64,000 nt of DNA from assembly GCA_033581555.1 (NCBI GenBank), contig JAVQSZ010000001.1, forward strand, positions 64,001 to 128,000, given 5' to 3'. The translations under genes were made by a program, and so were the position numbers. This document shows, one piece after another, positions 1 through 64,000 of the stretch. The DNA comes from Nitrososphaerota archaeon (lineage in GTDB: Archaea > Thermoproteota > Nitrososphaeria_A > Caldarchaeales > Calditenuaceae). Positions within the stretch are counted from its first letter, which is position 1. Each line of letters begins with the position of its first letter. The notes beneath the pieces are model-generated. The model did not search any database and was not told where the DNA came from. It worked only from the letters and a program-made list of their open reading frames with translations.

Positions 1-1473
1 GAGCCTGTACATCTCCTCCCAGTCGGTGACTCCCACGATCGCCGCGCCGGCCCTCCAGACCTCCGGGTGCTTGACCATTGCGAGGAAGGCCATGAAGCCG
101 CCATAGCTCGCGCCGACGATCGCGACCCTGTCGTCGTCGAGGAGGCCCTCCCTGCGGAGGAACTCGACGCCGCGGAGAACGTCCATCAGGTCTCTGCCGC
201 CAGGGTCGCCGACGTTCATCCGCTCGAACTCCGCACCGTACCCTGTGCTGCCCCTGAAGTTAGGGCAGAGGACGTGGAAGCCCGCGACCGAGATCGCCTG
301 GATCGCAGCGTTCCACTCGTCCGCGACCTCCGACCAGGGACCACCGTGCACCCAGACGACGCAGGCCCTCCTGTCCCTGAGGCCGCTATGGAGCACGAGG
401 AAGGCGGGCACCTCGAGGCCGTCGAAGGACCTGTAGGTCACGAACTCCGCCCTACTAAGCTCCAACCCTTCGGGCGCCTTGACGGAGTAGACCTCGGAGA
501 CGGAGCGCGACTTCACGTCGAGCCTGAAGAGGGCTGGAGGCCTCGAGAGCGAGGACCAGGTAAAAGCCCCGACCGAGCCCGAGCCGTCGAACGAGACGCC
601 GCTCAAAGTGCCTTCCGTTGCGGGAAGCTCTTCGACCGAGCCGTCGCGCCTCCTCACGCAGAGCCTCGTCCTGCCCCTCCTCTTCGCAGCGAACCAGACG
701 TCGCCACCTTCGCCGAGCCATCCGAAGTCGGTGAAGTCGACGCCGTAACCTGAGAGCCCGAGGAGCTGTGTGGACTCCGACTCGAGGTCATGGACTGCGA
801 TGTCGTACTCGCCGGCTGAGTTGGTCTTGAAGAGGACCTTCGGATCGCTGGGATGCCACCGGGGCTCGACGTTCTCGCTGCCGGGCTTAGGCGTGAAGAC
901 CTCGGCACTGCCATCGTCGACGTGGACGAACACGAGCTCCGAGGACCTCGGCACCTCCGTGGTGACCGCGGAGGCCGCGATGACGTCTCCCCTCTCGTGC
1001 CAAGCTGGGGAGAAGACCCAGCCCCTCGACTCGAAGAGGACCTCGGAACTGCGCGACCGTAAGTCGTGGACAATCAGGACGTTGGACCTGCTGGTGCTCC
1101 CGGTCACCGCCAGCTCGTCCATCTTCGGCGACCACGCGAGGCCCGAGACCCTCAGCTCCTCGAACTCGGAGACTTGAACCACCTCGGGTTCCCCTTCGAG
1201 CGAGGTCAAGAAGAGCTGGTGCCGCTCGGCGCCGCCGAAGTCCCTCGCGAAGGCCACCGACCTCGAGTCCGGGGCGATCGCTGCGTGGGTGACCCTCTGG
1301 TCGCCGTGCGTCACCTGCCTCGCGCCGCCGTCCCTCACCCCGAAGGCCCAGAGCTGATGAGAACCGCTGAGGTTCGAGAGGGCCAGGGCGCGTTCATCGT
1401 CCCGCGAGAGGTCGAGGAGGACGAGGTCCGGCGTCCTCAGCACACTCTCGATCCGCTCGAGAGCCGATCCCAC
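1..1473 (-). CDS. S9 family serine peptidase (acylaminoacyl/prolyl oligopeptidase), 3' end truncated by window edge
   Basis: Not in the ORF track because it runs off the edge. Manual minus-strand translation from GTG 1473 (MGSALERIESVLRTPDLVLL...) is in frame with VAIVGASYGGFMAFLAMVKHPEVWRAGAAIVGVTDWEEMY near 1-130, the GxSYGG nucleophile motif. Confidence 0.9.
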   Translation of the reverse strand, partial: MGSALERIESVLRTPDLVLLDLSRDDERALALSNLSGSHQLWAFGVRDGGARQVTHGDQRVTHAAIAPDSRSVAFARDFGGAERHQLFLTSLEGEPEVVQVSEFEELRVSGLAWSPKMDELAVTGSTSRSNVLIVHDLRSRSSEVLFESRGWVFSPAWHERGDVIAASAVTTEVPRSSELVFVHVDDGSAEVFTPKPGSENVEPRWHPSDPKVLFKTNSAGEYDIAVHDLESESTQLLGLSGYGVDFTDFGWLGEGGDVWFAAKRRGRTRLCVRRRDGSVEELPATEGTLSGVSFDGSGSVGAFTWSSLSRPPALFRLDVKSRSVSEVYSVKAPEGLELSRAEFVTYRSFDGLEVPAFLVLHSGLRDRRACVVWVHGGPWSEVADEWNAAIQAISVAGFHVLCPNFRGSTGYGAEFERMNVGDPGGRDLMDVLRGVEFLRREGLLDDDRVAIVGASYGGFMAFLAMVKHPEVWRAGAAIVGVTDWEEMYRL

Positions 1474-1587
1474 GCCGCCGATCCGACCGCCACCGCTTTA
1501 TCCCTTGCTAAGGGTTCGGCCCGCTGCTCGGCTTTCCGGGATTAAGGCTAATAGGACGGCTCGGAACTCGCCCGGTGAGACGGTGAA

Positions 1588-1672
1588 GCGGGGGTAGCCA
1601 AGCCTGGTCAAAGGCGCAGGGTTGAGGGCCCTGTCCCGTAGGGGTTCGTGGGTTCGAATCCCACCCCCCGCA
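1588..1672 (+). tRNA. tRNA-Leu(GAG)
   Basis: GCGGGGG/CCCCCGC acceptor stem, anticodon arm CAGGG-TTGAGGG-CCCTG, long variable arm, GGTTCGAATCC T-arm. Confidence 0.97.
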
Positions 1673-1691
1673 CCGTGTCACGAGCCGCGCC

Positions 1692-2894
1692 CTATCTGAA
1701 GGCCTCGAAGGACTGGAGGACCGCGCCAGTGTGGACCGACTCGATCTGCAAGTAGCAGGTCTCGCTGTAGGTGACGAGCGGCTGCCGGATCCCCGCCGTC
1801 AGTCTGCGGCAGAGCTCGACCGAGTCGGCCCTGTTCCTCGCGAACATCCCCCAGACGCCTCCCATCCCGCAGCACTCGCCCCTCACCTCCCGCACCGACG
1901 CTCCCGTAACCCTCAGGGTCCTTGCTATCTTCTCGGTGAGCCCCAAGAACTGCGAGAGGCAGCTCGAGTGGAGGACAACCTCCTCGGCCCTGGGCGCGAG
2001 GGACCCGGGCCTCGACTCCGCGAGCTCGAGGAGCAACTCGTTGACGTCGACGACGTTCTCCGCCACAAGCTCCGCCTCTCGGGTCCCGAGGACCTTCGGG
2101 TAGACCGATCTGAGCATCATCGTCGACGCGGGTGAGCAGGTGAGCACCCTCTCACCATCCCTGACCCTTTCGGCCAGGCTTAGCGCGTTGACCGCCGCGA
2201 CCTCCTTGAGCTCTTCGAGGAAGCCGTGCTCGTACAGCAGGACGCCAGAGTCCCTCTGGGGAGGCAGCGAGACCGAGACCCCTTTGCGCGATAACAGCTC
2301 GACGACCCTGAGGGCCGAAGAGGGCCTCACGTACCGGTAGAAGGTGTCCGCGAAGAGTGCCAACCTCACGGCACCCCGATCGCGGGGGAGCCCGCGCAGA
2401 AGGTCGTCGAGGCTTCCGCCCTCCGGGAGGGGAAGGGGCGCGTCCCGCGACGTCCCGATCGCCCACTCGAGGAGGACCCTGCTCGGCCTCTTCGTGAGGG
2501 CTCTGAGCAGTGAGCGCGGCAGTCTCGAGAGGAGCGGCGCGTACCTGTGGTAACCGAGGACGAGGGCCTCCTCGCGGCGGACGCCGACCGCCCTGTGGTA
2601 CGCGTGCCTGTACCCCCTGACGACGTCAGGGATGGGAATGCCGGCTGGACAGACCTTCACGCACCTGTTGCACCCGAAGCAGAGGTCCATGAGCTCCGCG
2701 AGCTCCTCGTCGAAGACGTCGTCAAGGTGACCTTCGAGGGCCGACTGGACCAGCACGATCCTTCCACGTGAGGTCCTCGAGGGCCTGTAGGCGGACCTGA
2801 CAAGACTCGTCGGGCAGACCGAGTTGCAGAACCCGCACCTGACGCACCTCTCCGCGAGGAGGGCGTCGCCGCCCAGCAGCTCCCTGAGGCTCAA
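1692..2894 (-). CDS. Fe-S oxidoreductase, GlcF/GlpC-like
   Basis: Two CxxCxxCxxxCP ferredoxin motifs plus a CCG motif (ECCGMGG). Confidence 0.85.
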   Translation of the reverse strand: MSLRELLGGDALLAERCVRCGFCNSVCPTSLVRSAYRPSRTSRGRIVLVQSALEGHLDDVFDEELAELMDLCFGCNRCVKVCPAGIPIPDVVRGYRHAYHRAVGVRREEALVLGYHRYAPLLSRLPRSLLRALTKRPSRVLLEWAIGTSRDAPLPLPEGGSLDDLLRGLPRDRGAVRLALFADTFYRYVRPSSALRVVELLSRKGVSVSLPPQRDSGVLLYEHGFLEELKEVAAVNALSLAERVRDGERVLTCSPASTMMLRSVYPKVLGTREAELVAENVVDVNELLLELAESRPGSLAPRAEEVVLHSSCLSQFLGLTEKIARTLRVTGASVREVRGECCGMGGVWGMFARNRADSVELCRRLTAGIRQPLVTYSETCYLQIESVHTGAVLQSFEAFR

Positions 2895-2992
2895 GCGCGC
2901 TGAGACCTCGGTCCCTCGGGATATTCATTCCTCCCCCCCCCCCCGCGGGCGGCGTGAAGGCTTTATCGGATGCCCCTCGTGGTCACGAGCGG

Positions 2993-3637
2993 TTGAGGGC
3001 CTATCAGGTCCGCGTGACGGGCAGGGTGCAGAGGGTCGGGTACAGGAGGCACGTCCTCGAGGCGGCCCAGGAGCTGGGCCTCGCGGGCTTCGTCAGGAAC
3101 GAGGAGGACGGCTCGGTCTCGGTCTTCGTCCAGGGCGAGGAGAAGTCGGTCGAGGAGTTCCTCGAGAGGATCAGGTCTCCCCCGCCGCCGGCCTTAGTCA
3201 GGGACCTCTCGGTGAAGGAGAGGAGGCCGAGGAAGGGGCTGAAGTCCTTCAGAGTGATCTACGGTAGGCTCGCCGACGAGCTGCAGGAGGGCTTCGGCGC
3301 GATGCAGTCGGTCTTCATGAATTACTGGGGAGAGTTCCGGGACTTCAGGCAGGAGTTTCGTGACTTCAGACAGGAGTTTCAGGACTTCAGACAAGAGTTC
3401 CGGGAATTTAGACAGGAGTTTCGTGACTTCAGACAGGAGTTTCAGGACTTCAGACAAGAGTTCCGGGAATTTAGACAGGAGTTTCGTGACTTCAGGGACG
3501 CCTCTCTGAGGCTGAGCGAGCAGACGCTCGAGGAGGTGAGGGCGATGAGGCAGGACCTGAAGGCGATCCTGGACGAGCGGCTCGCCCGCATCGAGAAGGA
3601 CATAGCGGAGATCAAGGCCCGGCTGGGGCTTGCCTGA
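2993..3637 (+). CDS. Acylphosphatase domain fused to a heptad-repeat coiled coil
   Basis: VTGRVQRVGYR and GFVRNEEDGSV acylphosphatase motifs. TTG 2993 preferred as start because a TTTAT box lies ~30 nt upstream; the ORF track starts at 2954. Confidence 0.85.
   Translation: MRAYQVRVTGRVQRVGYRRHVLEAAQELGLAGFVRNEEDGSVSVFVQGEEKSVEEFLERIRSPPPPALVRDLSVKERRPRKGLKSFRVIYGRLADELQEGFGAMQSVFMNYWGEFRDFRQEFRDFRQEFQDFRQEFREFRQEFRDFRQEFQDFRQEFREFRQEFRDFRDASLRLSEQTLEEVRAMRQDLKAILDERLARIEKDIAEIKARLGLA
3332..3499 (+). repeat. 8 x 21-bp in-frame tandem repeat (EF[RQ][DE]FRQ) with an exact 63-bp higher-order duplication
   Basis: Units such as gagtttcgtgacttcagacag read directly from the sequence; units 2-4 are identical to units 5-7. 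Confidence 0.95.
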
Positions 3638-3676
3638 TCGAGATTCTTCCGAGGTAGTCTGTCAGGCGGGGTCGGG

Positions 3677-4222
3677 TTGTGGGTCGGCCCCGACAGCGGT
3701 TTCCAGTTCAGCGTCGAGGCGCGTCGACGGCGCTCAGTTAAATCCGGGGCCGGTACCCGGGAGCTGATGGCTGAGGCCTTCAGGAGAACCTCGCTGCCCG
3801 AGCGGGTCCTCTGCGGCAGGTACGTCGCGTCGAGCTTCTGGGAAGCGGTCAACCATCTCGGGGAGGTCAGGATGGTACTCCACTCCCACGCGATCGAGCC
3901 CGCCAGCGGTCCAGTCCTGGTGCTGCTGGGCAGGGAGAACAACAGTTCGTCACTAAAGGGCTACGTGGGATACCTGCTCGACATGGAGCGCGCCGTGCCC
4001 CTCCTGAGGGTCAGGTTACCGGCTGGGGAGCATGCGGAGCTCCGGGTTAAGGGGAGGCTCGAGGACCAGCTGGCCTCCGTCGCAAGGAGTTGTCCATGGG
4101 ACTTCGTGAGAGTGGAGCTCGAGTTCCTCGCGAACCCACTGGACGTCCCCGAGGAGAGGCTCGAGTCAATCGCTAGGGTCCCGCTTGAGGAGGGTGTTCA
4201 GGGCCTCGGCAAGGCTCGGTGA
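3677..4222 (+). CDS. Hypothetical protein (start uncertain, possibly ATG 3767)
   Basis: ORF with host-like codon usage filling the gap between genes; no motif recognised. Confidence 0.55.
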   Translation: MWVGPDSGFQFSVEARRRRSVKSGAGTRELMAEAFRRTSLPERVLCGRYVASSFWEAVNHLGEVRMVLHSHAIEPASGPVLVLLGRENNSSSLKGYVGYLLDMERAVPLLRVRLPAGEHAELRVKGRLEDQLASVARSCPWDFVRVELEFLANPLDVPEERLESIARVPLEEGVQGLGKAR

Positions 4223-4954
4223 GAACTCGACGCCCTTGCCGGCTAGACTGGGGTCCGGCCGACCGCCCACCAACACGCACTTCACTCCTGCCCTGACTGC
4301 CATCTCCGCGTCGGTCTCCGGGTTGTCGCCGATCACCACCACCTCCTCTCTCCCCAACCCCATCCTCCTCATCGCAAACTCGAGCATCTCGACGTTCGGC
4401 TTCCCCACCACGACGGGACTCCTGTTCGTCGCCGCCTCGATGAAGGCCACGATCGACCCGGCGCCGGGGATGCCACCGTCCTCGAGCGGGAGGTACCTGT
4501 CCCTGTTAGTCGCGACGAACTCGGCTCCTCTCAGGACCGCTCTGCAGGCCTCGGCGAGCTTGGAGTAGGTGACGTTCCTGTCGAGCCCTACCACGACGAC
4601 CTCCGACTCCGCAGCTCCAACCACCGAGTGTCCCGACCTGACCAGCTCCTCGATCAGCCCCGCTTCGCCGATCACATAGGCCCTGACCTCGCCGTGGTTC
4701 TCGAGCAGGTACTTCGCGGTCGCGTAGCTCGAGGTGATAATCTCTTCGAGCCTGCAGTCGAGGCCCAGGGACCGGAGCTTCCAAAGGACGTACCTGACGC
4801 TGTAGGTGGAGTTGTTCGTGAGGAAGGTCAGCCTCAGACCCGCGTCCCTGCAGGCGGCTATCGACTCCACCGCGCGCTCTACCAGCCTCGAGCCCAAGAT
4901 GACCGTCCCGTCCAGGTCCAAGACCAGACCCTTGACCGACATCCGGACCTTCAA
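4166..4954 (-). CDS. HAD-IIA family hydrolase (NagD-like)
   Basis: DLDGTV, LTNNS, GKPN and IGDNPETD motifs. Confidence 0.92.
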   Translation of the reverse strand: MKVRMSVKGLVLDLDGTVILGSRLVERAVESIAACRDAGLRLTFLTNNSTYSVRYVLWKLRSLGLDCRLEEIITSSYATAKYLLENHGEVRAYVIGEAGLIEELVRSGHSVVGAAESEVVVVGLDRNVTYSKLAEACRAVLRGAEFVATNRDRYLPLEDGGIPGAGSIVAFIEAATNRSPVVVGKPNVEMLEFAMRRMGLGREEVVVIGDNPETDAEMAVRAGVKCVLVGGRPDPSLAGKGVEFSPSLAEALNTLLKRDPSD

Positions 4955-5072
4955 CGCGCCGGGCGCTGTCTTTACCTTTCGCTGTCCGCGAAAACGATGC
5001 GACTCCGTCTAAAAGGCGACGCTTCTGGCCACAATATATTTCAGATGGGGAGCAACTGTTATAACCCGAACC

Positions 5073-7733
5073 ATGCAAAAGCGGTACGTTTACCTCTTCG
5101 AGGAGGCGAAGGGCCTCACGAGGTTCGAGTTAGGGGGAAAGGGGTACGGTCTAGTTGAGATGAGCGCCGCCGGGCTGCCGGTCCCTCCTGGACTCGTTAT
5201 AACGACGGAGGCCTGCAAGGAATACTACAGGAACGGAGGCAGAACGCCCGAGGGGCTGATGGAGCAGGTCGCGGAGAAGCTCAAGCAGCTCGAGGCGAAG
5301 ACCGGGAAAAGGCTCGGTGACCCGGAGAGGCCGCTACTGGTCTCCGTCAGGTCCGGCGCGCCATACTCGATGCCGGGGATGATGGACACGATACTAAATG
5401 TCGGGATGAACGACGAGGTGGTGAAGGCGCTCGCGAGGGCGACAGGGAACGAGAGGTTCGCCTACGACGCGTACCGAAGGCTCCTCCAGATGTTCGGGAG
5501 GATAGTCCTGGGGATCCCGGGCGAGATGTTCGAGTCGGTGCTCAGGCGGCACAAGGAAAGGGAGGGAGTCAAGCACGACCACGAGCTCTCGGTCGGCGCG
5601 CTGAAGTCGATCGTCGAGGAGTTCAAGGCGATCATCGAGGAGCACTCTGGGAAGGAGTTCCCTCAGGACCCACGGGAGCAGATCAGGATGGCTATCGAGG
5701 CGGTTTTCAGGTCCTGGAACAACCCGAGGGCAGTAGAGTACCGTAGATACTACAGGATCAGCGACGAGCTGGGGACCGCGGTCAACATCCAGACGATGGT
5801 CTTCGGGAACATGGGCTTCGACTCAGGTACCGGCGTGGGGTTCACCAGGGACCCGTCGACGGGCGAGAAGAGGCTCTACGGCGAGTACCTGCCCAACGCG
5901 CAGGGCGAGGACGTGGTCGCCGGGATAAGGACGCCCTTACCGATCGAGAGCGTGGACCCGGAGCTGAGGAAAAAGCTGATGGAGGTCGCGGATCTCCTCG
6001 AGAGGCACTTCAGGGACATGCAGGACTTCGAGTTCACCGTCGAGTCGGGGAAGCTATACCTCCTCCAGACGAGGAACGGCAAGAGGACCGCCCAGGCCGC
6101 GGTCAAGATAGCGGTCGACATGGTCAGGGAGGGCCTGATAACGGTCGAGGAGGCGCTGGTGAGGGTCGAGCCCTCCGAGCTCGTCCACTTGCTCCACAGG
6201 AGGCTTGACCCGCGGGCCAAGGTCCAGCCGATCGCCAGGGGGCTCAACGCATCGCCCGGCGTCGCGACAGGCAAGGTCGTCTTCACCGTCGAGGAGGCGG
6301 TCAGGCTGTCCTCTCGAGGCGAGAGGGTGATACTCGTGAGGCCGGAGACCACACCCGACGACATCAAGGGGATCATCGCGGCCCAGGGGGTGCTGACCAG
6401 CAGGGGAGGGATGACGAGCCACGCCGCGGTCGTAACGAGGGGCATGGGAAAGCCCGCAGTGGTGGGCTGCGAGAGCATCAGGATCGACCTGGAGGCGGAG
6501 CAGTTCGTGACCGAGGGCGGGGTCGTGGTGAGGAAGGGCGACGTCATCACGATCGACGGGTCGACGGGGAACGTGATGCTGGGGGAGGTCCCGACCGTTG
6601 AGCCGGAGATGACCGAGGAGCTGAGGACGCTGCTCGGCTGGGCCGACGAGGTGAGGAGGCTCGGCGTAAGGGCCAACGCGGACACGCCCGAGGCCGCGAG
6701 AAGGGCGAGGGAGTTCGGGGCCGAGGGGATCGGCCTCTGCAGGACCGAGAGGATGTTCAACGCGCCCGAGAGGCTCCCGATCGTGAGGGAGATGATAATG
6801 GCGACGACCGAAGAGGAGAGGAAGAGGGCCCTCGAGAAGCTCTTCCCGCTCCAGTTGGCCGACTTCAAGGAGATCTTCAGGGTGATGAGGGGTCTGCCGG
6901 TGACGGTGAGGCTGCTCGACCTCCCGCTCCACGAGTTCCTCCCGCCCATGGAGTCCCTCCTCACCGAGATCTACGAGGCCAGGCTGAGGGGCGTCCCGGA
7001 GGAGCAGCTCGCGGAGAGGAAGTCGGTCCTCGCGAAGGTGGAGCAGCTCAGGGAGCACAACCCGATGATCGGGCAAAGGGGATGCAGGCTCGCGGTCACG
7101 TACCCGGAGATCTACAGGATGCAGGTCAGGGCGATACTCAGGGCCGCGATAGAGGTCTTGAGGGAGGAGGGCGAGACGGCGGAGGTCCAGATCATGGTGC
7201 CTCAGACGTCGATGGCCTCCGAGCTCGCTTACCTGAGGAGGCTCGTCGAGGAGACCGCCGAGGGGGTCTTCGCGGAGATGGGGACCAGGATACCGTTCAA
7301 GTTCGGGACGATGATCGAGACGCCGAGGGCGGCGCTCACGGCGGCGGAGGTCGCGAAGCACGCCGACTTCTTCTCCTTCGGGACCAACGACCTGACCCAG
7401 ACGACCTTCGCGTTCAGCAGGGACGACGCGGAGGCCAAGTTCCTCGCGCCGTACCTCGAGAAGGGACTGCTGAAGGAGAACCCGTTCGAGGTCTTGGACC
7501 AAGAGGGCGTGGGGAGGCTTGTCAGGATCGCGACCGAGGAGGGGAGGGCTTCAAACCCGAGGCTGGAGGTCGGGATCTGCGGCGAGCACGGCGGCGAGCC
7601 GAAGAGCATCGAGTTCTTTCACTCGGCGGGCCTGAACTACGTCAGCTGCTCTCCGTTCAGGATACCGATAGCGAGGCTCGCGGCCGCGAGGGCAGCGCTC
7701 AAGGGCAAGGTGGCCCAGGCGATAACTGTCTAG
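5073..7733 (+). CDS. ppdK: Pyruvate, phosphate dikinase
   Basis: LGGKG, LLVSVRSGA, SMPGMMDT, GGMTSHAAVV phospho-His, SFGTNDLTQ, GICGEHGG; 886 aa. Confidence 0.98.
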   Translation: MQKRYVYLFEEAKGLTRFELGGKGYGLVEMSAAGLPVPPGLVITTEACKEYYRNGGRTPEGLMEQVAEKLKQLEAKTGKRLGDPERPLLVSVRSGAPYSMPGMMDTILNVGMNDEVVKALARATGNERFAYDAYRRLLQMFGRIVLGIPGEMFESVLRRHKEREGVKHDHELSVGALKSIVEEFKAIIEEHSGKEFPQDPREQIRMAIEAVFRSWNNPRAVEYRRYYRISDELGTAVNIQTMVFGNMGFDSGTGVGFTRDPSTGEKRLYGEYLPNAQGEDVVAGIRTPLPIESVDPELRKKLMEVADLLERHFRDMQDFEFTVESGKLYLLQTRNGKRTAQAAVKIAVDMVREGLITVEEALVRVEPSELVHLLHRRLDPRAKVQPIARGLNASPGVATGKVVFTVEEAVRLSSRGERVILVRPETTPDDIKGIIAAQGVLTSRGGMTSHAAVVTRGMGKPAVVGCESIRIDLEAEQFVTEGGVVVRKGDVITIDGSTGNVMLGEVPTVEPEMTEELRTLLGWADEVRRLGVRANADTPEAARRAREFGAEGIGLCRTERMFNAPERLPIVREMIMATTEEERKRALEKLFPLQLADFKEIFRVMRGLPVTVRLLDLPLHEFLPPMESLLTEIYEARLRGVPEEQLAERKSVLAKVEQLREHNPMIGQRGCRLAVTYPEIYRMQVRAILRAAIEVLREEGETAEVQIMVPQTSMASELAYLRRLVEETAEGVFAEMGTRIPFKFGTMIETPRAALTAAEVAKHADFFSFGTNDLTQTTFAFSRDDAEAKFLAPYLEKGLLKENPFEVLDQEGVGRLVRIATEEGRASNPRLEVGICGEHGGEPKSIEFFHSAGLNYVSCSPFRIPIARLAAARAALKGKVAQAITV

Positions 7734-8050
7734 CCGCAGCCGGCCTCGATGCTCAGCAGTATCGCGTACCCTCTGTAGGAGAACCTCACCGGAAGGCCTC
7801 CGACGAGCCCGACCTCAGAGAGAGCGGAGCCGAGCGCGTCCAAGTCGACCTCGATCACGACCGGGTCCGGGAGGACCGAGGGCACCTCGCCGCCGAACCT
7901 CTCGACCAGTGACCTCCTCGACTCGAACCTCTCGACCGCCAACCTCACCGCCTCGGCGAGCCCGAGCCTGGAGAGCGCCTCCTCCCCGAGCTCGGGAAGC
8001 GGGCCGTCGCTGAACGTGGCCGCGACCTTCACCCTGACTGTCCGCGACAA
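7730..8050 (-). CDS. Hypothetical protein
   Basis: 106-aa ORF with host-like codon usage directly downstream of the 8059-9114 gene. Confidence 0.6.
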   Translation of the reverse strand: MSRTVRVKVAATFSDGPLPELGEEALSRLGLAEAVRLAVERFESRRSLVERFGGEVPSVLPDPVVIEVDLDALGSALSEVGLVGGLPVRFSYRGYAILLSIEAGCG

Positions 8051-8058
8051 GGGCCCCG

Positions 8059-9114
8059 CTACTGAGATCGAAGTTCCTGTATGTTAACGTCCTCGCGGCC
8101 AGATGACGACTTAGTCCGCTGAGCCGGCCCAACACCCGACCTGAGCGACCTGAGGCCCCTGCCGATACAACCGAACTTCGTGCTCATGTACGAGGAGAAG
8201 GCTGCGTTGCCGATCGAGGCCGCGAGCAGGAGCAGTCCCACCGCGTCGCTCGGGTCCCTGAGAAGGAGGACCGCCGGCACCGCGAAGGGGAAGACCATGG
8301 ACGCGAGGGCCCCTGCGAAGTACATCGCCGCGAAGCCCCGGTCGCTCGCCGTGCTCCTCTTCCTGTCGATCTTGATGCCCAGGGCCAGCACGAAGGGCTT
8401 GAGCTTGGAGGGGAAGAACGGGGCCTTGACCATCGCGGAGATCCCGAGGAAGTAATGGCTGAACTTCACGCCCACCAGCTCCCCGACGGCCCAGTGCATG
8501 AAGTCGTGGGTGAAGAACCAGAGCAGGAACCAGGCCGCGAACTTCCCGACGGGGTAGAGGGGCCAGGGCAGGTCGATAAACGCCAGGACTAACGCCAGCG
8601 AGATCATGAGGGCGCTGAGCGCGTTCCCGAGGCCCAACGGTATCCTGAAGGGGTCCCTAAAGGCCGGCTTGACGTCGACGCCAAAGAAGCTCCTGATCGC
8701 GTCGACCCTGTAGTCGAGGGCCCTCCTGAGGACCAGCTCCGCGACCGGTTTGAGAGGCGTGCCCCTGACCTCGAACTCCTCGCGAACCTTAGTGGAGCCG
8801 CTCGCGGGCTCAAAGCGCTGACTGTGCCAGAGCTTCCCGATGGGGAACTCGTGGGTCTCGTGGATCGACCCGAGGTCGTTGAGCTGGACGATCCTGAAGG
8901 CCGCGGGGAACTCCTGGTTGAACAGCCGGACCGTCACCCTGTACTCCGCGCCCTCCCTCAGGGGCGTGGGGTCGCTCAGGAGCCTGATCCTGAACTGGCT
9001 CGGCCAGACCCTCTCGAGGTTGCGCGGGTCGTAGAAGAACCTCCGGACCTCATCGACCGGTGCCGGAAGTACATACTCGTACTTGATGGTCAAGTCCGGG
9101 TGATTATAGAACAT
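8059..9114 (-). CDS. SRPBCC (START-like) domain fused to a multi-TM domain with degenerate M50-like motifs
   Basis: LPAPVDEVRRFFYDPRNLERVWP SRPBCC start; C-terminal half hydrophobic with THDFMH and YFAGALAS. Confidence 0.7.
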   Translation of the reverse strand: MFYNHPDLTIKYEYVLPAPVDEVRRFFYDPRNLERVWPSQFRIRLLSDPTPLREGAEYRVTVRLFNQEFPAAFRIVQLNDLGSIHETHEFPIGKLWHSQRFEPASGSTKVREEFEVRGTPLKPVAELVLRRALDYRVDAIRSFFGVDVKPAFRDPFRIPLGLGNALSALMISLALVLAFIDLPWPLYPVGKFAAWFLLWFFTHDFMHWAVGELVGVKFSHYFLGISAMVKAPFFPSKLKPFVLALGIKIDRKRSTASDRGFAAMYFAGALASMVFPFAVPAVLLLRDPSDAVGLLLLAASIGNAAFSSYMSTKFGCIGRGLRSLRSGVGPAQRTKSSSGREDVNIQELRSQ

Positions 9115-9258
9115 CGAGGATAAGAGCGTCTCAGCTCGACGCCGCTCTGAGAGGAGGGGCCGCCGTCGGACCGGGGGCACGCCACCGGCATGACTTTGAC
9201 CACGACTGGGTGCTGGACGGCCATCAGGTTTATGGGTCCGCGATCGGGGAGGAGCCGG

Positions 9259-9414
9259 ATGAACGGCGACCTAGGTGAGCTCGGGCGGAGGCTCTCGCAG
9301 CTCGAGGCGGAGCTCAAGGAGCTGAGGAGGACGGTGGAGAGGCTCGCGGACGAGGTCAGGGAGATCAGGCTGGAGCTCGAGGACCTCTCCGCCAGGCTTG
9401 AGGGAAGGGCTTGA
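9259..9414 (+). CDS. Small coiled-coil protein
   Basis: MNGDLGELGRRLSQLEAELKELRR... heptads; GGAGG upstream; stop overlaps the start of the next gene. Confidence 0.65.
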   Translation: MNGDLGELGRRLSQLEAELKELRRTVERLADEVREIRLELEDLSARLEGRA

Positions 9415-10319
9415 GCACCGTCGGGACCAGTGACCGTCTAACGGCCGCGGATGCGGAGTTCTTCTGCAAGGACGAGTACTTCGACCACGTCGTCTACAGG
9501 GAGCTCGCGAGGGCCGAGAGGGACGGGCAGAGGAGGGAGCTGCTAGAGCGGCTCTCGGAGATGGAGGAGAAGCACTACAGGTTCTGGAGCGGCTACGCGG
9601 GCTCAGCTAGGATGAGGGGCCTCAGGCTCAGGCTCTTCCTGATACTGCTCCTCAGGAGGCTGATGGGAGTGGTCTTCGTCATCAAGCTGCTCGAGCGCCA
9701 CGAGTCCGAGGTGGTCGCGAGATACAGGAGGCTCCTCGAGGGGCTCGACGGCGAGGTCCGTGAGAAGGTCGAGGAGTTCCTCAGGGACGAGGAGGTCCAC
9801 GAGAAGTCCCTCATGTCCCAGATCGACGAGCCAGTCCTCAGGTACATCGGGTTCGTCGCGCTCGGCCTCTCCGACTCGATCATCGAGATCACCGGCGTCC
9901 ACGCGGGCTTCCTGGGCGTGACGGCCTCCACGCTCGTCGCGGGCGTCGCGGGCCTGATCGTTGGCTTCGCGGCCTCGATCTCGATGGGCGTCGCGGCTTA
10001 CCTGAAGGCCAAGAGCGAGCTGAGGCACAGGCCGATCAGCTCAGGGCTCGTGACCGGTCTCGCGTACATGCTCAGCACCGTGCTGCTGGCCTTCCCGTAC
10101 TTCCTTACCCATGAGATGTTGGCGGCCTTCGCGGGCTCCGTGGCCTTCGCGGTCCTCCTAGCCACCGTGTTCTCGTACTACGTCGCGGTCGTCCAGGACC
10201 TGGGCTTCAGGAGGGAGGCGCTGGAGAACACGGCGCTCCTGTTGGGCACCGCGGTGGCCACCTACCTCTTCGGTGAGGCCCTAGGGACGGCCTTCGGGAT
10301 AAGGGCCGCGATCCACTGA
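9411..10319 (+). CDS. Ferritin-like (rubrerythrin) + VIT1/CCC1 membrane protein, putative iron exporter
   Basis: EEKH and EEVH di-iron motifs, then LGLSDSIIE...AGLIVGFAASISMG VIT1 signature. Confidence 0.88.
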   Translation: MSTVGTSDRLTAADAEFFCKDEYFDHVVYRELARAERDGQRRELLERLSEMEEKHYRFWSGYAGSARMRGLRLRLFLILLLRRLMGVVFVIKLLERHESEVVARYRRLLEGLDGEVREKVEEFLRDEEVHEKSLMSQIDEPVLRYIGFVALGLSDSIIEITGVHAGFLGVTASTLVAGVAGLIVGFAASISMGVAAYLKAKSELRHRPISSGLVTGLAYMLSTVLLAFPYFLTHEMLAAFAGSVAFAVLLATVFSYYVAVVQDLGFRREALENTALLLGTAVATYLFGEALGTAFGIRAAIH

Positions 10320-10323
10320 AGCT

Positions 10324-11802
10324 TCAGGCGATCCCCAGCTTCTCGTTCGCCTCGCGGAGCTCCCTCAGCAGCCTCGCCCTCCACCTCTCGAAGCCCTCGG
10401 GCCTCTCCGGGTACTCGAGGTAGAGCGAGATCAGCCTCCTGCTCTTGTCAGCGACGTAGCTCAGACCCCTCGCGAGCTTAGGTCTCTCCCTAACCCTCTT
10501 CCTCAGCTCACCGTCCATGAGGACCCTCAGGAAGTTCGTCAGGAGCGGGAACCTCGGGTGCTCCCTCCTCTTGATGCTCTCGATGTCGTCCTGTGAGAGG
10601 AAGTGCTTCATCCCGAAGGAGATGTCGTCGTTCGGCAGGGTCTGGAGGTACCTCCTGAGGACCTCGAAGCTCGCCATCTGATAGCCGTACTCGTGGACGT
10701 AGTTGACGTTATAGCTCCAGAGCCCGGCCTCGCTGACGTCGTTCGCCTCAATCGCCTCGGCCAGCGTCCTCCCGAGTATCACGGAGGCGTAGAGGGCCGG
10801 CCCGATCCCTCCGGCGTCGATCGGCCTCGGCATCCAGGCCGCGTCTCCGACCACGACGAAGCCGTTCCCGACCAGGCAGTCGTTCTGCCTCCTAACGGGG
10901 ACCTGCCAGACGCTGTAGACGTTCCCCCTGTCCGCCTCGCCCTCGGGGGGCCTGGGGTTCGAGATGACCCTGTTAGCCCTGACGTACTGGTCGATCAGCG
11001 AGGCCAGGTTGTCCCTCAGGCCGTGGGCCGCGTTCCTCCGGTCCAGGGCTGCCTTCTGGACTCCCAACCCGATGTTGACTTTGTTCTCGCCCTTCGGGAA
11101 GGTCCAGCAATACCCTCCGGGAGCGAGGAACTGGTCGAGGTGGATGATGCAGTACCTTGGGTCGAACCACGTGCGGTCCTCGACGGCCCTCTCGAACTCG
11201 AGGATGTATCTCCCAGTCCCCTCCATGTCGTGCTCCTTGTCTATCTCCCTCTCCATCTTCGCCGCGATGGGGAGGTTGGTCCTCAGGACCGAGGCCGAGC
11301 CCGACGCGTCGACCACGACTTTCGCCATGACCTCGATCGGACTTCCGTCCCGCGAGGTGCACCTGACCCCCTTGACGAAGCCGTCCTCCGCGATCAGCGA
11401 CCTCGCGTCCACCCCGAACATCACCTCCACCCCGAACCTCTCCAAGTGCTTGAGAGTCCTCTGAGGCCAAAGCTTCCTGTTGAGGAGGTAGCCTTCGCCG
11501 TCGAAGAGGACTTTCGTCTCGTGGTCGGGGGAGATGACCAGCACGCCGTCCACGTGGTGCTCCACCTCCGGCCACTCGTACCTGATGCCGAGTGAGTTCA
11601 TCACGTGATCGAGGCTCCTCTTGCTCACCGCGTCGCCGCAGGCCCAACCGCTCTTCGTCTTCTTTCCGAACTCCTCCCGCGTGTTCCTGTCGATCAGGAG
11701 GACCCTCGCGTTCCCCTTAGAGAACTTCGCGACCGCCATCGCGGTGTGGGCTCCAGCTGGCCCGCCGCCGACTACCGCGACGTCGCATTCCAGTCTCATC
11801 AC
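10324..11802 (-). CDS. Geranylgeranyl reductase family FAD oxidoreductase
   Basis: VVGGGPAG, ACGDA, GYCWTFPKG, VGDAA...PIDAGGI. Confidence 0.88.
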   Translation of the reverse strand: MMRLECDVAVVGGGPAGAHTAMAVAKFSKGNARVLLIDRNTREEFGKKTKSGWACGDAVSKRSLDHVMNSLGIRYEWPEVEHHVDGVLVISPDHETKVLFDGEGYLLNRKLWPQRTLKHLERFGVEVMFGVDARSLIAEDGFVKGVRCTSRDGSPIEVMAKVVVDASGSASVLRTNLPIAAKMEREIDKEHDMEGTGRYILEFERAVEDRTWFDPRYCIIHLDQFLAPGGYCWTFPKGENKVNIGLGVQKAALDRRNAAHGLRDNLASLIDQYVRANRVISNPRPPEGEADRGNVYSVWQVPVRRQNDCLVGNGFVVVGDAAWMPRPIDAGGIGPALYASVILGRTLAEAIEANDVSEAGLWSYNVNYVHEYGYQMASFEVLRRYLQTLPNDDISFGMKHFLSQDDIESIKRREHPRFPLLTNFLRVLMDGELRKRVRERPKLARGLSYVADKSRRLISLYLEYPERPEGFERWRARLLRELREANEKLGIA

Positions 11803-11912
11803 GGAGTCGGCCCGTGAGATGTTATAAAACGTGATCGCGGCGACCGGGAGGGGACGCGGCCAGCGGTCTTCGGATACGACCTTATAGTCCGAGCGGTCCG
11901 TTTGAGCTCGAG

Positions 11913-13184
11913 TTGGACAGGTACGACGTCGTCGTCGTGGGAGCGGGCGCCTTCGGGCTCGGGTCGGCCTACCACCTGGCGAGGAGGGGCGCGGGGAGGA
12001 TCGCGCTCGTGGACTCGCTCCCTGGACCGGGACAGGGCAACACGGGCAGGAGCGTCGGGGGCTTCAGGAAGGGCCTCTTCACCTCCGAGCTGAACAGGAT
12101 GCTCTCCGAGTCGACGGTCGCGTTCCTCGCCGACCTCCAGAGGTCAGGAGTCGACCTCGGCATGCACAGCGTCGGGTACCTCGTCCTCCTGAACGGACCG
12201 CAGCTCGAGGCGAACGAGCGGGCCATCAGGGAGCTGGTGAGGAGGGGGAACGCGAGGCTCATCGACGCAGGCGAGCTCAAGGGGCTCGTGCCTTGGATGA
12301 GGCTCGAATTCGACGGAGACGAGGAGGCGGCGATCCTAGGTCTCAGGAACGTCGAGGCAGCGCTCTTCTCCGGCCAGTCGGGTTACCTGGACGTCGAGAA
12401 GCTGGTCGGCTACCTCCACAGGGAGGTCCTCGACGCGGGGGTCGAGCCGAGGTTCAACGAGCGGGTGAGGAGGCTGAGGCTCGGGCCGGTCGTCTCGATA
12501 GGCCACCCGAGGGAGCCCCTTGCCTGGCAGGAGAAGAGGGTCGAGGCCCTCGAGACCGACAGGGGAGAGCTAAGGGCGGACGTAGTCGTTCTAGCGACGG
12601 GTGCTTGGATCAACGAGCTCCTCGACCCGATAGGGATAGACTCGCACGTCAAGCCGAAGAAGCGCCAGGTCTTCTCGATCGAGGCGAAGGGAGGACTGAG
12701 GAGGTTCTTCGAGGTAGAGGGCTTCAACGGGTACTCCTCGCTCCCGATGACCTTCTTCCCGAGGGGGCCGTACGTAGTCCCGAGGGTGAGGGAGAGAGTG
12801 CTCTGGACCGGGATGAGCGACGACGTCGGCAGGCCATGGGGGATAGACTTCTCGCCCGAGGAGAGTTTCTACCTCGACAACATCTACCCGACGCTGAGCA
12901 AGGTGTTCCCGGTCCTCAGGGACGTGAGGCCGACCAGCATGTGGGCTGGGTGTTACTCGATTAACACGATCGACGAGAACCCGATCGCCTTCAGGTCGAT
13001 GAACCTGGTCGTGGTGACCGGAGGGAGCGGGAGTGGTGTGATGAAGTTCGACGCAATGAGCAGGGTCGCCGCGTCCCTCGCTCTGGGGGAGGAGGAGGCG
13101 GTCCTCTACACTGGTGAAAGGCTCCCGGTCTCCTGGTTGGGGATAAGGGATAGGAGGGCGGAGCCAGAGTCGTTCGTCTTCTAG
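11913..13184 (+). CDS. FAD-dependent amino acid/amine oxidoreductase (DAO/sarcosine oxidase beta family)
   Basis: DVVVVGAGAFG, GNTGRSVG, WAGCY, GSGSGVMK. Confidence 0.88.
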   Translation: MDRYDVVVVGAGAFGLGSAYHLARRGAGRIALVDSLPGPGQGNTGRSVGGFRKGLFTSELNRMLSESTVAFLADLQRSGVDLGMHSVGYLVLLNGPQLEANERAIRELVRRGNARLIDAGELKGLVPWMRLEFDGDEEAAILGLRNVEAALFSGQSGYLDVEKLVGYLHREVLDAGVEPRFNERVRRLRLGPVVSIGHPREPLAWQEKRVEALETDRGELRADVVVLATGAWINELLDPIGIDSHVKPKKRQVFSIEAKGGLRRFFEVEGFNGYSSLPMTFFPRGPYVVPRVRERVLWTGMSDDVGRPWGIDFSPEESFYLDNIYPTLSKVFPVLRDVRPTSMWAGCYSINTIDENPIAFRSMNLVVVTGGSGSGVMKFDAMSRVAASLALGEEEAVLYTGERLPVSWLGIRDRRAEPESFVF

Positions 13185-13217
13185 CGCAGCTAAGTCAATA
13201 GAACAGACACCGCGATT

Positions 13218-14621
13218 TCAGACGCCCTTCAAGTAAGGGAGGCCATTGACCCAGGGGAGCTCCCGCTCAAGTCGCCTCAGGGACTCCCTGATCTGCTCCT
13301 CCGGGTAGTCGTAGGGCTGGAGCCTCCCATCGAGGTGCTCGCCGTAGGCCTGTAGGTCGAAGTAGCCGTGTCCGGAGAGGTTGAAGAGGATGACCTCCTC
13401 TTCTCCGGTCCCCTTGCACCTGAGTGCCTCGTCGATAGCGAACTTGATCGCGTGGGCCGACTCCGGTGCGGGCAGGATGCCCTCTGTCCTGGCGAAGAGC
13501 GTCGCAGCCTCGAAGACCTCGGTCTGGTTGTAGGCGCGGGCCTCGATCAGGCCCTTCCTCAACAGGAGGCAGAGGGTGGGCGCGTCCCCGTGGTACCTGA
13601 GGCCTCCTGCGTGGATAGGAGGAGGCACGAAGTCGGACCCGAGCGTGTACATCGGGAGGAGCGGTGTGAGCTTCGCGGTATCGCCGTAGTCGTAGGTGTA
13701 GACGCCCTTAGTGAGCGTCGGACACGCGGTGGGCTCGGTCGCGACGAACCTCGTCCGCTTCGGAGCCCTCTTCGCCACGTGGACGTCGTAGTAGAAGGGC
13801 CAGAAGATCCCAGAGAACGAGCTCCCGCCTCCGACGCAACCGGCGACCACGTCGGGATACTCGTCGAGCTTCGCGAGCTGCTCCCTCGCCTCGAGTCCGA
13901 TGACCGTCTGGTGAATCAGCACGTGGTTCAGGACGGACCCGAGGGAGTACTTCGTGTCATCGTGCTTCACGGCGTCCTCGAGCGCCTCGCTGATCGCGAT
14001 CCCCAGGCTCCCCGGATGCTCGGGATCGGACTTCAGGAGACTGCGGCCGTACTCGGTCCTGTCGCTCGGGCTCGGGTGGATCTCCGCCCCCCAGACCCTC
14101 ATCAGGAGCGACCTATAGGGCTTCTGCCTGTAGGAGGCCCTGACCATGTAGACCGTGCACCTCAGCCCGAAGAGCATCGTCGCGAAAGCTAACGCTGAGC
14201 CCCACTGGCCAGCGCCGGTCTCGGTCGTGAGCCGCTGGACGCCCTCCTTCGCGTTGTAATAGGCCTGCGCGACAGCGGTGTTGGGCTTGTGGGACCCCGG
14301 AGGGCTGACGCCCTCGTACTTGAAGTAGATCCTCGCGGGCGTCCTCAGGTACCCCTCGAGCCTCTCGGCCCTGTAGAGCGGCGTCGGCCTCCAGATCCTG
14401 TAGATCTCCCTCACTTCCTGGGGGATCGGGATCCACCTCTCCCGGCTGACCTCCTGCTCCACCAGCTCCCTCGGGAAGATCCGCTCGAGGGCCTTCGGGT
14501 CGACCGGCTCCCTCGTGCCCGGGTCGATCGGCGGCGGCAGCGGAGTCGGGAGGTCCGGGACCAAGTTGTACCACGACTTCGGGAGCGCGTCCTCGTCCAG
14601 CAGGACCTTCCTCTCGGCCAT
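13218..14621 (-). CDS. trpB2: Tryptophan synthase beta chain type 2
   Basis: [11 protein letters not shown]-Lys, [38 protein letters not shown]. Confidence 0.96.
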
Positions 14622-14704
14622 GCGCGCCCATCAGCTTGAGGCAGTCTATTCAAATCTTCTTCGGGGACAATCTTAAATGCTCAGCCGGAAAACTGGAGCT
14701 CGGG

Positions 14705-14776
14705 GCCCGGGTGGCCGAGCGGCGAGGCGGCGGCCTGCAGAGCCGCTTCACGCGGGTTCGAGTCCCGCCCCGGGCT
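14705..14776 (+). tRNA. tRNA-Cys(GCA)
   Basis: GCCCGGG/CCCGGGC acceptor stem, GCGGC-CTGCAGA-GCCGC anticodon arm, U discriminator, GGTTCGAGTCC. Confidence 0.97.
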
Positions 14777-14793
14777 TAAACATATCACATTAA

Positions 14794-15012
14794 CTAATAA
14801 TTTGATGAGAGGAGAAATGGAGAACCAAAGAGGGAGGGGGAACTCAAGCGCCAATGACCAGTTCCCGAGTTGAACAACGGCTCTCCGCAGTAAACAGAGC
14901 ATCTGAACCCATGGTATACTACGTCGCTGCTTGTGATGATGAACGTAACCTTTTCACCTTTCCTGACTACAAACTCGTTCGGCTCGAGGATCCATGATAG
15001 AGGAACATGCAA
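14794..15012 (-). pseudogene. Remnant of a CuA-type cupredoxin domain (CoxII/NosZ C-terminal-like) with an internal deletion
   Basis: EPNEFVVRKGEKVTFIITSSDVVYHGF joined directly to RCSVYCGEP...GTGHW; lower GC than flanks. Confidence 0.65.
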
Positions 15013-15126
15013 CTATACATACATCGATGTTCCACCTGATTCATGAGGAGAGGTGAATGTTCGTGCAATAGCAGTCGGGCGCTTCGAGCACATCCCAAAA
15101 ATTCCTTATTGTCGATGGGCGCGGAA

Positions 15127-15669
15127 TCAGAGGGCCATCAGCATGACCTCTGTCGCCTTCACCACGACCGCGACCCTGCTCCCCTTCCTAAGGCCCAGCC
15201 TCTCGACCGACTGGGTCGTGACGACCGCCCTCACGGACTGCGCGGGCTCGAGCTCCACCTCGACCATCGAGACGACGTCGCTCCTCGTCACGGAGGTGAC
15301 CCTGCCGGTGAGCCTGTTCCTAGCGCTGAACACCTCCTCGATCAGCGACGCGACGAACCCGGGCCTGACGACCGACATCGCGCCGTAGTACGCGACCAAG
15401 AGCTCGCTCCCCCTCTCGGTCAGCTGGGCCCCACCTCCGCCCCTTCCGCCCCGCGACCTGACGACGAGCCTGAGGCCGGTCGTCGCCTCCGCGGACCTTA
15501 TCCAGCCCAGCCCGGTCTTCAGCGTGACCCCCAGTGCCTCACAGGCCCTCGAGACCGACCCGAACCTCCTGATCCCGTCCAGCAACTCGAAGAGGTCCCT
15601 TCTGAGCCTCACGGCCCCGCTCGGGAGCTCAACCTCGACCCATCTGCCCTCGATCTTAGCGACCGTCAT
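15127..15669 (-). CDS. ModE-like wHTH + TOBE transcriptional regulator
   Basis: LLDGIRRFGSVSRAC HTH, RGGRGGGGAQLT, SARNRLTG TOBE domain; divergent from the Mo/W ABC genes. Confidence 0.9.
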   Translation of the reverse strand: MTVAKIEGRWVEVELPSGAVRLRRDLFELLDGIRRFGSVSRACEALGVTLKTGLGWIRSAEATTGLRLVVRSRGGRGGGGAQLTERGSELLVAYYGAMSVVRPGFVASLIEEVFSARNRLTGRVTSVTRSDVVSMVEVELEPAQSVRAVVTTQSVERLGLRKGSRVAVVVKATEVMLMAL

Positions 15670-15678
15670 GTACCGTTG

Positions 15679-15725
15679 GGTAATTCCCTACTCCACCCTT
15701 AAATTTCTACCCCCGGTAATACCGG
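15679..15725. promoter_or_regulatory. Candidate ModE-like operator: two GGTAATWCC palindromes flanking a TATA-like CTTAAAT
   Basis: ggtaattcc at 15679-15687 and ccggtaataccgg at 15713-15725 in the 71-bp divergent intergenic region. Confidence 0.45.
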
Positions 15726-15740
15726 CTGGCGTTGTTACGG

Positions 15741-16601
15741 ATGAGGCTGTTCGTCGCGGCGGTTGCGGTCGGGCTCGCGGTCGCGGCAGCTCTGGCAGCT
15801 CTCGCGTCCATCTCATCGGATCGGAGGCGGGTGGTCGTCTTCGCGGCGCCGACGCTCTACGAGCTCGCGGCGGAGGCGGCGAGGCTCACGGGCGGGAAGG
15901 TGGACGTCGTCTCGATGGGGAGCGTGGCCGCGGTCAGGCAGGTCCAGCTCGGAAGGATCCCGGACGCGCTGGTGAGCGTCGACGCGGAGCTGGTCCAGTT
16001 CCTCCCGCGCCTCAGGAGGGTCGAGCCGCTGGGAGGTTTCAGGCTGCTCCTCCTCTGCAGGGATCGGGTCGACCTGATGGACCTCAGGCGCGTCAGGTTC
16101 GGCCTGGCAGACCCCAACACGGCCCCGATCGGGTACAGGGCGGTCGCGGCGCTCTACTGGCTCGCGGTGACCAGGAACTCGGTCGACGTCGTGGAACTCG
16201 AGAGGGCCCTCTCGGTCAGGTTCGAGCGCTCGTCGGACGGCGGTGAGGTCGTGATGAGGCTGGAGTCCTTCAGGCCCAGCGGCAACTTCCTAGTGAGGGA
16301 CGACCTCGCCGGAGCCTTCCTGCTCCTCGAGAACGGCGCGGTCGACTGCGTCTTCGCCCACTCACCCTTCGTCGTCTCGAGGAGGCTCGAGGGGAGGTAC
16401 GCGGTGGTCGAGATGCCGGAGGAGCTGACGTTCTTGGGGGATCCACCGGTGAGGTTCGTCGCGGTCACCGAGCTCGGCGCGGTCGATGTGAGGAGGTTCG
16501 AGGCGGTCGCGGTCTCCTTCACCGAGGCCGGCGACTCCTACCTGAGGGCCTTGACGTCCGTCGATGCAGAGAGGTTCGGGCTGGTGACCCGGGATGGATA
16601 G
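15741..16601 (+). CDS. Molybdate/tungstate ABC substrate-binding protein (ModA/WtpA-like)
   Basis: N-terminal hydrophobic anchor, MGSVAAVRQV, ADPNTAPIGYRA. Confidence 0.85.
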   Translation: MRLFVAAVAVGLAVAAALAALASISSDRRRVVVFAAPTLYELAAEAARLTGGKVDVVSMGSVAAVRQVQLGRIPDALVSVDAELVQFLPRLRRVEPLGGFRLLLLCRDRVDLMDLRRVRFGLADPNTAPIGYRAVAALYWLAVTRNSVDVVELERALSVRFERSSDGGEVVMRLESFRPSGNFLVRDDLAGAFLLLENGAVDCVFAHSPFVVSRRLEGRYAVVEMPEELTFLGDPPVRFVAVTELGAVDVRRFEAVAVSFTEAGDSYLRALTSVDAERFGLVTRDG

Positions 16602-17292
16602 AGTCCAGGCCCTCTGCCTCGGAGTCTCGCTGGCCTACTTTTCTCTACTCACGGTTCCCGCGCTGCTGACGTACAGGCCCGAGTTCGAGCCCACCTTCCT
16701 CGAGGCACTGGTCAACACGGCACTCCTCGCGACCGTCTCGACCTCGGTCTCCGTCCCCCTTGGCGTGGTCCTCGCCTACGGGACGCTCCCAGCTCCCTGG
16801 AGGCTCATCGCTCCGGTCGTGACCTTCACGGTCTCGGTCCCCCACACCGCGATCGGGGTGCTCCTTGCGCCCGCGGTCTTCGGAGCCGGGCTAGCGGACA
16901 CCGCGACGGCGGTGGCGCTGGCGATGATAGTGGTCTCTACGCCGATGAGCTTCTCGGTCCTGAGGGGAGCCTTCGCGTCGCTGGGGAGCTGCTACGTCGA
17001 GTTCCTCAGGGCGATGGGGATGAGAGGGTTAGGGGTGGCCGCGATGATGCTCAGGTCCACCAGGACCGCGCTCGTCTCCGCATCCGTCCTCACGTGGTTC
17101 AGGTCCTTCTCCGAGCTCGGTGCGCTGCTGATCCTCGCCCACAGGCCGTTGACGGTCGGCGTCTACGTCTACGAGGAGTTCCTGAGGAGGGGAGCGGGGC
17201 CGGTGATCGGGGCGTCGCTTGTCCTCGCGCTCGTGGCCCTCGCGGTCGCCATCGTCCTCGAGAGGTGGTCCGGAGACGCTGGAGGTCGTTGA
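16594..17292 (+). CDS. Molybdate/tungstate ABC permease (ModB/WtpB-like)
   Basis: VPHTAIG, LTWFRSFSELGA, multiple TMs. Confidence 0.87.
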   Translation: MDRVQALCLGVSLAYFSLLTVPALLTYRPEFEPTFLEALVNTALLATVSTSVSVPLGVVLAYGTLPAPWRLIAPVVTFTVSVPHTAIGVLLAPAVFGAGLADTATAVALAMIVVSTPMSFSVLRGAFASLGSCYVEFLRAMGMRGLGVAAMMLRSTRTALVSASVLTWFRSFSELGALLILAHRPLTVGVYVYEEFLRRGAGPVIGASLVLALVALAVAIVLERWSGDAGGR

Positions 17293-17935
17293 CTACCTGG
17301 TGAAGGCCTACGGCCGCTCAGTATCGGTCGGGGAGCTGAGTGTGAAGGGGACGACCGCGCTGTTGGGGAGGAACGGGGCCGGGAAGACGATCCTCGCGAG
17401 GTCCCTGATGGGCTTCATCAGGCCCGCGAGGGGCAGGGTCTACGTCGGCGGCGAGGACGTCACGGACCTCCCTCCCGAGGAGAGGCCGATCAGCTACCTC
17501 CCCCAGACGCAGGTCGCTCTCCCCCTGAGGCCCGTGTCCCAGCTCGAGCTCTTCGCTAGGCGCCACGGCTCTGACTGGAGGTGGGTCGTCGGGAGGCTGG
17601 GTCTCGAGGGGCTTCTCCGGAAGGAGGGGCTCTCCGGAGGCGAGAGGCAGCTCCTGAACCTCGCGACGGTCCTCTTGAAGAGGCCGAAGGCCCTGATCCT
17701 TGACGAGCCGACATCACACCTCGACTTCGCGAACAAGGCCATGGTCCTCGAGGCCCTGATGTCGATCGACGTTCCCATGCTCTTCATCACCCACGACCCG
17801 ATAGAGGCCGCTTACCTCGCCGACGAGATCGTCGTCCTGAGGGACGGCAAGTTGACCGGTCCCGTGAAGAACGGCATGAGGGGGTGGGCGGAGGAGGTGC
17901 TGAGGGAGGCCGGAGAGGTCCTAGGGGTCCACTAG
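17276..17935 (+). CDS. Molybdate/tungstate ABC ATPase (ModC/WtpC-like); start uncertain (ACG 17276 / CTG 17279 / TTG 17219)
   Basis: GRNGAGKT, LSGGERQ, LILDEPT, ITHD. Confidence 0.88.
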   Translation, partial: TLEVVDYLVKAYGRSVSVGELSVKGTTALLGRNGAGKTILARSLMGFIRPARGRVYVGGEDVTDLPPEERPISYLPQTQVALPLRPVSQLELFARRHGSDWRWVVGRLGLEGLLRKEGLSGGERQLLNLATVLLKRPKALILDEPTSHLDFANKAMVLEALMSIDVPMLFITHDPIEAAYLADEIVVLRDGKLTGPVKNGMRGWAEEVLREAGEVLGVH

Positions 17936-17948
17936 AGTCCCTGGGCGC

Positions 17949-20138
17949 TCAGGCCTCCTCGATATAGTCCTCGATCGTCGGGAGCTTCAGCGGCATCCCC
18001 TTCCTCTTCCTGATCTCCGTGATGACCCTCTCGAAGAGCGAGGCCGGCACGGGGCGCCAGGCGGCGAACTCCATCCCCCAGAAGGCCTTCCCCATCGTAG
18101 CGGCCCTCATCTGGTCCGCGAGGTCTCCGGCCTCGGCAGCGGGTATCTCGCCGATCACGGTCGTGACGTACTCGGTCTGGACGACGTTCGCGATCCTGCC
18201 GCGCCTCGACGAGATGATCGAGGTCACCGCGCCCATGAAGTCCTGGGGGACCTTCACGTCGATCCTCATTATCGGCTCCAGCAGCGTCGGCTCCGCGGTC
18301 AGCATGCTGGCGTAGATGGACCTCCAGGTCGCGGGCGCTATCTGGGCGAGGCCCCTGTGGACCGGGTCCTCGTGGAGGTCGACGTTGACCAGGACAACCT
18401 TGAGGCCCCTGACCTTCTCGCCAGCTAATGGCCCCTCCTGCACGACCCTCTGGAACCCGCTCAGGATGTAGGCCTTCGTCTCGTGGAGGTACTGGGCGCC
18501 CTTGGTCATGTCGACGAAGACGTTCCCGTTCGGGTCGATCGACCAGACGCCCCTCGCCTCGTCCGAGTCCCACCCGTGGTCCCTCAGGATCTTCGCGATC
18601 GTCCTCCTGTCCATCTCCTCGAAGAGCTCTCCCCTCCTGATCAGCTCTACGATCTCGTCCTCGAGCTTCTCGACGTAGATGTAGATCTTGTTGTGCTTGT
18701 TAGGCGACTTGCCCTCGAAGACCTTCCCGCGCTTCAGCACCGACTCCCTGTAGAGGATGATCGGCTTTCCGGCGACCACCTCCAGGCCGGCCTTCTGGAT
18801 CCAGGTCAGGGCGATCTCGAGGTGGAGGGTCCCCATCCCGCTGATCAGGTATTCCCCGGTCTCGGGGCGTATCGTCGTGACGAGGGTCGGGTCCTCGATC
18901 GTGAGCTTGTTCAGGAACTCGACGAGCTTAGGGAGGTCCCTGCTGTGCTTCGGCTCTATCGCGACCGTCACCACCGGGTCCGAGACGTACTTCAGCGACT
19001 CGAACGGAACCATATCGATCGTCGAGATCGTGTCCCCGGCCCTCGCGTCCTCTATCCCGAGGAGCGCCGGTATGTTGCCCGCGGGGAGCTCGTTGACTAT
19101 CTCCCTGTTCGGGCCCATGTAGACGGTGACCTGCTGAACCCTCGACTCGATGTTCCTCCCCACCAGCTTAACGACGTCACCGTCCTTGATCGTACCACTG
19201 AAGAGCCTGCCCGTCGCCACCACTCCGGCTTGCGGGTCGACCTTGACGTCCGTGACGATCATGACTGGAATTCCCGAATCGCTGCACTCGATCATGTCCT
19301 TCCCGACCTCGGACTCGATGTCGCCCTTCCAGATCTTCGGGATCCTGTAGCGCTGCGCGACGTTCGGCGACGGGTGGTTCCTCACGACCATCTCGAGCAC
19401 GGCCTCGTGAAGGGGCAGGTTTTCCCTCAGCCAGTCCATGTTCCCCTCGTTGAAGGCCTTGACGATGTCGCTGAACTTGATCCCCTTCCTCTGGGCCTGC
19501 TGGAGCGTAAAGCCCCACCGGTCCTTCGAGCTGCCCATCGCGACCGTCCCGGCCTGGAAGCTGACCTTCCAAGCGTCCCTGTACTGAGGCTCCGCGTACA
19601 TCTCGATCAGCCTGTTGACCTCCAGCACGATCCTGCTGATAATCTCCTGTATCTTGTCTGGAGTCAGCCTCAGCTCCTTGATCAATCGGTCGATCTTGTT
19701 GATGTAGAGGACCGGCCTCACCCTCTCCGCGAGGGCCTGCCTGATGACCGTCTCGGTCTGGGTCATCACGCCCTCCACCGAGTCGACGACCACGATCGCA
19801 CCGTCGATCGCCCTCAGGGCCCTCGTGACCCTCCCCGAGAAGTCGACGTGACCCGGTGTGTCTATCAGGTTGATCACGTAGGGCTTCCCGTCCATCTCGT
19901 AGTAGAGCGAGATGTTCGCGGCCTTGATCGTCATCTGCCTCTGCTGTTCCTCCTCGAGGTAGTCGAGGGCCAGCGCCCTCCCCGCGAGCGCCGGAGAGAG
20001 GAGGCCCGCCGCCGCCAGCAGCGAGTCGGTCGTCGTGGTCTTCCCGTGGTCGACGTGGGCTATGATCCCTATGTTCCTGATCTGCTCCTTGTTCCGCAGT
20101 ATCTCCTTTACCTCCGAGATCTTCTTCACCCTAGGCAT
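17949..20138 (-). CDS. fusA: Translation elongation factor EF-2
   Basis: AHVDHGKTT, DTPGHVDF, NKID, HEDPVHRG diphthamide loop; ATG 20138 preferred as start. Confidence 0.98.
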   Translation of the reverse strand: MPRVKKISEVKEILRNKEQIRNIGIIAHVDHGKTTTTDSLLAAAGLLSPALAGRALALDYLEEEQQRQMTIKAANISLYYEMDGKPYVINLIDTPGHVDFSGRVTRALRAIDGAIVVVDSVEGVMTQTETVIRQALAERVRPVLYINKIDRLIKELRLTPDKIQEIISRIVLEVNRLIEMYAEPQYRDAWKVSFQAGTVAMGSSKDRWGFTLQQAQRKGIKFSDIVKAFNEGNMDWLRENLPLHEAVLEMVVRNHPSPNVAQRYRIPKIWKGDIESEVGKDMIECSDSGIPVMIVTDVKVDPQAGVVATGRLFSGTIKDGDVVKLVGRNIESRVQQVTVYMGPNREIVNELPAGNIPALLGIEDARAGDTISTIDMVPFESLKYVSDPVVTVAIEPKHSRDLPKLVEFLNKLTIEDPTLVTTIRPETGEYLISGMGTLHLEIALTWIQKAGLEVVAGKPIILYRESVLKRGKVFEGKSPNKHNKIYIYVEKLEDEIVELIRRGELFEEMDRRTIAKILRDHGWDSDEARGVWSIDPNGNVFVDMTKGAQYLHETKAYILSGFQRVVQEGPLAGEKVRGLKVVLVNVDLHEDPVHRGLAQIAPATWRSIYASMLTAEPTLLEPIMRIDVKVPQDFMGAVTSIISSRRGRIANVVQTEYVTTVIGEIPAAEAGDLADQMRAATMGKAFWGMEFAAWRPVPASLFERVITEIRKRKGMPLKLPTIEDYIEEA

Positions 20139-20248
20139 CCCGCACCGCCGATCCTCCGCCCCGCTCACTTAAAAACTGAAGGACGAAAGGCGTCACGAGG
20201 GCTTCGCGCTCCTCTCTTCGGGAAGATCCACTTTGCCACCATGCCATA

Positions 20249-20323
20249 TAGCGGGGGGTGGATTTGAACCACCGATCTCCGGGTTATGAGCCCGGCGGGT
20301 TAACCTGGCTACCCTACCCCGCT
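20249..20323 (-). tRNA. Initiator tRNA-Met(CAT)
   Basis: Reverse complement AGCGGGGTAGGGTAGCCAGG...CCGGGCTCATAACCCGG...GGTTCAAATCC...CCCCGCTA; A1-U72 pair and three G-C pairs in the anticodon stem. Confidence 0.96.
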
Positions 20324-20455
20324 ACCGATATACTCTCGTGCCCGCAATTTAAACTTCGCAAACTGCGCCATAAGGACCACGCGGTAGAGAAGGCGAAGCG
20401 ATGCGCTCAGGCCGGCGAGGATCCCCGGCCCCGACCTCTACACCGGAGACCTAAC

Positions 20456-20734
20456 TCAGATCTCGAACTTCTCCTCCTCGACCTCTCCGCCGGGCTTGTT
20501 GAGGCGCTCGACGGCCCACACGATCTCCTCGAGCCGCTTGTCGTTGATCAGCCTCCTGAACGTCTCCAGCTCCGGGACCGTCCTGATTATCAGACCTCTC
20601 CTCTTCTTCGGGAGGCCGTACTCGTCGACCGGGTTGATCTCGACGATCAGCGCTGCGGGCTTCCTCTTCCCCGCAGGCGTCCAGATGACGAACGCTCGAC
20701 CACACAGATCGCGATAAGTTCGCCGCGGCGTCAC
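20456..20734 (-). CDS. Small hypothetical protein (VEINPVDEYGLPKKRRGLIIR motif)
   Basis: Host-like codon usage in the C-terminal two thirds; N-terminus uncertain. Confidence 0.6.
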   Translation of the reverse strand: MTPRRTYRDLCGRAFVIWTPAGKRKPAALIVEINPVDEYGLPKKRRGLIIRTVPELETFRRLINDKRLEEIVWAVERLNKPGGEVEEEKFEI

Positions 20735-21207
20735 CAGATCCGGTCCCGCATTCTATTGGGACGATAAATAACATAAAACTGAGCGAGCGGACCTCTTCGT
20801 GTCGACGAGCGCTGAACGCGCTCGGGCCTATGAACGCCCTCCGCCCCTGCTCAGCGAGAACTGAGTCGACTGTCGGCAGCACGCCCCGCCCCTTGAAGGG
20901 CGACCCACGGACGCTCAATACGCCCCTCCGAGTCCGCGAACTTCGCTAAACGGATGTCCAGTGCTGTTATGTCATTTGCTAAGTCGCATGGGTGCTTATT
21001 ATCTAATGATCACAGCATACTCGCCTTTACCGATTCAAATGTACGCCATTATAGAACTCTTCACGATTTGTGTCCACAGACTTAACGCACCGGGCTTGAT
21101 CGCAGGCCGGTGATATGAATAGGCAAGGTTAATATAATAGCAGCAGACGGGGGCGCGGCAGCGATGCTAAAGGACGGACAGAAGCCGCGAGGGGGTGTCC
21201 ATAAGCC

Positions 21208-22512
21208 GTGAAGGAGGCGGTATCGGTGTCGGAAGGACGGGCGGTCGTAGCGAGCTACCTGAGACTTCCTAAGAGGGAGGCGATCGAGTTCTGGAACGAC
21301 GATCGTATAACGCATATTAGAGCTTTGGCGACAACTGGAAAGCCTCAGTTCGTTTGGGACCCTTGCAAAGAGGGGTCGCGGAGGGTCTTGGACAGGGTGA
21401 AGTTCAGGGCGGAGCTCGAGGACCGCGGGGACCAGGTGGACGCGACGGAGCCCGGAGACGGATTCGACGTCTCAGTGGAGATCGGATACGGGAGGATCTG
21501 GATGGCGGCTCCCCTCTACCTCGGGGACATGTCGTTCGGCGCGCTGAGCGGCGTCCCTAACGTCGCGCTCGCGAGGGCTGCGGACGAGACCTACACCCTC
21601 TGCGGGATCGGGGAGGGAGGAGTCCACCCCGATGTCGGGAGGTGCAGGAGGATCTTCGTCCAGTGGGCCTCGGCGAGGTTCGGGCTGGACCTGGGAGCGC
21701 TCAGGCTCGGGATGGGAACGGTCATCAAGATCGGGCAGGGAGCGAAGCCGGGGATAGGTGGGCACCTGCCAGGGACCAAGGTCGTAGAGGTCATCTCGAG
21801 GACTAGGAGGATCCCGGTCGGGGTCGACGCGATATCACCGGCGCCGCACCACGACATTTACTCGATCGAGGACCTGGAGCAGAGGATCTGGGCCCTGAAG
21901 GAGGCTACGGGCAAGCCGGTCTTCGTGAAGGTCGCCGCGACCAATTACGTCCCCTATGTCGCCGCCGGCGTCGCGAGGATGGGCGCCGACGGGATCATCA
22001 TCGACGGCCACGGCGCAGGGACCGGCGCGGCTCCATGGGTCGTGAGGGACAACGTCGGCATACCGATTGAGCTCGCGGTCTCCTCAGTGGATAGGATGCT
22101 GAGGAGGGAGGGCATGAGGGAAGGCTTCACGGTCATCGCGGCGGGGAGGGTCAGCAGCGCCGAGGACACTGCGAAGCTGATGGCGCTCGGGGCCGACTGC
22201 GTCTCCATAGCCACCGCGGCGCTCATCGCGATGGGGTGCGTCATGGTCCACAAGTGCCACTTGGGCTTCTGCCCCGCAGTCCTGACCAACAGGATAGAGG
22301 ACGACCCGAGGAAGGTGCTCTCGCTTGAGACGGCGACGAGGTGGGTCGTGAACCTGATCAAGGGGTGGTCGGCTGAGCTGAAGCTGATCCTCGAGAGGAT
22401 CGGCGTGAACAGCGTCAGGGAGCTCGTCGGGAGGAGGGACCTGCTGGTCGCTGACGGCGTCTCTGAGGACTCGAGGAGGGCGATGGGCCTCGAGGGGCGA
22501 GGTCTGGACTAA
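21208..22512 (+). CDS. gltB2: Glutamate synthase FMN-binding domain (archaeal GltB2), N-terminal part
   Basis: [60 protein letters not shown]. Confidence 0.93.
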
Positions 22513-23515
22513 GGAGCTCGCGTCGAGGCTCAGGCAGCTCTCCGGAGCCGAAGGCAAGTTGGCAGGCGAGCCCCCGATCGTCAGCATGGGGTCGACCGCG
22601 CCGCCCTCGGTCGACGAGCCTAGATTCATCCTCGACCGCATCGTCTCAGACGGCGCCCAGGTTACCAGGCCCAGCATAGACCCTTACAGGGAACCTGTCG
22701 AGACGCACCTCTACCTCTTCGCGGGATCGGTGAGGCTCTCGATGCCCGTCGCGGTCGGAGGCCTCGCGGAGCTGACCTTCAAGGAGGCCGCCGAGGTCGT
22801 GAAGGCCTGTTATAGGATGGGCGTCCTCGTCGACCTCCACGGTCTTAGGGAGATCCCTGTCGAGGCAGTCAGGAGGGGGACCCACGTCCTGGCTCCGCAC
22901 GACGCGGTCAACTCGGGAGAGTTCAACGCGGTCCAAATGACCGTCAGGAGCCCCGGAGCCCTGAACGAGGTCGCCGGCGCACTACCCTTTGAGAGGAAGT
23001 CGGTGGTGGCAAGGGTTCCGCCCCTGGAGGACTCTGAGTTCTACAGGAGCGTCTGCGCTGCCGGCTTCAACGGGATAATCGTCGACGAGGAGATCGGGCA
23101 CCGGGATGCGGTGGAGCTCGAGATCGCCACGTCGGCATGCGACAGGGCCCTGAAGGTCCCTGGGCCCGACGGCCTCCCCCTTAGGAACCGCGTGAACCTC
23201 ATGGCCTCCTCGGAGAGGATCAGGTCCTCAGCCGACGCGTTCAAGTTGATCGGGCTGGGAGCGGAAGTCGTCGTGTTCACGAGGAGCTGGAAAGTCGCGG
23301 TCGACTACGGCCCCGGGATGGAAGAGTCCCTGCTCGCGGAGAGGCTCGAGTACTTCTTGACTGGCGTCCAGAGGGAGCTCAAGCTGCTGGCCGGCGCCGC
23401 GGGGGTTAGCTCGCTCTGGTCCTCGCTGACCGGGTCCAGGGAGCTCTTCAGGTCGATCGAGCTCGAGAGGCCCGTCAGGTTGAAGCTGGGGGTGAAGTCC
23501 GCGGGTGAGTGGTGA
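22505..23515 (+). CDS. Second, degenerate glutamate synthase FMN-like domain; probably the frameshifted continuation of the preceding gene
   Basis: [34 protein letters not shown]. The frame is open upstream of TTG 22559 ([14 protein letters not shown]...) with no upstream start codon. Confidence 0.75.
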
Positions 23516-25589
23516 ACCCCTCGACCTTACCCACGTGAAGTCCGGGTGCGGCGTCTTCGGCGTCCTGAAGAAGAGGGGAGCCCCGCCGATCGGCCCGGAG
23601 GTCGCGTTGACCGGGATAGAGTGCGTCAGGTACAGGGGGAGCAGGTTCGGTGCGGGCTTCGGGCTGGTCAGGCTGGACCAGCGCAGGAGGAGGGTCAAGG
23701 CCTTCGCGGCGTCGAAGGAGGTCGCAGAGGAGCTGAAGGAGGAGCTCCTGAGGAGGGTCGGCAATGTCGAGTCGATCGGGCCGGAATACGCCTTCGACGG
23801 CAAGGTCTACACGTCCTACGTCTTCGAGCTAGTCGACGAGCCCGGAGAGAGGCAGCTGAGGAGGGCCGTCAACGAGGTCAACCGGGCCTTCTCGAAGCCG
23901 AACCTGAGGGCGAGGGTCTACTCCTGGGGGAGGCACGTCGAGGTCTTCAAGGGCGTCGGGTACCCCTCCGACGTCTACGAGCTCTACTCGCTGGGAGAGC
24001 GGATCGATGCCGCCGACGTCTGGCTATCTCACACGAGACAGCCGACGAACTCCCCGGGCAGGCTCCCGATCTGGTCCCACCCGTTCTCCTCCGGGGAGTG
24101 GGCGATAGTCCACAACGGCGACGTCAGCTCCTTCGGCGCTAACATGGAGTTCCTCTCGGCGCTCGGCGTCGAAAGCTTCGTCGGGACTGACAGCGAGGTC
24201 ATCGCGCTCCTGCTCGACTACCTCACTTCGGAGCTCGGGCTCGGGCTCGAGGACGCCTGCAGGGCCCTCGTGAACCCCTTCGAGTCATCGGGGGACGGGC
24301 TGTCGGGTAGGCTCCTCAGCGCGCTCAGGGGCTCCCAGCTCGACGGCCCCTTCTCGATCGTCGCGGGGTTCTCCGACGGCACCGATGCCTACATGGTCGT
24401 GCTCGTGGACCGGTTCAAGTTCAGGCCGCTGGTGGTGGGCGAGGACGAGCATTACGTTTACGCGGCGAGCGAGGAGGCCCAGATCAGGACGGTCTCCCCC
24501 GACGCGAGGGTCTGGACGATCGAGCCTGGAGGGTACATGATCGCCTCGACCAGCAAAGGCGTGATCAGGCACGGGAGGAGGGCCGTGGAGCTCTTCACGA
24601 GGTTCAGCGCGACCTTAAGGCCTCCGAGCCCCTCGGGGGTAGTGATAGACGCGCGCGGGCTCAGCTACCCCAAGATCAACGCGACTCTGAGGGAGCTCGC
24701 GGCACGGGGGCACCCGGAGGCGAGCCTGCTCAACGTCTCCGGCCAGAGGTACATCGGAGTGGGCGTCGACAGGCCGATCAGGGTCAAGGTCTACGGGACG
24801 CCTGGCAACTGCCTCGCGAACCTCAACGACTGCGTCGACTTCGAGGTCTTCGGGTCCGTGCAGGACGACGTCGCGGACGTGATGCACGGCGGGAGCGTCG
24901 TGGTCCACGGCGACGCGAGGGACGTTCTGGGTCAGGCGCTGCAGGGCGGGCACGTCTTCGTCAGGGGCAACGCGGGGAACAGGTGCGGGATCCAGATGAG
25001 GGAGTACGCGCACAAGAGGCCGTACCTAGTGGTCGGTGGCAGGGTCGACGATTACCTCGGCGAGTACATGGCCGGAGGCGTCGCCGTGGTCCTCGGTCTG
25101 GGCTACGTCGAGAGCGGGATCGTCCCGGTCGGCAGGTTCGTCGGCTCCGGGATGGTCGGCGGCAGGATACTGGTCAGGGGGGTGGTCCCCAGGGACAGGA
25201 TCGGCTACCTCCCGCCGAGGGAGGACGTCCTTCAGTACCTCAGGGGCCTCGCGCTCGATGGCGACCTAAACCATGAGACGTACAGGAGGCTCGCCTCGGA
25301 GCCGCACCTAGACTACGACTCACTGAGGGCGGTCCTTCCGCAGGACCTCCTCAGGAGGGTCGCGAAGCTCTTCGAGCACAAATACTTCCGGAGGCTAAAG
25401 GTGGAGCGGGTCTCCCTCTACGACGAGGGGTTCGCGGACGTCGAGTCGGTCCTGGTGGAGTTCGCGAAAAAGCTCTCGATCGAGCGCGAGGTCAGCGCGG
25501 CTCTCGAGGATGACTTCACGCTCATCGAGCCGCACCGCGACGCAAGGTCCGTGACTCCGAGGGCCGAGACGCCGAAGGAGGAGGGATGA
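23505..25589 (+). CDS. Glutamate synthase amidotransferase (GltB1) + GXGXG (GltB3) fusion
   Basis: SGCGVFG, HTRQPTNS, HPF, VHNG, TDSE; GQRYIG, GNAGNRCG, YLGEYMAGG. Confidence 0.92.
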   Translation: MSGEPLDLTHVKSGCGVFGVLKKRGAPPIGPEVALTGIECVRYRGSRFGAGFGLVRLDQRRRRVKAFAASKEVAEELKEELLRRVGNVESIGPEYAFDGKVYTSYVFELVDEPGERQLRRAVNEVNRAFSKPNLRARVYSWGRHVEVFKGVGYPSDVYELYSLGERIDAADVWLSHTRQPTNSPGRLPIWSHPFSSGEWAIVHNGDVSSFGANMEFLSALGVESFVGTDSEVIALLLDYLTSELGLGLEDACRALVNPFESSGDGLSGRLLSALRGSQLDGPFSIVAGFSDGTDAYMVVLVDRFKFRPLVVGEDEHYVYAASEEAQIRTVSPDARVWTIEPGGYMIASTSKGVIRHGRRAVELFTRFSATLRPPSPSGVVIDARGLSYPKINATLRELAARGHPEASLLNVSGQRYIGVGVDRPIRVKVYGTPGNCLANLNDCVDFEVFGSVQDDVADVMHGGSVVVHGDARDVLGQALQGGHVFVRGNAGNRCGIQMREYAHKRPYLVVGGRVDDYLGEYMAGGVAVVLGLGYVESGIVPVGRFVGSGMVGGRILVRGVVPRDRIGYLPPREDVLQYLRGLALDGDLNHETYRRLASEPHLDYDSLRAVLPQDLLRRVAKLFEHKYFRRLKVERVSLYDEGFADVESVLVEFAKKLSIEREVSAALEDDFTLIEPHRDARSVTPRAETPKEEG

Positions 25590-25687
25590 CCCGCAAGCTC
25601 TCCACGTAGTACCTCGAAGCTTCGCAGGACTTGGCCGAAATCGGCGAGTCATCAACGGCTAAATGCGGACCTTCTGGACGTCACGCC

Positions 25688-25930
25688 GTGAACGGGGCCA
25701 GGCTCGGACTGGTGCTCTCGCTTGCGGGGATCGCACTCTCACTGGGGCCCGTGCTCTCTGGAGCGATGCTCTTCCACGCCGGACTCCACGGCCTCTACGA
25801 GCTCCTGATAGTCGGGAACGCCTCAACGCTGCAGGTCCCCCTATCACTGTTCCTCTCGCTGCTCGCGGCCCCCCTGACGCTAGTCGGGCTCCGGGAGTTC
25901 AGGAAGGGTGTTCGGGAGAACGGGGGCTAG
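25688..25930 (+). CDS. Small two-TM membrane protein
   Basis: Two hydrophobic segments after GTG 25688. Confidence 0.55.
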   Translation: MNGARLGLVLSLAGIALSLGPVLSGAMLFHAGLHGLYELLIVGNASTLQVPLSLFLSLLAAPLTLVGLREFRKGVRENGG

Positions 25931-27048
25931 GCCTCTCTGGCCAACTCGACGGCCCTCCTCGCGGCCTCCTCCATTGACCTGAAGTACTCGTACCCGTTCT
26001 CCTTCAAGATCCTCTGGCCCTCCTCCTCCCGCGTCCCGACGAGCCTCACGACCAGCTTCACGTCCCTCCCCGACGACTTGAGGGCCCTCACCAGACCCGT
26101 CGCGACCTCGTCGCAGCGCGTTATCCCTCCCAGCACGTTGACGAAGACGACCTTCACCGACTCCTTCGAGAGGAGCAGGCTCACAGCGCTCTCGACCCTC
26201 TTCGCGTCCGCGCCTCCCCCGATGTCGAGGAAGTTCGCTGGACGACCGCCGTAGTGCTTGACGAGGTCCATCGTGGCCATCGTGAGACCGGCGCCGTTGC
26301 AGATTACCCCGATGTTCCCGTCGAGCTCGACGTAGCTGAACCCCAGCTCCCTCGCGACCTCCTCCAGGTCCCTCTCCCTCTCGAACTTCAGGCCGTTGAC
26401 CCGGGCGAAGTTGTCGTCGACGATGACCTTCGCGTCCAGGGCGAGGAGCCTGCCGTCCTCGGTGACGGCCAAGGGGTTGATCTCCGCCAGCTCGCATCCG
26501 TAATCCGCGTAGAGCGAGTAGAGGCCCCTCAGCGTCCTCGAGAGATCGCCGGCGAGCTCGCCCGGGACACCTAGGAATGAGTGGACCTTCCTCACGTGGT
26601 AGTCCCTGATCCCTACGAGCGGGCTGAGCGTCAGCCTCAGTATTCTGTCTGGATGGGTCGCTGCGATCTCCTCGATGTCGACGCCGCCCATCGGCGAGGC
26701 GAGGAGGACGTGGCCCCTGTTTGTCCTGTCGACCGTCAGCGAGAGGTAAAGCTCCCTCGAGACCCTCACCAGCTCCGCGACCAGCAGCCTCCTGACGGCC
26801 TCGCCCCTGATCCGCATCGAGAGGAGCTCCCTCGCGACCGCCTCGGCCTCCTCCGGCGACCTCACCGCCCTTATCCCGCCCGCCTTCCCCCTACCGCCGA
26901 CTAGGACCTGCGCCTTGAGGACCGCCTGGCCGCCCAACCGCTCGACCGCCCTCCTAGCCTCCTCGGGCGTCGACGCGAGGAAGGACTTCGGTGCAGGGAT
27001 GTTGTACCTGTTGAAGAGCTCGACCGCCTCGTGCTCGTAAAGCTTCAT
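25927..27048 (-). CDS. sucC: Succinyl-CoA synthetase beta subunit
   Basis: MKLYEHEA, KAQVLVGGRGKAGG, EINPL, NGAGLTMATMD, ANFLDIGGGA, GGITRCD. Confidence 0.96.
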   Translation of the reverse strand: MKLYEHEAVELFNRYNIPAPKSFLASTPEEARRAVERLGGQAVLKAQVLVGGRGKAGGIRAVRSPEEAEAVARELLSMRIRGEAVRRLLVAELVRVSRELYLSLTVDRTNRGHVLLASPMGGVDIEEIAATHPDRILRLTLSPLVGIRDYHVRKVHSFLGVPGELAGDLSRTLRGLYSLYADYGCELAEINPLAVTEDGRLLALDAKVIVDDNFARVNGLKFERERDLEEVARELGFSYVELDGNIGVICNGAGLTMATMDLVKHYGGRPANFLDIGGGADAKRVESAVSLLLSKESVKVVFVNVLGGITRCDEVATGLVRALKSSGRDVKLVVRLVGTREEEGQRILKENGYEYFRSMEEAARRAVELAREA

Positions 27049-27149
27049 TCACGGTCCCGCGCCAGCCTCGGTTAATAACTATACGCGCCGTCGGCCCAAC
27101 CTCGTCGTTCTTGTGCGATCCTTAAAGCCGGGGACGGCTACGTCGGGAC

Positions 27150-27929
27150 GTGGTAGAGGTCCACGTCTGCGTGAAGGAGAGCGTGGACGTCTCTAGCCTC
27201 GAGCACGACCCGAGGACCTTGAGCCCGCTGCTGGAGAAGGCGCAGAGGAAGGTGGGAGACTTCGAGATGAACGCCCTCGAGGAGGCGGTGAGGATCAAGG
27301 AGAGGCACGGCGGCGTCGTGAAGATCCTTTCGGTGGGGCCGGCGGTCCAGACGATCACGCTGAGGGAGGCGCTAGCGATCGGGGCCGACGAGGCCTACGT
27401 CGTCTCGTCGCCGGAGCTGAGGGACGCTGACCCGTGGGTCCTCGCGAACGTGCTGGCAGCGCTCTCTAAGAGGGCTGGGAAGGCAGACGTGATCGTATGC
27501 GGAGAGGCCTCGGTCGACGAGAGCAATTACCAGGTTGGCCCTAGGATCGCCGAGGAGCTCGGTATCCCCTCGCTGACCCACGTCTCGAGGCTAGAGATCA
27601 GCGACGGTAAGGCGATCGCTCAGAGATCACTGGAGGACGGGATCGAAGTGGTGGAGGTCCGGCTCCCGGCAGTCTTCACCGTCGGCCTCGAGATCAACAC
27701 GCCCAGGCTCCCGAGCCTCTTGATGATACGGGCCTCAGCGAAGAAGCCTATCCATCAGGTCCAGCTCCACGAGCTCGGGCTCCCACGCGAGAAGCTCACG
27801 CCGAAGGTGAAAACGACGTCCGTCAAGGTGATGAGGACCGAGAGGAAGAGGGTAGTCCTAGAGGGGAAGCCGGACGAGGTCGCGGAGAAGCTGATCGCGA
27901 GCCTCAGGAGCGATGGCGTCCTCAGGTGA
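27150..27929 (+). CDS. etfB: Electron transfer flavoprotein beta subunit
   Basis: NALEEAVRIKE, ALAIGADEA, QVGPRIAEELG, INTPRLPS. Confidence 0.93.
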   Translation: MVEVHVCVKESVDVSSLEHDPRTLSPLLEKAQRKVGDFEMNALEEAVRIKERHGGVVKILSVGPAVQTITLREALAIGADEAYVVSSPELRDADPWVLANVLAALSKRAGKADVIVCGEASVDESNYQVGPRIAEELGIPSLTHVSRLEISDGKAIAQRSLEDGIEVVEVRLPAVFTVGLEINTPRLPSLLMIRASAKKPIHQVQLHELGLPREKLTPKVKTTSVKVMRTERKRVVLEGKPDEVAEKLIASLRSDGVLR

Positions 27930-28044
27930 GCTCAGGCCTCTTCGTGGCCCTGAGGTACTCGTAGACGACGTAGAGTACCATGCCCAGCGCGAAGGAGAGG
28001 AAGGCGTAGCCGTAGAACGCGTCGAACATCTGCTCCCAGGTCAT
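27922..28044 (-). CDS. 40-aa single-TM small protein (below ORF-track cutoff)
   Basis: Manual translation MTWEQMFDAFYGYAFLSFALGMVLYVVYEYLRATKRPELT*; strongly host-like codons; GGGGAG upstream. Confidence 0.6.
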   Translation of the reverse strand: MTWEQMFDAFYGYAFLSFALGMVLYVVYEYLRATKRPELT

Positions 28045-28169
28045 CGGGCTCTCCCCTGAGCGCCCACTTATCACCGTATCCTCGACAGTTTCCCCAAACG
28101 GCGGAGTTCTCGAGTCCGGTTAACATGGTCAGGCTGATATCATCGACGGGACGGTCGGCGGCCAAAGGG

Positions 28170-28784
28170 ATGGAGCTCGAGGTGGAGACGCTCGTCGTCG
28201 GACCCTTGAGCACCAACTGCTACGTCGTCTCTAGCGGAGGGGAGGCACTGATCGTGGACCCCGGCTGGGACGCGGAGAGGGTCTTGAGGGCAGTGAGCGG
28301 GATGAAGGTGGTGGGTATAGTCGCGACCCATGGACACTTCGACCACGTCGGCGCTGTAGAGGAGCTGAAGAGGAGGCTCGGCGTCGAGTTCGTGATCCAC
28401 CGGCTCGACGAGGGACTGCTCGACGTCGCGGTCAACCACGGCGAGAGGTTCGGGTTGAGGTTCGAGAGGCCCAGGCCTGACAGGTTCATCGAGGAGGGCG
28501 AGAGGATCGAGTTGGGAGGCGTAGAGATCGAGGTGATCCACACTCCGGGCCACAGCCCCGGGAGCGTCTGCCTCCGCGGGGCGTTCACTCTCTTCAGCGG
28601 CGACACGCTCTTCATGGGGTCGGTCGGGAGGACGGACATTTTCGGCGGGAGCTTCGAGCAGCTCGAGCGGTCGATCAGGGACAAGCTCTACGTCCTCGAC
28701 GACGCGACCGTCGTCTACCCGGGCCATGGTCCCGCGACGACGATCGGGTTCGAGAAGCGCCACAACCCATTCGTGAGGCCCTGA
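28170..28784 (+). CDS. MBL-fold metallo-hydrolase (glyoxalase II-like)
   Basis: THGHFDHVG, HTPGHSPGS, SGDTLF, PGHG. Confidence 0.95.
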   Translation: MELEVETLVVGPLSTNCYVVSSGGEALIVDPGWDAERVLRAVSGMKVVGIVATHGHFDHVGAVEELKRRLGVEFVIHRLDEGLLDVAVNHGERFGLRFERPRPDRFIEEGERIELGGVEIEVIHTPGHSPGSVCLRGAFTLFSGDTLFMGSVGRTDIFGGSFEQLERSIRDKLYVLDDATVVYPGHGPATTIGFEKRHNPFVRP

Positions 28785-28810
28785 GGCAATACTTTTAGCG
28801 CAGACGTGAA

Positions 28811-29515
28811 GTGAACGCCTCCGAGTTGGAGTTAGGCGACGTTTTCAGGACCGCGGTTCCACCCCTGTTGTCAGCTATGTTAGTCCTAGGAGTTGTCGTT
28901 CTGTTCCCCGGGCTGATCCCCGGGACCTACAAGGTCACGACCGCGACCGTTCCAGTCCCCGTCTTCACGACACGGTTCGTTAACGTCACGACGACCCTGA
29001 CCACCGCCTACCTCGTCGACTCCCGGGGACCTGTTTGGGAGCCAGTGTTCGTGGACCTCTCGGAAAGGCCCACCGAGGGGACGATCACCGTCCTTAACAG
29101 GACGCTGACCAAGGAGAAGCCAGCGCTCGCAATAGTCTTCATAGCCGCGGCGCCCCGAGGTTACGAGTTCGCGAGCACGGTGAACGGCTTCGTCTACAGG
29201 CTCGAGGCTAAAGTCGCGAACAGGGTCACGGCGCTCGTCGCGGAGGCGTCACCTCCAGTCATCCCAGGGCTCAGCCGCGAGAACTTCAGGGACCTGCTGA
29301 CGGAGAGGGCGTTCTCACCGGTTAACGTCCTGCCGTTCCAGAACCCGAGGAGGACCGAAGTCTCACCGGGGCCCTTCACACTCCAGAGGGAGCGTGGAGC
29401 CTACGTGCCGTATCCGTGGCTCGCGATCTGGCCGATCTCGGTTCACCTCTACGGCATCGAGAGGGACGTCCACGTGACGGTCACGCTCTCCTACAGCCTG
29501 GTCGGGGCGAAGTGA
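28811..29515 (+). CDS. Membrane-anchored hypothetical protein with a Thr-rich linker; first gene of the E1 operon
   Basis: N-terminal TM followed by a TTxTT-rich stretch; stop overlaps the E1 GTG start (GTGA). Confidence 0.75.
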   Translation: MNASELELGDVFRTAVPPLLSAMLVLGVVVLFPGLIPGTYKVTTATVPVPVFTTRFVNVTTTLTTAYLVDSRGPVWEPVFVDLSERPTEGTITVLNRTLTKEKPALAIVFIAAAPRGYEFASTVNGFVYRLEAKVANRVTALVAEASPPVIPGLSRENFRDLLTERAFSPVNVLPFQNPRRTEVSPGPFTLQRERGAYVPYPWLAIWPISVHLYGIERDVHVTVTLSYSLVGAK

Positions 29516-30354
29516 GGCAGGAGCTCGCGCGGCGGACTCGGGTCTTCGAGATCTTCAGGATGGACGAGGACCGGTATGAGCGGCAGAGGAGGCTCTGGGA
29601 CCAGAGGAGGATATCGTCCCTGAAGGTCCTAGTGGGAGGTGCAGGGGCGCTCGGGAACGAGGTCGTGAAGAACCTGGTCCAGATCGGCGTGAAGAGGGTC
29701 TACGTCGTCGACTTCGACAGGGTCGTCCACTCGAACCTGAACAGGTGCCTCTTCTTCAGGAGAAGCGACGCGACCAAGAGGGCGAAGAAGGTCGATGCGC
29801 TCGCGAGGAGGGCCTCGGACCTCAACCCGGACGTGGAGGTCATTCCGGTCTTCGGGGACATTCGCGACCTCCCGAGCGACGTGATCAAGGACGTCGACAT
29901 GGCCCTTGGGGCCTTCGACAACCTCTTCGCTAGGCTCGTCCTCAACGCGATGTGCTACTCTAACGGTAAGCCCCTAGTTGACGGCGGAATGGAGGGGGTG
30001 CTCGGGACGGTCCAGGTCGTCCTCCCCCCGGAGAGCCCCTGCCTGGAGTGCGGGATGAGTGAGCGGGACCTCGAGCACATGTGGGAGAGGATCTCCTGCA
30101 GCGGCGACGTCGTCGTCGATGACGGTCCGAAGCTGCCCTACATTCCAATGACCGGAGCCCTCGTCGGAGCTCTGCAGGTCATGGAGGCGGTCAAGATAGT
30201 CCTCGGCCTCGAGTCCTACAGGTCTTCCGGGAGGTGGAACGAGTCGGTCGGAGCACCCCTCGTCGGCAAGTCCCTCTTCATCGACCTCAGGTCCAACCTG
30301 AGCTACGCCTACGACCTCCACAAGAGGAGCGACTGCAACGTCTGCGCCCCCTGA
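29512..30354 (+). CDS. Ubiquitin-activating E1-like enzyme (ThiF/UBA superfamily, UBA2/UBA3-like motifs)
   Basis: RYERQ, GAGALGNEVVKNL, DFDRVVHSNLNR, DGGMEG...QVVLPPESPCLEC, candidate catalytic Cys in ISCSG, C-terminal CNVC. Confidence 0.92.
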   Translation: MRQELARRTRVFEIFRMDEDRYERQRRLWDQRRISSLKVLVGGAGALGNEVVKNLVQIGVKRVYVVDFDRVVHSNLNRCLFFRRSDATKRAKKVDALARRASDLNPDVEVIPVFGDIRDLPSDVIKDVDMALGAFDNLFARLVLNAMCYSNGKPLVDGGMEGVLGTVQVVLPPESPCLECGMSERDLEHMWERISCSGDVVVDDGPKLPYIPMTGALVGALQVMEAVKIVLGLESYRSSGRWNESVGAPLVGKSLFIDLRSNLSYAYDLHKRSDCNVCAP

Positions 30355-30438
30355 TCGGGCAGTCCTCGCCTCGACCCCTGCCCGTTTCTCTCGCGTTCTG
30401 TGTCAAGATTTTATAGGTGCCACTAATTCACTCCACGC

Positions 30439-30852
30439 GTGGAAAGAACTAGGTCGAGGGCAGGCCTCAGCGAAGCCGTAACGGCCATTCTGCTGGTGGT
30501 GATCGGGATTGCGATGGCGCTCATGATCTGGCAGTTCTTCACACCACGTCCGACTGAGGAGCTGAGAATAGGGCCCGTCGACGTCTCGGGAGGGGTGGTC
30601 GTCTTCACGGCGCAGAACGTCGGGAGCGTAGACGCGGAGATAATCGGAGTCGCGTGCTACACCGCGGGACAGCCTCCGGCGGCCGGAGGAGGGGTGACTC
30701 CCTTGGGCGGCGCGGACACCAAGCTTCAGCAGGGCGAGTCGAGCACCTTCACCGGGAGCTGCGGAGGCGCGGAGCCAGGCAAGCCGATCAACGTGATGGT
30801 CTATACCAAGAACAAGGCCTACGGTCCTTTCACGGTCATCGTCAGGTCGTGA
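30439..30852 (+). CDS. Archaeal type IV pilin (candidate major pilin)
   Basis: Class III signal RSRAG|LSEAVTAILLVVIGIAMALMIW; own TTTTTATA box ~25 nt upstream. Confidence 0.85.
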   Translation: MERTRSRAGLSEAVTAILLVVIGIAMALMIWQFFTPRPTEELRIGPVDVSGGVVVFTAQNVGSVDAEIIGVACYTAGQPPAAGGGVTPLGGADTKLQQGESSTFTGSCGGAEPGKPINVMVYTKNKAYGPFTVIVRS

Positions 30853-30967
30853 CGAGTTCACCTCCTCAACGAGAGTTGATTTTTCGCATTGATAATCGAG
30901 CAAACCCGCGTTCTTCGATTGACGAGAAACACATATATCATGCCGGCACGAAGCAAACTTGATTGAC

Positions 30968-31789
30968 ATGATCGTTACCGTGAACGAGCTGACCACTAAG
31001 CGAAGCGTCAGGTTGGAGGTCGAGCCCGGCCACACGGTGAGGGCGGTCGTCGAGGAGGTGATGAAAGCGCTGAAGGTCCCGCCGCAGACGACGTACAGGC
31101 TGGTACTGGGCGGGAAGGAGATCGGGCCAGAACTCTTCGACAAGACGCTGGGCGAGCTGGGCATATCGGACGGTGCTGTGATGGACCTCGTCCCGAGGCC
31201 CGTCGGCGGATCAACCCTCTTGCCCAAGGAGAAGTTCCTGAAGAGGCTGGAGAGGGAGGAGGAGGACCTGAGGAACGGCGGGTACCCTTTCACCAGACAA
31301 GACGTCTGGAGTCCGATGAACTTCCCGATGGTCTACAGCGCAGGCTACGAGACGGTCAACGTGGCGGTGAGGTACACGGTCTCCTTCAGGGCCAGGGGGT
31401 TCGTCATGACGAAGAGGGGGATCGAGGAGCAGTGGGACCACTTGGCGAGCCTCTACGTCCTCGACTACTACCCCTACATGGATCCAAAGAAGGGTGCACC
31501 GATGAGGATATTCTGGGAGAGCGACATTTTCCACCCTAACATCTGCCCTGGGCCCCGCTTCAACGGAAACGGGCTCGTCTGCTGGAAGATGATCAAGGAA
31601 TGGGGGAAGACCTTCTCGCTCGCGACGCTCGTGAGGGGGCTTCAGCTCCTCGTCGAGAACCCAAACCCCGAAGACCCGCTCAGCAAGATACCGATATGCA
31701 TGCACGCAGCGTCCTTCTTCAAGGAGAACCCGCACCTCACGGGCACCTACAGGCCAGATACCGGAAGCAGGCCCAGAGTGATCGAATAG
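30968..31789 (+). CDS. Ubiquitin-like domain (ends PVGG) fused to a ubiquitin-conjugating E2 (UBC) domain
   Basis: Beta-grasp-like N-terminal 81 aa (TVRAVVEEV...YRLVLGGKEI...KTLGELGISDGAVMDL...GG at 31205-31210), then IFHPNI...LVCW (Cys codon 31580)...W...LVENPNPEDPL. Confidence 0.92.
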   Translation: MIVTVNELTTKRSVRLEVEPGHTVRAVVEEVMKALKVPPQTTYRLVLGGKEIGPELFDKTLGELGISDGAVMDLVPRPVGGSTLLPKEKFLKRLEREEEDLRNGGYPFTRQDVWSPMNFPMVYSAGYETVNVAVRYTVSFRARGFVMTKRGIEEQWDHLASLYVLDYYPYMDPKKGAPMRIFWESDIFHPNICPGPRFNGNGLVCWKMIKEWGKTFSLATLVRGLQLLVENPNPEDPLSKIPICMHAASFFKENPHLTGTYRPDTGSRPRVIE

Positions 31790-31799
31790 GTGCGAGGAC

Positions 31800-32282
31800 T
31801 TGAGGGGAGAGGAGGCGGGCGTCCTCCCCGTCTACGTCGAGCTGGAGGCCCTCGTTAAGGCCGTCAGGCACTGTAGGGAGGGACTGCCTTACGAGGTCAT
31901 CGGTTTCCTGATTGGAGAGCGGCTGAGGTGGAGGGACAAGCTCTACGTCTTAATCACCGACACCGTGAGGGGTAGGTCGGTTCAAACCCGCACCTACGTC
32001 GAGTTCGATCAGGACGCGCTGGCGGAGGTCGCGGGGCTCATCAGGGAGGAACACCCGGACGCTGAGATCGTGGGCTGGTACCACTCTCACCCGGGATACG
32101 GTTGCTTCATGTCCCCTACTGACATTCGCTCCCATACGACCTGTTTCCCCTATCCACATCAGGTCGCGCTCGTCATCGACCCAGTCAGAGGCGAGGCCTC
32201 GTTCTTCAAGGTCGATGGGGAAGGGGATTACCGAACCGTCCCATCTGCGGTGGTGAGGAGGACGCGTGGTCAGGATCGTTGA
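31800..32282 (+). CDS. JAMM/MPN+ metalloprotease (Rpn11/CSN5-like Ubl-processing protease)
   Basis: EVIGFLIG, IVGWYHSHPGYGCFMSPTD, ALVIDPV. Confidence 0.95.
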   Translation: MRGEEAGVLPVYVELEALVKAVRHCREGLPYEVIGFLIGERLRWRDKLYVLITDTVRGRSVQTRTYVEFDQDALAEVAGLIREEHPDAEIVGWYHSHPGYGCFMSPTDIRSHTTCFPYPHQVALVIDPVRGEASFFKVDGEGDYRTVPSAVVRRTRGQDR

Positions 32283-32433
32283 GGTAAGGGAGAGGGACGT
32301 CAGGGAGGCTCCGCCCCCCGTTGACGGGGAATACGAGCTGATAGCTGTCGACTGGGAAGGCGTCGGTTACGATCTCTCGGACCTTTTGAGCCAGTTGGAA
32401 GATGAAGCGAGCAGGGCTCGGACGGAAGACTAG
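32266..32433 (+). CDS. 55-aa acidic small protein overlapping the JAMM 3' end (below ORF-track cutoff)
   Basis: Manual translation MVRIVEVRERDVREAPPPVDGEYELIAVDWEGVGYDLSDLLSQLEDEASRARTED*; GAGGAGG upstream; fills the gap to the convergent gene. Confidence 0.65.
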   Translation: MVRIVEVRERDVREAPPPVDGEYELIAVDWEGVGYDLSDLLSQLEDEASRARTED

Positions 32434-32437
32434 GCGG

Positions 32438-33217
32438 TCAGGGTCCACGTCCTTCCGTGCCTCTTCGCGATATGCCCATGACGGCGGCCTTCGACTCGTT
32501 CAGGGCCTTCGCTAGAAGGCGCTCCTTCGGGCCGAGCCTCGTCCCCAGCGCGCTAAGGGCGAAGTCGATCTCGGAGGTGACCAACCTCGCGACCTCCTCG
32601 ATAAGTGGTTCAAGGGCACTCGAGCCCGACTCGTACTCCCTAAGGAGGACAGCCAAGTCGTCGCCGATGTAGAGGGCCCTGTAGATCGACCGATCAAGCC
32701 TCTTGTAGAGTTTCCTGGAGATCCTGATGAGCCGCAGCTCCCAGAGGGCGAGGTCCAGCAGCGCCCGAGCCTCCCTCTCCCTGCCGAGGGACTTCAGTAT
32801 TCCGAGCGACGCTACTGCGCCGATGAACGCCCTGTAGAGTTTGCCAGCCTCAGCGACCGTGAGGGGGATCAGCTTGGTGTTGAGCATGAAAGCGATCTGC
32901 GCCTCGTCCTTCAACGTGAGGACACTCTTCGCCTCCTCGCCGATGGCCTTGGCTAGGTCCTCCTTGCTCTGCTGGTCTGCCAACAGCGATGACGACTGTT
33001 CTCTGACGTCCGTCCACGACTTGCTCACGGCCAGCATCTTATCGAGGAGCGCCCCTATCGAGGACTCCCCAATCAACGGCGCCTCGGAGACGTAAAGTAC
33101 AGTTGGAGGCGGTAGAACGTATTGATTCACCTTTAGGACCTTGGGTCTGCTTCTCTTCAGCGACTCAGTTCGCCCCCGAAAGAAGAGAGAGCCCGACCGA
33201 TGTCCGCCACGACTCAT
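32438..33217 (-). CDS. Hypothetical helical protein co-transcribed with two pilin-like genes
   Basis: 259-aa ORF; ATGA overlap with the 33214-33672 gene. Confidence 0.75.
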   Translation of the reverse strand: MSRGGHRSGSLFFRGRTESLKRSRPKVLKVNQYVLPPPTVLYVSEAPLIGESSIGALLDKMLAVSKSWTDVREQSSSLLADQQSKEDLAKAIGEEAKSVLTLKDEAQIAFMLNTKLIPLTVAEAGKLYRAFIGAVASLGILKSLGREREARALLDLALWELRLIRISRKLYKRLDRSIYRALYIGDDLAVLLREYESGSSALEPLIEEVARLVTSEIDFALSALGTRLGPKERLLAKALNESKAAVMGISRRGTEGRGP

Positions 33218-33672
33218 CCCCTGCTCACCGCTAGGATCCCGACCCTATCAGCGGAACAGGTAAGCCTCGCGGTCCACGCGGAGAACGACCTGGTCGGGTC
33301 ATAAGTTCCCCAGACGACCGAGAAGAGCCTGTGGCCTATCACGACGGTACCGTCGGAGTTCCTGACCAGCTTGATGACCGTGAAGTTCACTGAGACGCTC
33401 GGCGGTGCAACTGACGCGATGATGGCGAGGGCCTCGTCGACGGGGATGCCGTCCTCCCGGCATACTAGGGCCTCCATCTGACCGCGCTCCGTCAGGGCCG
33501 CGACCATTTTGTTAGCGAGCTCCTCGAGGTCATTCCTCTGCTCAGAGACCGAGACGGTCTTCATGGAGACGATCTGATAGAAGAGGACAATCCCTATGAC
33601 AATGATGATTGAGGCCAGGATCGCCTCAACGGTCCAAACCATCCCGAGACGCCTGGAGCTCGACGTCCTCAT
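33214..33672 (-). CDS. Minor pilin-like protein
   Basis: RRLG|MVWTVEAILASIIIVIGIVLFY class III-like signal; ATG 33672 overlaps the upstream stop. Confidence 0.75.
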   Translation of the reverse strand: MRTSSSRRLGMVWTVEAILASIIIVIGIVLFYQIVSMKTVSVSEQRNDLEELANKMVAALTERGQMEALVCREDGIPVDEALAIIASVAPPSVSVNFTVIKLVRNSDGTVVIGHRLFSVVWGTYDPTRSFSAWTARLTCSADRVGILAVSRG

Positions 33673-34409
33673 GACACACCACCCGACCAAGCCCAGACCT
33701 CCACGCTCAGGGTCACCCCGTTCTCTGATACGGTCGTCTCCGAAAGGTAAACCGCATCGGGCGGTATCGAGACCCTGGACGGCTCGACAAAGCGGCCCTT
33801 CACGAACGCCACCACTAATTCGGGGTATACAGCCGGCACGACGTGATAAGAAGACTCCGTGAAGACCACCACGGGCGACTCGAAGATAATCGGTGCGATC
33901 TCGTAACCGGACTCGACTACCGTTGACCCACCGTAATAGCAGAGGCTTGCGCTTCCAGAGACCCGTGTAGTTCCGTCTTCCCCGTAATTCACGAGGCGGG
34001 GATCGAGCCGCAGGCCCCTCACGAGGACGCCGTACTGCGTCACTACGATCGTACCCCCGCCTCCTGTCGCGCAGGTCGTGTAATCGGACGGGAACGAGAG
34101 GGCGACAGCAGGGCCCGATTGCACTATCCTCTGCGTGAACGAGACCCTTGCGACGAAGTCGACCCTGATTCCCCTGAAGTCGTAGGAAGGCGCTCCCACG
34201 TAGGCGGGGTTCAGGAAGAAGGCGTCCCTCGAGGACCTGGAGACGAGCGATTTGATGAGGTTAAGGGCCGCCCTCGACTCGACGCGGACCATCGCGTCCT
34301 CAGTGAAGGAGAGGTAGCTCGATGCTCCGGAGAGCGCGGAGAAGACTACTAGACCAGCGACTAGCGCGAAGAGCGAGACCCCGATTGCCGCGTCAACCAC
34401 CGCCTCCAT
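33669..34409 (-). CDS. Pilin-like protein with an N-terminal hydrophobic helix
   Basis: MEAVVDAAIGVSLFALVAGLVVF then a beta-rich domain; no basic leader. Confidence 0.6.
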   Translation of the reverse strand: MEAVVDAAIGVSLFALVAGLVVFSALSGASSYLSFTEDAMVRVESRAALNLIKSLVSRSSRDAFFLNPAYVGAPSYDFRGIRVDFVARVSFTQRIVQSGPAVALSFPSDYTTCATGGGGTIVVTQYGVLVRGLRLDPRLVNYGEDGTTRVSGSASLCYYGGSTVVESGYEIAPIIFESPVVVFTESSYHVVPAVYPELVVAFVKGRFVEPSRVSIPPDAVYLSETTVSENGVTLSVEVWAWSGGVS

Positions 34410-34488
34410 TCTCGGTATATATCGGTCACCAACAGATAAGCATAATGCTGACTAGGGAAGGCAGATCTGTGAGAACGATTTATTACGT

Positions 34489-34815
34489 ATGAGCGCGGGG
34501 AGCGGCGGATTGGAGGACCTGCTCAAGAGGCTGAGGCTGGAGATCGTCGGCGACTTCAGGCAGTACCTGAACGCGCTTGAGCAGACCGGGGACGGCTCCT
34601 GGGAGGTGGCACTGACCGAGAAGGCAGAGGCCTTCGCGGGAACGATGGAGTGTCCGGTCGATAGGGAGGAGGTGCGGATCGAGGAGAGCGTGCTGTGCCC
34701 CATCTGTTACACGCCATATCACGTGGACTGTGCCAAGATCCTCGCCAGCAGGTCGGAGAAGTGCTGGAAGTGCGAGCGGTTCGACAGGTTCGACCTCCTT
34801 CTGAGGGGCAGGTGA
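34489..34815 (+). CDS. Small RING-type zinc finger protein (Prok-RING-like, putative E3)
   Basis: CPVD...CPICYTPYHVDC...CWKC, with Asp at the second ligand position. Confidence 0.8.
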   Translation: MSAGSGGLEDLLKRLRLEIVGDFRQYLNALEQTGDGSWEVALTEKAEAFAGTMECPVDREEVRIEESVLCPICYTPYHVDCAKILASRSEKCWKCERFDRFDLLLRGR

Positions 34816-34821
34816 CGCAAA

Positions 34822-35679
34822 ATGAGCCTGGAGCACGAGGCGAGTCGTCGGATCCTGATCAGCCTGCTGACTGATCCTCACAGGTCAGGCAGGACAATTT
34901 ACTTCGACCCAGATGCGCTATCGGCGAGGCTGGGTGGACAGGCATGGGACCACCTCGAGGCGATGATCGAGCTGGGCGAGAAGGGGCTCATCAAGTTCCA
35001 CTTCACCAAGGAAGTGGAACTTCTGTTCAGGTTCATACGCGCAAGGGCGAGGCTTGAGCACGTGGCCGGGTTGAAAGAGGTGGATGAGGTCGCCGACGAG
35101 CTGAGGAAGGCGAAGATCCTCGGCAGGATCGTAGGGAGGGACCTCGAGGTGATTAGGGATCAGAGGGTTCCTGACCACCTCGAGGCGCTCAGGGCCCTCT
35201 CGGTTCAACTCGGCAAGCTGCTGAAGCTCCTCGAGGGGAAGAAACTGGTCAGCAGGGAGGTCTACGAGATGGTTGCAGCGTCAGTGCTGTCCCAGACCGC
35301 TAACGTCGTTCAGTCTACGGAGCAGGTCCTCTCCTCTCTCAGGACGGCCCTAGCCGAACTCGTGGAGGTGATGAACGCATTGATTCAAGAGCGGGCGAGG
35401 ATATTGGGGCTCCGCGACAGGCTAGGCTTCAATCTCGAGGAGCTCGACTTGGTGTCGAACTCCTACCTCTCGGGCATCGAGGAGTTCAGGCGCCTCCTTC
35501 AGCAGATCGATCGACTGTTGAGGGGAGCCATACCGAACTGGGACGAGGTGATAGGGTCAGCTCAAAAGATGAGCTCGGAGTTCGCGCAGAGGGCGCCATT
35601 CGTTGACGTCGTCCTTAAACAGATGACCTCCATCAACGAGATGCTGAAGGCTGGAATTGAGACTGAACTTGGCCGATGA
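34822..35679 (+). CDS. Hypothetical coiled-coil protein, possible N-terminal wHTH and CdvA-like segment
   Basis: Starts 6 bp after the RING gene; MIELGEKGLIKF; LEGKKLVSREVYEM; long heptad helices. Confidence 0.75.
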   Translation: MSLEHEASRRILISLLTDPHRSGRTIYFDPDALSARLGGQAWDHLEAMIELGEKGLIKFHFTKEVELLFRFIRARARLEHVAGLKEVDEVADELRKAKILGRIVGRDLEVIRDQRVPDHLEALRALSVQLGKLLKLLEGKKLVSREVYEMVAASVLSQTANVVQSTEQVLSSLRTALAELVEVMNALIQERARILGLRDRLGFNLEELDLVSNSYLSGIEEFRRLLQQIDRLLRGAIPNWDEVIGSAQKMSSEFAQRAPFVDVVLKQMTSINEMLKAGIETELGR

Positions 35680-36709
35680 GGAACTTCACCCTCTTGACCT
35701 CCTCGGTGACCCCCTCGAGTACCTTAAGCGCCCGCTGGAGCCTATCGATGGAACCGTTCACGAAGTTGAGGTTGAGGTCTGAGCCTACCCGGAGCAGGCT
35801 TCTCATGGCATCGAGCTGCTCGCGCAACCTCTCGATGCTCCTCTCGAGGACCTCAACGTCTGTTTTACGCCTGCGAGTGAGCTCAGAGGCCCTCCTGGTC
35901 AACTCATGATAAAGGAAGTCGTACTCATCTTGGCTGATCTCGCCTATGCCGAGTCTCGCCTTGAGGAGCTCGAACTCTAACTTCAACTCGGCGGGAATGT
36001 CCTCCTGACCCTCGTCCTCAAGGAACTGCTTCGCAAACGACTCTAGGACCTCCTCGACCACCTCGTTTGACCAGGACGCGGTCGCGACGAGCTGCTCGGG
36101 CTGGAGGTCTCCGATGATGGTTCTCAGCAAGTCCGCCTCGAGCTTCTCCCGAACCTTTGAGAGGGTCTCCAGGGCCTCGCTCCCGAGACCTTTCGACCCC
36201 TCGAGCATCACCATAGACTCCTCGACCTCCCTCAGCGACCTCAGAAGGTCCTCGATCACCGCTGAGTTCCGGTCCTTCGATCCCAGGTAGTTGATCAGCG
36301 AGGAGATTAGCAGCGACCTCCTCCTGAGCAGAACGCCCATGAGGCTCGGCGAGGGCGGGACGTCATTGAGCGACGACCCGGGGATCGACAGCACGAGCTC
36401 CGTCATGACCCTCCTTACGCTCTCGTACTCGTACTCCTCGACCTTCCCGGACATGAATCCGTAGTCGAGCAGCCGGATCGCTTGGATCAGCATCTCCTTG
36501 GCCTCCTCATGGTCGGGGACTCCGACGATCGAGACCAGCCCGAGGGACTGCAGCCTGATCAGCCCCATCAGGACCTTCAGCTCATCGAGCCTGACGGCCT
36601 CCGCGGCCCCCTTCAGATCCACACGGACTCTGCCCCCCCTCCTCGGTAGCGAGGTCAGGTGCTGGATCAGCCGCACGTCCTCCTCCCTTATGCTCAACCC
36701 GCACCTCAC
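35633..36709 (-). CDS. Hypothetical coiled-coil protein with wHTH-like N-terminus and repeated G-x-[IV]-x3-Y motifs (CdvA/SHOCT-like)
   Basis: LIRLQSLGLVSI; SGKVEEYEYE, IIGDLQPEQL, LGIGEISQDEYD. Confidence 0.75.
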   Translation of the reverse strand: MRCGLSIREEDVRLIQHLTSLPRRGGRVRVDLKGAAEAVRLDELKVLMGLIRLQSLGLVSIVGVPDHEEAKEMLIQAIRLLDYGFMSGKVEEYEYESVRRVMTELVLSIPGSSLNDVPPSPSLMGVLLRRRSLLISSLINYLGSKDRNSAVIEDLLRSLREVEESMVMLEGSKGLGSEALETLSKVREKLEADLLRTIIGDLQPEQLVATASWSNEVVEEVLESFAKQFLEDEGQEDIPAELKLEFELLKARLGIGEISQDEYDFLYHELTRRASELTRRRKTDVEVLERSIERLREQLDAMRSLLRVGSDLNLNFVNGSIDRLQRALKVLEGVTEEVKRVKFLIGQVQSQFQPSASR

Positions 36710-36766
36710 CAGCCGTGCCGAATAAAAGCCGTTCGTGGGACATTAGGGGTGAGGGAACCTCTCACG

Positions 36767-38290
36767 TCAGGTCAAGTACTTCGTGCCTCCATGGACGAGC
36801 GCCCTGTAGACGACCGCCGCGAAGGCCGCTACGTACACCGAAGCGGCCGCGATGACCGTCGGCGTCGGGGAGCTGGCCAAAGGTTCGAAAGTCCTGAGGA
36901 CGAGAACCGGGAGGGAGAGGAGGGCGGAGCCAGCTAGAGGGACGACGATGAAGACCAGCGAGCCCAGCGAGAGCGGCGATGACTCGATCCTGACAGTCAG
37001 GGACGTGAGCACCGCGAGCGCCGAGCCGAAGTAGGACATGGACGCGAGCAGGATCAGGTCCACCGCGAGGAACGGCAACTCCCCGACGCCTACCGAGACG
37101 AGCGAGTAGAGGAAGAGCGAGAACGGCAGGGTCACGGTCACGTAAGCCAGCAGGAGGCCCGAGAGGTACGGCCTCTCGCTCCAAGGTGACATCTTGACCA
37201 ACCAAAGGTTCCTCCGCTCCGAGAGGCCCCAGTTTATCGCCAGCAGGGCAGGGAGCAGGGGGACGTAGAGCGCAATCATCGTGAGCTGGGCCAGCTCGGG
37301 GAACGTGAACGACCCCATAATTCTCGGGACCGCGATGTTACCGAGCGTGAGCAAAACGAGGACCGTCGCACCCGTGAAAAGGCTACCCTCCCTGGCGACC
37401 CTCGTGAGGTGTAGGGCGTACATCAGTCCGGTTAGGCGGGAACTGGCCCTAAGTCCGAGCACCCGTAACAGGGCAGCTGGGACCGCAACGCGGCCCGTGA
37501 TCATCGTGGGCCTGTCCATTAACGCCGAGACCAGCAAGGGCGTTACCGAGGGGTAGAAGTTCGTCCCGGAGAGCCGAACGTAAACCGCCAGCGAGGCCGC
37601 GACGTAAGGAAGCAAGTACAGGAGGACTGAAGTTGAGCCTTCGGTCACCGCGTGGGAGAGGATCAGGGCTGGGTGATAACTGAGCTCTGACGGCCGGGGG
37701 ACTCCGAGCGCGGAGAGGCCCAAGGGCATCAGGACCGACGCCATTAGACCCCAGCCGAGCAACCTCGAACCCCTGTCGCCTAACTTCGTCCTCGAGAGCC
37801 CGATCACGTGGGACAGCATGATCGCCATCACCATCGCGATCGCGTAGCACGGTATGGCGACCGCTAGGTACGTCACATGGGCCGGGTAAGTGATTGTCCC
37901 AATCATGAGGGCGACTGGCGGAACGACGAAGAGGGAGAGCATGACGAACTGGAAGATCGCGTCCGAGACTAGGAAGGTCCTCGGCTTCACGCGCGACGGC
38001 AAGACGAAGTCGATCTCGTAGGGGAAGGCGGTGACCCCACCCTTCAGGCCGAGGTATATGCCGGCAGCCATGACGGCGGCCATGGTGACCTCGGTCAGGA
38101 CCGGAAGGAAGCCCGCGGGGCCTGACCCCGACACGACGCCCGCGACCCGGAGCGCGAGCGAGAAGAGGCCGGTCCCGACGAGCCAGAGTCCATAGACGAT
38201 GAACAAGAAGACGACGTTCCTCGGCCTACCGACGACGGGCCCCAAGTATTGGCGGAGTTTGACCCTCAGGAGGACGAAAGCGACCCTCAT
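36767..38290 (-). CDS. ABC exporter permease (multi-TM)
   Basis: Strongly hydrophobic, EIDFVLPSRV motif; ATGA-coupled to the ABC ATPase. Confidence 0.8.
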   Translation of the reverse strand: MRVAFVLLRVKLRQYLGPVVGRPRNVVFLFIVYGLWLVGTGLFSLALRVAGVVSGSGPAGFLPVLTEVTMAAVMAAGIYLGLKGGVTAFPYEIDFVLPSRVKPRTFLVSDAIFQFVMLSLFVVPPVALMIGTITYPAHVTYLAVAIPCYAIAMVMAIMLSHVIGLSRTKLGDRGSRLLGWGLMASVLMPLGLSALGVPRPSELSYHPALILSHAVTEGSTSVLLYLLPYVAASLAVYVRLSGTNFYPSVTPLLVSALMDRPTMITGRVAVPAALLRVLGLRASSRLTGLMYALHLTRVAREGSLFTGATVLVLLTLGNIAVPRIMGSFTFPELAQLTMIALYVPLLPALLAINWGLSERRNLWLVKMSPWSERPYLSGLLLAYVTVTLPFSLFLYSLVSVGVGELPFLAVDLILLASMSYFGSALAVLTSLTVRIESSPLSLGSLVFIVVPLAGSALLSLPVLVLRTFEPLASSPTPTVIAAASVYVAAFAAVVYRALVHGGTKYLT

Positions 38291-39021
38291 TCCCTCACCC
38301 GGGAGACCGTCCTCAAGAAGGCCTCTTCCAGCGACGCCGAAGAGTCGAGCCCCGCAGACCGCTTGAGCTCTTCGAGGCTCCCTGAGGCCAAATCTTTTCC
38401 ACGGTGGACGATCGTCGCCGAGTTGCAGACCCTCTCTATCGTGTCGAGGAGGTGCGTGCTGACCAGTACCGATCCCCCGCGCTTCGATATCTCCTTCATC
38501 TCCGCCTTAGCGACGCTCTGGACTTCGGGGTCGAGACCGTTAAAGGGCTCGTCGAGGACGAGGATGAGTGGGTCGTTGACGATCGCCGACGCGAACGCGA
38601 CCCGCTGCTTCAGGCCCTTCGAGAGGCCGAAGATCAGTTTGTCGAGGAGACCGTTCAACCCGAAGAGCTCCGCGACCTCCGAAACGCTGGTCTGCAACTC
38701 CCTCCCCCCGAGGCCCTTTAGCCTCGCGACGAAGACGAGGAACTCCCTCACGGTCAGGTACTCCGGTAGCGACGGGTTCTCGGGGAGGTACCCAATCAGG
38801 GACTTGTAGGAGACGTCCTCTGTGGCCGAGCGGCCCGCCACTCTGACATGGCCGCGGTCGGGCCTGAGCAGCCCCACGACGCACTTGACGGTCGTGGTCT
38901 TGCCCGCGCCGTTCAGCCCCAGGAGGCCGTGCACGCTCCCCGCCCTCACGGTGAGGTTGAGGCCCCGAACTGCTGGCTCTCCGTCGAAGCTCTTCCAGAG
39001 GTCCTTGACCTCGATCATCAT
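38287..39021 (-). CDS. ABC transporter ATP-binding protein
   Basis: GLNGAGKTT, LSKGLKQR, LVLDEPF, VSTH. Confidence 0.95.
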   Translation of the reverse strand: MMIEVKDLWKSFDGEPAVRGLNLTVRAGSVHGLLGLNGAGKTTTVKCVVGLLRPDRGHVRVAGRSATEDVSYKSLIGYLPENPSLPEYLTVREFLVFVARLKGLGGRELQTSVSEVAELFGLNGLLDKLIFGLSKGLKQRVAFASAIVNDPLILVLDEPFNGLDPEVQSVAKAEMKEISKRGGSVLVSTHLLDTIERVCNSATIVHRGKDLASGSLEELKRSAGLDSSASLEEAFLRTVSRVRE

Positions 39022-39162
39022 TCGGCCGATCGCCTCCCTCTCGGTTGTACTTCTGGCAGAACTTTGCCCTTTCTGCGACGCAGTAATAGAAAAAGTGCTT
39101 TCAGCGACTTTGGTCCTTACTCACGGGATACCCTTATCAATCGGTAACCGCATATACGCTCA

Positions 39163-40965
39163 ATGAGAAGACGAGACTCTCCCGCTAAGAGCCCTAGCAT
39201 CGTTATCAAGTTCAAGAGGTGGGACGCGCCGAAGAACTTCGAGGTTTTTGACAGGTATAAGACTGGAATGAGCGAGGTCCTGATAGGCAGGGAGCCCAAT
39301 TCACCGGCCCTGAAATACGCGGTTCAGGACCCGCCAGTCAGCGACAAGGAGCTGGAGGAGCTCGGGGCGCTCGCGGGCGAGCTCATCTACACGATAAGGT
39401 CGAAGGAGGAGTTCACGAAGGAGAAGTTCGAGGAGGTGCTAAAGAAGAGAAACCTGCACAACCCGATCCTGCTCCACTACATCGAGAGGGAGCTCTGGGG
39501 ATACGGGCCGTTGGCCGCGGTGATGGCTGACCCTAGGGTCGAGAACGTCGAGTGCAACAAGGCCAACAGCCCGGTGACGGTCACTCATACGGACTACGGC
39601 CGGATAGAGACCAACATGGTTTTCACCGATGAGGAGCTGGACAGGCTGGTGATGAGGCTCGCCCACCTCGCGGGAAAGAGCGTCTCGATCTTCAAGCCGT
39701 TCCTAGACGGCGTGACGATACCTGGAGGTCACCGGTACACCTGCACCTACAGGACAGAGATCTCCTCGAGCAGCACCTTCGCGATCAGGAAGTTCCCTGA
39801 GAAGCCGTGGACCATCACCAAGCTACTCATGAACGAGACCATCACCCCCGAGATGGCGGCCTGGATTTGGTTGATGATCGAGACGAGGCAGGCTACGCTG
39901 GTCGCGGGGGTCATGGGCTCCGGCAAGACCTCTCTCATCAACGCTCTGGCTTCGTTCGCACCGCCTCACATGAAGATCGGGAGCGCGGAGGACGTCCCCG
40001 AGTTCAGGTTGCCTCACACTTACTGGCTGAGGTACGTCATCAGGGAGGCACAGACCATAGAGGGCACCGGCGCCGTAACGATCTTCGACCTCCTCAAGCT
40101 GCTCCTCAGGAGCAACGTCGACTACATTCTGGTCAACGAGATCAGGGGCGAGGACGCGAAGGTCTGGATGCAGGCGGTCGCGACCGGGCACGGCGGAGTC
40201 ACCAGCATCCACGCGGAGGACCCGGAGAGCGTCTTCGCGAGGCTCGAGCAGCTTGGAATTCCGCCGGCCCACCTCTCGGCCCTGAAGGGGATCGCGTTCA
40301 TCGGCTTCATCTTCCAGGACATAGGGAGGGGTTACTTCAAAAGGATCAGGAAGGTAAGGGAGTTCTTCGAGGTTAAGCTCGGCGAGGGCGAGAAGGAGGT
40401 CAAGAGGCTCTTCTGGTACGAGGCGGGCCCACAGGGAGGCCCCCGAAGCGTTCCCTTGGAGGAGCTCCTCTCCACCAACTCCGCAAAGGTTGTCTCAGAG
40501 TACCTGGGGCTCTCGAAGGAGAGGCTCAAGGAGGAGTACCTCAACAGGGTGGAGTTCCTCAAGTGGATGAGGGACATGGCGCTCGCGAAACCTGAGACCG
40601 CGGAGATGGAGTACGTCAAGCAGTTCATGACGAACTTCTACATCGACAAGACTTTCTATAAGTCAATTCCGATCCCGGCTAGACCGGAGCACGCCGTGAA
40701 GGAGAAGAAGGAGGTCCCGGTCGTTAAGCCGAAGGTGACGATTCAGGGGCTGACGCCCACAGGTGCGGCAGGTCCTGCGACCGAGGCCAAGACCGCATCC
40801 GGGTCCGGGGAGAAGGGGTTAGGCGACGTCAAACTCGTGGGAGTCGGCGACTTAGTACTGAAGCCTCCGAGAGTGGTCAAGAAGGGCAGGATGGTTGAAT
40901 CGAAGGAGGAGACGGAGGAGGACTCCGGCGGGATTCTCACCAAGCTCAGGAGGGAGAGGAGATAG
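39163..40965 (+). CDS. Type IV pilus/T2SS assembly ATPase (VirB11/TadA/ArlI family) with a low-complexity C-tail
   Basis: GYGPLAAVMADPRVENVEC, AIRKFPEKP, GVMGSGKTS, EDVPE, ILVNEIRG, ATGHGGVTSIHAE. Confidence 0.95.
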   Translation: MRRRDSPAKSPSIVIKFKRWDAPKNFEVFDRYKTGMSEVLIGREPNSPALKYAVQDPPVSDKELEELGALAGELIYTIRSKEEFTKEKFEEVLKKRNLHNPILLHYIERELWGYGPLAAVMADPRVENVECNKANSPVTVTHTDYGRIETNMVFTDEELDRLVMRLAHLAGKSVSIFKPFLDGVTIPGGHRYTCTYRTEISSSSTFAIRKFPEKPWTITKLLMNETITPEMAAWIWLMIETRQATLVAGVMGSGKTSLINALASFAPPHMKIGSAEDVPEFRLPHTYWLRYVIREAQTIEGTGAVTIFDLLKLLLRSNVDYILVNEIRGEDAKVWMQAVATGHGGVTSIHAEDPESVFARLEQLGIPPAHLSALKGIAFIGFIFQDIGRGYFKRIRKVREFFEVKLGEGEKEVKRLFWYEAGPQGGPRSVPLEELLSTNSAKVVSEYLGLSKERLKEEYLNRVEFLKWMRDMALAKPETAEMEYVKQFMTNFYIDKTFYKSIPIPARPEHAVKEKKEVPVVKPKVTIQGLTPTGAAGPATEAKTASGSGEKGLGDVKLVGVGDLVLKPPRVVKKGRMVESKEETEEDSGGILTKLRRERR

Positions 40966-40968
40966 CCC

Positions 40969-42630
40969 ATGGCGCTGACCGGCAGGCTCGAGCGCTTCCT
41001 CGCGAACTACATCTATCTCAGCGGGATCAACGTCCTCCCGAGCAGTTACGCCAAGAAGGTGCTCAACCTGCTAATTGCGTCGGCCGCGCTCTCCGGGTTC
41101 CTGATCTACTTCTCGCTGGTCGTCGTGGGCGTTCCTGCTTTCGTGATTATTGGGGTCATGCCGCTGGCCTATTCCGTCTACCTCTTATTCAGGCCTATAG
41201 TGAAGGCGAGAGCCCTTGAGTCCGGCTGCATCAGGGAGCTGCCTTACGTGGCCGCCCTCATGACCTCCTACGCCGCGGTGGGAATTCCGCCTCACAGGAG
41301 CATGGCGGTCGCGGGGATGAAGGAGAGGCTGTTCCCGTACTTCTCCAAGCTGGTCAAGCGGATCGAGACGGTCCGGATAGTGGCCGTTAAGGACGTCCTG
41401 GAGGCGATCGAGGAGGAGGCCGACAAACTCAACTCGCTCACGCTCAAGGACTACCTGCAGTCGGCGGTCGGAGCTGAACGCGGCGGAGGTGGGATGTACA
41501 ACGTCCTGAAGGACAAGATGAGGTCCCTGTTCAACGACCTGAAGGAGAAGTACAAGGCGTTGGGCGACCAGCTCAAGCTCTTCGGAGACCTGCTGCTGGT
41601 CTTCTTCGGGGTGCTACCGCTTCTCCTCTACACGATGCTGACGGTCTTCGCGAGCGACATGGCCATAGACACCTCCCGGACCTTCACGTTCATCATCACG
41701 CCGATGCTGGTCCTGGTCCTCGGGCTGATGATCGACTCGGGATATCCCACGACGCCTCAGAGCTTCGACAAGTACTACGTCAGGACGCTCACCATCGGTC
41801 TGCCCATCGCAGCCGCCGTCGCCGGCGTGATCTACCTCTCTCCGACCGTGGCGGAGGCGGTGCTGGGCGCGAGGCTGCTCCAATACAAGCTCGCATTCGC
41901 GCTGGGAGGCGCCCTCATAGCCATCTCTGCGGTTGGGACTTGGCTCTTTTACAGGGATTACAACTTCATGAACGGAGTAGACTACGCGATCCCGAGCTTC
42001 GTCAGGGACCTGACCGAGGAGGTGAAGAAGGGGAAGAGCCCTGCGATGTCGATGATTTACCTCGCCGAGGTCAGGAGCTACGGGAAGCACTTCGACTCCG
42101 TGCTGCACCACGTCGCGGCACAGCTCAAGATAGGAAGGAGCATCAGGGGGGCCCTCGAGCCTTACAGGGGAAAGATTTCTTGGAGGTCCGAGCTGATCCT
42201 CGACCTGATCGCAGACGCTGAGGAACTCGGCGCCCAGAGGGAGATCTTCGAGGAGCTGACCGAGATCAGCAGGGAGGTTAGGGACGCGATTCGGGTCGCT
42301 AAGGCGAAGACGACCGGGTTCAAGTTCTTCGGGCTGATGGTGGCTGTCTTAATGATCTTCATCGCAGCTCTTTTGATCAAGCAGATCATCGTCCCTCTGT
42401 CAAACTTGGCTGTGACCATACCCCAGACGGTTGGGCTCGGTAGCGTCAGGCTCCTGAGGCCTGATCAGCTCCCGATGCTGATCGACAACATCTCGGCGGG
42501 GATCGTGCTCAACGCGACGTTCCTGGGGATGCTCACCGGGAAGATGAGCGAGGGCATCACGGCCGCGGGCTTCCTCTACGCGGTCATCTACACCACCGCA
42601 GCTGTGATCGCGATGGGGGTGCTGTTCTGA
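40969..42630 (+). CDS. Type II secretion system F family / TadC-ArlJ-like platform protein
   Basis: Two T2SSF-like repeats (ELPYVAALM...; IPSFVRDLTEEVKKGKS...YG), multiple TMs; starts 3 bp after the ATPase stop. Confidence 0.9.
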   Translation: MALTGRLERFLANYIYLSGINVLPSSYAKKVLNLLIASAALSGFLIYFSLVVVGVPAFVIIGVMPLAYSVYLLFRPIVKARALESGCIRELPYVAALMTSYAAVGIPPHRSMAVAGMKERLFPYFSKLVKRIETVRIVAVKDVLEAIEEEADKLNSLTLKDYLQSAVGAERGGGGMYNVLKDKMRSLFNDLKEKYKALGDQLKLFGDLLLVFFGVLPLLLYTMLTVFASDMAIDTSRTFTFIITPMLVLVLGLMIDSGYPTTPQSFDKYYVRTLTIGLPIAAAVAGVIYLSPTVAEAVLGARLLQYKLAFALGGALIAISAVGTWLFYRDYNFMNGVDYAIPSFVRDLTEEVKKGKSPAMSMIYLAEVRSYGKHFDSVLHHVAAQLKIGRSIRGALEPYRGKISWRSELILDLIADAEELGAQREIFEELTEISREVRDAIRVAKAKTTGFKFFGLMVAVLMIFIAALLIKQIIVPLSNLAVTIPQTVGLGSVRLLRPDQLPMLIDNISAGIVLNATFLGMLTGKMSEGITAAGFLYAVIYTTAAVIAMGVLF

Positions 42631-42631
42631 G

Positions 42632-44074
42632 ATGAGGGCTCATTTCGGTCAACGGTCTCCACGACGGTCGAGGAAGAAGGGCCAGGTCATGATAACTGCT
42701 GCGACTGTCATGACGGTCATTCTGCTGATCGTCGCGGCGGGATTGCCAGTGATCAACACCGGCATCGATCCGTCCAGCGAGGTATACGCAATAAGGAGGA
42801 CACTCGCGACGAACCTCGTCCCGCCTCTGGCGATGAGGATGGGGGCCTACCAGTGCGCATCTCAGTTGGTGAACGGAAAGGATCCCGACAGCTATGACCG
42901 AGTCATCGAGGAAGTGATGCAGAAACTCGAGGACAGCCTCAAGAGGAGGATCAAATCCGCGGTCCCAGGTTACGAGGTCCGAGAAATCAGGGTAGAGAAG
43001 GCTAATCTCCGCTCCTCTTGGGACAGGACGGGTTACAGGGCAACTCTAACAGTAGAGGTGGTGGTGGTCGTCTCGTTGAGCCCTGCGAATTCACAGGGCC
43101 TCATCTATGAGGTTAAACATGTTGAGCGGTTCCTGGTCAGCAATGCCCGTGATTTCGGGGGAGAGAACGACTACGCAGAGTCGGACCCTAAGGCTTTGGA
43201 GCCGCTGATGACATTAGTGGGCTTCATCCCGGTCGTAGGTAATATAATTGACGCGGCCCGGGAGATCTTTAACATGACAAAGTGGTCTTTCGGGTTTAAC
43301 GTCGGACTGAACTACTACGATATCTACAAGGGTGATTATGTAACAATAGGAGCACTGAAGAGAAGTGACCTCTGGGGCGTGGAGAGAAACAGAAAGCTTA
43401 ACGAGGGATTAGAGGTCATTCTGCTCAACAGGCATAACGATAAGTCATTCTCTGAGGGATTTGGTGGAATACTCCAGGACCTTAGAATTCTGACTTGGAC
43501 AGAAGGGGACAAAATAGACTGGATTGCGGTAGCGATCTCGTTAATACCGGGGCTCAAGTACGGAAAATTCTTGAATAAGGCAGGAGGATCCAAATCCGAC
43601 CTGGAGGACTCGGAATCACTTTACTCGAGCATCTCAAGAATTGGGAGTAGTCAGAATTTCAAACAGATGATGGAGGAAGCGCAGATGAAGGTGAGAGAGA
43701 TCGTGCAGACGTCCGATAAGCAGGACCTGAAACATCGACTCTTCGCGAACACCAATACTGGTAAACGAATCGGGGGTATCGGCGAAGATGCACAGAAAGC
43801 GATCGTCCTGTCGGCCGCCGAAAAGAAATTGGGGAAGAGTAAACAAATAACCATTATGAACCAATGGAAGGAGGCGTTAGGGGAATACGTAAAACTCGTT
43901 TCCCTCGAGGGACCGAGTTCAGGGAGCGAAGCCCTCTACTCATCTTCATCACAAGACTCGACTGTGAAGTTCCTGAAGGATAACGACCCCTTTGCGGTCT
44001 TCTTTTACACAACCCCTAACGGTCTCATGACGTATTCTGGGTGCGTCTGGTTCGAGGGGATGGCTGAACCATGA
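42632..44074 (+). CDS. Large pilin-like protein with a low-GC central insert resembling pre-toxin (PT-TG-like) segments
   Basis: RKKG|QVMITAATVMTVILLIV class III signal; LVGFIPVVGNIIDAAREI and AISLIPGLKYGKFLNKAG. Confidence 0.75.
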   Translation: MRAHFGQRSPRRSRKKGQVMITAATVMTVILLIVAAGLPVINTGIDPSSEVYAIRRTLATNLVPPLAMRMGAYQCASQLVNGKDPDSYDRVIEEVMQKLEDSLKRRIKSAVPGYEVREIRVEKANLRSSWDRTGYRATLTVEVVVVVSLSPANSQGLIYEVKHVERFLVSNARDFGGENDYAESDPKALEPLMTLVGFIPVVGNIIDAAREIFNMTKWSFGFNVGLNYYDIYKGDYVTIGALKRSDLWGVERNRKLNEGLEVILLNRHNDKSFSEGFGGILQDLRILTWTEGDKIDWIAVAISLIPGLKYGKFLNKAGGSKSDLEDSESLYSSISRIGSSQNFKQMMEEAQMKVREIVQTSDKQDLKHRLFANTNTGKRIGGIGEDAQKAIVLSAAEKKLGKSKQITIMNQWKEALGEYVKLVSLEGPSSGSEALYSSSSQDSTVKFLKDNDPFAVFFYTTPNGLMTYSGCVWFEGMAEP

Positions 44075-44619
44075 GTAGAGGAGCGGTCGAAGACTTGAGG
44101 CGATCAGGACAGGCCAGCGTCACGTTCGTCGTTCTGACCGTTCTCCTAGCGCTGGTGGGCCTAGGTTACTCGATGGCCACCGTGCAGCTGAGCGCGGTCG
44201 AGTCACCGGTGTGGGACGCGGTCGAGTCGATTAACAGGGCGATCCAGAAGGTCTACGGTTTACCGGAAAAGTCCCTGACACTTACCGTTTACGTGCCGAA
44301 GGACTCCGCGATTAGGATCGCAGCGCAGGGGGAGGACCGGTTGGTGATCGAGGCGACCGGCGCCTTCGGCGACAGGAGGTACAGAATCCTCGACGCTGAC
44401 GCGTGGAACATCCTCGACGAGAGGGCGATGAGGCTGACCACCGACGGCCTGCTGACGACGGTGTACGGCAAGCCCCCCGAGTTGCCGATCACGCTCTCCA
44501 ACCGTGAGGTCGTCCTCGGACCCGGGAGGCATACGATCGTACTCAGGAACCTGAACGGATACGTGCTTCAGCTCTTGGTCATCGAGCAAGGGGTTCCGAC
44601 CGAGGTGATCAGGAGGTGA
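44071..44619 (+). CDS. Minor pilin-like protein
   Basis: RRSG|QASVTFVVLTVLLALVGLGY class III signal. Confidence 0.8.
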   Translation: MSRGAVEDLRRSGQASVTFVVLTVLLALVGLGYSMATVQLSAVESPVWDAVESINRAIQKVYGLPEKSLTLTVYVPKDSAIRIAAQGEDRLVIEATGAFGDRRYRILDADAWNILDERAMRLTTDGLLTTVYGKPPELPITLSNREVVLGPGRHTIVLRNLNGYVLQLLVIEQGVPTEVIRR

Positions 44620-47600
44620 ATTCGCTGAGGCTTGGTCCGGCGTTGACGCTCCTGGTGTTGCTGCTCGTGCCCTCGGTGAGCGCCGAGAACTCGCCTTTAC
44701 CTCCCGGAGAGCCGGAGGACCTCGCGATCGCTGTCGCTCCCTCGGGTCACCTGATGGTCTCATACATAGTCGCGTATCCGATGAGTTCGTTAGCGGCCGC
44801 GGCCGATGCGATCCGCGACACCACGGAGGGCTCCGCGGTCCTCCTGCTCAACGTCAGGAGAATGGCGAGCAACGGCACCGCCTTCCTCGAGGTTGCCGGA
44901 CAACCCAGTGAGGCGCGCGTCAACAGCATCGTGAGGGCCTTCGCCTCAGCCACGGGTCTGAGGTTTGAGACGTCCGGCTCCACCGGGCAGTTCATCGCGA
45001 CCGTAACGTGGGGTGACGTAGTCAGGACAGTCGAGGCCCTTAAGCCCGCGACAGTAGGAGGTTTCTCCCCGAACCTCAGAAGGGAGTTCCTCGAACGTTT
45101 CGAGGAGGTCACGGTAGTGGTCAGCGTCTCGAAGATGCGGTGGGGTGTGACCACGTCCCTTGAGGTACGGCTGCTCAGGCAGCTCCAGTTCCCGAGTGGT
45201 GCGAGGGAACACGTGATCGACGTCCTCAGGGAGCTCGGAGTCAGCGATCTCAGGCCCGCGAGGGGTGCTATGCTCAACGTCATCCTGATGCCTCCCTTCG
45301 GGGCCCAGAAGTTCAACTACGAGGTCACCCCCAGATCAATTTCTCTGAGGCCCATCGCGGAGGGCGTCGACGCGCACTTCGCCATGCTGAACGGATCCAG
45401 CGTCATCACATCGCTCCGCTTCGGGTTCACCTACGCGTTCGGGTCCGGCGCGCTCAGGGACCTGCCCACGGACTTCCTCACGTTCGTAGAGAGGATCGAG
45501 AGGGCGGCAGCGCTCGTCAACAGGACCTCCACACCACTCCCAGCTCCGACCACACCACCGGGGCAGCGGCCGGTGCCATCGGATGAGGGCACAGAGGAGG
45601 CACCGGAAACCGAGACTCCCGATGCGGGGACCGTGGAAAGGGCCCCTGCGGGCGGGCCCATGGAAGCGCTGCGGAGAGTGCTCCCGCCGATAGAGGGAGC
45701 GGGCAGGACCATACAGATCGACCCGCTACACCTCCTGGTCATAGTAGTCTCAGCCGCAAGTTTTCTGGCCTTCGCGTCACTCTACGTGAGGGGCAGGGGA
45801 CCGTCGAAGAAGGGAGCGGCCTCTCTGGTCGTGGTCCTGCTGATCACGCTCTCGTTGGTGCTTCCGATAATGGCGATCAGCGCCGTCAGGGCGGAGCGCG
45901 CCTCAGGGGGGCTCGAGTCGATCCTAGAGGTCGAGCAGTTCCATCCGGGAGGAGCGCCATCGGACCTCGAGATACCGCTGCTGTTCCCGGGCTTCAAGAG
46001 GATAGACAAAGTGAGCAAGACCTTCATCTCGTTCGAGGAGATCAACGTCGTCGCGACTCCAGGACTTCACTCGCCTTACGTCCCACAGGGCTTCGAGAAG
46101 CTCCTCGCGACCTTGGGGATGGACCTCAGGCTGATTCAGATGGCAGGCCTGATCTTCGGCGGAGGTCTGAACCCGCTTGGAATGTTCAAGGGCATGACCG
46201 TGGCTCACGGCGCCACTTCGGTCTTTTTGGTGAACGAGGATGTGGGCGCGAACGTCTTCGTGACTTTCAAGGCGAAGCCGAGTGGCACGCTCAAGTCGCT
46301 GCTGAACGTGATCAACACCGTTTACAGAATCGGTTACGCTCTGTACCACTCAACGATCTGCTTCCCCGGGGACGGCTGCCTTCACCCGATCGGCTGGGGG
46401 ATGATGGTCGCCTCTTCCCTTGCGGCCGTTGCGCTCGCTCTCATCGCTCCCGGCTTCATGGTCTACGCGCTCGCCTCGTATCCGGTCGTCGTCAACAACG
46501 AGCTGTACGCGACGTTCTCCTTCAAGGACGGCAAATTTGCGGAGGACGAGGAGAGGCTCTGGCTCGCCGAGGAGAGGTACATGGTCTCTTTGGCCATCCT
46601 GATCATGATACTGAGGGCTCCCACGCTCTCGGGGTGGAGGGGCGCGGAAGGACTCACCGACATCCCGTTGACCGCATCGTTCCACGTCACCTCCGACGCC
46701 GACTCGGGCTGGAGACTGACCGATTTCCTAGGCATCTATTCGGGCGACAGGGGGCTGAAGGTCACGGTGGACTTCAAGGACGCTCTGGGGATATTCGGAC
46801 TCTTCGAGTCTCTCTTCGGTCTCTTCCAAGGCGCGTGGTCCTCTCTGGCCTCACACGTCGCGGGCTCGCTCTCGGAGCAGGAGTCAGTTCTAAGACAGAT
46901 CGCGTTCGAACTCCGGTCGCTGGTTAGAGTCAACGCGCTGCTGGATAGTCCGGTGAGCAAGCTCGATCGCGCGGTGACGCTCCTCGCGGACGCCAGGCTG
47001 AAACTCGGCGCGAGGAACTGCCAGGGCGCTCAGCAGAACGTCGACGGCGCGAGGGCATCGATAAGGAGCGCAATTCAAGACCTCCAGCCGCTCGTCTCGG
47101 ACTCAGGACTCGGTCACCTGATACGCCATTACATAAACGAGCTTGAAAAGGTAGAGGCATCACTCTCCGAGTACACCGAGCAGCTCGATGGGTTGTGCGC
47201 GCCATACAACTTCTCCGCGGAGCCGCCGACCGACCCCGAGTCCATCCCCGACGAGAGGAAGCTCACCCTCACGTTCATCGTGTTGTCCGCAACCCCGATG
47301 GTGACCGAAGCGGTTCACTACAAAACCAGCTCGACGCTCTCGCTGCGAGCGTACTGGGGATGGAACCCCCTGCCGGGCATAGCTTACGGTCTGGAGAGGA
47401 CAGTCAGGGAGATCTTCAGGGTTGCGAGGCTCACCGCGTACAACGCTTTGGACAGGCTGGATGAGGCCGTTGACTTCATCGCGAGCGAGGTCGCTGGGGA
47501 GCTCACGAGACCCCTTAACGCGCTGGTCGGCGGCTTGATTGGAGGGCCGCTCGGCGACTTGAGCGGGGCCCTGAGCCAGATACTGGGGCCGATCAGGTCA

Positions 47601-49088
47601 CTGCTCGAGGGCGTCAGGGGGTTCCTAACCGGTCTTAAGGACGCGATCACTGGGTTCCTCGACAACATCGTCAATCAGATACGGAACTTCGTGAACCTGA
47701 TCAAGCAGACCATCACCTCCCTCGTTAACCAGCTCGTCTCCGCGATCAGCGGTCTGATCTCCTCCGTGGTCGGGGCCCTCCTCGGACCGATAATGAACAT
47801 GGTGAGCCAGCTCTTCAGAGGGTTCGGGTTGCTCGGCGACATCCTCGCAGGCGTAATCAGGGACATGATAACGAACTTCGTGAACGAGTTGATCAGCGGG
47901 TTCGTCCAGGAGATCCTCAACGGTCTGATGCAACCAGTGAACCAGCTCATCAACGGGCTCGACCAGCTGGTGAACCGAATACTCGAACCCATCAACAGGA
48001 TCAAGGAGGCGTTAACGAGATGGCACGACCAGATCGTCTCGACCATCGACCGGTGGTTGGGCGACATCCTCAACCCATTGAACAACGTCCTCTCGGTCGC
48101 CAAATCGGACCTCGCCAACGGTCAGATCAGCGGCCTCGTGACCGCCGCGTTGAGGGAGTTCCTGAGCGGCATGACGCGCCCCGTGAGGGAATCGGTCGAG
48201 GAGGCCGTCAGGAAGCTCAACGAGGCCGAGAGGAAGATACTGGGCTCGCTGATCAGGATCAGGGACTCCATGATCCACCTGAACAACATGCTGAGAGTCC
48301 CTATCATAGGCAGGGGAGGAGTGCTTCAGGCAACCATCGCGGACCTCGGTGAGAGCGCCGCTTCAGACGACTACGGCCGGCTCGGTTCCATCACGATCGA
48401 CACGAGACCCCTGAAGCTGATGCCGGGGTGGTACCACCAGTACGAGATGGTCCTTCACCCCGTCGGCGGTGGCCCATCAGCACCAATTCCGGCCGACTTC
48501 ACCCTACTCTTTGGACCTCTGGAGGAGATCAGGGAGCTCTTCGATGCTCCTCCGCCGAGCGTCGTCCCGGTTAAGGTCAATGAGATCGGCCCGGCGCTGA
48601 GGGGTTGGAGCGTTGACGTCGTGATATTGGGCGACCCGAAGAGGCCGGTGGTCCCGGGAGCATCGGCTACCGCGAGGCTCTTCGTCGTTAAGTCCGACGG
48701 CACCGTTGAGGTGAAGGGACTCGGAGACCTCACCGGGACTCTCATCGCACCGTTCTGTCCGTTCCCGATCGAGAACAACCCACTTCTGGCACCGTTCTGC
48801 CCGTGGCCGATAGAGCAGGGCCCGATGATCGCTCCCTTCGTCCCGTTCCCGATAGAGCGGGAGACGCTGATCGCTCCCTTCGCGCCGTGGCCGATCGAGG
48901 GCGGCCCGTTGCTCTCGCCCTTCGCCCCGTGGCCGATCGAGTACTCGGTCGGAGTCCTGGAGACGCCCTATAACGACCCATCTGCCAGGGCCGTCCCCAG
49001 GATACTGGTACCAGCGGACACGATGACCGGCCCGGTGTTGATCTCGCCCTTCGTCCCGTTCCCGATCGAGCAGACCGCACGGGGGTGA
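44616..49088 (+). CDS. 1490-aa secreted/membrane protein with an internal TM pair, a long amphipathic helical region and C-terminal PFxP[FW]PIE repeats
   Basis: Sec signal (..VSA|E), Pro/Thr linker, TM segments; overlaps the upstream pilin stop and ends 4 bp before the next pilin gene. Confidence 0.85.
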   Translation: MNSLRLGPALTLLVLLLVPSVSAENSPLPPGEPEDLAIAVAPSGHLMVSYIVAYPMSSLAAAADAIRDTTEGSAVLLLNVRRMASNGTAFLEVAGQPSEARVNSIVRAFASATGLRFETSGSTGQFIATVTWGDVVRTVEALKPATVGGFSPNLRREFLERFEEVTVVVSVSKMRWGVTTSLEVRLLRQLQFPSGAREHVIDVLRELGVSDLRPARGAMLNVILMPPFGAQKFNYEVTPRSISLRPIAEGVDAHFAMLNGSSVITSLRFGFTYAFGSGALRDLPTDFLTFVERIERAAALVNRTSTPLPAPTTPPGQRPVPSDEGTEEAPETETPDAGTVERAPAGGPMEALRRVLPPIEGAGRTIQIDPLHLLVIVVSAASFLAFASLYVRGRGPSKKGAASLVVVLLITLSLVLPIMAISAVRAERASGGLESILEVEQFHPGGAPSDLEIPLLFPGFKRIDKVSKTFISFEEINVVATPGLHSPYVPQGFEKLLATLGMDLRLIQMAGLIFGGGLNPLGMFKGMTVAHGATSVFLVNEDVGANVFVTFKAKPSGTLKSLLNVINTVYRIGYALYHSTICFPGDGCLHPIGWGMMVASSLAAVALALIAPGFMVYALASYPVVVNNELYATFSFKDGKFAEDEERLWLAEERYMVSLAILIMILRAPTLSGWRGAEGLTDIPLTASFHVTSDADSGWRLTDFLGIYSGDRGLKVTVDFKDALGIFGLFESLFGLFQGAWSSLASHVAGSLSEQESVLRQIAFELRSLVRVNALLDSPVSKLDRAVTLLADARLKLGARNCQGAQQNVDGARASIRSAIQDLQPLVSDSGLGHLIRHYINELEKVEASLSEYTEQLDGLCAPYNFSAEPPTDPESIPDERKLTLTFIVLSATPMVTEAVHYKTSSTLSLRAYWGWNPLPGIAYGLERTVREIFRVARLTAYNALDRLDEAVDFIASEVAGELTRPLNALVGGLIGGPLGDLSGALSQILGPIRSLLEGVRGFLTGLKDAITGFLDNIVNQIRNFVNLIKQTITSLVNQLVSAISGLISSVVGALLGPIMNMVSQLFRGFGLLGDILAGVIRDMITNFVNELISGFVQEILNGLMQPVNQLINGLDQLVNRILEPINRIKEALTRWHDQIVSTIDRWLGDILNPLNNVLSVAKSDLANGQISGLVTAALREFLSGMTRPVRESVEEAVRKLNEAERKILGSLIRIRDSMIHLNNMLRVPIIGRGGVLQATIADLGESAASDDYGRLGSITIDTRPLKLMPGWYHQYEMVLHPVGGGPSAPIPADFTLLFGPLEEIRELFDAPPPSVVPVKVNEIGPALRGWSVDVVILGDPKRPVVPGASATARLFVVKSDGTVEVKGLGDLTGTLIAPFCPFPIENNPLLAPFCPWPIEQGPMIAPFVPFPIERETLIAPFAPWPIEGGPLLSPFAPWPIEYSVGVLETPYNDPSARAVPRILVPADTMTGPVLISPFVPFPIEQTARG
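48741..49070 (+). repeat. 5 tandem 42-bp (14-aa) repeats plus 1 spaced copy of [LM][IL][AS]PF[CVA]P[FW]PIE
   Basis: Read directly: LIAPFCPFPIENNP, LLAPFCPWPIEQGP, MIAPFVPFPIERET, LIAPFAPWPIEGGP, LLSPFAPWPIEYSV ... LISPFVPFPIE. Confidence 0.95.
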
Positions 49089-49092
49089 AGGC

Positions 49093-49896
49093 TTGAGGTC
49101 TAGGGCAGGGCTCAGCACCGCGGTTCAGACGGCGGCGCTCATCGCGATCACCGCTGGCCTTGCCGTCGCTGTGGTGGCGCTCTGGAGACCTTGGGAGGCA
49201 TCGGGTCAGGCCCAGTCGGCCGCGGTCGCCGTCAGGGTACAACAGATCCACGACCTCCTACTCAGGAGGGAGGGGGCCGTGGTCCTCGCCCATCCCGTGA
49301 TCGTGCGGCCCTTCGCGGAGGCCCACGTGATCGAGGTCGAGTGGAAAGGGAGGAGCGTGATGATACCCGCGGTGGTCAGTGCGATTGAGTACGTGGCTCC
49401 GAAGCAGAGGATCCCCGGAATATACTACCTTGAGCGCGGAATGGTGGACGTCCTGGGCGATTACATCGCGGGTAAAAGGTTGAACTACACGACTACGGGG
49501 ATAGACGTGGTGACATACGCGGTCTACGAGGAGAATGAGGTCAGGATCGTGACCAAAACGCTCCCCTACATCTCGTACTCAATAGATAGGGTGTACAACG
49601 ACGTCGTGGTGACCGTGATGGTCAGGGTGGTCTTCGTTACCCCGTCCCACGCCGACCCCGAGACCTATGGGAGGGTACTGCAAAACGGATACGTCGCGGC
49701 GCCGGGAGACACGCTGACCTTCAGGCTCAACGCCACCCGGAGGACGTTCTACCAGCTCCCCGAGTCGGTGGACGGCGGATCCCTCAGGGTGCTCGTCGAC
49801 GGCGTCGAGGTCCCCCAGTTCAGGTTCTCTACGAGCGAGAGGGCCATCTTCAGGGTCTTCGTCGACTACGTGACCGTCATGGTCTGGGCGAGGTGA
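49093..49896 (+). CDS. Pilin-like protein
   Basis: RSRAG|LSTAVQTAALIAITAGLAVAVV class III signal, the same RSRAGLS as the 30439 pilin. Confidence 0.8.
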   Translation: MRSRAGLSTAVQTAALIAITAGLAVAVVALWRPWEASGQAQSAAVAVRVQQIHDLLLRREGAVVLAHPVIVRPFAEAHVIEVEWKGRSVMIPAVVSAIEYVAPKQRIPGIYYLERGMVDVLGDYIAGKRLNYTTTGIDVVTYAVYEENEVRIVTKTLPYISYSIDRVYNDVVVTVMVRVVFVTPSHADPETYGRVLQNGYVAAPGDTLTFRLNATRRTFYQLPESVDGGSLRVLVDGVEVPQFRFSTSERAIFRVFVDYVTVMVWAR

Positions 49897-49901
49897 GCTG
49901 A

Positions 49902-50375
49902 GTGACCACCTCGTACACCTACATCGTGACGATCGGCGTGATCATGCTGGTGACGTTCACGACCGCGGCCCTCTTCCTCCAACAGGTGAACTCAGTGGAC
50001 TACGCGGCCAAGAGGTCCGCCCTCTCGGTGGCCGCGTCCCACGTGCTCTCCGGGATCTGGAGCGCGGTCGAGGAGGTGAAGCTGACCCAATCGGGAAGGG
50101 AGTTCAAGTCCGTCTCGGTCGGTTTCCCCTTCAGGGCTGAGATAGGGTCCAGTCCTAGGACCGGAGATCTGGTGGTGTGCGTGACCGCTATGGGGATAAC
50201 CTATGAGAGGCCCTTACCCGTGATACAGGGAGTCCAATACGTCCCCTCGGCCTCCGGAGGGGACCGGGTCGGAGTGCTGGTCGAGATGTCGGGAGGGAGG
50301 GCCTCGGTCAGGCTGGTCAACGTCGGTAATGACGGAAACCTGATCTCTGACAACCCCGGCCTCTGCCTGAGATGA
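49902..50375 (+). CDS. Pilin-like protein
   Basis: N-terminal hydrophobic helix YIVTIGVIMLVTFTTAALF followed by an amphipathic helix and beta strands; lies in the pilus operon. Confidence 0.65.
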   Translation: MTTSYTYIVTIGVIMLVTFTTAALFLQQVNSVDYAAKRSALSVAASHVLSGIWSAVEEVKLTQSGREFKSVSVGFPFRAEIGSSPRTGDLVVCVTAMGITYERPLPVIQGVQYVPSASGGDRVGVLVEMSGGRASVRLVNVGNDGNLISDNPGLCLR

Positions 50376-51850
50376 GCCTCAAGGGCCTCGCAGTGGTCGC
50401 GCTCCTGACGGCCGTCCTCCTCCTCCAGTCAGCCGGTGCAGCGGAGACTGCGGTCCGCGAGGCCCCGACCGTCGTCAAGGCTAGGTTGGCAGTTGACGCA
50501 TCGTGCTCCGGTGTTATGACCTACGTGGTAGACGCGGAGGAGGCCAAGAGGGCTGGGCTCTGGAGGCTCTGGCTCCTCCTGCCCAAGGAGCCACTGAGGT
50601 GGAGCGTGGAGCCGCACGCGGTCCACGAGGTCTCCGATCTACCGGAGGGATCAGAGGGCAGAAGGGTCTACAGCAACGTGACCTTCGACCTCAGCTCAAT
50701 CGAGGGCCTCCTGACGGTCTCCTTCAGGATGGACCACGCGTGCCTCGTGAACGGGGACCGGGGCCTATTACTGACGCCGCTGGTCTCTTACGGACCGCCG
50801 ATCAGGGGCGAGCTAGAGATCACCTTAGAGGGCCTCGTGGAGGGGGTTAGGTCCGTCGAGCCGTGGTCGCCTCACGTAGAGGTCCACAACCGGTCGCTCT
50901 CCGTTCGCCGCGAGCTTCCCCTCACCGTCAACAGGGTCGCGATCGACTTCAGGCCCGTGGAAGAGCCCTTCTACCTCGTCTCTTCAAGGGGGTTCAGCGT
51001 CAAGACCCATCAACGCTACGCGCAGGTCGCCGCAGCGGTCATCGACGCCCTAGCGAACGCCAGCGACTACCTGAAGGCCGTCTTCGGCGAAGACGTCCCG
51101 GATGTGACGGTGGAGTTCTTCCTGCCCCGAGACTACCGGTCCGGCCCCGAGGGCTTCGCCCCCGTCCCGTCGGGCGGCTCGAGGGTTATCGGGCTCAACT
51201 TGATCCTCCTCAGGAGGCCGCAGGGGTACTTGGAGGTGATCGCGGTCCACGAGCTAGTCCACCATTACCTCTTCGAGGTCGGCGTAGGTGCGGGCGCGAC
51301 TTGGTTCCACGAAGGCCTCGCGGTCTACTTCTCCCTCGAGCTGGGGGAGCGGCTGAGGCTGGAGGGCGCGCGGGTGATGAGGGAGCTGATCATGCAAGAG
51401 GCGTCCCGTTCGAGGCAGATCAGGCTGAGCGAGTGGAAGCCCGGTGAGTCCAGAGACAGCGACTGGTACGCGACCGCCTTCGCTCTGATCGAGGGGCTCT
51501 TCAGGCTCGACCCCGCAGGCATGTCTAAGGCCCTCCTCAGCCTGAGAGACGAGAGGAGATGGATATCATCGGGAGAGGCTGCGGCCGAGTACCTCGCGAA
51601 GCACCTCAACGAAGAGGCGTTAGGGCTGCTTAGGGAGGCCGGACTTCTCCCAAAGGTGAGTAGGCACTCAGACGACGGATCGACGGCTTCGGCCACGACG
51701 GTCACTGAGACGCGCGGAGATGCTACAACCGACTCCGACAATCACGACCGAAGCGGGACGATTGCGATTGACGAGGAGCTCCTTCTAATAAGCCTGGCGA
51801 CCGCCGCTATCGTGGTCTCGCTCCTCGCGATCAGGGACGCAAAGTCCTAA
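50372..51850 (+). CDS. Surface-anchored gluzincin-type zinc metallopeptidase
   Basis: Signal peptide, HELVH...WFHEGLA, Thr-rich linker, C-terminal TM. Confidence 0.88.
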   Translation: MSLKGLAVVALLTAVLLLQSAGAAETAVREAPTVVKARLAVDASCSGVMTYVVDAEEAKRAGLWRLWLLLPKEPLRWSVEPHAVHEVSDLPEGSEGRRVYSNVTFDLSSIEGLLTVSFRMDHACLVNGDRGLLLTPLVSYGPPIRGELEITLEGLVEGVRSVEPWSPHVEVHNRSLSVRRELPLTVNRVAIDFRPVEEPFYLVSSRGFSVKTHQRYAQVAAAVIDALANASDYLKAVFGEDVPDVTVEFFLPRDYRSGPEGFAPVPSGGSRVIGLNLILLRRPQGYLEVIAVHELVHHYLFEVGVGAGATWFHEGLAVYFSLELGERLRLEGARVMRELIMQEASRSRQIRLSEWKPGESRDSDWYATAFALIEGLFRLDPAGMSKALLSLRDERRWISSGEAAAEYLAKHLNEEALGLLREAGLLPKVSRHSDDGSTASATTVTETRGDATTDSDNHDRSGTIAIDEELLLISLATAAIVVSLLAIRDAKS

Positions 51851-51875
51851 AACAACCGGTTTGACCAGCGTCGGT

Positions 51876-52700
51876 TCAGCTCGACGAACTCTCCACTTGA
51901 TACCCTAGCTCGAGCAGCCTGTTCACGTACTCGTTCTTGAGCTTGTTGTAGACCTGCTCGTTGATCTTCCCGGTCCTGTAGTTCTCCTCGAGGACCCTGA
52001 GGAAGTTCAGGTACCTGACCACCTCAGCCGGGAGCTGTTGGGGTTGTCCGGTCGGGGGCTCGCCGGCAGGCACGATCATCGGCCTGACCTCGACGGCGGG
52101 TTCGCGCCGCTCAGCGAGATCGGGGGCCTCAGCCTCCCTCCGGGTCGCCTCTTCCGTGACACGCTGAACGCCGATCTCCCATGACGACCGAATGCGGGAC
52201 ACGAGAACGTTCAGTCCCATCTTAGGCTTTGTCAGCAGCAAGTAAACGACGTAGAGCGAGATTGCCCCGCTCCACGCAAGCAGACCCAAGAGGGCCGCCG
52301 TCGCGGCACCCAGGGCAATCAACCCGAACGGGTGCGGGACGACTCCATAGACTACCGAGGGGACTGCAGCGATCACGGCCAGCCTGATCAAGTTGTCCCT
52401 CTTCAGAGGTATGTTCACGAGCCCCCTAGTGGCGAGGAAGAGGGCCACTGCCAGGACGATTACCAACCCGGCAACCCCGGACGCTAACTGAGCGACCGCG
52501 ACGAGGAAGAGAGAGAAGACGAGATAGATGATGAGGACGTCCACTCCCTTAACCATCGAGACGAAAGCCGCCAAAACCCCGATGATGATCAGCGTGAGGA
52601 TCAGACTCAGGACGCCGCCCGTGGCATAAGCGGCTGAGGTCAACAGGGCTATGAACGTCGCAACGAAAATGTCCCGCCTCAGGAATTGCTTGAGTTTCAA
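51876..52700 (-). CDS. Multi-TM membrane protein with a C-terminal SHOCT/CdvA-like motif
   Basis: About 6 TMs, then LEENYRTGKINEQVYNKLKNEY. Confidence 0.75.
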   Translation of the reverse strand: MKLKQFLRRDIFVATFIALLTSAAYATGGVLSLILTLIIIGVLAAFVSMVKGVDVLIIYLVFSLFLVAVAQLASGVAGLVIVLAVALFLATRGLVNIPLKRDNLIRLAVIAAVPSVVYGVVPHPFGLIALGAATAALLGLLAWSGAISLYVVYLLLTKPKMGLNVLVSRIRSSWEIGVQRVTEEATRREAEAPDLAERREPAVEVRPMIVPAGEPPTGQPQQLPAEVVRYLNFLRVLEENYRTGKINEQVYNKLKNEYVNRLLELGYQVESSSS

Positions 52701-52794
52701 AGGTGTTCACAGCGTCGAGCGCGGGGGACCTAATTAAACATTAGGAGAAAACCGGCTAGCAAACTAATAATATGAAGGTTAGGGATATCCAGAT

Positions 52795-55026
52795 GTGAAG
52801 GTGAGGACTTTCTCCCCAATATTCGTGATCGCTTTGGTGGTCTCCAGCTTCGCGGTGATTTGGACGCCGGTGGGGGCTGAACCGTCAAAGGCGCCCATAG
52901 ACCTGCCGATCAAAGCACCGCTGGAGGTCAACGTGATACTCGCGGGGTTCTCAAGTCGGGACCTCGGGGTGACGCCCGCGGAGTTAGAGGGACTACTCTC
53001 GCGCCTCGTCAGGAGCGAGGCCGTCGCCTACGCGGGCTTCTTCATGGAGGATCCCTATGTGGTCGCGCTCTTCGACGTCGAGCTGACGGTGATCGAGGCC
53101 GACGCCAGGCTGAACTCGGAGATACGGGCGCTGTTCGGACGTGTCTCCTATGACCCCGCTGCCTTGCCGATCGACGTGAGGAACAGCTTCGTGAGGTACG
53201 TGTCGTTCGTTAGGGAGTACTATGGAACTACGTTCGCGATCCGGTTGAACGACAGGATGACGGACATCGCAGCGCTCACCCTCGGATTAGTCTCGCTCAC
53301 GAACAGGTTCCTCCCACAGATCACCGACGGATACAACATTTACCTGATTTGCGGACTGCCCTTCACTGGCAATAAGTTTCCCGTATACTTCTCCGCCGGG
53401 CAGACTGTCGAGCGCGGAAACGGCATAGGAGCGGTGGGTATGAACCTGTACGGCGGGATAGGGACATACAGGTACGTCGTCCTCGACATTTGCGCAATCC
53501 CAAACCCATTCGGCAACTTCGCGCCGAAGACGGAAGAGGACGTCGAGAAGTATTTGCCGCCAGCGCTCTACAGGGGCCCGCGAGACCAGATCCAAGCGAT
53601 CGCCATGTACGTCGACGAGATAATAGACAACCTATTCGTTAAGAGTCTCATCTATGTCCCGAGGTATCAGGTGACCTTTCTCTTCGACGTAGTGGTGATA
53701 GACATGACCACGACCGGAGGAGGACTGCAGTTCATAGTCTCAAACTTCATACCTGAGATATTCGAGTCGGCGATGAAGTGGCTGATGCCGTACAACTTCT
53801 ACACGAGCAGGTTTCACTACAGGACTATTGCGGAGGCCGCGGTGATGAGGCAAGCCATCTCCGTCCATAGGGGCATTCAGATAATCGACGTCGAGAGGGC
53901 CTTCACGCTTGCCGAGAGGACGGGGCTGATCCCCCCGGCACCGTCTGGAGTAACGAGGATACCGGTGTTGATCTTCCTCTCCGACGCCGACATCTACCCG
54001 AGCTCGCCTGGAACGATAGGGATAGCGTGGCCCGACCTTAGCGACCCGAGGTACCCGAGGGGTGCAGTCGTGGGGTTGAATTACAGGTTCGTCGAGAGGG
54101 AAGGGCTGACCTTGGTCACGATTCACGAGGCCGCCCACACCCTCGGGCTGGCCCATCCACACGACGACCTCGACGAGACTGATCAAGAGGTCATTCGACC
54201 GGGCAAGTCGAAGCCGCAGGTCAAGACGAGATGGGTCTTCAGCTGGGCAGAGACCGCGATGTCCTACGCAGACGTCCCCCAGGTCGTCAATCAGAGGGTG
54301 ATCTACCCGGGAGCGTATCCGTTGAGGACCTACTTCAGCGCCTTCGACCTCGACGCGATCGACAGGGCGGTCGTGACGCTGCTGCTCGGGTACTACCTGA
54401 ACTACAGGGAGGAAGTCATGAAGAAGCTGAAGGAGTCGGGTCTCCGACTGGAGGACATACCTGAGGCCGAGAAGCTCCTGAGGGAGGCCGACAAAGCGGC
54501 TGTTAACGCGGTCAGCCTGTTCAGGGACCACAACTACTTCGACAGGTTTGGGTTCGCGGGACTCGGAGCCCAACTTGAAACGGCCTTCGACTACGCGTGG
54601 AAGGCCTTGACCGACGTCATCGAGCTCTACGACAATGTGGAGGGCGCGAGGCAAGCGATCGAGTCTACTCGGCCGTTGATTAGGAAGCTCGAGAGCGAAA
54701 TCAGTGATCTGAGGTCGACGGTCGAGAGTCTGAAGGGGAGGCTCGATGCTGCCACCGCCCGTGCCGAACAGTTGCAGAGGTCCCTGAGCCAAGAGGCGCA
54801 GGAGAGGCAGAGGATCCAACAGGAGCTGGAATTAACGAAGAGCGACCTCACCAGGGCGAGGACGGAGCTTGAGCTGACCAAGAACAACCTCTCAGCCGCG
54901 AGGTCCGAGGTCAATACCTACCTCATGCTCGCAGCAGCGGGAATGGTGGCGGCAGCCGGATCGGCCGCTTTCGCGATAGCGAGCAGGCGCGGATCAAGGC
55001 CACGCGTCCTAACCTCGTCCACCTAG
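52795..55026 (+). CDS. Surface-anchored metzincin-type metalloprotease with a coiled-coil stalk
   Basis: Signal peptide, HEAAHTLGLAHPHD, TAMSY Met-turn, heptad stalk, C-terminal TM. Confidence 0.88.
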   Translation: MKVRTFSPIFVIALVVSSFAVIWTPVGAEPSKAPIDLPIKAPLEVNVILAGFSSRDLGVTPAELEGLLSRLVRSEAVAYAGFFMEDPYVVALFDVELTVIEADARLNSEIRALFGRVSYDPAALPIDVRNSFVRYVSFVREYYGTTFAIRLNDRMTDIAALTLGLVSLTNRFLPQITDGYNIYLICGLPFTGNKFPVYFSAGQTVERGNGIGAVGMNLYGGIGTYRYVVLDICAIPNPFGNFAPKTEEDVEKYLPPALYRGPRDQIQAIAMYVDEIIDNLFVKSLIYVPRYQVTFLFDVVVIDMTTTGGGLQFIVSNFIPEIFESAMKWLMPYNFYTSRFHYRTIAEAAVMRQAISVHRGIQIIDVERAFTLAERTGLIPPAPSGVTRIPVLIFLSDADIYPSSPGTIGIAWPDLSDPRYPRGAVVGLNYRFVEREGLTLVTIHEAAHTLGLAHPHDDLDETDQEVIRPGKSKPQVKTRWVFSWAETAMSYADVPQVVNQRVIYPGAYPLRTYFSAFDLDAIDRAVVTLLLGYYLNYREEVMKKLKESGLRLEDIPEAEKLLREADKAAVNAVSLFRDHNYFDRFGFAGLGAQLETAFDYAWKALTDVIELYDNVEGARQAIESTRPLIRKLESEISDLRSTVESLKGRLDAATARAEQLQRSLSQEAQERQRIQQELELTKSDLTRARTELELTKNNLSAARSEVNTYLMLAAAGMVAAAGSAAFAIASRRGSRPRVLTSST

Positions 55027-55074
55027 GGATCCTCATGAGAGGATGATTCTACAGGGCGCTCCGTGAGGACCGGG

Positions 55075-55767
55075 ATGGAAGCAGACGACCTCATCTCGAG
55101 GATAGTCGCCTGCAGAAGGTGTCCCAGGCTCGTCCTCTACCGGGAAGAGGTCGCCAAGAACCCGCCCAAACGGTTCAGGGGCTGGACCTACTGGGCAAGG
55201 CCTCTTCCGGGGTTCGGAGACCTCACTGGACGAATCCTGGTGGTCGGGCTCGCACCTGCGGCCCACGGCGGCAACCGGACCGGCAGGATGTTCACCGGCG
55301 ACTCCTCCGCGAACTTCCTGATGTCGGTGCTTCACGAGCTCAAACTAGCCAACAAGCCGACCTCTGAGTCCGCGGACGACGGCCTCGAGCTCCGGGGAGT
55401 CTTCCTGACCGCTCCTGTGCGCTGCGCGCCACCGGAGAACAGGCCGACTAGGGAGGAGGTGGAGAACTGCTACCCGTTTCTGCTCGAAGAGGTGAGGCTG
55501 TTGACCCAGCTGAGGGTCGTCGTGGCCTTAGGCGCGATAGGGTTCCGAGCTTCGGTGAGGCTGCTGAGAGACCTCGGCTTCAGGTCCGACGTCCAGTCGA
55601 AGTTCGGGCACGGCGCGACCTACGCCTTCAGGTCCGAAGACGGACGGGAGGTCTTCCTCCTCGGGTCCTATCACCCTTCGAGGCAGAACACGCAGACGGG
55701 AAGGCTGACCAGGCAGATGCTCCTGAAGGTCTTCAGGAGGGCGAAGGAGCTCGCTGGCTACTCGTAG
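55075..55767 (+). CDS. Uracil-DNA glycosylase family 5 (UdgB-like)
   Basis: CRRCPRL, GLAPAAHGGNRTGRMFTGD, CAPPENRP, YHPSRQN. Confidence 0.93.
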   Translation: MEADDLISRIVACRRCPRLVLYREEVAKNPPKRFRGWTYWARPLPGFGDLTGRILVVGLAPAAHGGNRTGRMFTGDSSANFLMSVLHELKLANKPTSESADDGLELRGVFLTAPVRCAPPENRPTREEVENCYPFLLEEVRLLTQLRVVVALGAIGFRASVRLLRDLGFRSDVQSKFGHGATYAFRSEDGREVFLLGSYHPSRQNTQTGRLTRQMLLKVFRRAKELAGYS

Positions 55768-56798
55768 TCGATCGTTACTACCTCGTTCGGGACCCTGACG
55801 AACTTGTTGATGCCGGTCATTGCGATCAAACGGCAGTTGTCGATGACCTCAGTCAGGCTCTTGAGGACCATCCTGTACGAGAGGGCCCTGTTCTGGTCCC
55901 TGACACCTTCGATGACCTTGATCTCGAGCGCGTTGATCTCCTGGATCAGCTTCGGGATGAGCGACATAGAGTCCTCCAGGAGCTTCAGGTCGCCGACGAG
56001 GTAGCCGTTCAGCGCCATTCCGAACGCGGTCGTGATCTCGGTCGCGAGGTGTGAGAGCTCCGCAGCGAGCCCCTTCGGGTCCCTCTCCCTGGTCCCGGCC
56101 CACTTCACCGCCTCCCTCGAGATCTGGAGAGCTTGGTCCGCGATCTCCTCTACGGCCGAGAGGATGACCCTCAGCCCCAGGAGCGCGATCGGGGACTCTA
56201 TGCCCAGAGTCTTGATCAGCGACTTGTCCCTTCCGGCCATCAGGAGCTGCCTGAGGCAAAGGAAGTAGTAACTGTCGATCCTCTGCTCCGCCCTCGCGAC
56301 CTCGGAGGCCCTCTCGGGGAGGTTCTCGGCGAACGCGTCGACCGCGGACTCTAGCATCGAGGCGATGAGGACCTGCATCCTCCTCACCAGCTCCTCGATC
56401 GTGTACTTGCTGGAGTCGATGATCACCCTCAGCTCTAGCTCGAAGTCGTCTTGCCTGATCACTTCTAGGCCCGGGAGCCTGTCGACCTCCGCGATGACCT
56501 CGTCGAACATCCAGGAGTTCGCGCCGCTCACCGACCTCACGGTGATCCTGTCGACGCCCTGCAGGTAGCAAGCGGTTACTATCCTCTGGAGGGAGTCCAC
56601 CGACTGGAGCCTGTCGGCCTCTATCTTGGCCACTAGAGACCTCTCGGGCCTGAGGGCGGTCCTGATCAACACGCCCTCGTCCGAGACCTCGACGTAGACC
56701 TGGTCGCCGGCCTTTAGGCCCTGCTCCGCGACCCACTTCCTCGGCAGCGAGACCACGAGGGTCGTCGAGCCGAGCCTCTGAAGCCTCCTGACCTCCAT
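55758..56798 (-). CDS. AbrB-domain PhoU-family phosphate uptake regulator
   Basis: VRRLQRLGSTTLVVSLPRKW AbrB N-terminus followed by PhoU-like helical repeats. Confidence 0.88.
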   Translation of the reverse strand: MEVRRLQRLGSTTLVVSLPRKWVAEQGLKAGDQVYVEVSDEGVLIRTALRPERSLVAKIEADRLQSVDSLQRIVTACYLQGVDRITVRSVSGANSWMFDEVIAEVDRLPGLEVIRQDDFELELRVIIDSSKYTIEELVRRMQVLIASMLESAVDAFAENLPERASEVARAEQRIDSYYFLCLRQLLMAGRDKSLIKTLGIESPIALLGLRVILSAVEEIADQALQISREAVKWAGTRERDPKGLAAELSHLATEITTAFGMALNGYLVGDLKLLEDSMSLIPKLIQEINALEIKVIEGVRDQNRALSYRMVLKSLTEVIDNCRLIAMTGINKFVRVPNEVVTIDYE

Positions 56799-56900
56799 GC
56801 CCCTGGGGTATATGCGACATATATCGGATATTAGGGTGTTTGCGCCAACGTCAAGGCCGCTCCAGGGGGAACCCCTCGACCGGGCCTGCCCGGTGATGCA

Positions 56901-57842
56901 TCAGTACATCTCCCTCAGCTGCTCGGCGGGCAGGAACTCCTCCTCGAGCCTCCGGTACCTCTCGATTCCCACCAGGGAGTGGTGGTCCGCGGTCGGGAGA
57001 CCCTTCTCCTGAAGCTCCAGCTCCCACTGGGCCTCCTCCTGACGCTCGGCGAGGGCCTTCGCGAACTTGTAGACCGCCATCATCTCTGCGTGGAGGGCGC
57101 CCATGCTCACCACGATCAGCTTGTAGCCCCTCGAGGCGACCTCGGAGAACCTCAGCGGCCGCTTCGACTCGGTCCACTTGAAGCTCGAGGAGTAGTTGAA
57201 GACTAAGGGGACGTCCGGGTACTCCCTCTTGACGCGCTCGGCGAACTCCCAGGCCAGCTCGTCGTCGGGCCTCCTGAACTCCGCCCAGAGGGCGTCGGCC
57301 CCCGCGTCCCTGAACGCGACAGCCCTTTTGACCGCCTCCTCGAGCGTCCCGCCCTTCGTTCCCAGCACGTCGGTCCTCGCGATCAGGAAGAAGTCCGGGT
57401 CGACCGCGTCCCTCCTCCTCGCGAGGGATTTCACCTTCAGCACGGCCTCCTCGAACCCGATCACCCTCTTCCCCGCCAGGTGGCCGCACCGCTTCGGGAA
57501 CCTCTGGTCCTCGACGTGAATGGCCGCGACTCCTGCAGCGACGAACTCCTCAACGGTCCTCGTCGCGGTCACGGCGTTACCGTAGCCGTCGTCCGCGTCT
57601 GAAATCACGGGGATGCTCACCGCCCTCGCTACCCGGCCCGCGAACTCGACCATCTCGGGGAGCGTGAGGAACCCGATGTCCGGTCTCACCAGGTACCCAA
57701 TCGAGCAAGAGTACCCGCTGACGTAGACCGCCTTCAGCCCCACCATCTCGACGAGCTTCGCCTGGATCGGCGTGTAGACTCCGGTCGTCCAGACGTAGTC
57801 CTCCTGCCTGAGGAGCCTCCTCAGCTCCCTGCTCCTGTCCAC
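56901..57842 (-). CDS. aceA: Isocitrate lyase / PEP mutase superfamily enzyme, resembles short haloarchaeal-type isocitrate lyase
   Basis: DADDGYG, EDQRFPKRCGH, IARTD, FNYSSSFKW, TADHH; gene symbol is tentative. Confidence 0.75.
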   Translation of the reverse strand: MDRSRELRRLLRQEDYVWTTGVYTPIQAKLVEMVGLKAVYVSGYSCSIGYLVRPDIGFLTLPEMVEFAGRVARAVSIPVISDADDGYGNAVTATRTVEEFVAAGVAAIHVEDQRFPKRCGHLAGKRVIGFEEAVLKVKSLARRRDAVDPDFFLIARTDVLGTKGGTLEEAVKRAVAFRDAGADALWAEFRRPDDELAWEFAERVKREYPDVPLVFNYSSSFKWTESKRPLRFSEVASRGYKLIVVSMGALHAEMMAVYKFAKALAERQEEAQWELELQEKGLPTADHHSLVGIERYRRLEEEFLPAEQLREMY

Positions 57843-57972
57843 GTGGGGACTCAGGCTCGTCCGGATAAAGAGTTCGACCCGACCGGGTCCAATGGGACGC
57901 CCACGAAGGTCGGCCGTACCCCGTTACGTAGCACAACAATTATTATCACGCTTAACTGTAAAATAAATCGAG

Positions 57973-59151
57973 TTGGGTAGGAGGGTCGCGGTAGTAGGCA
58001 TCGGTATAACGCGGTTCGGCAGGAGGTCCGACGCGTCGCTCAGCGAGCTGGCCTTCGAGGCCGGCAGGGAGGCAATTAGGGACGCGGGGATAGAGCCGAA
58101 GGACGTGAGGTTCCTCTCGGTGGGGAACGTGGGCGCGTGGAGCGCCGAGCCCCTTCCGGCGGTTCTGGTCGCGGAGTACCTCGGGCTGGACAACCCAGGG
58201 TCGATGAGGGTAGAGGCGGCCTGCGCTTCGGGGAGCGCGGCGATCAAGGTCGCCTACGACGCGGTCGCCTCCGGATCGGTCGACGTCGCGATGGCCTTAG
58301 GCGTCGAGAGGATGAACGAGTCACCGACGCCGAACGTCGTCGAGCTGATAGGCCGCGCGGGGAACTACTTCTGGGAGTTCGAGAACTTCGGGCTGACCTT
58401 CCCGGGATACTACGCGATCTACGCCACCGCGTACATGGACAAGTACGGCGCGAGGGAGGAGGACATCGCTGAGGTCGCCGTGAAGAACCACTACTACGGC
58501 TCGATGAACCCTTATGCGCAGTTCCAGAGGCCGGTGAAGCTCGAAGAGGTGATGTCATCGCGGTACATCGCGTGGCCCCTGAAGCTCCTCGAGTGCTCCC
58601 CGATCACCGACGGGGCTGCAGCGGCCGTCCTGGCCTCGGAGGAGGTCGCGAGGAAGCTTACCGACTCGCCGGTCTGGATCAGGGGGATGGGCTACGCGAC
58701 GGGGACCTCAAACCTCTCGAAGAGGCAGGACTTCCTGGGGCTCGAGCCCGCGGCGAGGGCAGCCAGGCAGGCATACGCGGAGGCCGGAATAGACCCCGAG
58801 AGGCCCTACAAGCAGATAGACGTCGCGACCGTCCACGACTGCTTCTCGATCGCGGAGATCCTGGCTTACGAGGACCTCGGCTTCGCGAGGAGGGGAGAGG
58901 GCTACATGCTGCTGAAGGAGCACCAGACCTACATCGGCGGCTTGGTGCCTGTCAACCTCGACGGAGGCCTGAAGGCTAAGGGTCACCCGATCGGCGCGAC
59001 GGGCGTCGGGATGGCGGTCGAGGCGGTCAAGCAGCTCCGGAGGAAGGCCGAGCCCGGAAGGCAGGCGGACATAAGGAACGGCGTCGCGCTCACCCACAAC
59101 GTCGGCGGGACCGGTCATTACGCCTACGTGACCGTCTACTCGATCGACTGA
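57973..59151 (+). CDS. Archaeal thiolase (acetyl-CoA acetyltransferase family)
   Basis: VEAACASG, CSPITDGAAA, VHDCF, KGHPIGATG, HNVGG. Confidence 0.94.
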   Translation: MGRRVAVVGIGITRFGRRSDASLSELAFEAGREAIRDAGIEPKDVRFLSVGNVGAWSAEPLPAVLVAEYLGLDNPGSMRVEAACASGSAAIKVAYDAVASGSVDVAMALGVERMNESPTPNVVELIGRAGNYFWEFENFGLTFPGYYAIYATAYMDKYGAREEDIAEVAVKNHYYGSMNPYAQFQRPVKLEEVMSSRYIAWPLKLLECSPITDGAAAAVLASEEVARKLTDSPVWIRGMGYATGTSNLSKRQDFLGLEPAARAARQAYAEAGIDPERPYKQIDVATVHDCFSIAEILAYEDLGFARRGEGYMLLKEHQTYIGGLVPVNLDGGLKAKGHPIGATGVGMAVEAVKQLRRKAEPGRQADIRNGVALTHNVGGTGHYAYVTVYSID

Positions 59152-59214
59152 CCTCCCGGAACTCCCCGGACCTCGACCGGTAGATTTATAATTCGTCCAC
59201 TCGGTCCGCGCAGG

Positions 59215-60219
59215 ATGAAGGCCGTAGTTCTCAGGAGGTTCAACGAGTCGCCGGTCTTGGAGGTCGTCCAGCGGCCCGAGAGGGCACCCGAGGGGTTCGC
59301 GCTCGTCGAGGTGGAGGCCGCGGGCGTCTGCTACAGGGACCTGCTAGTGACCGAGGGGAAGTTCCCGAGGGCCAGACTTCCTGTCGTGCTGGGACACGAG
59401 TTCTCCGGGAGGGTCCTCCAGGTGAGCGGCGACTCGGGGATCAGGGAGGGGGACCTGGTCGCGGGGCTCCCTCACGCAGTGTGTGGCTCGTGCGAGTACT
59501 GCCTGACGAAGCGGGAGAACCTCTGCGTCAACAGGCTCTGGTACGGCGAGGCGATCGACGGGACCTTCAGGGAGGTGACCGCGGTCGACCTGAAGACGGT
59601 CGTGAAGGTGCCGGACGGAGTTGCGCCTGAGGCCGCGGCGATCTCGAGCTGCGTCGTCGGGATGCTCATCCACGGGATCAGGGACGTGGGGGAGGCCAAA
59701 AGGGGGGAGAGGGCCCTAGTGACGGGGGCTGGGGGAGGCGTCGGGATCCACGCGGTCCAGGTCGCAAAGGCGATCGGGTGCAAGGTCGTCGCGGTCACGA
59801 GGTCTGAGTCGAAGGCCGAGACGGTGAGGAGGGCGGGGGCGGACGACGTGATCGTCGGGAGCTCCTTCTCCGAGGAGGCGAAGAGGAGGTGGGACGGGGT
59901 CGACTTGGTCATGGAGTGCGTCGGCGAGCCGACCTTCGGCGAGAGCATCAGGTCCCTGAGGTGGGGAGGGAGGATCGTGCTGATAGGGAACGTGACCGCA
60001 GGGACGTTCCCGCTTCCCCTGGGACTGGTCATCCTGAAGGGCCTGAGCGTGAGGGGGGTCGTGGGGTCGACGATGTCAACGCTCCGGGATGCGCTCGAGA
60101 TGATCGCCCGGGGCGACGTGAGGCCGGTCGTGAGGACGCTCCGGCTTGAGGAGTTCGCCCAGGCACTCGAGGCGCTGAGGGCGGGGGCTGCGCTGGGGAG
60201 GTTCGTGCTCAAGCCCTGA
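59215..60219 (+). CDS. Zn-dependent MDR dehydrogenase/reductase, acryloyl-CoA reductase-like
   Basis: VCYRDLL, LGHE, CGSCEYC...C, VTGAGGGVGIHAVQVAK. Confidence 0.85.
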   Translation: MKAVVLRRFNESPVLEVVQRPERAPEGFALVEVEAAGVCYRDLLVTEGKFPRARLPVVLGHEFSGRVLQVSGDSGIREGDLVAGLPHAVCGSCEYCLTKRENLCVNRLWYGEAIDGTFREVTAVDLKTVVKVPDGVAPEAAAISSCVVGMLIHGIRDVGEAKRGERALVTGAGGGVGIHAVQVAKAIGCKVVAVTRSESKAETVRRAGADDVIVGSSFSEEAKRRWDGVDLVMECVGEPTFGESIRSLRWGGRIVLIGNVTAGTFPLPLGLVILKGLSVRGVVGSTMSTLRDALEMIARGDVRPVVRTLRLEEFAQALEALRAGAALGRFVLKP

Positions 60220-61378
60220 GGAGCCCAATTACCTCCGAGGCCGGCGCGTCGGTCTTCACCGCAGAACCGTCGTAGTGGACCCTGGAGGCCCTGAACCCCA
60301 GTGACCTCAGCTGCTCGATCAGCCACGTGACGCTCGGCGGGGAACACCTGGCCCTCCTCGCGAGCTCCGAGACCGGATAGGAGTACGGGACGTCGGGGAG
60401 CTCCTCCCGGACCCGCTTCAGGACCCTGACCGCCTCACCGAAGCCCGGGTCCTCTGCCAGCTCGGAGCTCAGGGCCTTATTAACGAGAGAGTCGTCCTTC
60501 AGCGGCCCCAGCCAAAGCGGCCCGAGCGCCCTGACATCCGAACCGCACGAGGGGCACCGGCCTCCGAGCCCCTGTAGGTCCCCGATGACCTCTACGGAGA
60601 GGCATGAGTCGCAGTAGCGGAGGTACCCGAGCGCCGAGACCGCCTCGAAAGCCCTGAGCTTCCCCCTCTCGATCCTCGCGAAGACCCTGACGAAGTGGGC
60701 CTTGACGACCGAGAGGACCGGGACCGCGGACCTCGAGAGCCTCCCCGCAGTGACAGCGCAGATCGCCGCGAGGGCCCTCATCGCGACCTCCTTCCCGAAG
60801 ACGGTCCTCGAGAGGTTCAGCGAGTACCTCCACCTAGCGGTCCTCTGGGAGGCCCCCGTGAGGGCTGCGAGGTCGGTCGCCGAGACTCCGATAAGGCCCT
60901 CGCTCCTCACGGCCCTGATCGAGTTCTCGAGGAACCTCGCGGGCGAGCCCGACGGGTCCAAGTCGACGTAGTGGACCCTCGCGCCCTCCGCGGCGAGCTT
61001 GACCAGCAGGAGGTTCCCGTCCATGTGGTAACCCCTCAGGGAGCCCTCGAGGCCGTTGAGCCTCGCGTTCAGCTCGATCAGCCTCGCAGACCGCTCGTTG
61101 ATGTCGCTCGCGAAGCCCTCGGAGAACCTCGAGGCCTCGAGCATCAGCCTCACCGCCCTCGCGCCCAGCCCGGCCAAGGGCTCCGCGAAGGTCCTCCCGG
61201 AAGAGTCGAAGTAGGCCGCCGTCGTCAGGACCGCGAAGTCCCTCGATATCTTGGACGCCGGGTTGTAGAACGCCGGGAGCTTCGAGGGCTCGATCCTCCC
61301 AACGCCCTCGGGGACCATCAACCTGGCCTTGCCCTCGACCAGCTCGATCGTCGGGAAGTCCAGCTCCAAGCGCTTCAC
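60209..61378 (-). CDS. trm1: tRNA (guanine-26-N2)-dimethyltransferase
   Basis: FYNP...RD, GARAVR, VDLDPSGSP, SATD, CxxC...CPSCG, GPLWLG. Confidence 0.92.
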   Translation of the reverse strand: MKRLELDFPTIELVEGKARLMVPEGVGRIEPSKLPAFYNPASKISRDFAVLTTAAYFDSSGRTFAEPLAGLGARAVRLMLEASRFSEGFASDINERSARLIELNARLNGLEGSLRGYHMDGNLLLVKLAAEGARVHYVDLDPSGSPARFLENSIRAVRSEGLIGVSATDLAALTGASQRTARWRYSLNLSRTVFGKEVAMRALAAICAVTAGRLSRSAVPVLSVVKAHFVRVFARIERGKLRAFEAVSALGYLRYCDSCLSVEVIGDLQGLGGRCPSCGSDVRALGPLWLGPLKDDSLVNKALSSELAEDPGFGEAVRVLKRVREELPDVPYSYPVSELARRARCSPPSVTWLIEQLRSLGFRASRVHYDGSAVKTDAPASEVIGLLRA

Positions 61379-61902
61379 CCCAACAGGTGATTCACGGCCT
61401 CCCTCGCGACCCTCTCGGCCTCTCCGAACCTCACCACGAGCCTCAGCGTCGCAGAGGAGTTCAGCCTCTCAATCAGGGGATGCTTGGCCCTGAAGTGGAC
61501 CGTGAAGAGCGACCTCTCGAGAGAGCTCACGGAAGACCCGACCGCCTCCACGAACCTCCTCGACATCAGCTCCATCGGCCCGACCTCGTCGACGATCAGC
61601 ACCGCTCCCCTCTCCACCGCTGCCGTGATCGCGGGGATCCCGAGCTCCTCAAGGTTCTCGGGGAAGACCGCGTATGACCCGAGTCTGTGCGGGCCGCTGG
61701 GCCCCTTCCTCGCCAGGGGGACGCTCGACGCGCCGGAGAGTTCCACGACGTCGAACCCTATCCTGGCTCCTCCCTCCCTCACCTCCCGGGTGACGAACCC
61801 TCCGACCTCAAGGCCCCTAGACCTGAGCTCCTCTGCGACCCTGATCGCCGCGGTCGTCTTCCCGGACCCCGGAGGGCCCGTGATCACGACGAGCCTCCTC
61901 AT
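61375..61902 (-). CDS. NTPase (THEP1 family)
   Basis: ITGPPGSGKTT, GGFVTREVREGGARIGF, DEVGPMEL. Confidence 0.93.
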   Translation of the reverse strand: MRRLVVITGPPGSGKTTAAIRVAEELRSRGLEVGGFVTREVREGGARIGFDVVELSGASSVPLARKGPSGPHRLGSYAVFPENLEELGIPAITAAVERGAVLIVDEVGPMELMSRRFVEAVGSSVSSLERSLFTVHFRAKHPLIERLNSSATLRLVVRFGEAERVAREAVNHLLG

Positions 61903-62540
61903 CCCTCATCGAGGTGACGGTCGGGGGTGCCCAGGGACCTGACAGTCCTCCACGACCTCCTCACGTAATCCGGGAGGCTTCCGGAAGCCGCGAGGGCCCT
62001 CAGGTGTCCCATCGTCCTAGGATCGCTGGGGTACCCGGATCCGACGTCGCCCAGCCCCCTCACCGCCCTGTCCCTGGTGACCTTCGCGACGATCGAGGCG
62101 GCCGCGACCACCGGGAACCTCACGTCTGCCCTCACTGCGAAGCGGACGTCGACGCCCTCAACGCGCCCCATCAGCTCGCGGGCCCTCGTCGGGTTCCTGT
62201 ACGGAGAGTCGACGTAGACGACCCGTGGCTTCACCTCCTCGATCAGCTCCCTAATCGCCCTCAGCTCGAGGGCGTTGAGGCCGATGCCGCCCCTCGACCT
62301 CGCGGAGCGGTCTATCGACTCGGGCTCCAGGAGCTTCACCCTGATCACCGCGCCCCTCTCCACCAACGCGCCGAAGAGCCGCTCCCTCGCCCGAGGCGTG
62401 AGCGACTTCGAGTCCCTGACGCCCATCGCACTCAGCTCCTCGACAGTCTCCTCCTCGACCGCGATGAGCGCGATCACCAACGGGCCGAGGACCGAGCCCC
62501 TTCCGGCCTCGTCGACGCCGGCGACCAGCGACCGGACCAT
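61899..62540 (-). CDS. rnhB: Ribonuclease HII
   Basis: GVDEAGRGSVLGPL, VRDSK, AAASIVAKVTRD, GSGYPSDP. Confidence 0.97.
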   Translation of the reverse strand: MVRSLVAGVDEAGRGSVLGPLVIALIAVEEETVEELSAMGVRDSKSLTPRARERLFGALVERGAVIRVKLLEPESIDRSARSRGGIGLNALELRAIRELIEEVKPRVVYVDSPYRNPTRARELMGRVEGVDVRFAVRADVRFPVVAAASIVAKVTRDRAVRGLGDVGSGYPSDPRTMGHLRALAASGSLPDYVRRSWRTVRSLGTPDRHLDEG

Positions 62541-63241
62541 CAGCCCCTGAACCTCGCGATGACCATGACGTGGTCCAGCTCGTAGGGCTCGAGGTCGATC
62601 CTCCGCTCGACGACCGCGCCTCCCCTCTCCATCACCTCGATCTCCCTCCTGAAGACCAGCTCCGGGTCCTCGGTGCTGTCGATGCTCCTCGCCTTGATGG
62701 CCACCATTACTCTCCCCCCGGGCCTGAGGAAGTACCTCGCGTTGTCGATCACGATCCTGGCTTGGTCCGGCTGAGCGACGTCGCAGTAGATCACGTCGAC
62801 CTTGCCGACGAGGTAGGCGTACCTCTCTGGGAGCCTCGCGTCCCCGAAGATCGGGACGACGTTCCTCCTCCGCTTAGCGACCCTCTCGACGAACTGTGCC
62901 AAGACCCTCGGCGAGTACTCGACCGAGTAGACCATGCCTCCCTCGCCGACGACGTCGGAGACGTGACTGACGGTCGTCCCCGAGGCCGCGCCGAGGTAAA
63001 GCACCCTCGCGCCCGGAGAGATCGGCATCCGGTCCAGGCCCTTGAGCAGGGCCGCGGCCAGCTTGCTCCTGTACGGCACCCACTCCCGGAGCTCCTCGCC
63101 CTGATGCCTGAATAGCTGCTCGCCGTAGACCGAGAAGCCCCTGTCCAGGTTCCTGGTGCAGAGGTACCTCTTGGTCCCGTCCCACACCCAGTAGACGTTC
63201 TCCGCCGACTCGTGGGGCTCGACCTTCAGAGTCAACTCCAC
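62540..63241 (-). CDS. flpA: Fibrillarin-like rRNA/tRNA 2'-O-methyltransferase
   Basis: VYGE, RSKLAAA, LYLGAASGTTVSHVSD, DVAQPDQA, KARSID. Confidence 0.97.
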   Translation of the reverse strand: MELTLKVEPHESAENVYWVWDGTKRYLCTRNLDRGFSVYGEQLFRHQGEELREWVPYRSKLAAALLKGLDRMPISPGARVLYLGAASGTTVSHVSDVVGEGGMVYSVEYSPRVLAQFVERVAKRRRNVVPIFGDARLPERYAYLVGKVDVIYCDVAQPDQARIVIDNARYFLRPGGRVMVAIKARSIDSTEDPELVFRREIEVMERGGAVVERRIDLEPYELDHVMVIARFRG

Positions 63242-63294
63242 TCGGTTAAGGGCCCCGTTCTATCTAAACGGTTTTCCCGGGGATTCGGGACCGA

Positions 63295-64000
63295 TCACTT
63301 GCGCCTCCTGACCCCCTTCGGGGGCCTGACCGGTCTCCTGACCTCGACCCTCTCCTTCGCCGGCGGCGCCGGGTACTTCTCCCTGATCTCGCGGACCCTC
63401 TTCTCGAGCTCCTCCCTCAGCTGCGCGGACCTGTCCTCCCCAGAGAAGTAGTCGATCTTCGCGGCGATCGAGATCTTCGCGGCCAGCGCCCTCGCGACCT
63501 TCCCCCTCTGCCACTTGGGAGACCCGTGGACGTACGGGTGCTGGAAGATCACGCCGTGCTTCGGGGCGCCCCTCCCCGTCCTGAGGAACCTGAAGAGCGC
63601 CTTCTCCGCGCCCAGGAGCTGAACGAGGCTCGCCGGGGCCCTCGCGAGCCTCTCGAGCCCGCCCGCGAGCGTTATCAGCCTCGCGCCGACCATCGGACCC
63701 GCGATCGCAGCGACGTTCGGTGCCTCGAGCGCCATCAGCTGCCTGACGTAGGACTGGAGCCTGTCCCTGTACCCCATCAGGTCGACGGCCCTCCTCGCGA
63801 GCTCGAGTATCTCGTTCATGTCCGCCTCCGAGACCTCGACGCCCAAGCTCCTCCTCGACGCCTCGACGACCCTCTCGGCTTCCCTCCTGTCCAGCACGCC
63901 GGAGAGCGCCTCCCTCGACGCGTTAGACCTCGGCCCCATCGCGAGCACGACCTTGACGTACTTCTCGGGGTCGCCCACGAGCTCCTTCAGCTCAGGGAAG
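63295..64000 (-). CDS. nop5: C/D box sRNP protein Nop5 (Nop56/58), 5' end outside window
   Basis: APN, GARLITLAG, PASLVQLLGAEKALF, PKHGVIFQ, RGKVARALAAK. Confidence 0.96.
   Translation of the reverse strand, partial: FPELKELVGDPEKYVKVVLAMGPRSNASREALSGVLDRREAERVVEASRRSLGVEVSEADMNEILELARRAVDLMGYRDRLQSYVRQLMALEAPNVAAIAGPMVGARLITLAGGLERLARAPASLVQLLGAEKALFRFLRTGRGAPKHGVIFQHPYVHGSPKWQRGKVARALAAKISIAAKIDYFSGEDRSAQLREELEKRVREIREKYPAPPAKERVEVRRPVRPPKGVRRRK

What the first reader, a model, noticed from the sequence alone, without database searches (positions are those of the whole stretch)
28811..55026. Eukaryote-like ubiquitin system interleaved with a type IV pilus/secretion locus: candidate new system
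Seen: E1 (29512), Ubl-E2 (30968), Rpn11-like JAMM (31800) and a RING finger (34489) are interspersed with pilin genes. One pilin sits between E1 and Ubl-E2; two more lie between JAMM and RING. These are followed by an ABC exporter, pilus ATPase, TadC, four more pilin-like genes, a giant repeat protein and two surface proteases. Pilins at both ends share RSRAG|LS, tying the halves together. Known: Ca. Caldarchaeum subterraneum has a Ub/E1/E2/RING/Rpn11 cluster, and bacterial Bil systems conjugate a Ubl to phage tail proteins. I do not know of a described Ub cascade embedded in an archaeal pilus locus. Hypotheses: (a) ubiquitination controls pilus assembly or turnover, or marks export cargo; (b) defence against pilus-binding viruses; (c) a contact-dependent cell-cell interaction apparatus.
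Basis: partly seen in the sequence, partly recalled or inferred. Interest (0 to 1): 0.92.

Follow-up and report, generated by a model that had tools for sequence, protein, structure and literature searches.

The report
Ubiquitin-like cascade inside archaeal pilus locus
A hot-spring archaeon carries a second, unusual ubiquitin-type protein-tagging kit whose genes are shuffled in among the genes for a surface-filament (type IV pilus-like) machine, and the two sets stay together in every relative that has them, which suggests, but does not prove, that tagging controls that machine.

Summary
Window 28811-55026 encodes a short E1, a ubiquitin-E2 fusion with an invariant Gly-Gly at the junction, a JAMM peptidase and a RING/PHD-like finger. 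These are interleaved with an archaeal type IV pilus-like set: FlaI/BasE-like ATPase, UpsF/BasF-like platform, about seven pilin-like proteins, a 1490-aa membrane protein and two HExxH surface proteins.

The genome (genus Ca. Calditenuis, by kinship to a titled record) also has a canonical Ub-E2-E1 operon elsewhere, so this is a second cascade. Its E2 groups with Asgard-type E2s, not with the canonical Caldarchaeales E2.

In 16 of 17 related loci, Ub genes and pilus genes share one cluster, in five different gene orders. In one order E1 lies 16 kb from Ubl-E2, across the pilus operon. UblE2, ATPase orthologue, giant protein and major pilin were found only in this genus; one member (84% complete) has none.

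Best reading (0.5): one co-inherited module in which JAMM frees Ubl from the E2, and E1/E2/RING with a winged-helix partner tag cytoplasmic or membrane parts of the pilus machine.

Caveats: all evidence comes from one genus, there are no expression data, and a distant sister Ub module sits beside cohesin/dockerin genes, not pili. I found no published description. New variant of a known kind.

The parts
28811..29515 (+). g234: membrane protein. It has a short N-terminus, one hydrophobic helix at 18-36, then a Thr-rich stretch. Its gene overlaps the E1 start by 4 nt.
   Evidence: It lies directly upstream of E1 in every locus that holds E1. No Pfam, NCBIfam, PADLOC or PHROG hit.
29512..30354 (+). 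Short E1 (ThiF/MoeB-type adenylation domain, about 280 aa) with GxGxxG, two CxxC pairs and a conserved middle Cys. It lacks the insertion and the C-terminal Ubl-like domain of the canonical E1.
   Evidence: Pfam ThiF 3.7e-46; alignment A6; 45% identity over 165 aa to the genome's canonical E1.
30439..30852 (+). pil137: small pilin-like protein with a class III-type leader (RSRAG|LS). It is the most conserved protein of the cluster and the likely major subunit.
   Evidence: 83% identity in G001, the highest of 22 genes. Found only in genus g1, plus one weak hit.
30959..31789 (+). Ubl-E2 precursor: ubiquitin-like domain at 1-84 ending in an invariant PRPVGG, followed directly by a UBC-fold E2 with HPN and Cys208.
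   Evidence: The fused form was found in only 9 protein clusters.
31800..32282 (+). JAMM/Rpn11-like metalloprotease, 10 nt downstream of Ubl-E2. Inferred to process the fusion and to act as a deconjugase.
   Evidence: Pfam JAB 3.8e-14. Always directly follows Ubl-E2 in 17 of 17 loci.
32438..33217 (-). g259: all-helical cytoplasmic protein with a conserved but disordered N-terminal motif. It is specific to this system.
   Evidence: AF2 pLDDT 71. No fold match at E<=0.001. Only 7 clusters, all of this clade. Follows JAMM in all loci long enough to show it.
33214..33690 (-). pil158: pilin-like protein (leader ..RRLG|M, hydrophobic helix 23-41).
   Evidence: DUF7288 2.6e-5, below cut-off.
33669..34409 (-). 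pil246: pilin-like protein with an N-terminal hydrophobic helix. It has no leader in the window.
   Evidence: Always paired with pil158.
34489..34815 (+). RING/PHD-like cross-brace zinc finger (C55-x2-D58 ... C70-x2-C73-x4-H78-x2-C81-x10-C92-x2-C95) with a 50-aa N-terminal arm. Putative E3.
   Evidence: The N-terminal arm is predicted to dock on cc285.
34822..35679 (+). cc285: winged-helix-like N-terminus plus a long helical region. Predicted partner of the RING protein.
   Evidence: 6-nt gap after RING. Complex prediction 0.71 against a best control of 0.00. The sister systems fuse a wH-helical protein to the finger.
35633..36709 (-). cc358: winged-helix N-terminus plus a long helical region. 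It travels with RING-cc285.
   Evidence: Atlas model: residues 6-74 resemble HTH domains. Adjacent to cc285 in all five gene orders. Similarity to cc285 is weak.
36767..39021 (-). ABC transporter (permease 36767-38290, ATPase 38287-39021). Probably a neighbour and not part of the system.
   Evidence: Pfam. Present only in order A. In genus g3 it lies beside an unrelated T2SSE/T2SSF pair.
39163..40965 (+). Archaeal type IV filament assembly ATPase (FlaI/BasE-like) with a clade-specific Lys-rich C-terminal tail.
   Evidence: Orthologues of at least 77% identity occur only in genus g1.
40969..42630 (+). Platform membrane protein (T2SSF; UpsF/BasF-like).
42632..44074 (+). g480: large pilin-like protein (..KKGQ|V leader). 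Fast-evolving, with low GC3.
44071..44619 (+). g182: pilin-like protein (..SGQ|A leader).
44616..49088 (+). giant1490: secreted or membrane protein with a signal peptide, hydrophobic helices near 366-421 and 602-620, a tape-measure-like helical region at about 920-1215, and six [AS]PFxP[FW]PIE repeats.
   Evidence: Found only in genus g1.
49093..49896 (+). pil267: pilin-like protein (MRSRAG|LS leader).
49902..50375 (+). g157: pilin-like protein with an N-terminal helix and no leader.
50372..51850 (+). g492: secreted, C-terminally anchored protein with HELVHH. A putative metalloprotease on the motif alone.
51876..52700 (-). g274: polytopic membrane protein with a cytoplasmic C-terminal helical motif. 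It sits next to cc358 in orders D and E.
52795..55026 (+). g743: secreted, C-terminally anchored protein with a metzincin-like HExxHxxGxxH and a coiled coil. In order B it lies between E1 and pil137.

Best explanation
The block from 28811 to 55026, without the ABC transporter, is one co-inherited module of about 24 kb, specific to one genus. It joins a complete but divergent ubiquitin-type conjugation cascade to an archaeal type IV pilus-like assembly system.

Shown from sequence:
- The modifier is made as a Ubl-E2 fusion whose Ubl ends in an invariant Gly-Gly.
- A JAMM gene follows 10 nt downstream.
- The E1 is a short adenylation-only form.
- A RING/PHD-like finger gene is followed by a winged-helix/helical partner gene.

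Inferred steps:
1. JAMM cuts after Gly84, releasing mature Ubl and the E2.
2. The short E1 activates Ubl and passes it to Cys208 of the E2.
3. The finger protein, held on cc285 (and probably cc358), acts as the E3. It does so at the membrane, next to the membrane proteins g234 and g274.
4. The targets are cytoplasmic or membrane-embedded parts of the pilus machine. Candidates are the ATPase with its Lys-rich tail, the platform protein, g259, or unassembled prepilins. Tagging would set their assembly, activity or turnover, and JAMM would reverse it.

Steps 1-3 follow the biochemistry shown for the Caldiarchaeum system. Step 4 rests on gene linkage alone.
For: Cascade parts:
- Pfam hits for E1, E2 and JAB.
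- The Ubl aligns with ubiquitin so that residue 84 matches Gly76.
- G83, G84, HPN and C208 are invariant in 8 of 8 fusion proteins.
- JAMM directly follows Ubl-E2 in 17 of 17 loci.
- Archaeal Rpn11 cuts pro-ubiquitin and a linear Ub-GFP fusion after Gly-Gly (passages of PMC5654768).

E3 complex:
- Finger ligands are conserved in 8 sequences.
- Fold hits are all RING or U-box, though weak.
- Two sister loci fuse a wH-helical protein to the finger.
- Complex prediction gives 0.71 against a best of 3 controls of 0.00. That mark was reached by 58 of 80 solved complexes and 2 of 110 mismatched pairs. The runs agree in at least 73% of contacts and the partner's pLDDT is at least 85. My own alignments were used, so the calibration counts hold only roughly.

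One module:
- 16 of 17 related loci hold both Ub and pilus genes; the exception is a 1.1 kb contig.
- 13 of 17 hold the ATPase.
- There are five gene orders.
- In G001, E1 lies 16 kb from Ubl-E2, on the far side of the pilus operon.
- In the window, pil137 sits on the same strand between E1 and Ubl-E2, with gaps of 84 and 106 nt. g259 overlaps pil158 by 4 nt.
- The flanks in G001 share nothing with the window's flanks.

Distribution over 61 genomes of the order:
- Full Ubl-E2 in 5.
- ATPase orthologue in 6.
- Giant protein in 4.
- pil137 in 5.
- All of these are in genus g1. G003, of the same genus and 84% complete, has none of the four.

A second system:
- The canonical Ub-E2-E1 operon lies on another contig.
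- The genome holds 3 JAB and 3 ThiF genes.
- The E2 tree separates the canonical E2s (SH-aLRT 100) from the fusion, sister and Asgard-type E2s.

Pilus feasibility:
- A prepilin peptidase is encoded elsewhere in the genome.
Against: - All linkage evidence comes from one genus and from metagenome contigs at least 70% identical in Ubl-E2. The loci are kin, and several are near-copies, so five gene orders are not five independent tests.
- The sister Ub module has homologous E1, E2, JAMM and a finger fusion. No pilus gene is seen on its 6.8 kb (L042) or 12.5 kb (L051) contig. Its neighbours are vWA-dockerin and cohesin surface proteins. The cascade therefore does not need a pilus system.
- In order D (L037, 11.8 kb) no ATPase is seen.
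- Ubiquitin-type conjugation is cytoplasmic, while mature pilins, the giant protein and the HExxH proteins are outside the cell. Only a few proteins of the locus could be substrates.
- The pil137 leader has no conserved Lys.
- The RING assignment is below every curated cut-off.
- No target, no expression and no activity is shown.
- G004 and G006 lack a giant-protein match, and G005 lacks the fusion and pil137. These assemblies are 66-77% complete and their contigs end inside the locus, so this is uninformative either way.
Confidence: 0.5

Rival explanations
1. Two independent systems share a variable, relocatable genomic island. The second Ub cascade serves something else, for example general quality control of membrane or surface proteins. 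The pilus genes are merely co-resident. Internal shuffling mixes the genes because the island is a hot spot for rearrangement.
For: - The sister Ub module occurs without pilus genes, beside cohesin/dockerin and vWA surface proteins.
- The island lies in different contexts in G000 and G001.
- Its GC3 is slightly lower than that of the flanks: 0.63-0.89 against 0.84-0.92.
- The unrelated ABC transporter is also mixed in, in order A.
- All data come from one genus.
Against: - Independent modules should drift apart or occur separately. Yet none of the 55 relatives lacking the fusion has the ATPase orthologue, the giant protein or a close pil137, apart from the incomplete G005.
- Ub genes are split by the pilus operon in order B and still retained.
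- Same-strand spacing is short, and there are overlaps between Ub-side and pilin genes.
- No integrase or tRNA lies at the island borders in the window.
Confidence: 0.3
2. An antiviral system in the manner of bacterial Bil. The cascade tags proteins of viruses that enter through this pilus, or it removes the pilus when a virus attacks.
For: - Bil systems conjugate a Ubl to a virion protein, and their JAB pre-processes the Ubl (passages of bioRxiv 10.1101/2023.09.26.559546).
- The distribution is narrow and patchy, and the block relocates.
- g480 evolves fast.
Against: - PADLOC gives only generic E1-domain and JAB hits. It gives none for the E2, the finger, g259, cc285 or cc358.
- No other defence genes lie in the block.
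- The E2 and Ubl are of the eukaryote/Asgard type.
- The module is present in 6 of 7 genomes of the genus, which does not fit a sporadic defence island.
Confidence: 0.1
3. The Ubl domain is never released. The protein would be an E2 with a built-in, non-conjugatable Ubl domain that serves only for docking, and JAMM would have another substrate.
For: - Cleavage has not been shown.
- The linker between Gly84 and the first E2 helix is only about 3 residues long.
Against: - Gly-Gly is invariant exactly where ubiquitin ends.
- The sister systems encode the Ubl separately, with Gly-Gly followed by a tail that must also be trimmed.
- JAMM is always adjacent.
- No other Ubl gene lies in the block, so E1 and E2 would have nothing to transfer.
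Confidence: 0.07

Closest known systems
Ub/E2/E1/small-RING/Rpn11 operon of Ca. Caldiarchaeum subterraneum (passages of PMC5654768 read; PMC6043591 and PMC3082918 seen as listing and start of abstract only)
   Same: Same enzyme logic and the same families: a ubiquitin-fold modifier ending in Gly-Gly that needs trimming, a ThiF-type E1, a UBC E2 with HPN and Cys, a small zinc-finger E3, and a JAMM that processes and deconjugates. Same archaeal order.
   Different: - The modifier is fused to the E2.
- The E1 lacks the C-terminal Ubl-like domain and an internal insertion.
- The E2 is only about 24% identical to the resident canonical E2 and groups with Asgard-type E2s.
- The finger has a D in place of the second ligand, and has a dedicated wH/helical partner.
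- The genes are dispersed among pilus genes instead of forming one compact operon.
- The canonical operon is also present in the same genome.
Archaeal type IV pili and related filaments (Aap, Ups, Bas, archaellum), as in the census PMC4858521 (term look-up only)
   Same: FlaI/BasE-like ATPase, UpsF/BasF-like platform protein, several proteins with class III-type leaders, and a prepilin peptidase elsewhere in the genome.
   Different: - No NCBIfam model reaches its cut-off, so the system belongs to no named subtype.
- It carries a 1490-aa membrane protein with a tape-measure-like region, two HExxH surface proteins, g259, and a whole Ub cascade.
- The census paper contains the word 'ubiquitin' 0 times.
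Bacterial BilABCD and related E1/E2/JAB operons (passages of bioRxiv 10.1101/2023.09.26.559546)
   Same: A self-contained Ubl, E1, E2 and JAB set outside the housekeeping genes. The JAB pre-processes the Ubl to expose its Gly.
   Different: - There is no match of the E2 to any PADLOC model.
- The E1 is a short form, without the extra domains described for BilD.
- A RING-type E3 is present.
- It is archaeal and pilus-linked, and no defence context is seen.
Eukaryotic ubiquitin precursor fusions (Ub-L40, Ub-S27a, polyubiquitin); recalled textbook knowledge
   Same: Ubiquitin is made as a head-to-tail fusion and released by cleavage after Gly-Gly. PDB chains of Ub-ribosomal protein fusions are among the matches.
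   Different: The fusion partner here is the cognate E2 itself. I found no description of that arrangement in the searches I ran.
Asgard archaeal ubiquitin-ESCRT gene clusters (bioRxiv 10.1101/2023.07.25.550441, listing and start of abstract only)
   Same: A ubiquitin cascade genomically tied to a membrane-acting machine. The nearest E2 relatives outside the clade carry Asgard names.
   Different: The linked machine here is a type IV filament system, not ESCRT. No ESCRT or CdvA family hit occurs in the block.

Membership tests
Archaeal/eukaryote-type ubiquitin cascade | Beta-grasp modifier of the ubiquitin family ending in Gly-Gly | tested here: met
   Residues 9-84 align with ubiquitin 6-76 (E about 4e-4). 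An archaeal ubiquitin-like protein scores 3.6e-5 and NEDD8 8e-5. G83 and G84 are invariant in 8 of 8 sequences. The Pfam ubiquitin hit, at 23.2 bits, is below the 25.4 cut-off.
Archaeal/eukaryote-type ubiquitin cascade | E1 adenylation domain with a nucleotide-binding Gly motif and a Cys4 zinc site | tested here: met
   ThiF 3.7e-46. GxGxxG and both CxxC pairs are invariant in A6.
Archaeal/eukaryote-type ubiquitin cascade | C-terminal ubiquitin-like (UFD-type) domain on the E1, as in the canonical Caldarchaeales E1 | tested here: not met
   The window E1 ends at the second CxxC. The canonical E1 of the same genome continues for about 100 more residues.
Archaeal/eukaryote-type ubiquitin cascade | UBC-fold E2 with HPN and a catalytic Cys | tested here: met
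   UQ_con at 31.0 bits is above the cut-off of 27. HPN and C208 are invariant in 13 of 13 sequences. PDB E2 hits reach 4.9e-6.
Archaeal/eukaryote-type ubiquitin cascade | JAMM motif peptidase next to the modifier gene | tested here: met
   JAB at 52.9 bits is above the cut-off of 22.5. It is adjacent in 17 of 17 loci.
RING E3 ligases | Eight-ligand cross-brace zinc finger that matches a RING model | tested here: inconclusive
   - Pfam Prok-RING_1 scores 18.8 bits against a cut-off of 29.1.
- The ligand pattern is conserved, with D at position 2.
- The best PDB sequence hit is a C1 domain (6.3e-6), followed by RING-H2 EL5 (0.068) and PHD fingers.
- The AF2 model has pLDDT 62.5. Its top fold hits are RING or U-box, but none is at E<=0.001.
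RING E3 ligases | Stimulates discharge of the E2~Ub thioester | not testable with these tools
   This needs an enzyme assay.
Archaeal type IV pilus systems | FlaI/PilB-family ATPase and a polytopic platform protein in one operon | tested here: met
   T2SSE at 78.9 bits and T2SSF at 30.6 bits are both above cut-off. The gap between the genes is 3 nt.
Archaeal type IV pilus systems | Pilins with a class III signal peptide, and a prepilin peptidase | tested here: met
   - Leaders ending in G or GQ before a hydrophobic helix are conserved across orthologues.
- Each has one N-terminal helix.
- Peptidase_A24 lies at G000:C1:145089-145415.
- No dedicated signal-peptide predictor was available, so the leaders were judged by motif only.
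Named subtypes (Bas, Ups, archaellum) | Score above the NCBIfam cut-off | tested here: not met
   BasE 225.7 against 1000; FlaI 213.4 against 550; UpsF 74.9 against 400; BasF 67.5 against 1300.
Bil / CBASS-type defence conjugation systems | Matches to the system's E2 or E1-E2 and JAB models, in a defence context | tested here: not met
   The E1 matches only the adenylation part of the E1-E2 models (best 1.1e-14). JAB is weak (1.4e-5). The E2 has 0 families.
CdvA | Match to the CdvA family | tested here: not met
   No such hit appears among the Pfam results for cc285, cc358 or g259 at E<=0.1.

The most novel reading that the evidence does not exclude
This would be a dedicated, membrane-proximal ubiquitin ligase machine that ubiquitylates the motor, platform or unassembled subunits of a type IV filament system. 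It would consist of a processed Ubl-E2 precursor, a UFD-less E1, and a RING finger held on a winged-helix scaffold, somewhat as Rbx1 is held on a cullin (that comparison is recalled). It would be the first case of ubiquitin-type control of a prokaryotic surface or secretion nanomachine, possibly with ERAD-like extraction and proteasomal turnover. It would also be a natural system in which an archaeal ubiquitin cascade has a small, genomically defined set of substrates. The sister module beside cohesin/dockerin genes would then point to a wider class of 'surface-apparatus' ubiquitin systems in archaea.
Probability: 0.3. Interest if true: 0.88.

Novelty: new variant of a known kind. Interest (0 to 1): 0.7.

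Why it matters
What archaeal ubiquitin cascades modify in the cell is an open question. The biochemistry of the Caldiarchaeum system was reconstituted with stand-in substrates (passages of PMC5654768).

Here a second, self-contained cascade is tied by gene linkage to one machine. That narrows the candidate substrates to a handful of cytoplasmic or membrane proteins, so the question becomes directly testable.

Several features are new anatomy for the evolution of E1-E2-E3 systems:
- the Ubl-E2 precursor;
- the E1 without a Ubl-like domain;
- the finger-plus-scaffold E3;
- an E2 closest to those of the Asgard archaea.

If the coupling is real, it adds protein tagging to the known ways of regulating type IV filaments. 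A pilus system of Ca. Calditenuis aerorheumensis was reported as very highly transcribed in situ (passage of PMC4681859). Whether that is this locus was not checked.

Tried and rejected
- Expression: the look-up of sequencing runs listed no holder on record as RNA. I laid two runs that are only guessed to be RNA (X8, X9), together with two DNA runs. X8 and X9 gave 3 and 6 short contigs, over g259, pil246 and the RING start, the ABC genes, the T2SSE/T2SSF junction and the giant gene, at depth 2-4. Because the RNA label is a guess and contigs carry no expression level, I draw nothing from this. A joint in X5 (31265 to 42011, 24 letters on the shorter side) is too short to trust.
- g259: the AF2 model (pLDDT 71) had no PDB fold match at E<=0.001. 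The best was 14-3-3 at 0.12 with TM 0.21. Its function stays unknown.
- cc358: the Atlas gave no usable hit by features, and only an N-terminal HTH likeness by structure, on a low-confidence model.
- cc285 against cc358 by hhalign: only the N-terminal 60 residues align, E 0.0056, probability 6.5%. cc358 against the L051 fusion protein: E 0.13. Common ancestry is not shown.
- g234 against the Thr-rich membrane protein of L042: no similarity, E 1.1. The likeness is one of architecture only.
- PHROGs: 9 of 10 island proteins had no hit. The giant protein hits tape-measure families over a helical, low-complexity region. I rejected a provirus reading because none of the other nine proteins tested matched any PHROG family. 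The remaining island genes were not scanned against PHROGs, and I ran no specific search for capsid, portal or terminase genes.
- Mobile-element marks: no tRNA lies at the borders. None of the ORFs of 110 aa or more that I listed from the G001 flanks matched the window, and I noticed no integrase on reading their first 70 residues; I ran no family search on them.
- The E1 search showed a broad family of short ThiF proteins in many archaea. It did not help to place the origin of the cascade.
- Supplements are closed. Supplementary Fig. 1 of PMC5654768 (its 'Cluster III') and the expression tables of PMC4681859 may bear on novelty and on expression. I did not see them.
- Not-in-print claim: it rests only.

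Full report
WHAT IS THERE

The window is G000:C1:64001-128000 of a 1.43 Mb archaeal assembly (72 contigs, 90.6% complete). The genome search puts it in one genus with G001. G001's contig matches, in length and coordinates, a record titled Candidatus Calditenuis fumarioli. Other close loci are titled Calditenuaceae or Caldarchaeales.

ORF reading and family scans give the following map.

- Plus strand: g234 (one-pass membrane protein, 28811-29515). E1 follows, overlapping it by 4 nt (29512-30354; ThiF 3.7e-46).
- After 84 nt comes pil137 (leader RSRAG|LS).
- After 106 nt comes Ubl-E2 (30959-31789; UQ_con 2.2e-7).
- After 10 nt comes JAMM (JAB 3.8e-14).
- Minus strand, overlapping one another: pil246, pil158 and g259.
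- Plus strand: the RING-like finger (34489-34815), then after 6 nt cc285.
- Minus strand: cc358, followed by an ABC permease and ATPase.
- Plus strand, a tight eight-gene run with gaps of -4 to +5 nt: the T2SSE ATPase (best NCBIfam hits BasE 1e-66 and FlaI 6e-63, both below cut-off), the T2SSF platform protein (UpsF, BasF), g480, g182, giant1490, pil267 (MRSRAG|LS), g157 and g492 (HELVHH).
- Then g274 on the minus strand (polytopic membrane protein) and g743 on the plus strand (HExxHxxGxxH, C-terminal anchor).

The flanks are housekeeping genes: a metallo-beta-lactamase-fold protein on one side and uracil-DNA glycosylase on the other.

The corrections are:
- The 'proteases' rest on motifs only.
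- Nothing supports 'CdvA-like'.
- Several conserved genes were not mentioned: g234, g259, g274 and the cc pair.

THE CASCADE IS COMPLETE BUT UNUSUAL

Residues 9-84 of the fusion align with ubiquitin 6-76, so Gly-Gly 83-84 falls on Gly75-Gly76. PRPVGG, HPN and Cys208 are invariant. The E2 part matches solved E2s.

The fused form is rare. Of 49 hits in the 5.8-billion-protein set, 9 clusters belong to this clade (at least 61% identity). The rest are E2-only proteins of 156-193 aa, and those that carry names are Asgard.

The same genome has a canonical Ub (78 aa, ending in Gly-Gly), E2 and E1 (406 aa) operon on contig C7. In all it has 3 JAB and 3 ThiF genes. All 60 relatives of the order have that canonical pair.

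The window E1 lacks an internal insertion and the C-terminal domain of about 100 residues found in the canonical E1.

In a quick maximum-likelihood tree of 40 E2 domains:
- The 16 canonical Caldarchaeales E2s are split (SH-aLRT 100, branch length 3.48) from a group holding the 8 fusion E2s, 2 sister E2s and 14 Asgard-like E2s.
- Fusion plus sister has support 93.
- The sister pair sits inside the fusion clade on a long branch, so its placement is unsure.

The pilus-linked cascade is therefore not a recent copy of the resident one.

THE E3

The finger has a conserved pattern: C-x2-D, C-x2-C, H-x2-C, C-x2-C. It scores below all Pfam cut-offs. Its best PDB sequence match is a C1 domain, followed by RING-H2 and PHD fingers. 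A modest AF2 model finds only RING or U-box folds at the top, all weak.

Two distant loci encode one protein of 351 or 434 aa with a winged-helix start, a long helical middle and this finger at the end. They are L042, an AT-rich contig binned with G005, and L051, from a genome of another family of the same phylum. That fusion argues that the window's finger and its neighbour cc285 work together.

Complex prediction agrees:
- Score 0.71 against a best of 3 controls of 0.00.
- That mark was reached by 58 of 80 solved complexes and 2 of 110 mismatched pairs.
- The runs agree in at least 73% of contacts, and the partner's pLDDT is at least 85.
- My own alignments were used, so those counts hold only roughly.
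- The interface is RING residues 6-27 on the winged-helix part of cc285.

IS THE LINK TO THE PILUS GENES REAL?

Seventeen related loci were recovered, 4 from genomes and 13 from metagenome contigs. Sixteen hold both Ub and pilus genes; the exception is 1.1 kb long. Thirteen hold the ATPase.

They fall into five gene orders (genes in brackets are on the opposite strand).
- A (the window plus 3 loci): as described above.
- B (6 loci, including G001): (pil158 pil246) RING cc285 (cc358) UblE2 JAMM (g259) T2SSE ... g492 (g274) g234 E1 g743 pil137. Here E1 lies 16 kb from Ubl-E2, on the other side of the pilus operon.
- C (4 loci): pil137 UblE2 JAMM (g259) T2SSE ...
- D (1 locus): UblE2 JAMM (g259) RING cc285 (cc358) (g274) pil246 pil158 (E1 g234).
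- E (2 loci): g274 cc358 (cc285 RING pil137) UblE2 JAMM (g259) T2SSE ...

Small units never break: g234-E1, UblE2-JAMM-g259, RING-cc285-cc358, pil158-pil246, and T2SSE through the giant gene. The units are dealt out differently but stay in one block. The ABC transporter is present only in order A. In another genus it lies beside an unrelated T2SSE/T2SSF pair, so I set it aside.

The flanks of the block in G001 share nothing with the window.

Over 61 genomes of the order:
- The full fusion is in 5.
- The ATPase orthologue (at least 77% identity; next best 45%) is in 6.
- The giant protein is in 4.
- pil137 is in 5, plus one weak hit.
- All are in genus g1. G003, of that genus and 84% complete, has none of the four. 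The gaps in G004, G005 and G006 fall in assemblies that are 66-77% complete.
- g259 has only 7 clusters of relatives, all of this clade.

As a control, I read the tables for the canonical operon.
- It is within 5 kb of a T2SSE-type ATPase in 1 of 60 relatives.
- It is 15-24 kb away in six genomes (five relatives and G000 itself).
- This is a manual reading, limited by fragmented assemblies.

WHAT WEAKENS IT

- All of this is one genus, and kin are not independent.
- The sister module has a secreted or membrane protein, a separate Ubl with Gly-Gly plus a tail, a short E1 (36-39% identical), an E2 (33-36%), a JAMM (37-41%), a Thr-rich membrane protein, small membrane/coiled-coil proteins and the wH-cc-RING fusion. 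It shows no pilus gene on 6.8 or 12.5 kb. In L051 its neighbours are a vWA-dockerin protein and a membrane-anchored cohesin protein. The cascade can therefore exist without a pilus.
- It is notable, though, that the sister module again lies beside a cell-surface apparatus and again has membrane-protein partners.
- Conjugation is cytoplasmic. Only the ATPase, the platform loops, g259, the cytoplasmic tail of g274, the E3 parts themselves and unassembled prepilins are within reach.

MOST LIKELY WORKING

JAMM releases Ubl from the E2. The precedent is that archaeal Rpn11 cuts pro-Ub and a linear Ub-GFP fusion, and Bil JAB does likewise. The short E1 activates Ubl. E2 Cys208 carries it. The finger on cc285, probably with cc358, directs it to components of the pilus machine at the membrane. 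JAMM reverses the tagging.

The first steps are inferred from family biochemistry. The choice of target is inferred from linkage only. I put 0.5 on this as a whole. By part, I put about 0.8 on the cascade, about 0.65 on 'one functional module', and about 0.35 on pilus parts as substrates. The rivals are:
- Co-resident but independent modules in a relocatable island: 0.3.
- A Bil-like defence role: 0.1.
- A Ubl domain that is never released: 0.07.

NOVELTY

Searches of the paper library for ubiquitin together with pili, pilus, archaellum, Calditenuis, Aigarchaeota or Caldarchaeales found no description of such a link.
- The archaeal T4P census has 0 occurrences of 'ubiquitin'.
- The Calditenuis papers mention the Ub system only as background, and pili separately.
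- A survey of Aigarchaeota describes a ubiquitin modifier system in all six genomes it analysed and, in the passages read, mentions no second cascade.

I rate this a new variant of known kinds, with interest 0.7.

Noticed in passing
L059 (G046:C79) 7367-16373: In a genome of another family of the same order, an archaellum operon is followed directly, on the same strand, by the canonical pro-Ub, E2 and E1 genes. The archaellum operon comprises archaellin, a FlaH-like gene, FlaI, FlaJ and a 145-aa ORF. This is a second, independent case of a Ub operon next to a type IV filament system. It occurs in only 1 of 60 relatives by my reading.
   Followed up: partly
L024 (G000:C7) 9171-11127: The same genome carries the canonical Caldarchaeales Ub (78 aa, ending in Gly-Gly), E2 (182 aa) and E1 (406 aa) operon. 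An Rpn11-type JAB lies about 19 kb upstream, at C7:2139-2456.
   Followed up: partly
L051 (G240:C8) 391-10826; L042 (G005:C91): Sister Ub module with a separate Ubl, a short E1, an E2, a JAMM, a Thr-rich membrane protein and a wH-coiled coil-RING fusion. It lies beside vWA-dockerin and cohesin surface proteins and a DDE transposase. The fusion protein's family has only 17 representatives at E<=0.001 among 1.84 billion proteins. L042 is AT-rich and carries ambiguous bases, so it looks like a foreign contig in that bin.
   Followed up: partly
window 47370-48260 and 48747-49070 (giant1490 residues about 920-1215 and 1378-1485): A helical region of the 1490-aa protein matches phage tape-measure families (best 1.7e-11). 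Its C-terminus carries six [AS]PFxP[FW]PIE repeats. The meaning is unknown, and the match may be compositional.
   Followed up: no
window 42632-44074 (g480): This large pilin-like gene has GC3 of 0.63, against 0.76-0.89 for its neighbours. It is only 23-31% identical among orthologues whose neighbours are 70-78% identical. That pattern would fit a fast-evolving tip or adhesin subunit.
   Followed up: no
window 40600-40965 (T2SSE residues about 480-600): The ATPase ends in a Lys-rich tail with a conserved ..VGxGDLxLKPP.. motif. Homologues of other genera have a different, winged-helix-looking C-terminus at that place.
   Followed up: no
L043 (G008:C1) 10783-16758: In another genus, the orthologous ABC ATPase (70% identity) and permease (52%) sit next to a different T2SSE/T2SSF pair. 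The ABC-pilus adjacency is therefore older than the Ub-linked module, or recurrent.
   Followed up: partly
L040 92-909: On a 1.1 kb metagenome contig, the Ubl-E2 match is split into two frames near position 475-481. This is a frameshift or an assembly error.
   Followed up: no
G000:C1:145089-145415: The only Peptidase_A24 (prepilin peptidase) match of the assembly lies about 17 kb beyond the window's end, on the same contig.
   Followed up: no

Follow-up and report, generated by a model that had tools for sequence, protein, structure and literature searches.

A ubiquitin-like modifier fused in frame to an E2 and encoded beside an Rpn11-type JAMM metalloprotease in a hot-spring archaeon

The window (the whole stretch of DNA that was analysed, 64,000 nucleotides) derives from a hot-spring archaeon, a thermophile. 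Around its middle lies an operon in which a ubiquitin-like domain (henceforth Ubl) and an E2 share a single reading frame, together with the following genes and features.

29560 to 30354, + strand: short E1 of the ThiF fold (264 aa from its ATG; longest ORF from 29416; ThiF match, E 3.7e-46).
30439 to 30852, + strand: 137-aa protein with an N-terminal hydrophobic helix, between E1 and fusion.
30968 to 31789, + strand: Ubl-GG-E2 gene, a putative precursor (273 aa plus stop, single uninterrupted frame).
30968 to 31210, + strand: ubiquitin-like beta-grasp domain, residues 1–81, ending VPRPVGG.
31211 to 31219, + strand: junction S82-T83-L84, its sequence and length varying among homologues; the predicted scissile bond lies between G81 and S82.
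31220 to 31786, + strand: UBC-fold E2, residues 85–273, helix 1 from about residue 87.
31532 to 31540, 31580 to 31582 and 31658 to 31681, + strand: the E2 motifs HPN (H189-P190-N191), Cys205 and NPNPEDPL (N231-L238).
31800 to 32282, + strand: Rpn11-type JAMM metalloprotease (160 aa, TTG start, 10-nt gap after the fusion; JAB match, E 3.8e-14).
32266 to 32433, + strand: acidic 55-aa ORF, overlapping the JAMM stop by 17 nt.
34489 to 34815, + strand: RING/PHD-like zinc-finger protein, candidate E3 (108 aa), an operon neighbour in 5 of 5 genus genomes.
34822 to 35679: coiled-coil protein of 285 aa, next after the zinc-finger gene.

The longest ORF across the fusion runs from 30959 to 31789 (+ strand, 276 aa from an in-frame TTG), and the ATG at 30968 gives the 273-aa protein; homologues begin at the same residue with M, V or L. 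Over the junction the codons read CCG AGG CCC GTC GGC GGA TCA ACC CTC TTG CCC, with G80-G81 at 31205 to 31210, no stop past the GG and the fusion's TAG at 31787 to 31789. The first-pass annotation had described one ORF with a beta-grasp domain ending VPRPVGG, then a UBC domain with HPN, a Cys and NPEDPL, and a JAMM gene 10 bp downstream. The ORF and the domain scans bear out the first description and the coordinates the second, the TAG ending at 31789 and the JAMM TTG lying at 31800.

The ubiquitin and Rad60-SLD Pfam models match residues 4–75 (E about 5e-5), with scores of 23.2 and 23.3 bits, just under their cut-offs of 25.4 and 23.8. In a phmmer search of the PDB, residues 6–85 aligned on ubiquitin, with PRPVGG placed over LRLRGG; a lone ubiquitin unit scored weakly (i-E about 0.18), di-ubiquitin gave 1.3e-7, the ubiquitin of Caldiarchaeum subterraneum (2mqj_A) 1.1e-4, and E2s such as Ubc12 1e-5. 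A further match, 7qep_E1, is a fusion of ubiquitin to a ribosomal protein. The Ubl is 30–36% identical to Caldiarchaeum-type ubiquitin and its GG aligns on the TVGG of that protein. Over residues 177–240 the E2 part matches UQ_con with E 2.2e-7, its 31 bits exceeding the cut-off of 27. It can be aligned over its whole length with an E2 encoded on its own (35% identity, E 5e-31), and RPRVI forms its C-terminal tail motif. An AlphaFold2 monomer model of modest quality (8-row alignment, mean pLDDT 63, judged too weak for a fold search) places helices beyond E2 residue 218 and gives pLDDT values below 50 to residues 77–83, as expected for a flexible linker.

Among the neighbours, the E1 carries four Cys for zinc, and a Cys in its crossover loop (ERISCSGD) is conserved. 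The JAMM residues E32, H95-x-H97, S105 and D108 are invariant (alignments A4 and A7), and its closest solved structure is CsRpn11 (6fjv, E 4e-18). The 137-aa protein had no family match in the domain scan and is kept at 86–95% identity in three of the four other genus genomes. The candidate E3 matches Prok-RING_1 with E 1.6e-3 and 18.8 bits, under the 29.1-bit cut-off; in a related split operon (L026) a similar finger stands at the C-terminus of a coiled-coil protein. With the defence models of PADLOC-DB 2.0 the fusion matched no family, the E1 gave generic E1-E2 (Cap2-type) ThiF matches only and the JAB matches were weak.

Relatives from other families of the order have Ub and E2 on neighbouring genes that overlap in different frames, where a single frameshift would fuse the two; the continuous frame might then be an assembly or sequencing artefact that merges two neighbouring genes. 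This is exceedingly improbable. The uninterrupted fusion is found in five of seven genus genomes (the window's own included) at 78–94% identity, with many substitutions and no stops, eight of the nine homologues derived from metagenomes have the frame as well, and the divergent fused families described below are further independent cases. Moreover, Logan contigs from 4 runs of 4 studies, compared over 30900 to 31900 as contigs rather than raw reads and including two runs that may be the source of the window DNA, contained zero insertions or deletions. Two substitutions were seen: 30957 A>G precedes the start, and 31540 C>T is synonymous by codon reading; a stop after 31210, which the first-pass annotation had named as a possible flaw, was absent from these contigs. 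The fusion is thus confirmed as real and conserved within the genus.

A profile search recovered 13 further divergent clusters in which Ubl and E2 form one chain, 12 of which keep both the junction GG and the catalytic Cys; the remaining one (P0096) has lost both. In an alignment of 16 fused proteins (A6), 24–78% identical to the window's fusion, G80, G81 and C205 are each kept in 15 and HPN in all 16, with P0096 as the exception, while the sequence and length after the GG are variable. Eight of nine database homologues span the junction, all with GG. This pattern of conservation indicates that the junction GG is under selection. The first-pass annotation had proposed a search for this architecture and a look at whether homologues conserve the GG; these proteins show the architecture elsewhere, with the GG kept in all but P0096. 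The A6 profile also detects the Ub genes of relatives (E 1e-10 to 1e-13).

Relatives with the two domains on separate genes help to place the junction. In two of them (L048 and L026) the Ubl ends in ARVVGG plus a tail, and the separate E2 starts MLPL and aligns from fusion residue 85 through the C-terminal RPRVI; the stand-alone Ubls closest to that of the window end in RPxGG with 0–20 extra residues. On a tree of 42 E2 domains, in which the window's own row was cut at a second GG (residue 105), the fused or split label requires no fewer than 9 changes, of which well-supported branches force 7. This count depends on 'split' rows, 19 of them from the database, verified in DNA for L048 alone, and some of them may be truncated gene calls. 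The fused layout is found repeatedly, in many uncultured and divergent lineages, and fused and split forms seem to interconvert. A single in-frame stop between Ub and E2, considered for some relatives, was rejected for G368, where two stops separate them. Viral contigs held no relative of the divergent fusions P0166 or P0062. Leads from a protein atlas reached a best score of 0.91 with 154 shared features, and one of them is a bacterial E2 cluster with a YukD-like domain in 17% of its members.

The gene that keeps closest company with the fusion is the JAMM, found directly 3' of it in all five genus genomes having the fusion; the 55-aa acidic ORF accompanies the pair in all five. In one of these genomes (G001) the JAMM still adjoins the fusion, though about 16 kb separates the pair from the E1. 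The JAMM is likewise the next gene after the fusion in all three contigs of the distant P0166 subfamily, complete in two (L036 and L038); in the third (L037) its ORF ends with the contig after 99 aa, short of the catalytic motifs.

From the observed gene structure, conservation and gene context we infer the biochemistry that follows. The best reading, which we consider probable, is that the adjacent JAMM cuts the Ubl-GG-E2 precursor after the GG. The protease, probably co-transcribed with its substrate, would hydrolyse the peptide bond behind Gly81 and expose the Gly-Gly of the Ubl, which, judging by homology, the short E1 would adenylate and load onto its crossover-loop Cys. The freed E2, beginning two or three residues before helix 1, would accept the Ubl on Cys205 and hand it to targets, probably with the neighbouring RING-like protein; the same JAMM may also remove the tag, as CsRpn11 does. 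The release of Ubl and E2 in a 1:1 ratio follows trivially if cleavage occurs.

The nearest precedent is Caldiarchaeum subterraneum, a member of the same order that is said, in work by Nunoura from 2011, to carry a eukaryote-like ubiquitylation operon. As set out by Hennell James 2017 (PMC5654768) and Fuchs 2018 (PMC6043591), this operon encodes Ub, E1, E2, the srfp RING E3 and Rpn11. According to the same papers (PMC5654768, PMC6043591), pro-Ub resists E1 as long as it is uncleaved, the cut that CsRpn11 makes in pro-Ub falls exactly after the GG, and the enzyme also cuts the linear fusions Ub-GFP, Ub-lactalbumin and Ub-DHFR, although a direct fusion to tightly folded DHFR resisted until a 3-residue linker was added or DHFR was unfolded. 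Given this last result and a linker of three residues before E2 helix 1, access of the JAMM to the junction is plausible and not guaranteed.

The two systems share a beta-grasp Ub ending xVGG, a UBC-fold E2 that has both HPN and the catalytic Cys, an E1 of ThiF type with paired zinc Cys and a stand-alone Rpn11-like JAMM, and the RING-like protein beside our operon is a candidate counterpart of the RING E3; in both, Ub would be made as a precursor requiring a cut after the GG, a step that for our fusion is predicted. In Caldiarchaeum-type systems, however, Ub is encoded separately, either bare or with a short propeptide, and in Caldiarchaeum the precursor tail is 9 residues long, encoded in the overlap with the E2 gene, whereas here the Ubl is fused in frame to the E2 and the tail is the whole E2. 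The Caldiarchaeum-type E1 is about 400 aa with a C-terminal beta-grasp domain, and ours is 264 aa without that domain. The gene order differs as well, and the proteins are 24–40% identical to the canonical set.

We also modelled the full fusion with the JAMM and Zn. The complex reached an ipSAE of 0.68 against 0.00 for the best control (the mark applied was reached by 58 of 80 solved complexes and by 2 of 110 mismatched pairs), with runs agreeing in at least 76% of contacts and partner pLDDT of at least 82. The modelled interface involves fusion residues 8–11, 37–51, 73 and 75–84, with no E2 residue past 84, and G80-S82 lies at the catalytic residues, G80 contacting H95, T107 and D108. This result may stem from likeness to the solved CsRpn11-CsUb complex and does not count as independent evidence.

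Separation of the two domains by some other route, or not only by the adjoining JAMM, seems distinctly unlikely. An internal start could free the E2: a Met stands one or two residues past the GG in P0001, P0002 and P0006 and in G001, G004 and G006, codon 85 of the window is TTG, and P0009 is a 190-aa protein beginning at the post-GG Met, although its contig is 711 bp long and the gene call may be truncated. No such Met is present in the window or in P0003, P0004, P0005 and P0007, however, the first 3 residues after the GG contain no Met in any of the 12 divergent fusions that have the GG, and the Ubl would still be blocked in the full-length product. Another protease might also act, the genome having three JAB genes, i.e. 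two beyond the fusion-linked JAMM; against this, only the JAMM next door is linked to the fusion across lineages, and CsRpn11 and CsJAMM are each described as specific for their own partner in PMC6043591.

The genome encodes more than this operon. A canonical Caldiarchaeum-type Ub/E2/E1 operon (system A) sits on another contig, which makes the fusion operon the second ubiquitin system of the genome, and a divergent one. On alignment the short E1 of the fusion operon lacks two parts that the system-A E1s have, the crossover insertion and the C-terminal domain. Contig C7 encodes a stand-alone Ub with a GG end (ORF reading; profile search E 1.8e-10), which rules out the fusion as the genome's sole ubiquitin; in an own-genome search with the 82-aa Ubl alone, the self-match was the only hit at E <= 1. 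BLASTP of the Ubl was not significant against either the system-A Ub (E 5.8) or the split-system Ubl (E 0.45), and the relationship to both is seen by alignment and profile methods only.

This second system bears on another possibility, namely that the fusion is never cut and the beta-grasp domain is a permanent part of the E2, e.g. for E1 docking or as a regulatory UBL, with the modifier coming from elsewhere. The stand-alone Ub of the canonical operon could be that conjugated modifier, the beta-grasp part could serve in place of the ubiquitin-fold domain that the E1 lacks, the linker is only 3 residues long, and P0096 implies that an uncleaved fused form without GG can persist. We nevertheless regard a permanently uncut protein as unlikely. 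P0096 has lost the catalytic Cys along with its GG, and the GG is retained in the other 15 of the 16 aligned fusions; split relatives within this E2 family are equipped with a Ubl of their own that carries the GG and a tail, and share the short E1; and the JAMM always comes directly after the fusion. At 30% identity and with no significant BLASTP match, moreover, the Ubl and the system-A Ub are unlikely to share one E1.

A more elaborate version of maturation is that the precursor is at once a double zymogen and an assembly scaffold, with the JAMM cutting within an E1 complex and the Ubl passed to its co-born E2; we hold this to be rather improbable. Helix 1 is usually the face by which an E2 binds E1 and E3, and here it starts only 3 residues after the GG, so that the uncut state might inactivate both halves, the GG of the Ubl being blocked and helix 1 masked. 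As the E1 is without a ubiquitin-fold domain, the uncut precursor could dock on it via the Ubl, carrying the E2 along, and a second docking peptide might be provided by the P-R-V-V tail conserved at the C-terminus in the E2 family. If true, this would make a stoichiometric 'charged at birth' ubiquitin system.

To return to simple cleavage by the JAMM, the first-pass annotation had proposed that it acts as a proteolytic on-switch, an idea for which we find no support: in this operon 10 nt lie between the gene of the protease and that of its putative substrate. Since the two would be expressed together, processing is most likely a constitutive maturation, like that of the eukaryotic Ub-ribosomal-protein precursors, rather than a regulated switch. 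Eukaryotic ubiquitin is made as polyubiquitin or fused to the ribosomal proteins eL40 and eS31. With these precursors our fusion shares the N-terminal position of Ub and, by prediction, a deubiquitinase cut after the GG and a 1:1 ratio; the eukaryotic partner is a ribosomal protein or more ubiquitin, whereas here it is an E2. The eukaryotic precursors are cut by Cys-protease DUBs in the cytosol and not by Rpn11, according to Fuchs 2018 (PMC6043591).

The first-pass annotation had further implied that the arrangement was unique. This did not hold, as the same logic has been published for the bacterial Type I Bub systems (formerly 6E.1; row 6e in Iyer, Burroughs and Aravind 2006, PMC1779556), which comprise BubAB, BubCD and BubE. 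In these, the JAB domain of BubCD cleaves the Ubl-E2 fusion BubAB behind a conserved Gly and releases both parts (bioRxiv 10.1101/2024.11.21.623953). Like ours, these operons combine a Ubl fused N-terminally to an E2 with a JAB/JAMM peptidase. However, the Bub E2 has no catalytic Cys (Ser, His and Asp instead) and no C-terminal UBC helices, whereas HPN, Cys205 and NPNPxDP are present here; and the Bub JAB is fused to an E1 without catalytic Cys, whereas here JAMM and E1 are separate genes and the crossover-loop Cys is kept. BubA often has 1–3 beta-grasp domains and the system includes the DUF6527 protease BubE; DUF6527 had no Pfam match among the 12 window proteins scanned.

Our literature search, which covered mainly open-access papers and included the main texts of PMC6053391, PMC6043591, PMC5654768, PMC4681859 and PMC10547907 by term, found no description of an archaeal Ub-E2 fusion. 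To our knowledge, a fusion precursor is always the source of ubiquitin in eukaryotes, the archaeal systems that serve as models of the ancestral machinery are known only with a short propeptide, and the sole demonstrated cases so far of a modifier fused to its own E2 are the bacterial Bub systems, which are very divergent. The operon described here combines that layout with a Ub of eukaryote-like type, an E2 of the canonical, Cys-dependent kind and a protease of the Rpn11 type. Two parallel ubiquitin systems in one genome raise the question of how cross-talk is avoided. The system is small and thermophilic (E1 of 264 aa, precursor of 273 aa, JAMM of 160 aa), is directly testable in vitro and could be of use as a minimal, heat-stable, protease-activated conjugation kit. 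Because the layout recurs in divergent lineages and seems to interconvert with split forms, our findings suggest that fused precursors, together with maturation by a JAMM, belong to ubiquitin-type systems as an old and flexible trait.

The frame at 30959..31789 (+) is a single ORF (273 aa counted from the ATG at 30968 in the ORF listing), and homologues begin at the residue encoded at 30968, as M, V or L. The one continuous Ubl-GG-E2 frame proposed in the first-pass annotation was thus borne out at the DNA level: the sequence runs VPRPVGG-STLLPKEK across the junction, with G80-G81 encoded at 31205..31210 and no stop after them. Residues 4-75 match the Pfam ubiquitin and Rad60-SLD models slightly under both cut-offs, and in a PDB sequence search ubiquitin aligned with residues 6-85, the terminal GG in register, further matches being the Caldiarchaeum subterraneum (Cs) Ub entry 2mqj and many E2s. 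UQ_con covers residues 177-240 with a score exceeding the Pfam cut-off, and the E2 hallmarks read earlier (HPN, catalytic Cys, NPEDPL) are all present, as is the JAMM gene placed close downstream, which begins 10 nt past the fusion and encodes a 160-aa JAB protein.

Features of the fusion operon and its neighbours, in order along the window
29560..30354 (+), E1 of ThiF type (Pfam), upstream of the fusion
30439..30852 (+), 137-aa protein with an N-terminal hydrophobic helix
30968..31789 (+), Ubl-GG-E2 fusion; HPN at residues 189-191, Cys205, NPNPEDPL at 231-238
31768..31786, C-terminal tail motif SRPRVIE of the fusion
31787..31789 (+), stop codon TAG of the fusion
31800..32282 (+), JAMM, start codon TTG at 31800
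32266..32433 (+), acidic 55-aa ORF, 17-nt overlap with the JAMM stop, last of the plus-strand block
33214..33690 (-) and 33669..34409 (-), proteins with an N-terminal hydrophobic helix, two of three minus-strand genes here
34489..34815 (+), RING/PHD-like finger protein, 108 aa, CPV..C..C..YH..C..C..C
34822..35679 (+), coiled-coil protein, followed by a second coiled-coil protein on the minus strand

As far as assemblies can show, the fusion is not an artefact. An unbroken frame is found in five of the seven genomes of the genus, the window's counted (78-94% identity), and in a collection of 5.8 billion proteins eight of nine homologues span the junction, all eight keeping the GG; the ninth begins directly after the junction and sits on a 711-bp contig. 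Over 30900..31900, contigs (rather than raw reads) from four public hot-spring runs of four studies show two substitutions in total, one upstream and one synonymous, and are free of indels; two of the four runs may be the source of the window DNA. Among species-representative genomes, patterns derived from the close-family alignment found the loci only in Candidatus Calditenuaceae, Ca. Calditenuis fumarioli and Ca. Caldarchaeales, the former Aigarchaeota.

The architecture extends further. Searching 1.84 billion cluster representatives with a profile of eight fused sequences gave 194 matches at E <= 1e-3. Judged from the table and sequences, 13 of these are further one-chain Ubl+E2 proteins of far greater divergence; roughly 16 are E2s of this family that stand alone and begin at profile positions 83-92, and others are stand-alone Ubls ending in RPxGG plus 0-20 additional residues. 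Across 16 aligned fused proteins (24-78% identity to the window's) HPN is universal, and 15 retain G80, G81 and Cys205. The lone exception, P0096, has no junction GG (RRDKEK) and a His replacing the catalytic Cys, both key features being gone together. On three metagenome contigs one divergent fused subfamily shows the order fusion, 5 nt, JAMM, then short E1. When 42 E2 domains are placed on a maximum-likelihood tree, the fused or split label has to change at least nine times, with seven of these changes forced by well-supported branches, and two fused proteins cluster with E2s of the canonical type; in this tree the split state was verified on DNA for one locus (L048) alone, other split rows may include truncated gene calls, and the window's row was trimmed at a GG other than the junction GG. 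Same-family E2s also occur joined to a Ser/Thr protein kinase domain (P0025, 475 aa) and as a tandem E2-E2 (P0017, 352 aa). Past one divergent fusion-JAMM-E1 trio (L038, 2110..3344) lie a Cys-rich repeat protein and one further ORF, which we take to resemble a YqaJ-type exonuclease. The setting could be a mobile element or a virus, but viral contigs, scanned twice, yielded no relative of the fusion families P0166 and P0062.

Split versions occur at two loci: L048, from a genome outside the order, and L026 (G005:C91), an AT-rich contig assigned to a bin of the genus. The latter is probably mis-binned, since its GC is 44% versus 63% in the window and its layout matches that of a contig of another order (G221:C8); it contains 32 N. 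Their order is membrane protein, Ubl (99-105 aa, ARVVGG then a tail), short E1, E2 (213 aa, N-terminus MLPL), JAMM, second membrane protein. Because the alignment of this stand-alone E2 to the fusion runs from Leu85 through the C-terminal RPRVI (35% identity, E 5e-31), the junction reads, at sequence level, as GG plus one to three residues plus the E2's own N-terminus. E2s of this family, fused or split, share a C-terminal motif P-(R/K)-(V/I)-(V/I/L) past a variable linker; besides the window's fusion, P0062, P0049, L048 and L026 have it, and the P0062 tail carries PRVV three times over. The motif may be a docking peptide for JAMM or for E1, the latter being without a ubiquitin-fold domain.

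The window's gene order is repeated in three other genomes of the genus. In G001 the block is rearranged, with E1 about 16 kb distant and the fusion, JAMM and 55-aa ORF still contiguous; this ORF adjoins the pair in five of five genus genomes (50-83% identity), and a search for a family match returned none. Hydrophobic-helix proteins, possibly type IV pilin-like (one weakly matches DUF7288), recur within the operon or next to it, in fused and split forms as well as in remoter ones (L048, L026, L041), which hints at a cell-surface connection. The RING/PHD-like finger protein is the likely E3 of the system; in the split operon L026 (5734..6789, -) the same type of finger is found at the C-terminal end of a coiled-coil protein of 351 aa.

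Outside the window, a canonical operon of the Caldiarchaeum type (system A; L027, 7171..9127) is located on the genome's contig C7. It encodes a 78-aa Ub (TRTVGG then stop, no propeptide), a 182-aa E2 in a frame overlapping the Ub gene and a 406-aa E1 that has a beta-grasp domain at its C-terminus. The window operon (system B) is therefore a second, divergent ubiquitin system, and the organism runs two in parallel. The genome has three JAB genes, the third on contig C4. Adjacent separate Ub and E2 genes are the arrangement in the 59 other sampled genomes of the order. The 9-residue Ub propeptide of a C. subterraneum-like genome is just the stretch of Ub frame overlapping the E2 gene. In another family of the phylum (L041, G281:C9, 119..2205, -), an 80-aa Ub ends NIIGG then stop, E2 starts one codon past that stop in the same frame, and the 413-aa E1 has its beta-grasp domain N-terminal. 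System B is a divergent relative of the Caldiarchaeum type, although its Ub has no gene of its own and its E1 no C-terminal beta-grasp domain: aligned with system-A E1s, its E1 is about 130 aa shorter and misses that domain and the crossover insertion, while retaining the four zinc Cys and the conserved crossover-loop Cys. Its Ubl shares 30-36% identity with Cs-type Ub, and its E2 part 24% with the system-A E2 of the same genome (29-31% for that E2 across the family).

The functional logic of system B would resemble that of eukaryotic Ub precursors and bacterial Type I Bub. For the latter, a preprint (bioRxiv 10.1101/2024.11.21.623953) shows by experiment that the BubCD JAB domain cuts BubAB (Ubl-E2) behind a conserved Gly; polyUbl joined to an E2-like domain was already recorded by Iyer et al. 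2006 (PMC1779556). System B is nevertheless not a Bub member: it has a canonical E2 that depends on Cys, it encodes JAMM and E1 in two genes, a Cys is retained in the E1, and the Bub feature DUF6527 had no match among 12 window proteins scanned. PADLOC gave the operon no defence-system membership. No description of an archaeal Ub-E2 fusion was found in the literature and key papers searched, with supplements outside the search and subscription journals sparsely covered.

Several observations bear on maturation. The JAMM (JAB E 3.8e-14, Pfam) has the complete catalytic set in alignments (E32, H95, H97, S105, D108), and among solved structures CsRpn11 is the nearest to it, with eukaryotic Rpn11 and CSN5 ranking behind. 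The CsRpn11 studies (PMC5654768, PMC6043591) report that it cuts pro-Ub exactly after GG, that E1 cannot activate uncut pro-Ub, that linear Ub-GFP, Ub-lactalbumin and Ub-DHFR fusions are substrates, that direct fusion to tightly folded DHFR demands partial unfolding or a 3-residue linker, and that bulky or charged residues right after GG block cleavage. The linker in the window's fusion is three residues; position +1 is Ser, Ala, Ile or Leu in the close family and mostly small (Ala/Ser/Gly/Thr) in divergent fusions, with Val/Ile and one Lys. A model of the whole precursor with JAMM and zinc reached ipSAE 0.68 (best control 0.00), passing a mark that 58 of 80 solved complexes attain but only 2 of 110 mismatched pairs, with at least 76% contact agreement between runs and partner pLDDT of at least 82; it places Ubl tail residues 75-84 in the catalytic groove and E2 residues past 84 outside the interface. 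This pass may reflect likeness alone, because the CsRpn11-CsUb structure is already solved. It is probable that JAMM matures the precursor into free Ubl-GG and free E2. The on-switch suggested in the first-pass annotation has no support as a regulated step: with protease and substrate co-encoded 10 nt apart, constitutive maturation would be the better fit. The 1:1 Ubl:E2 ratio is a trivial consequence of the predicted cleavage, and might reflect a specialised tagging system of low throughput.
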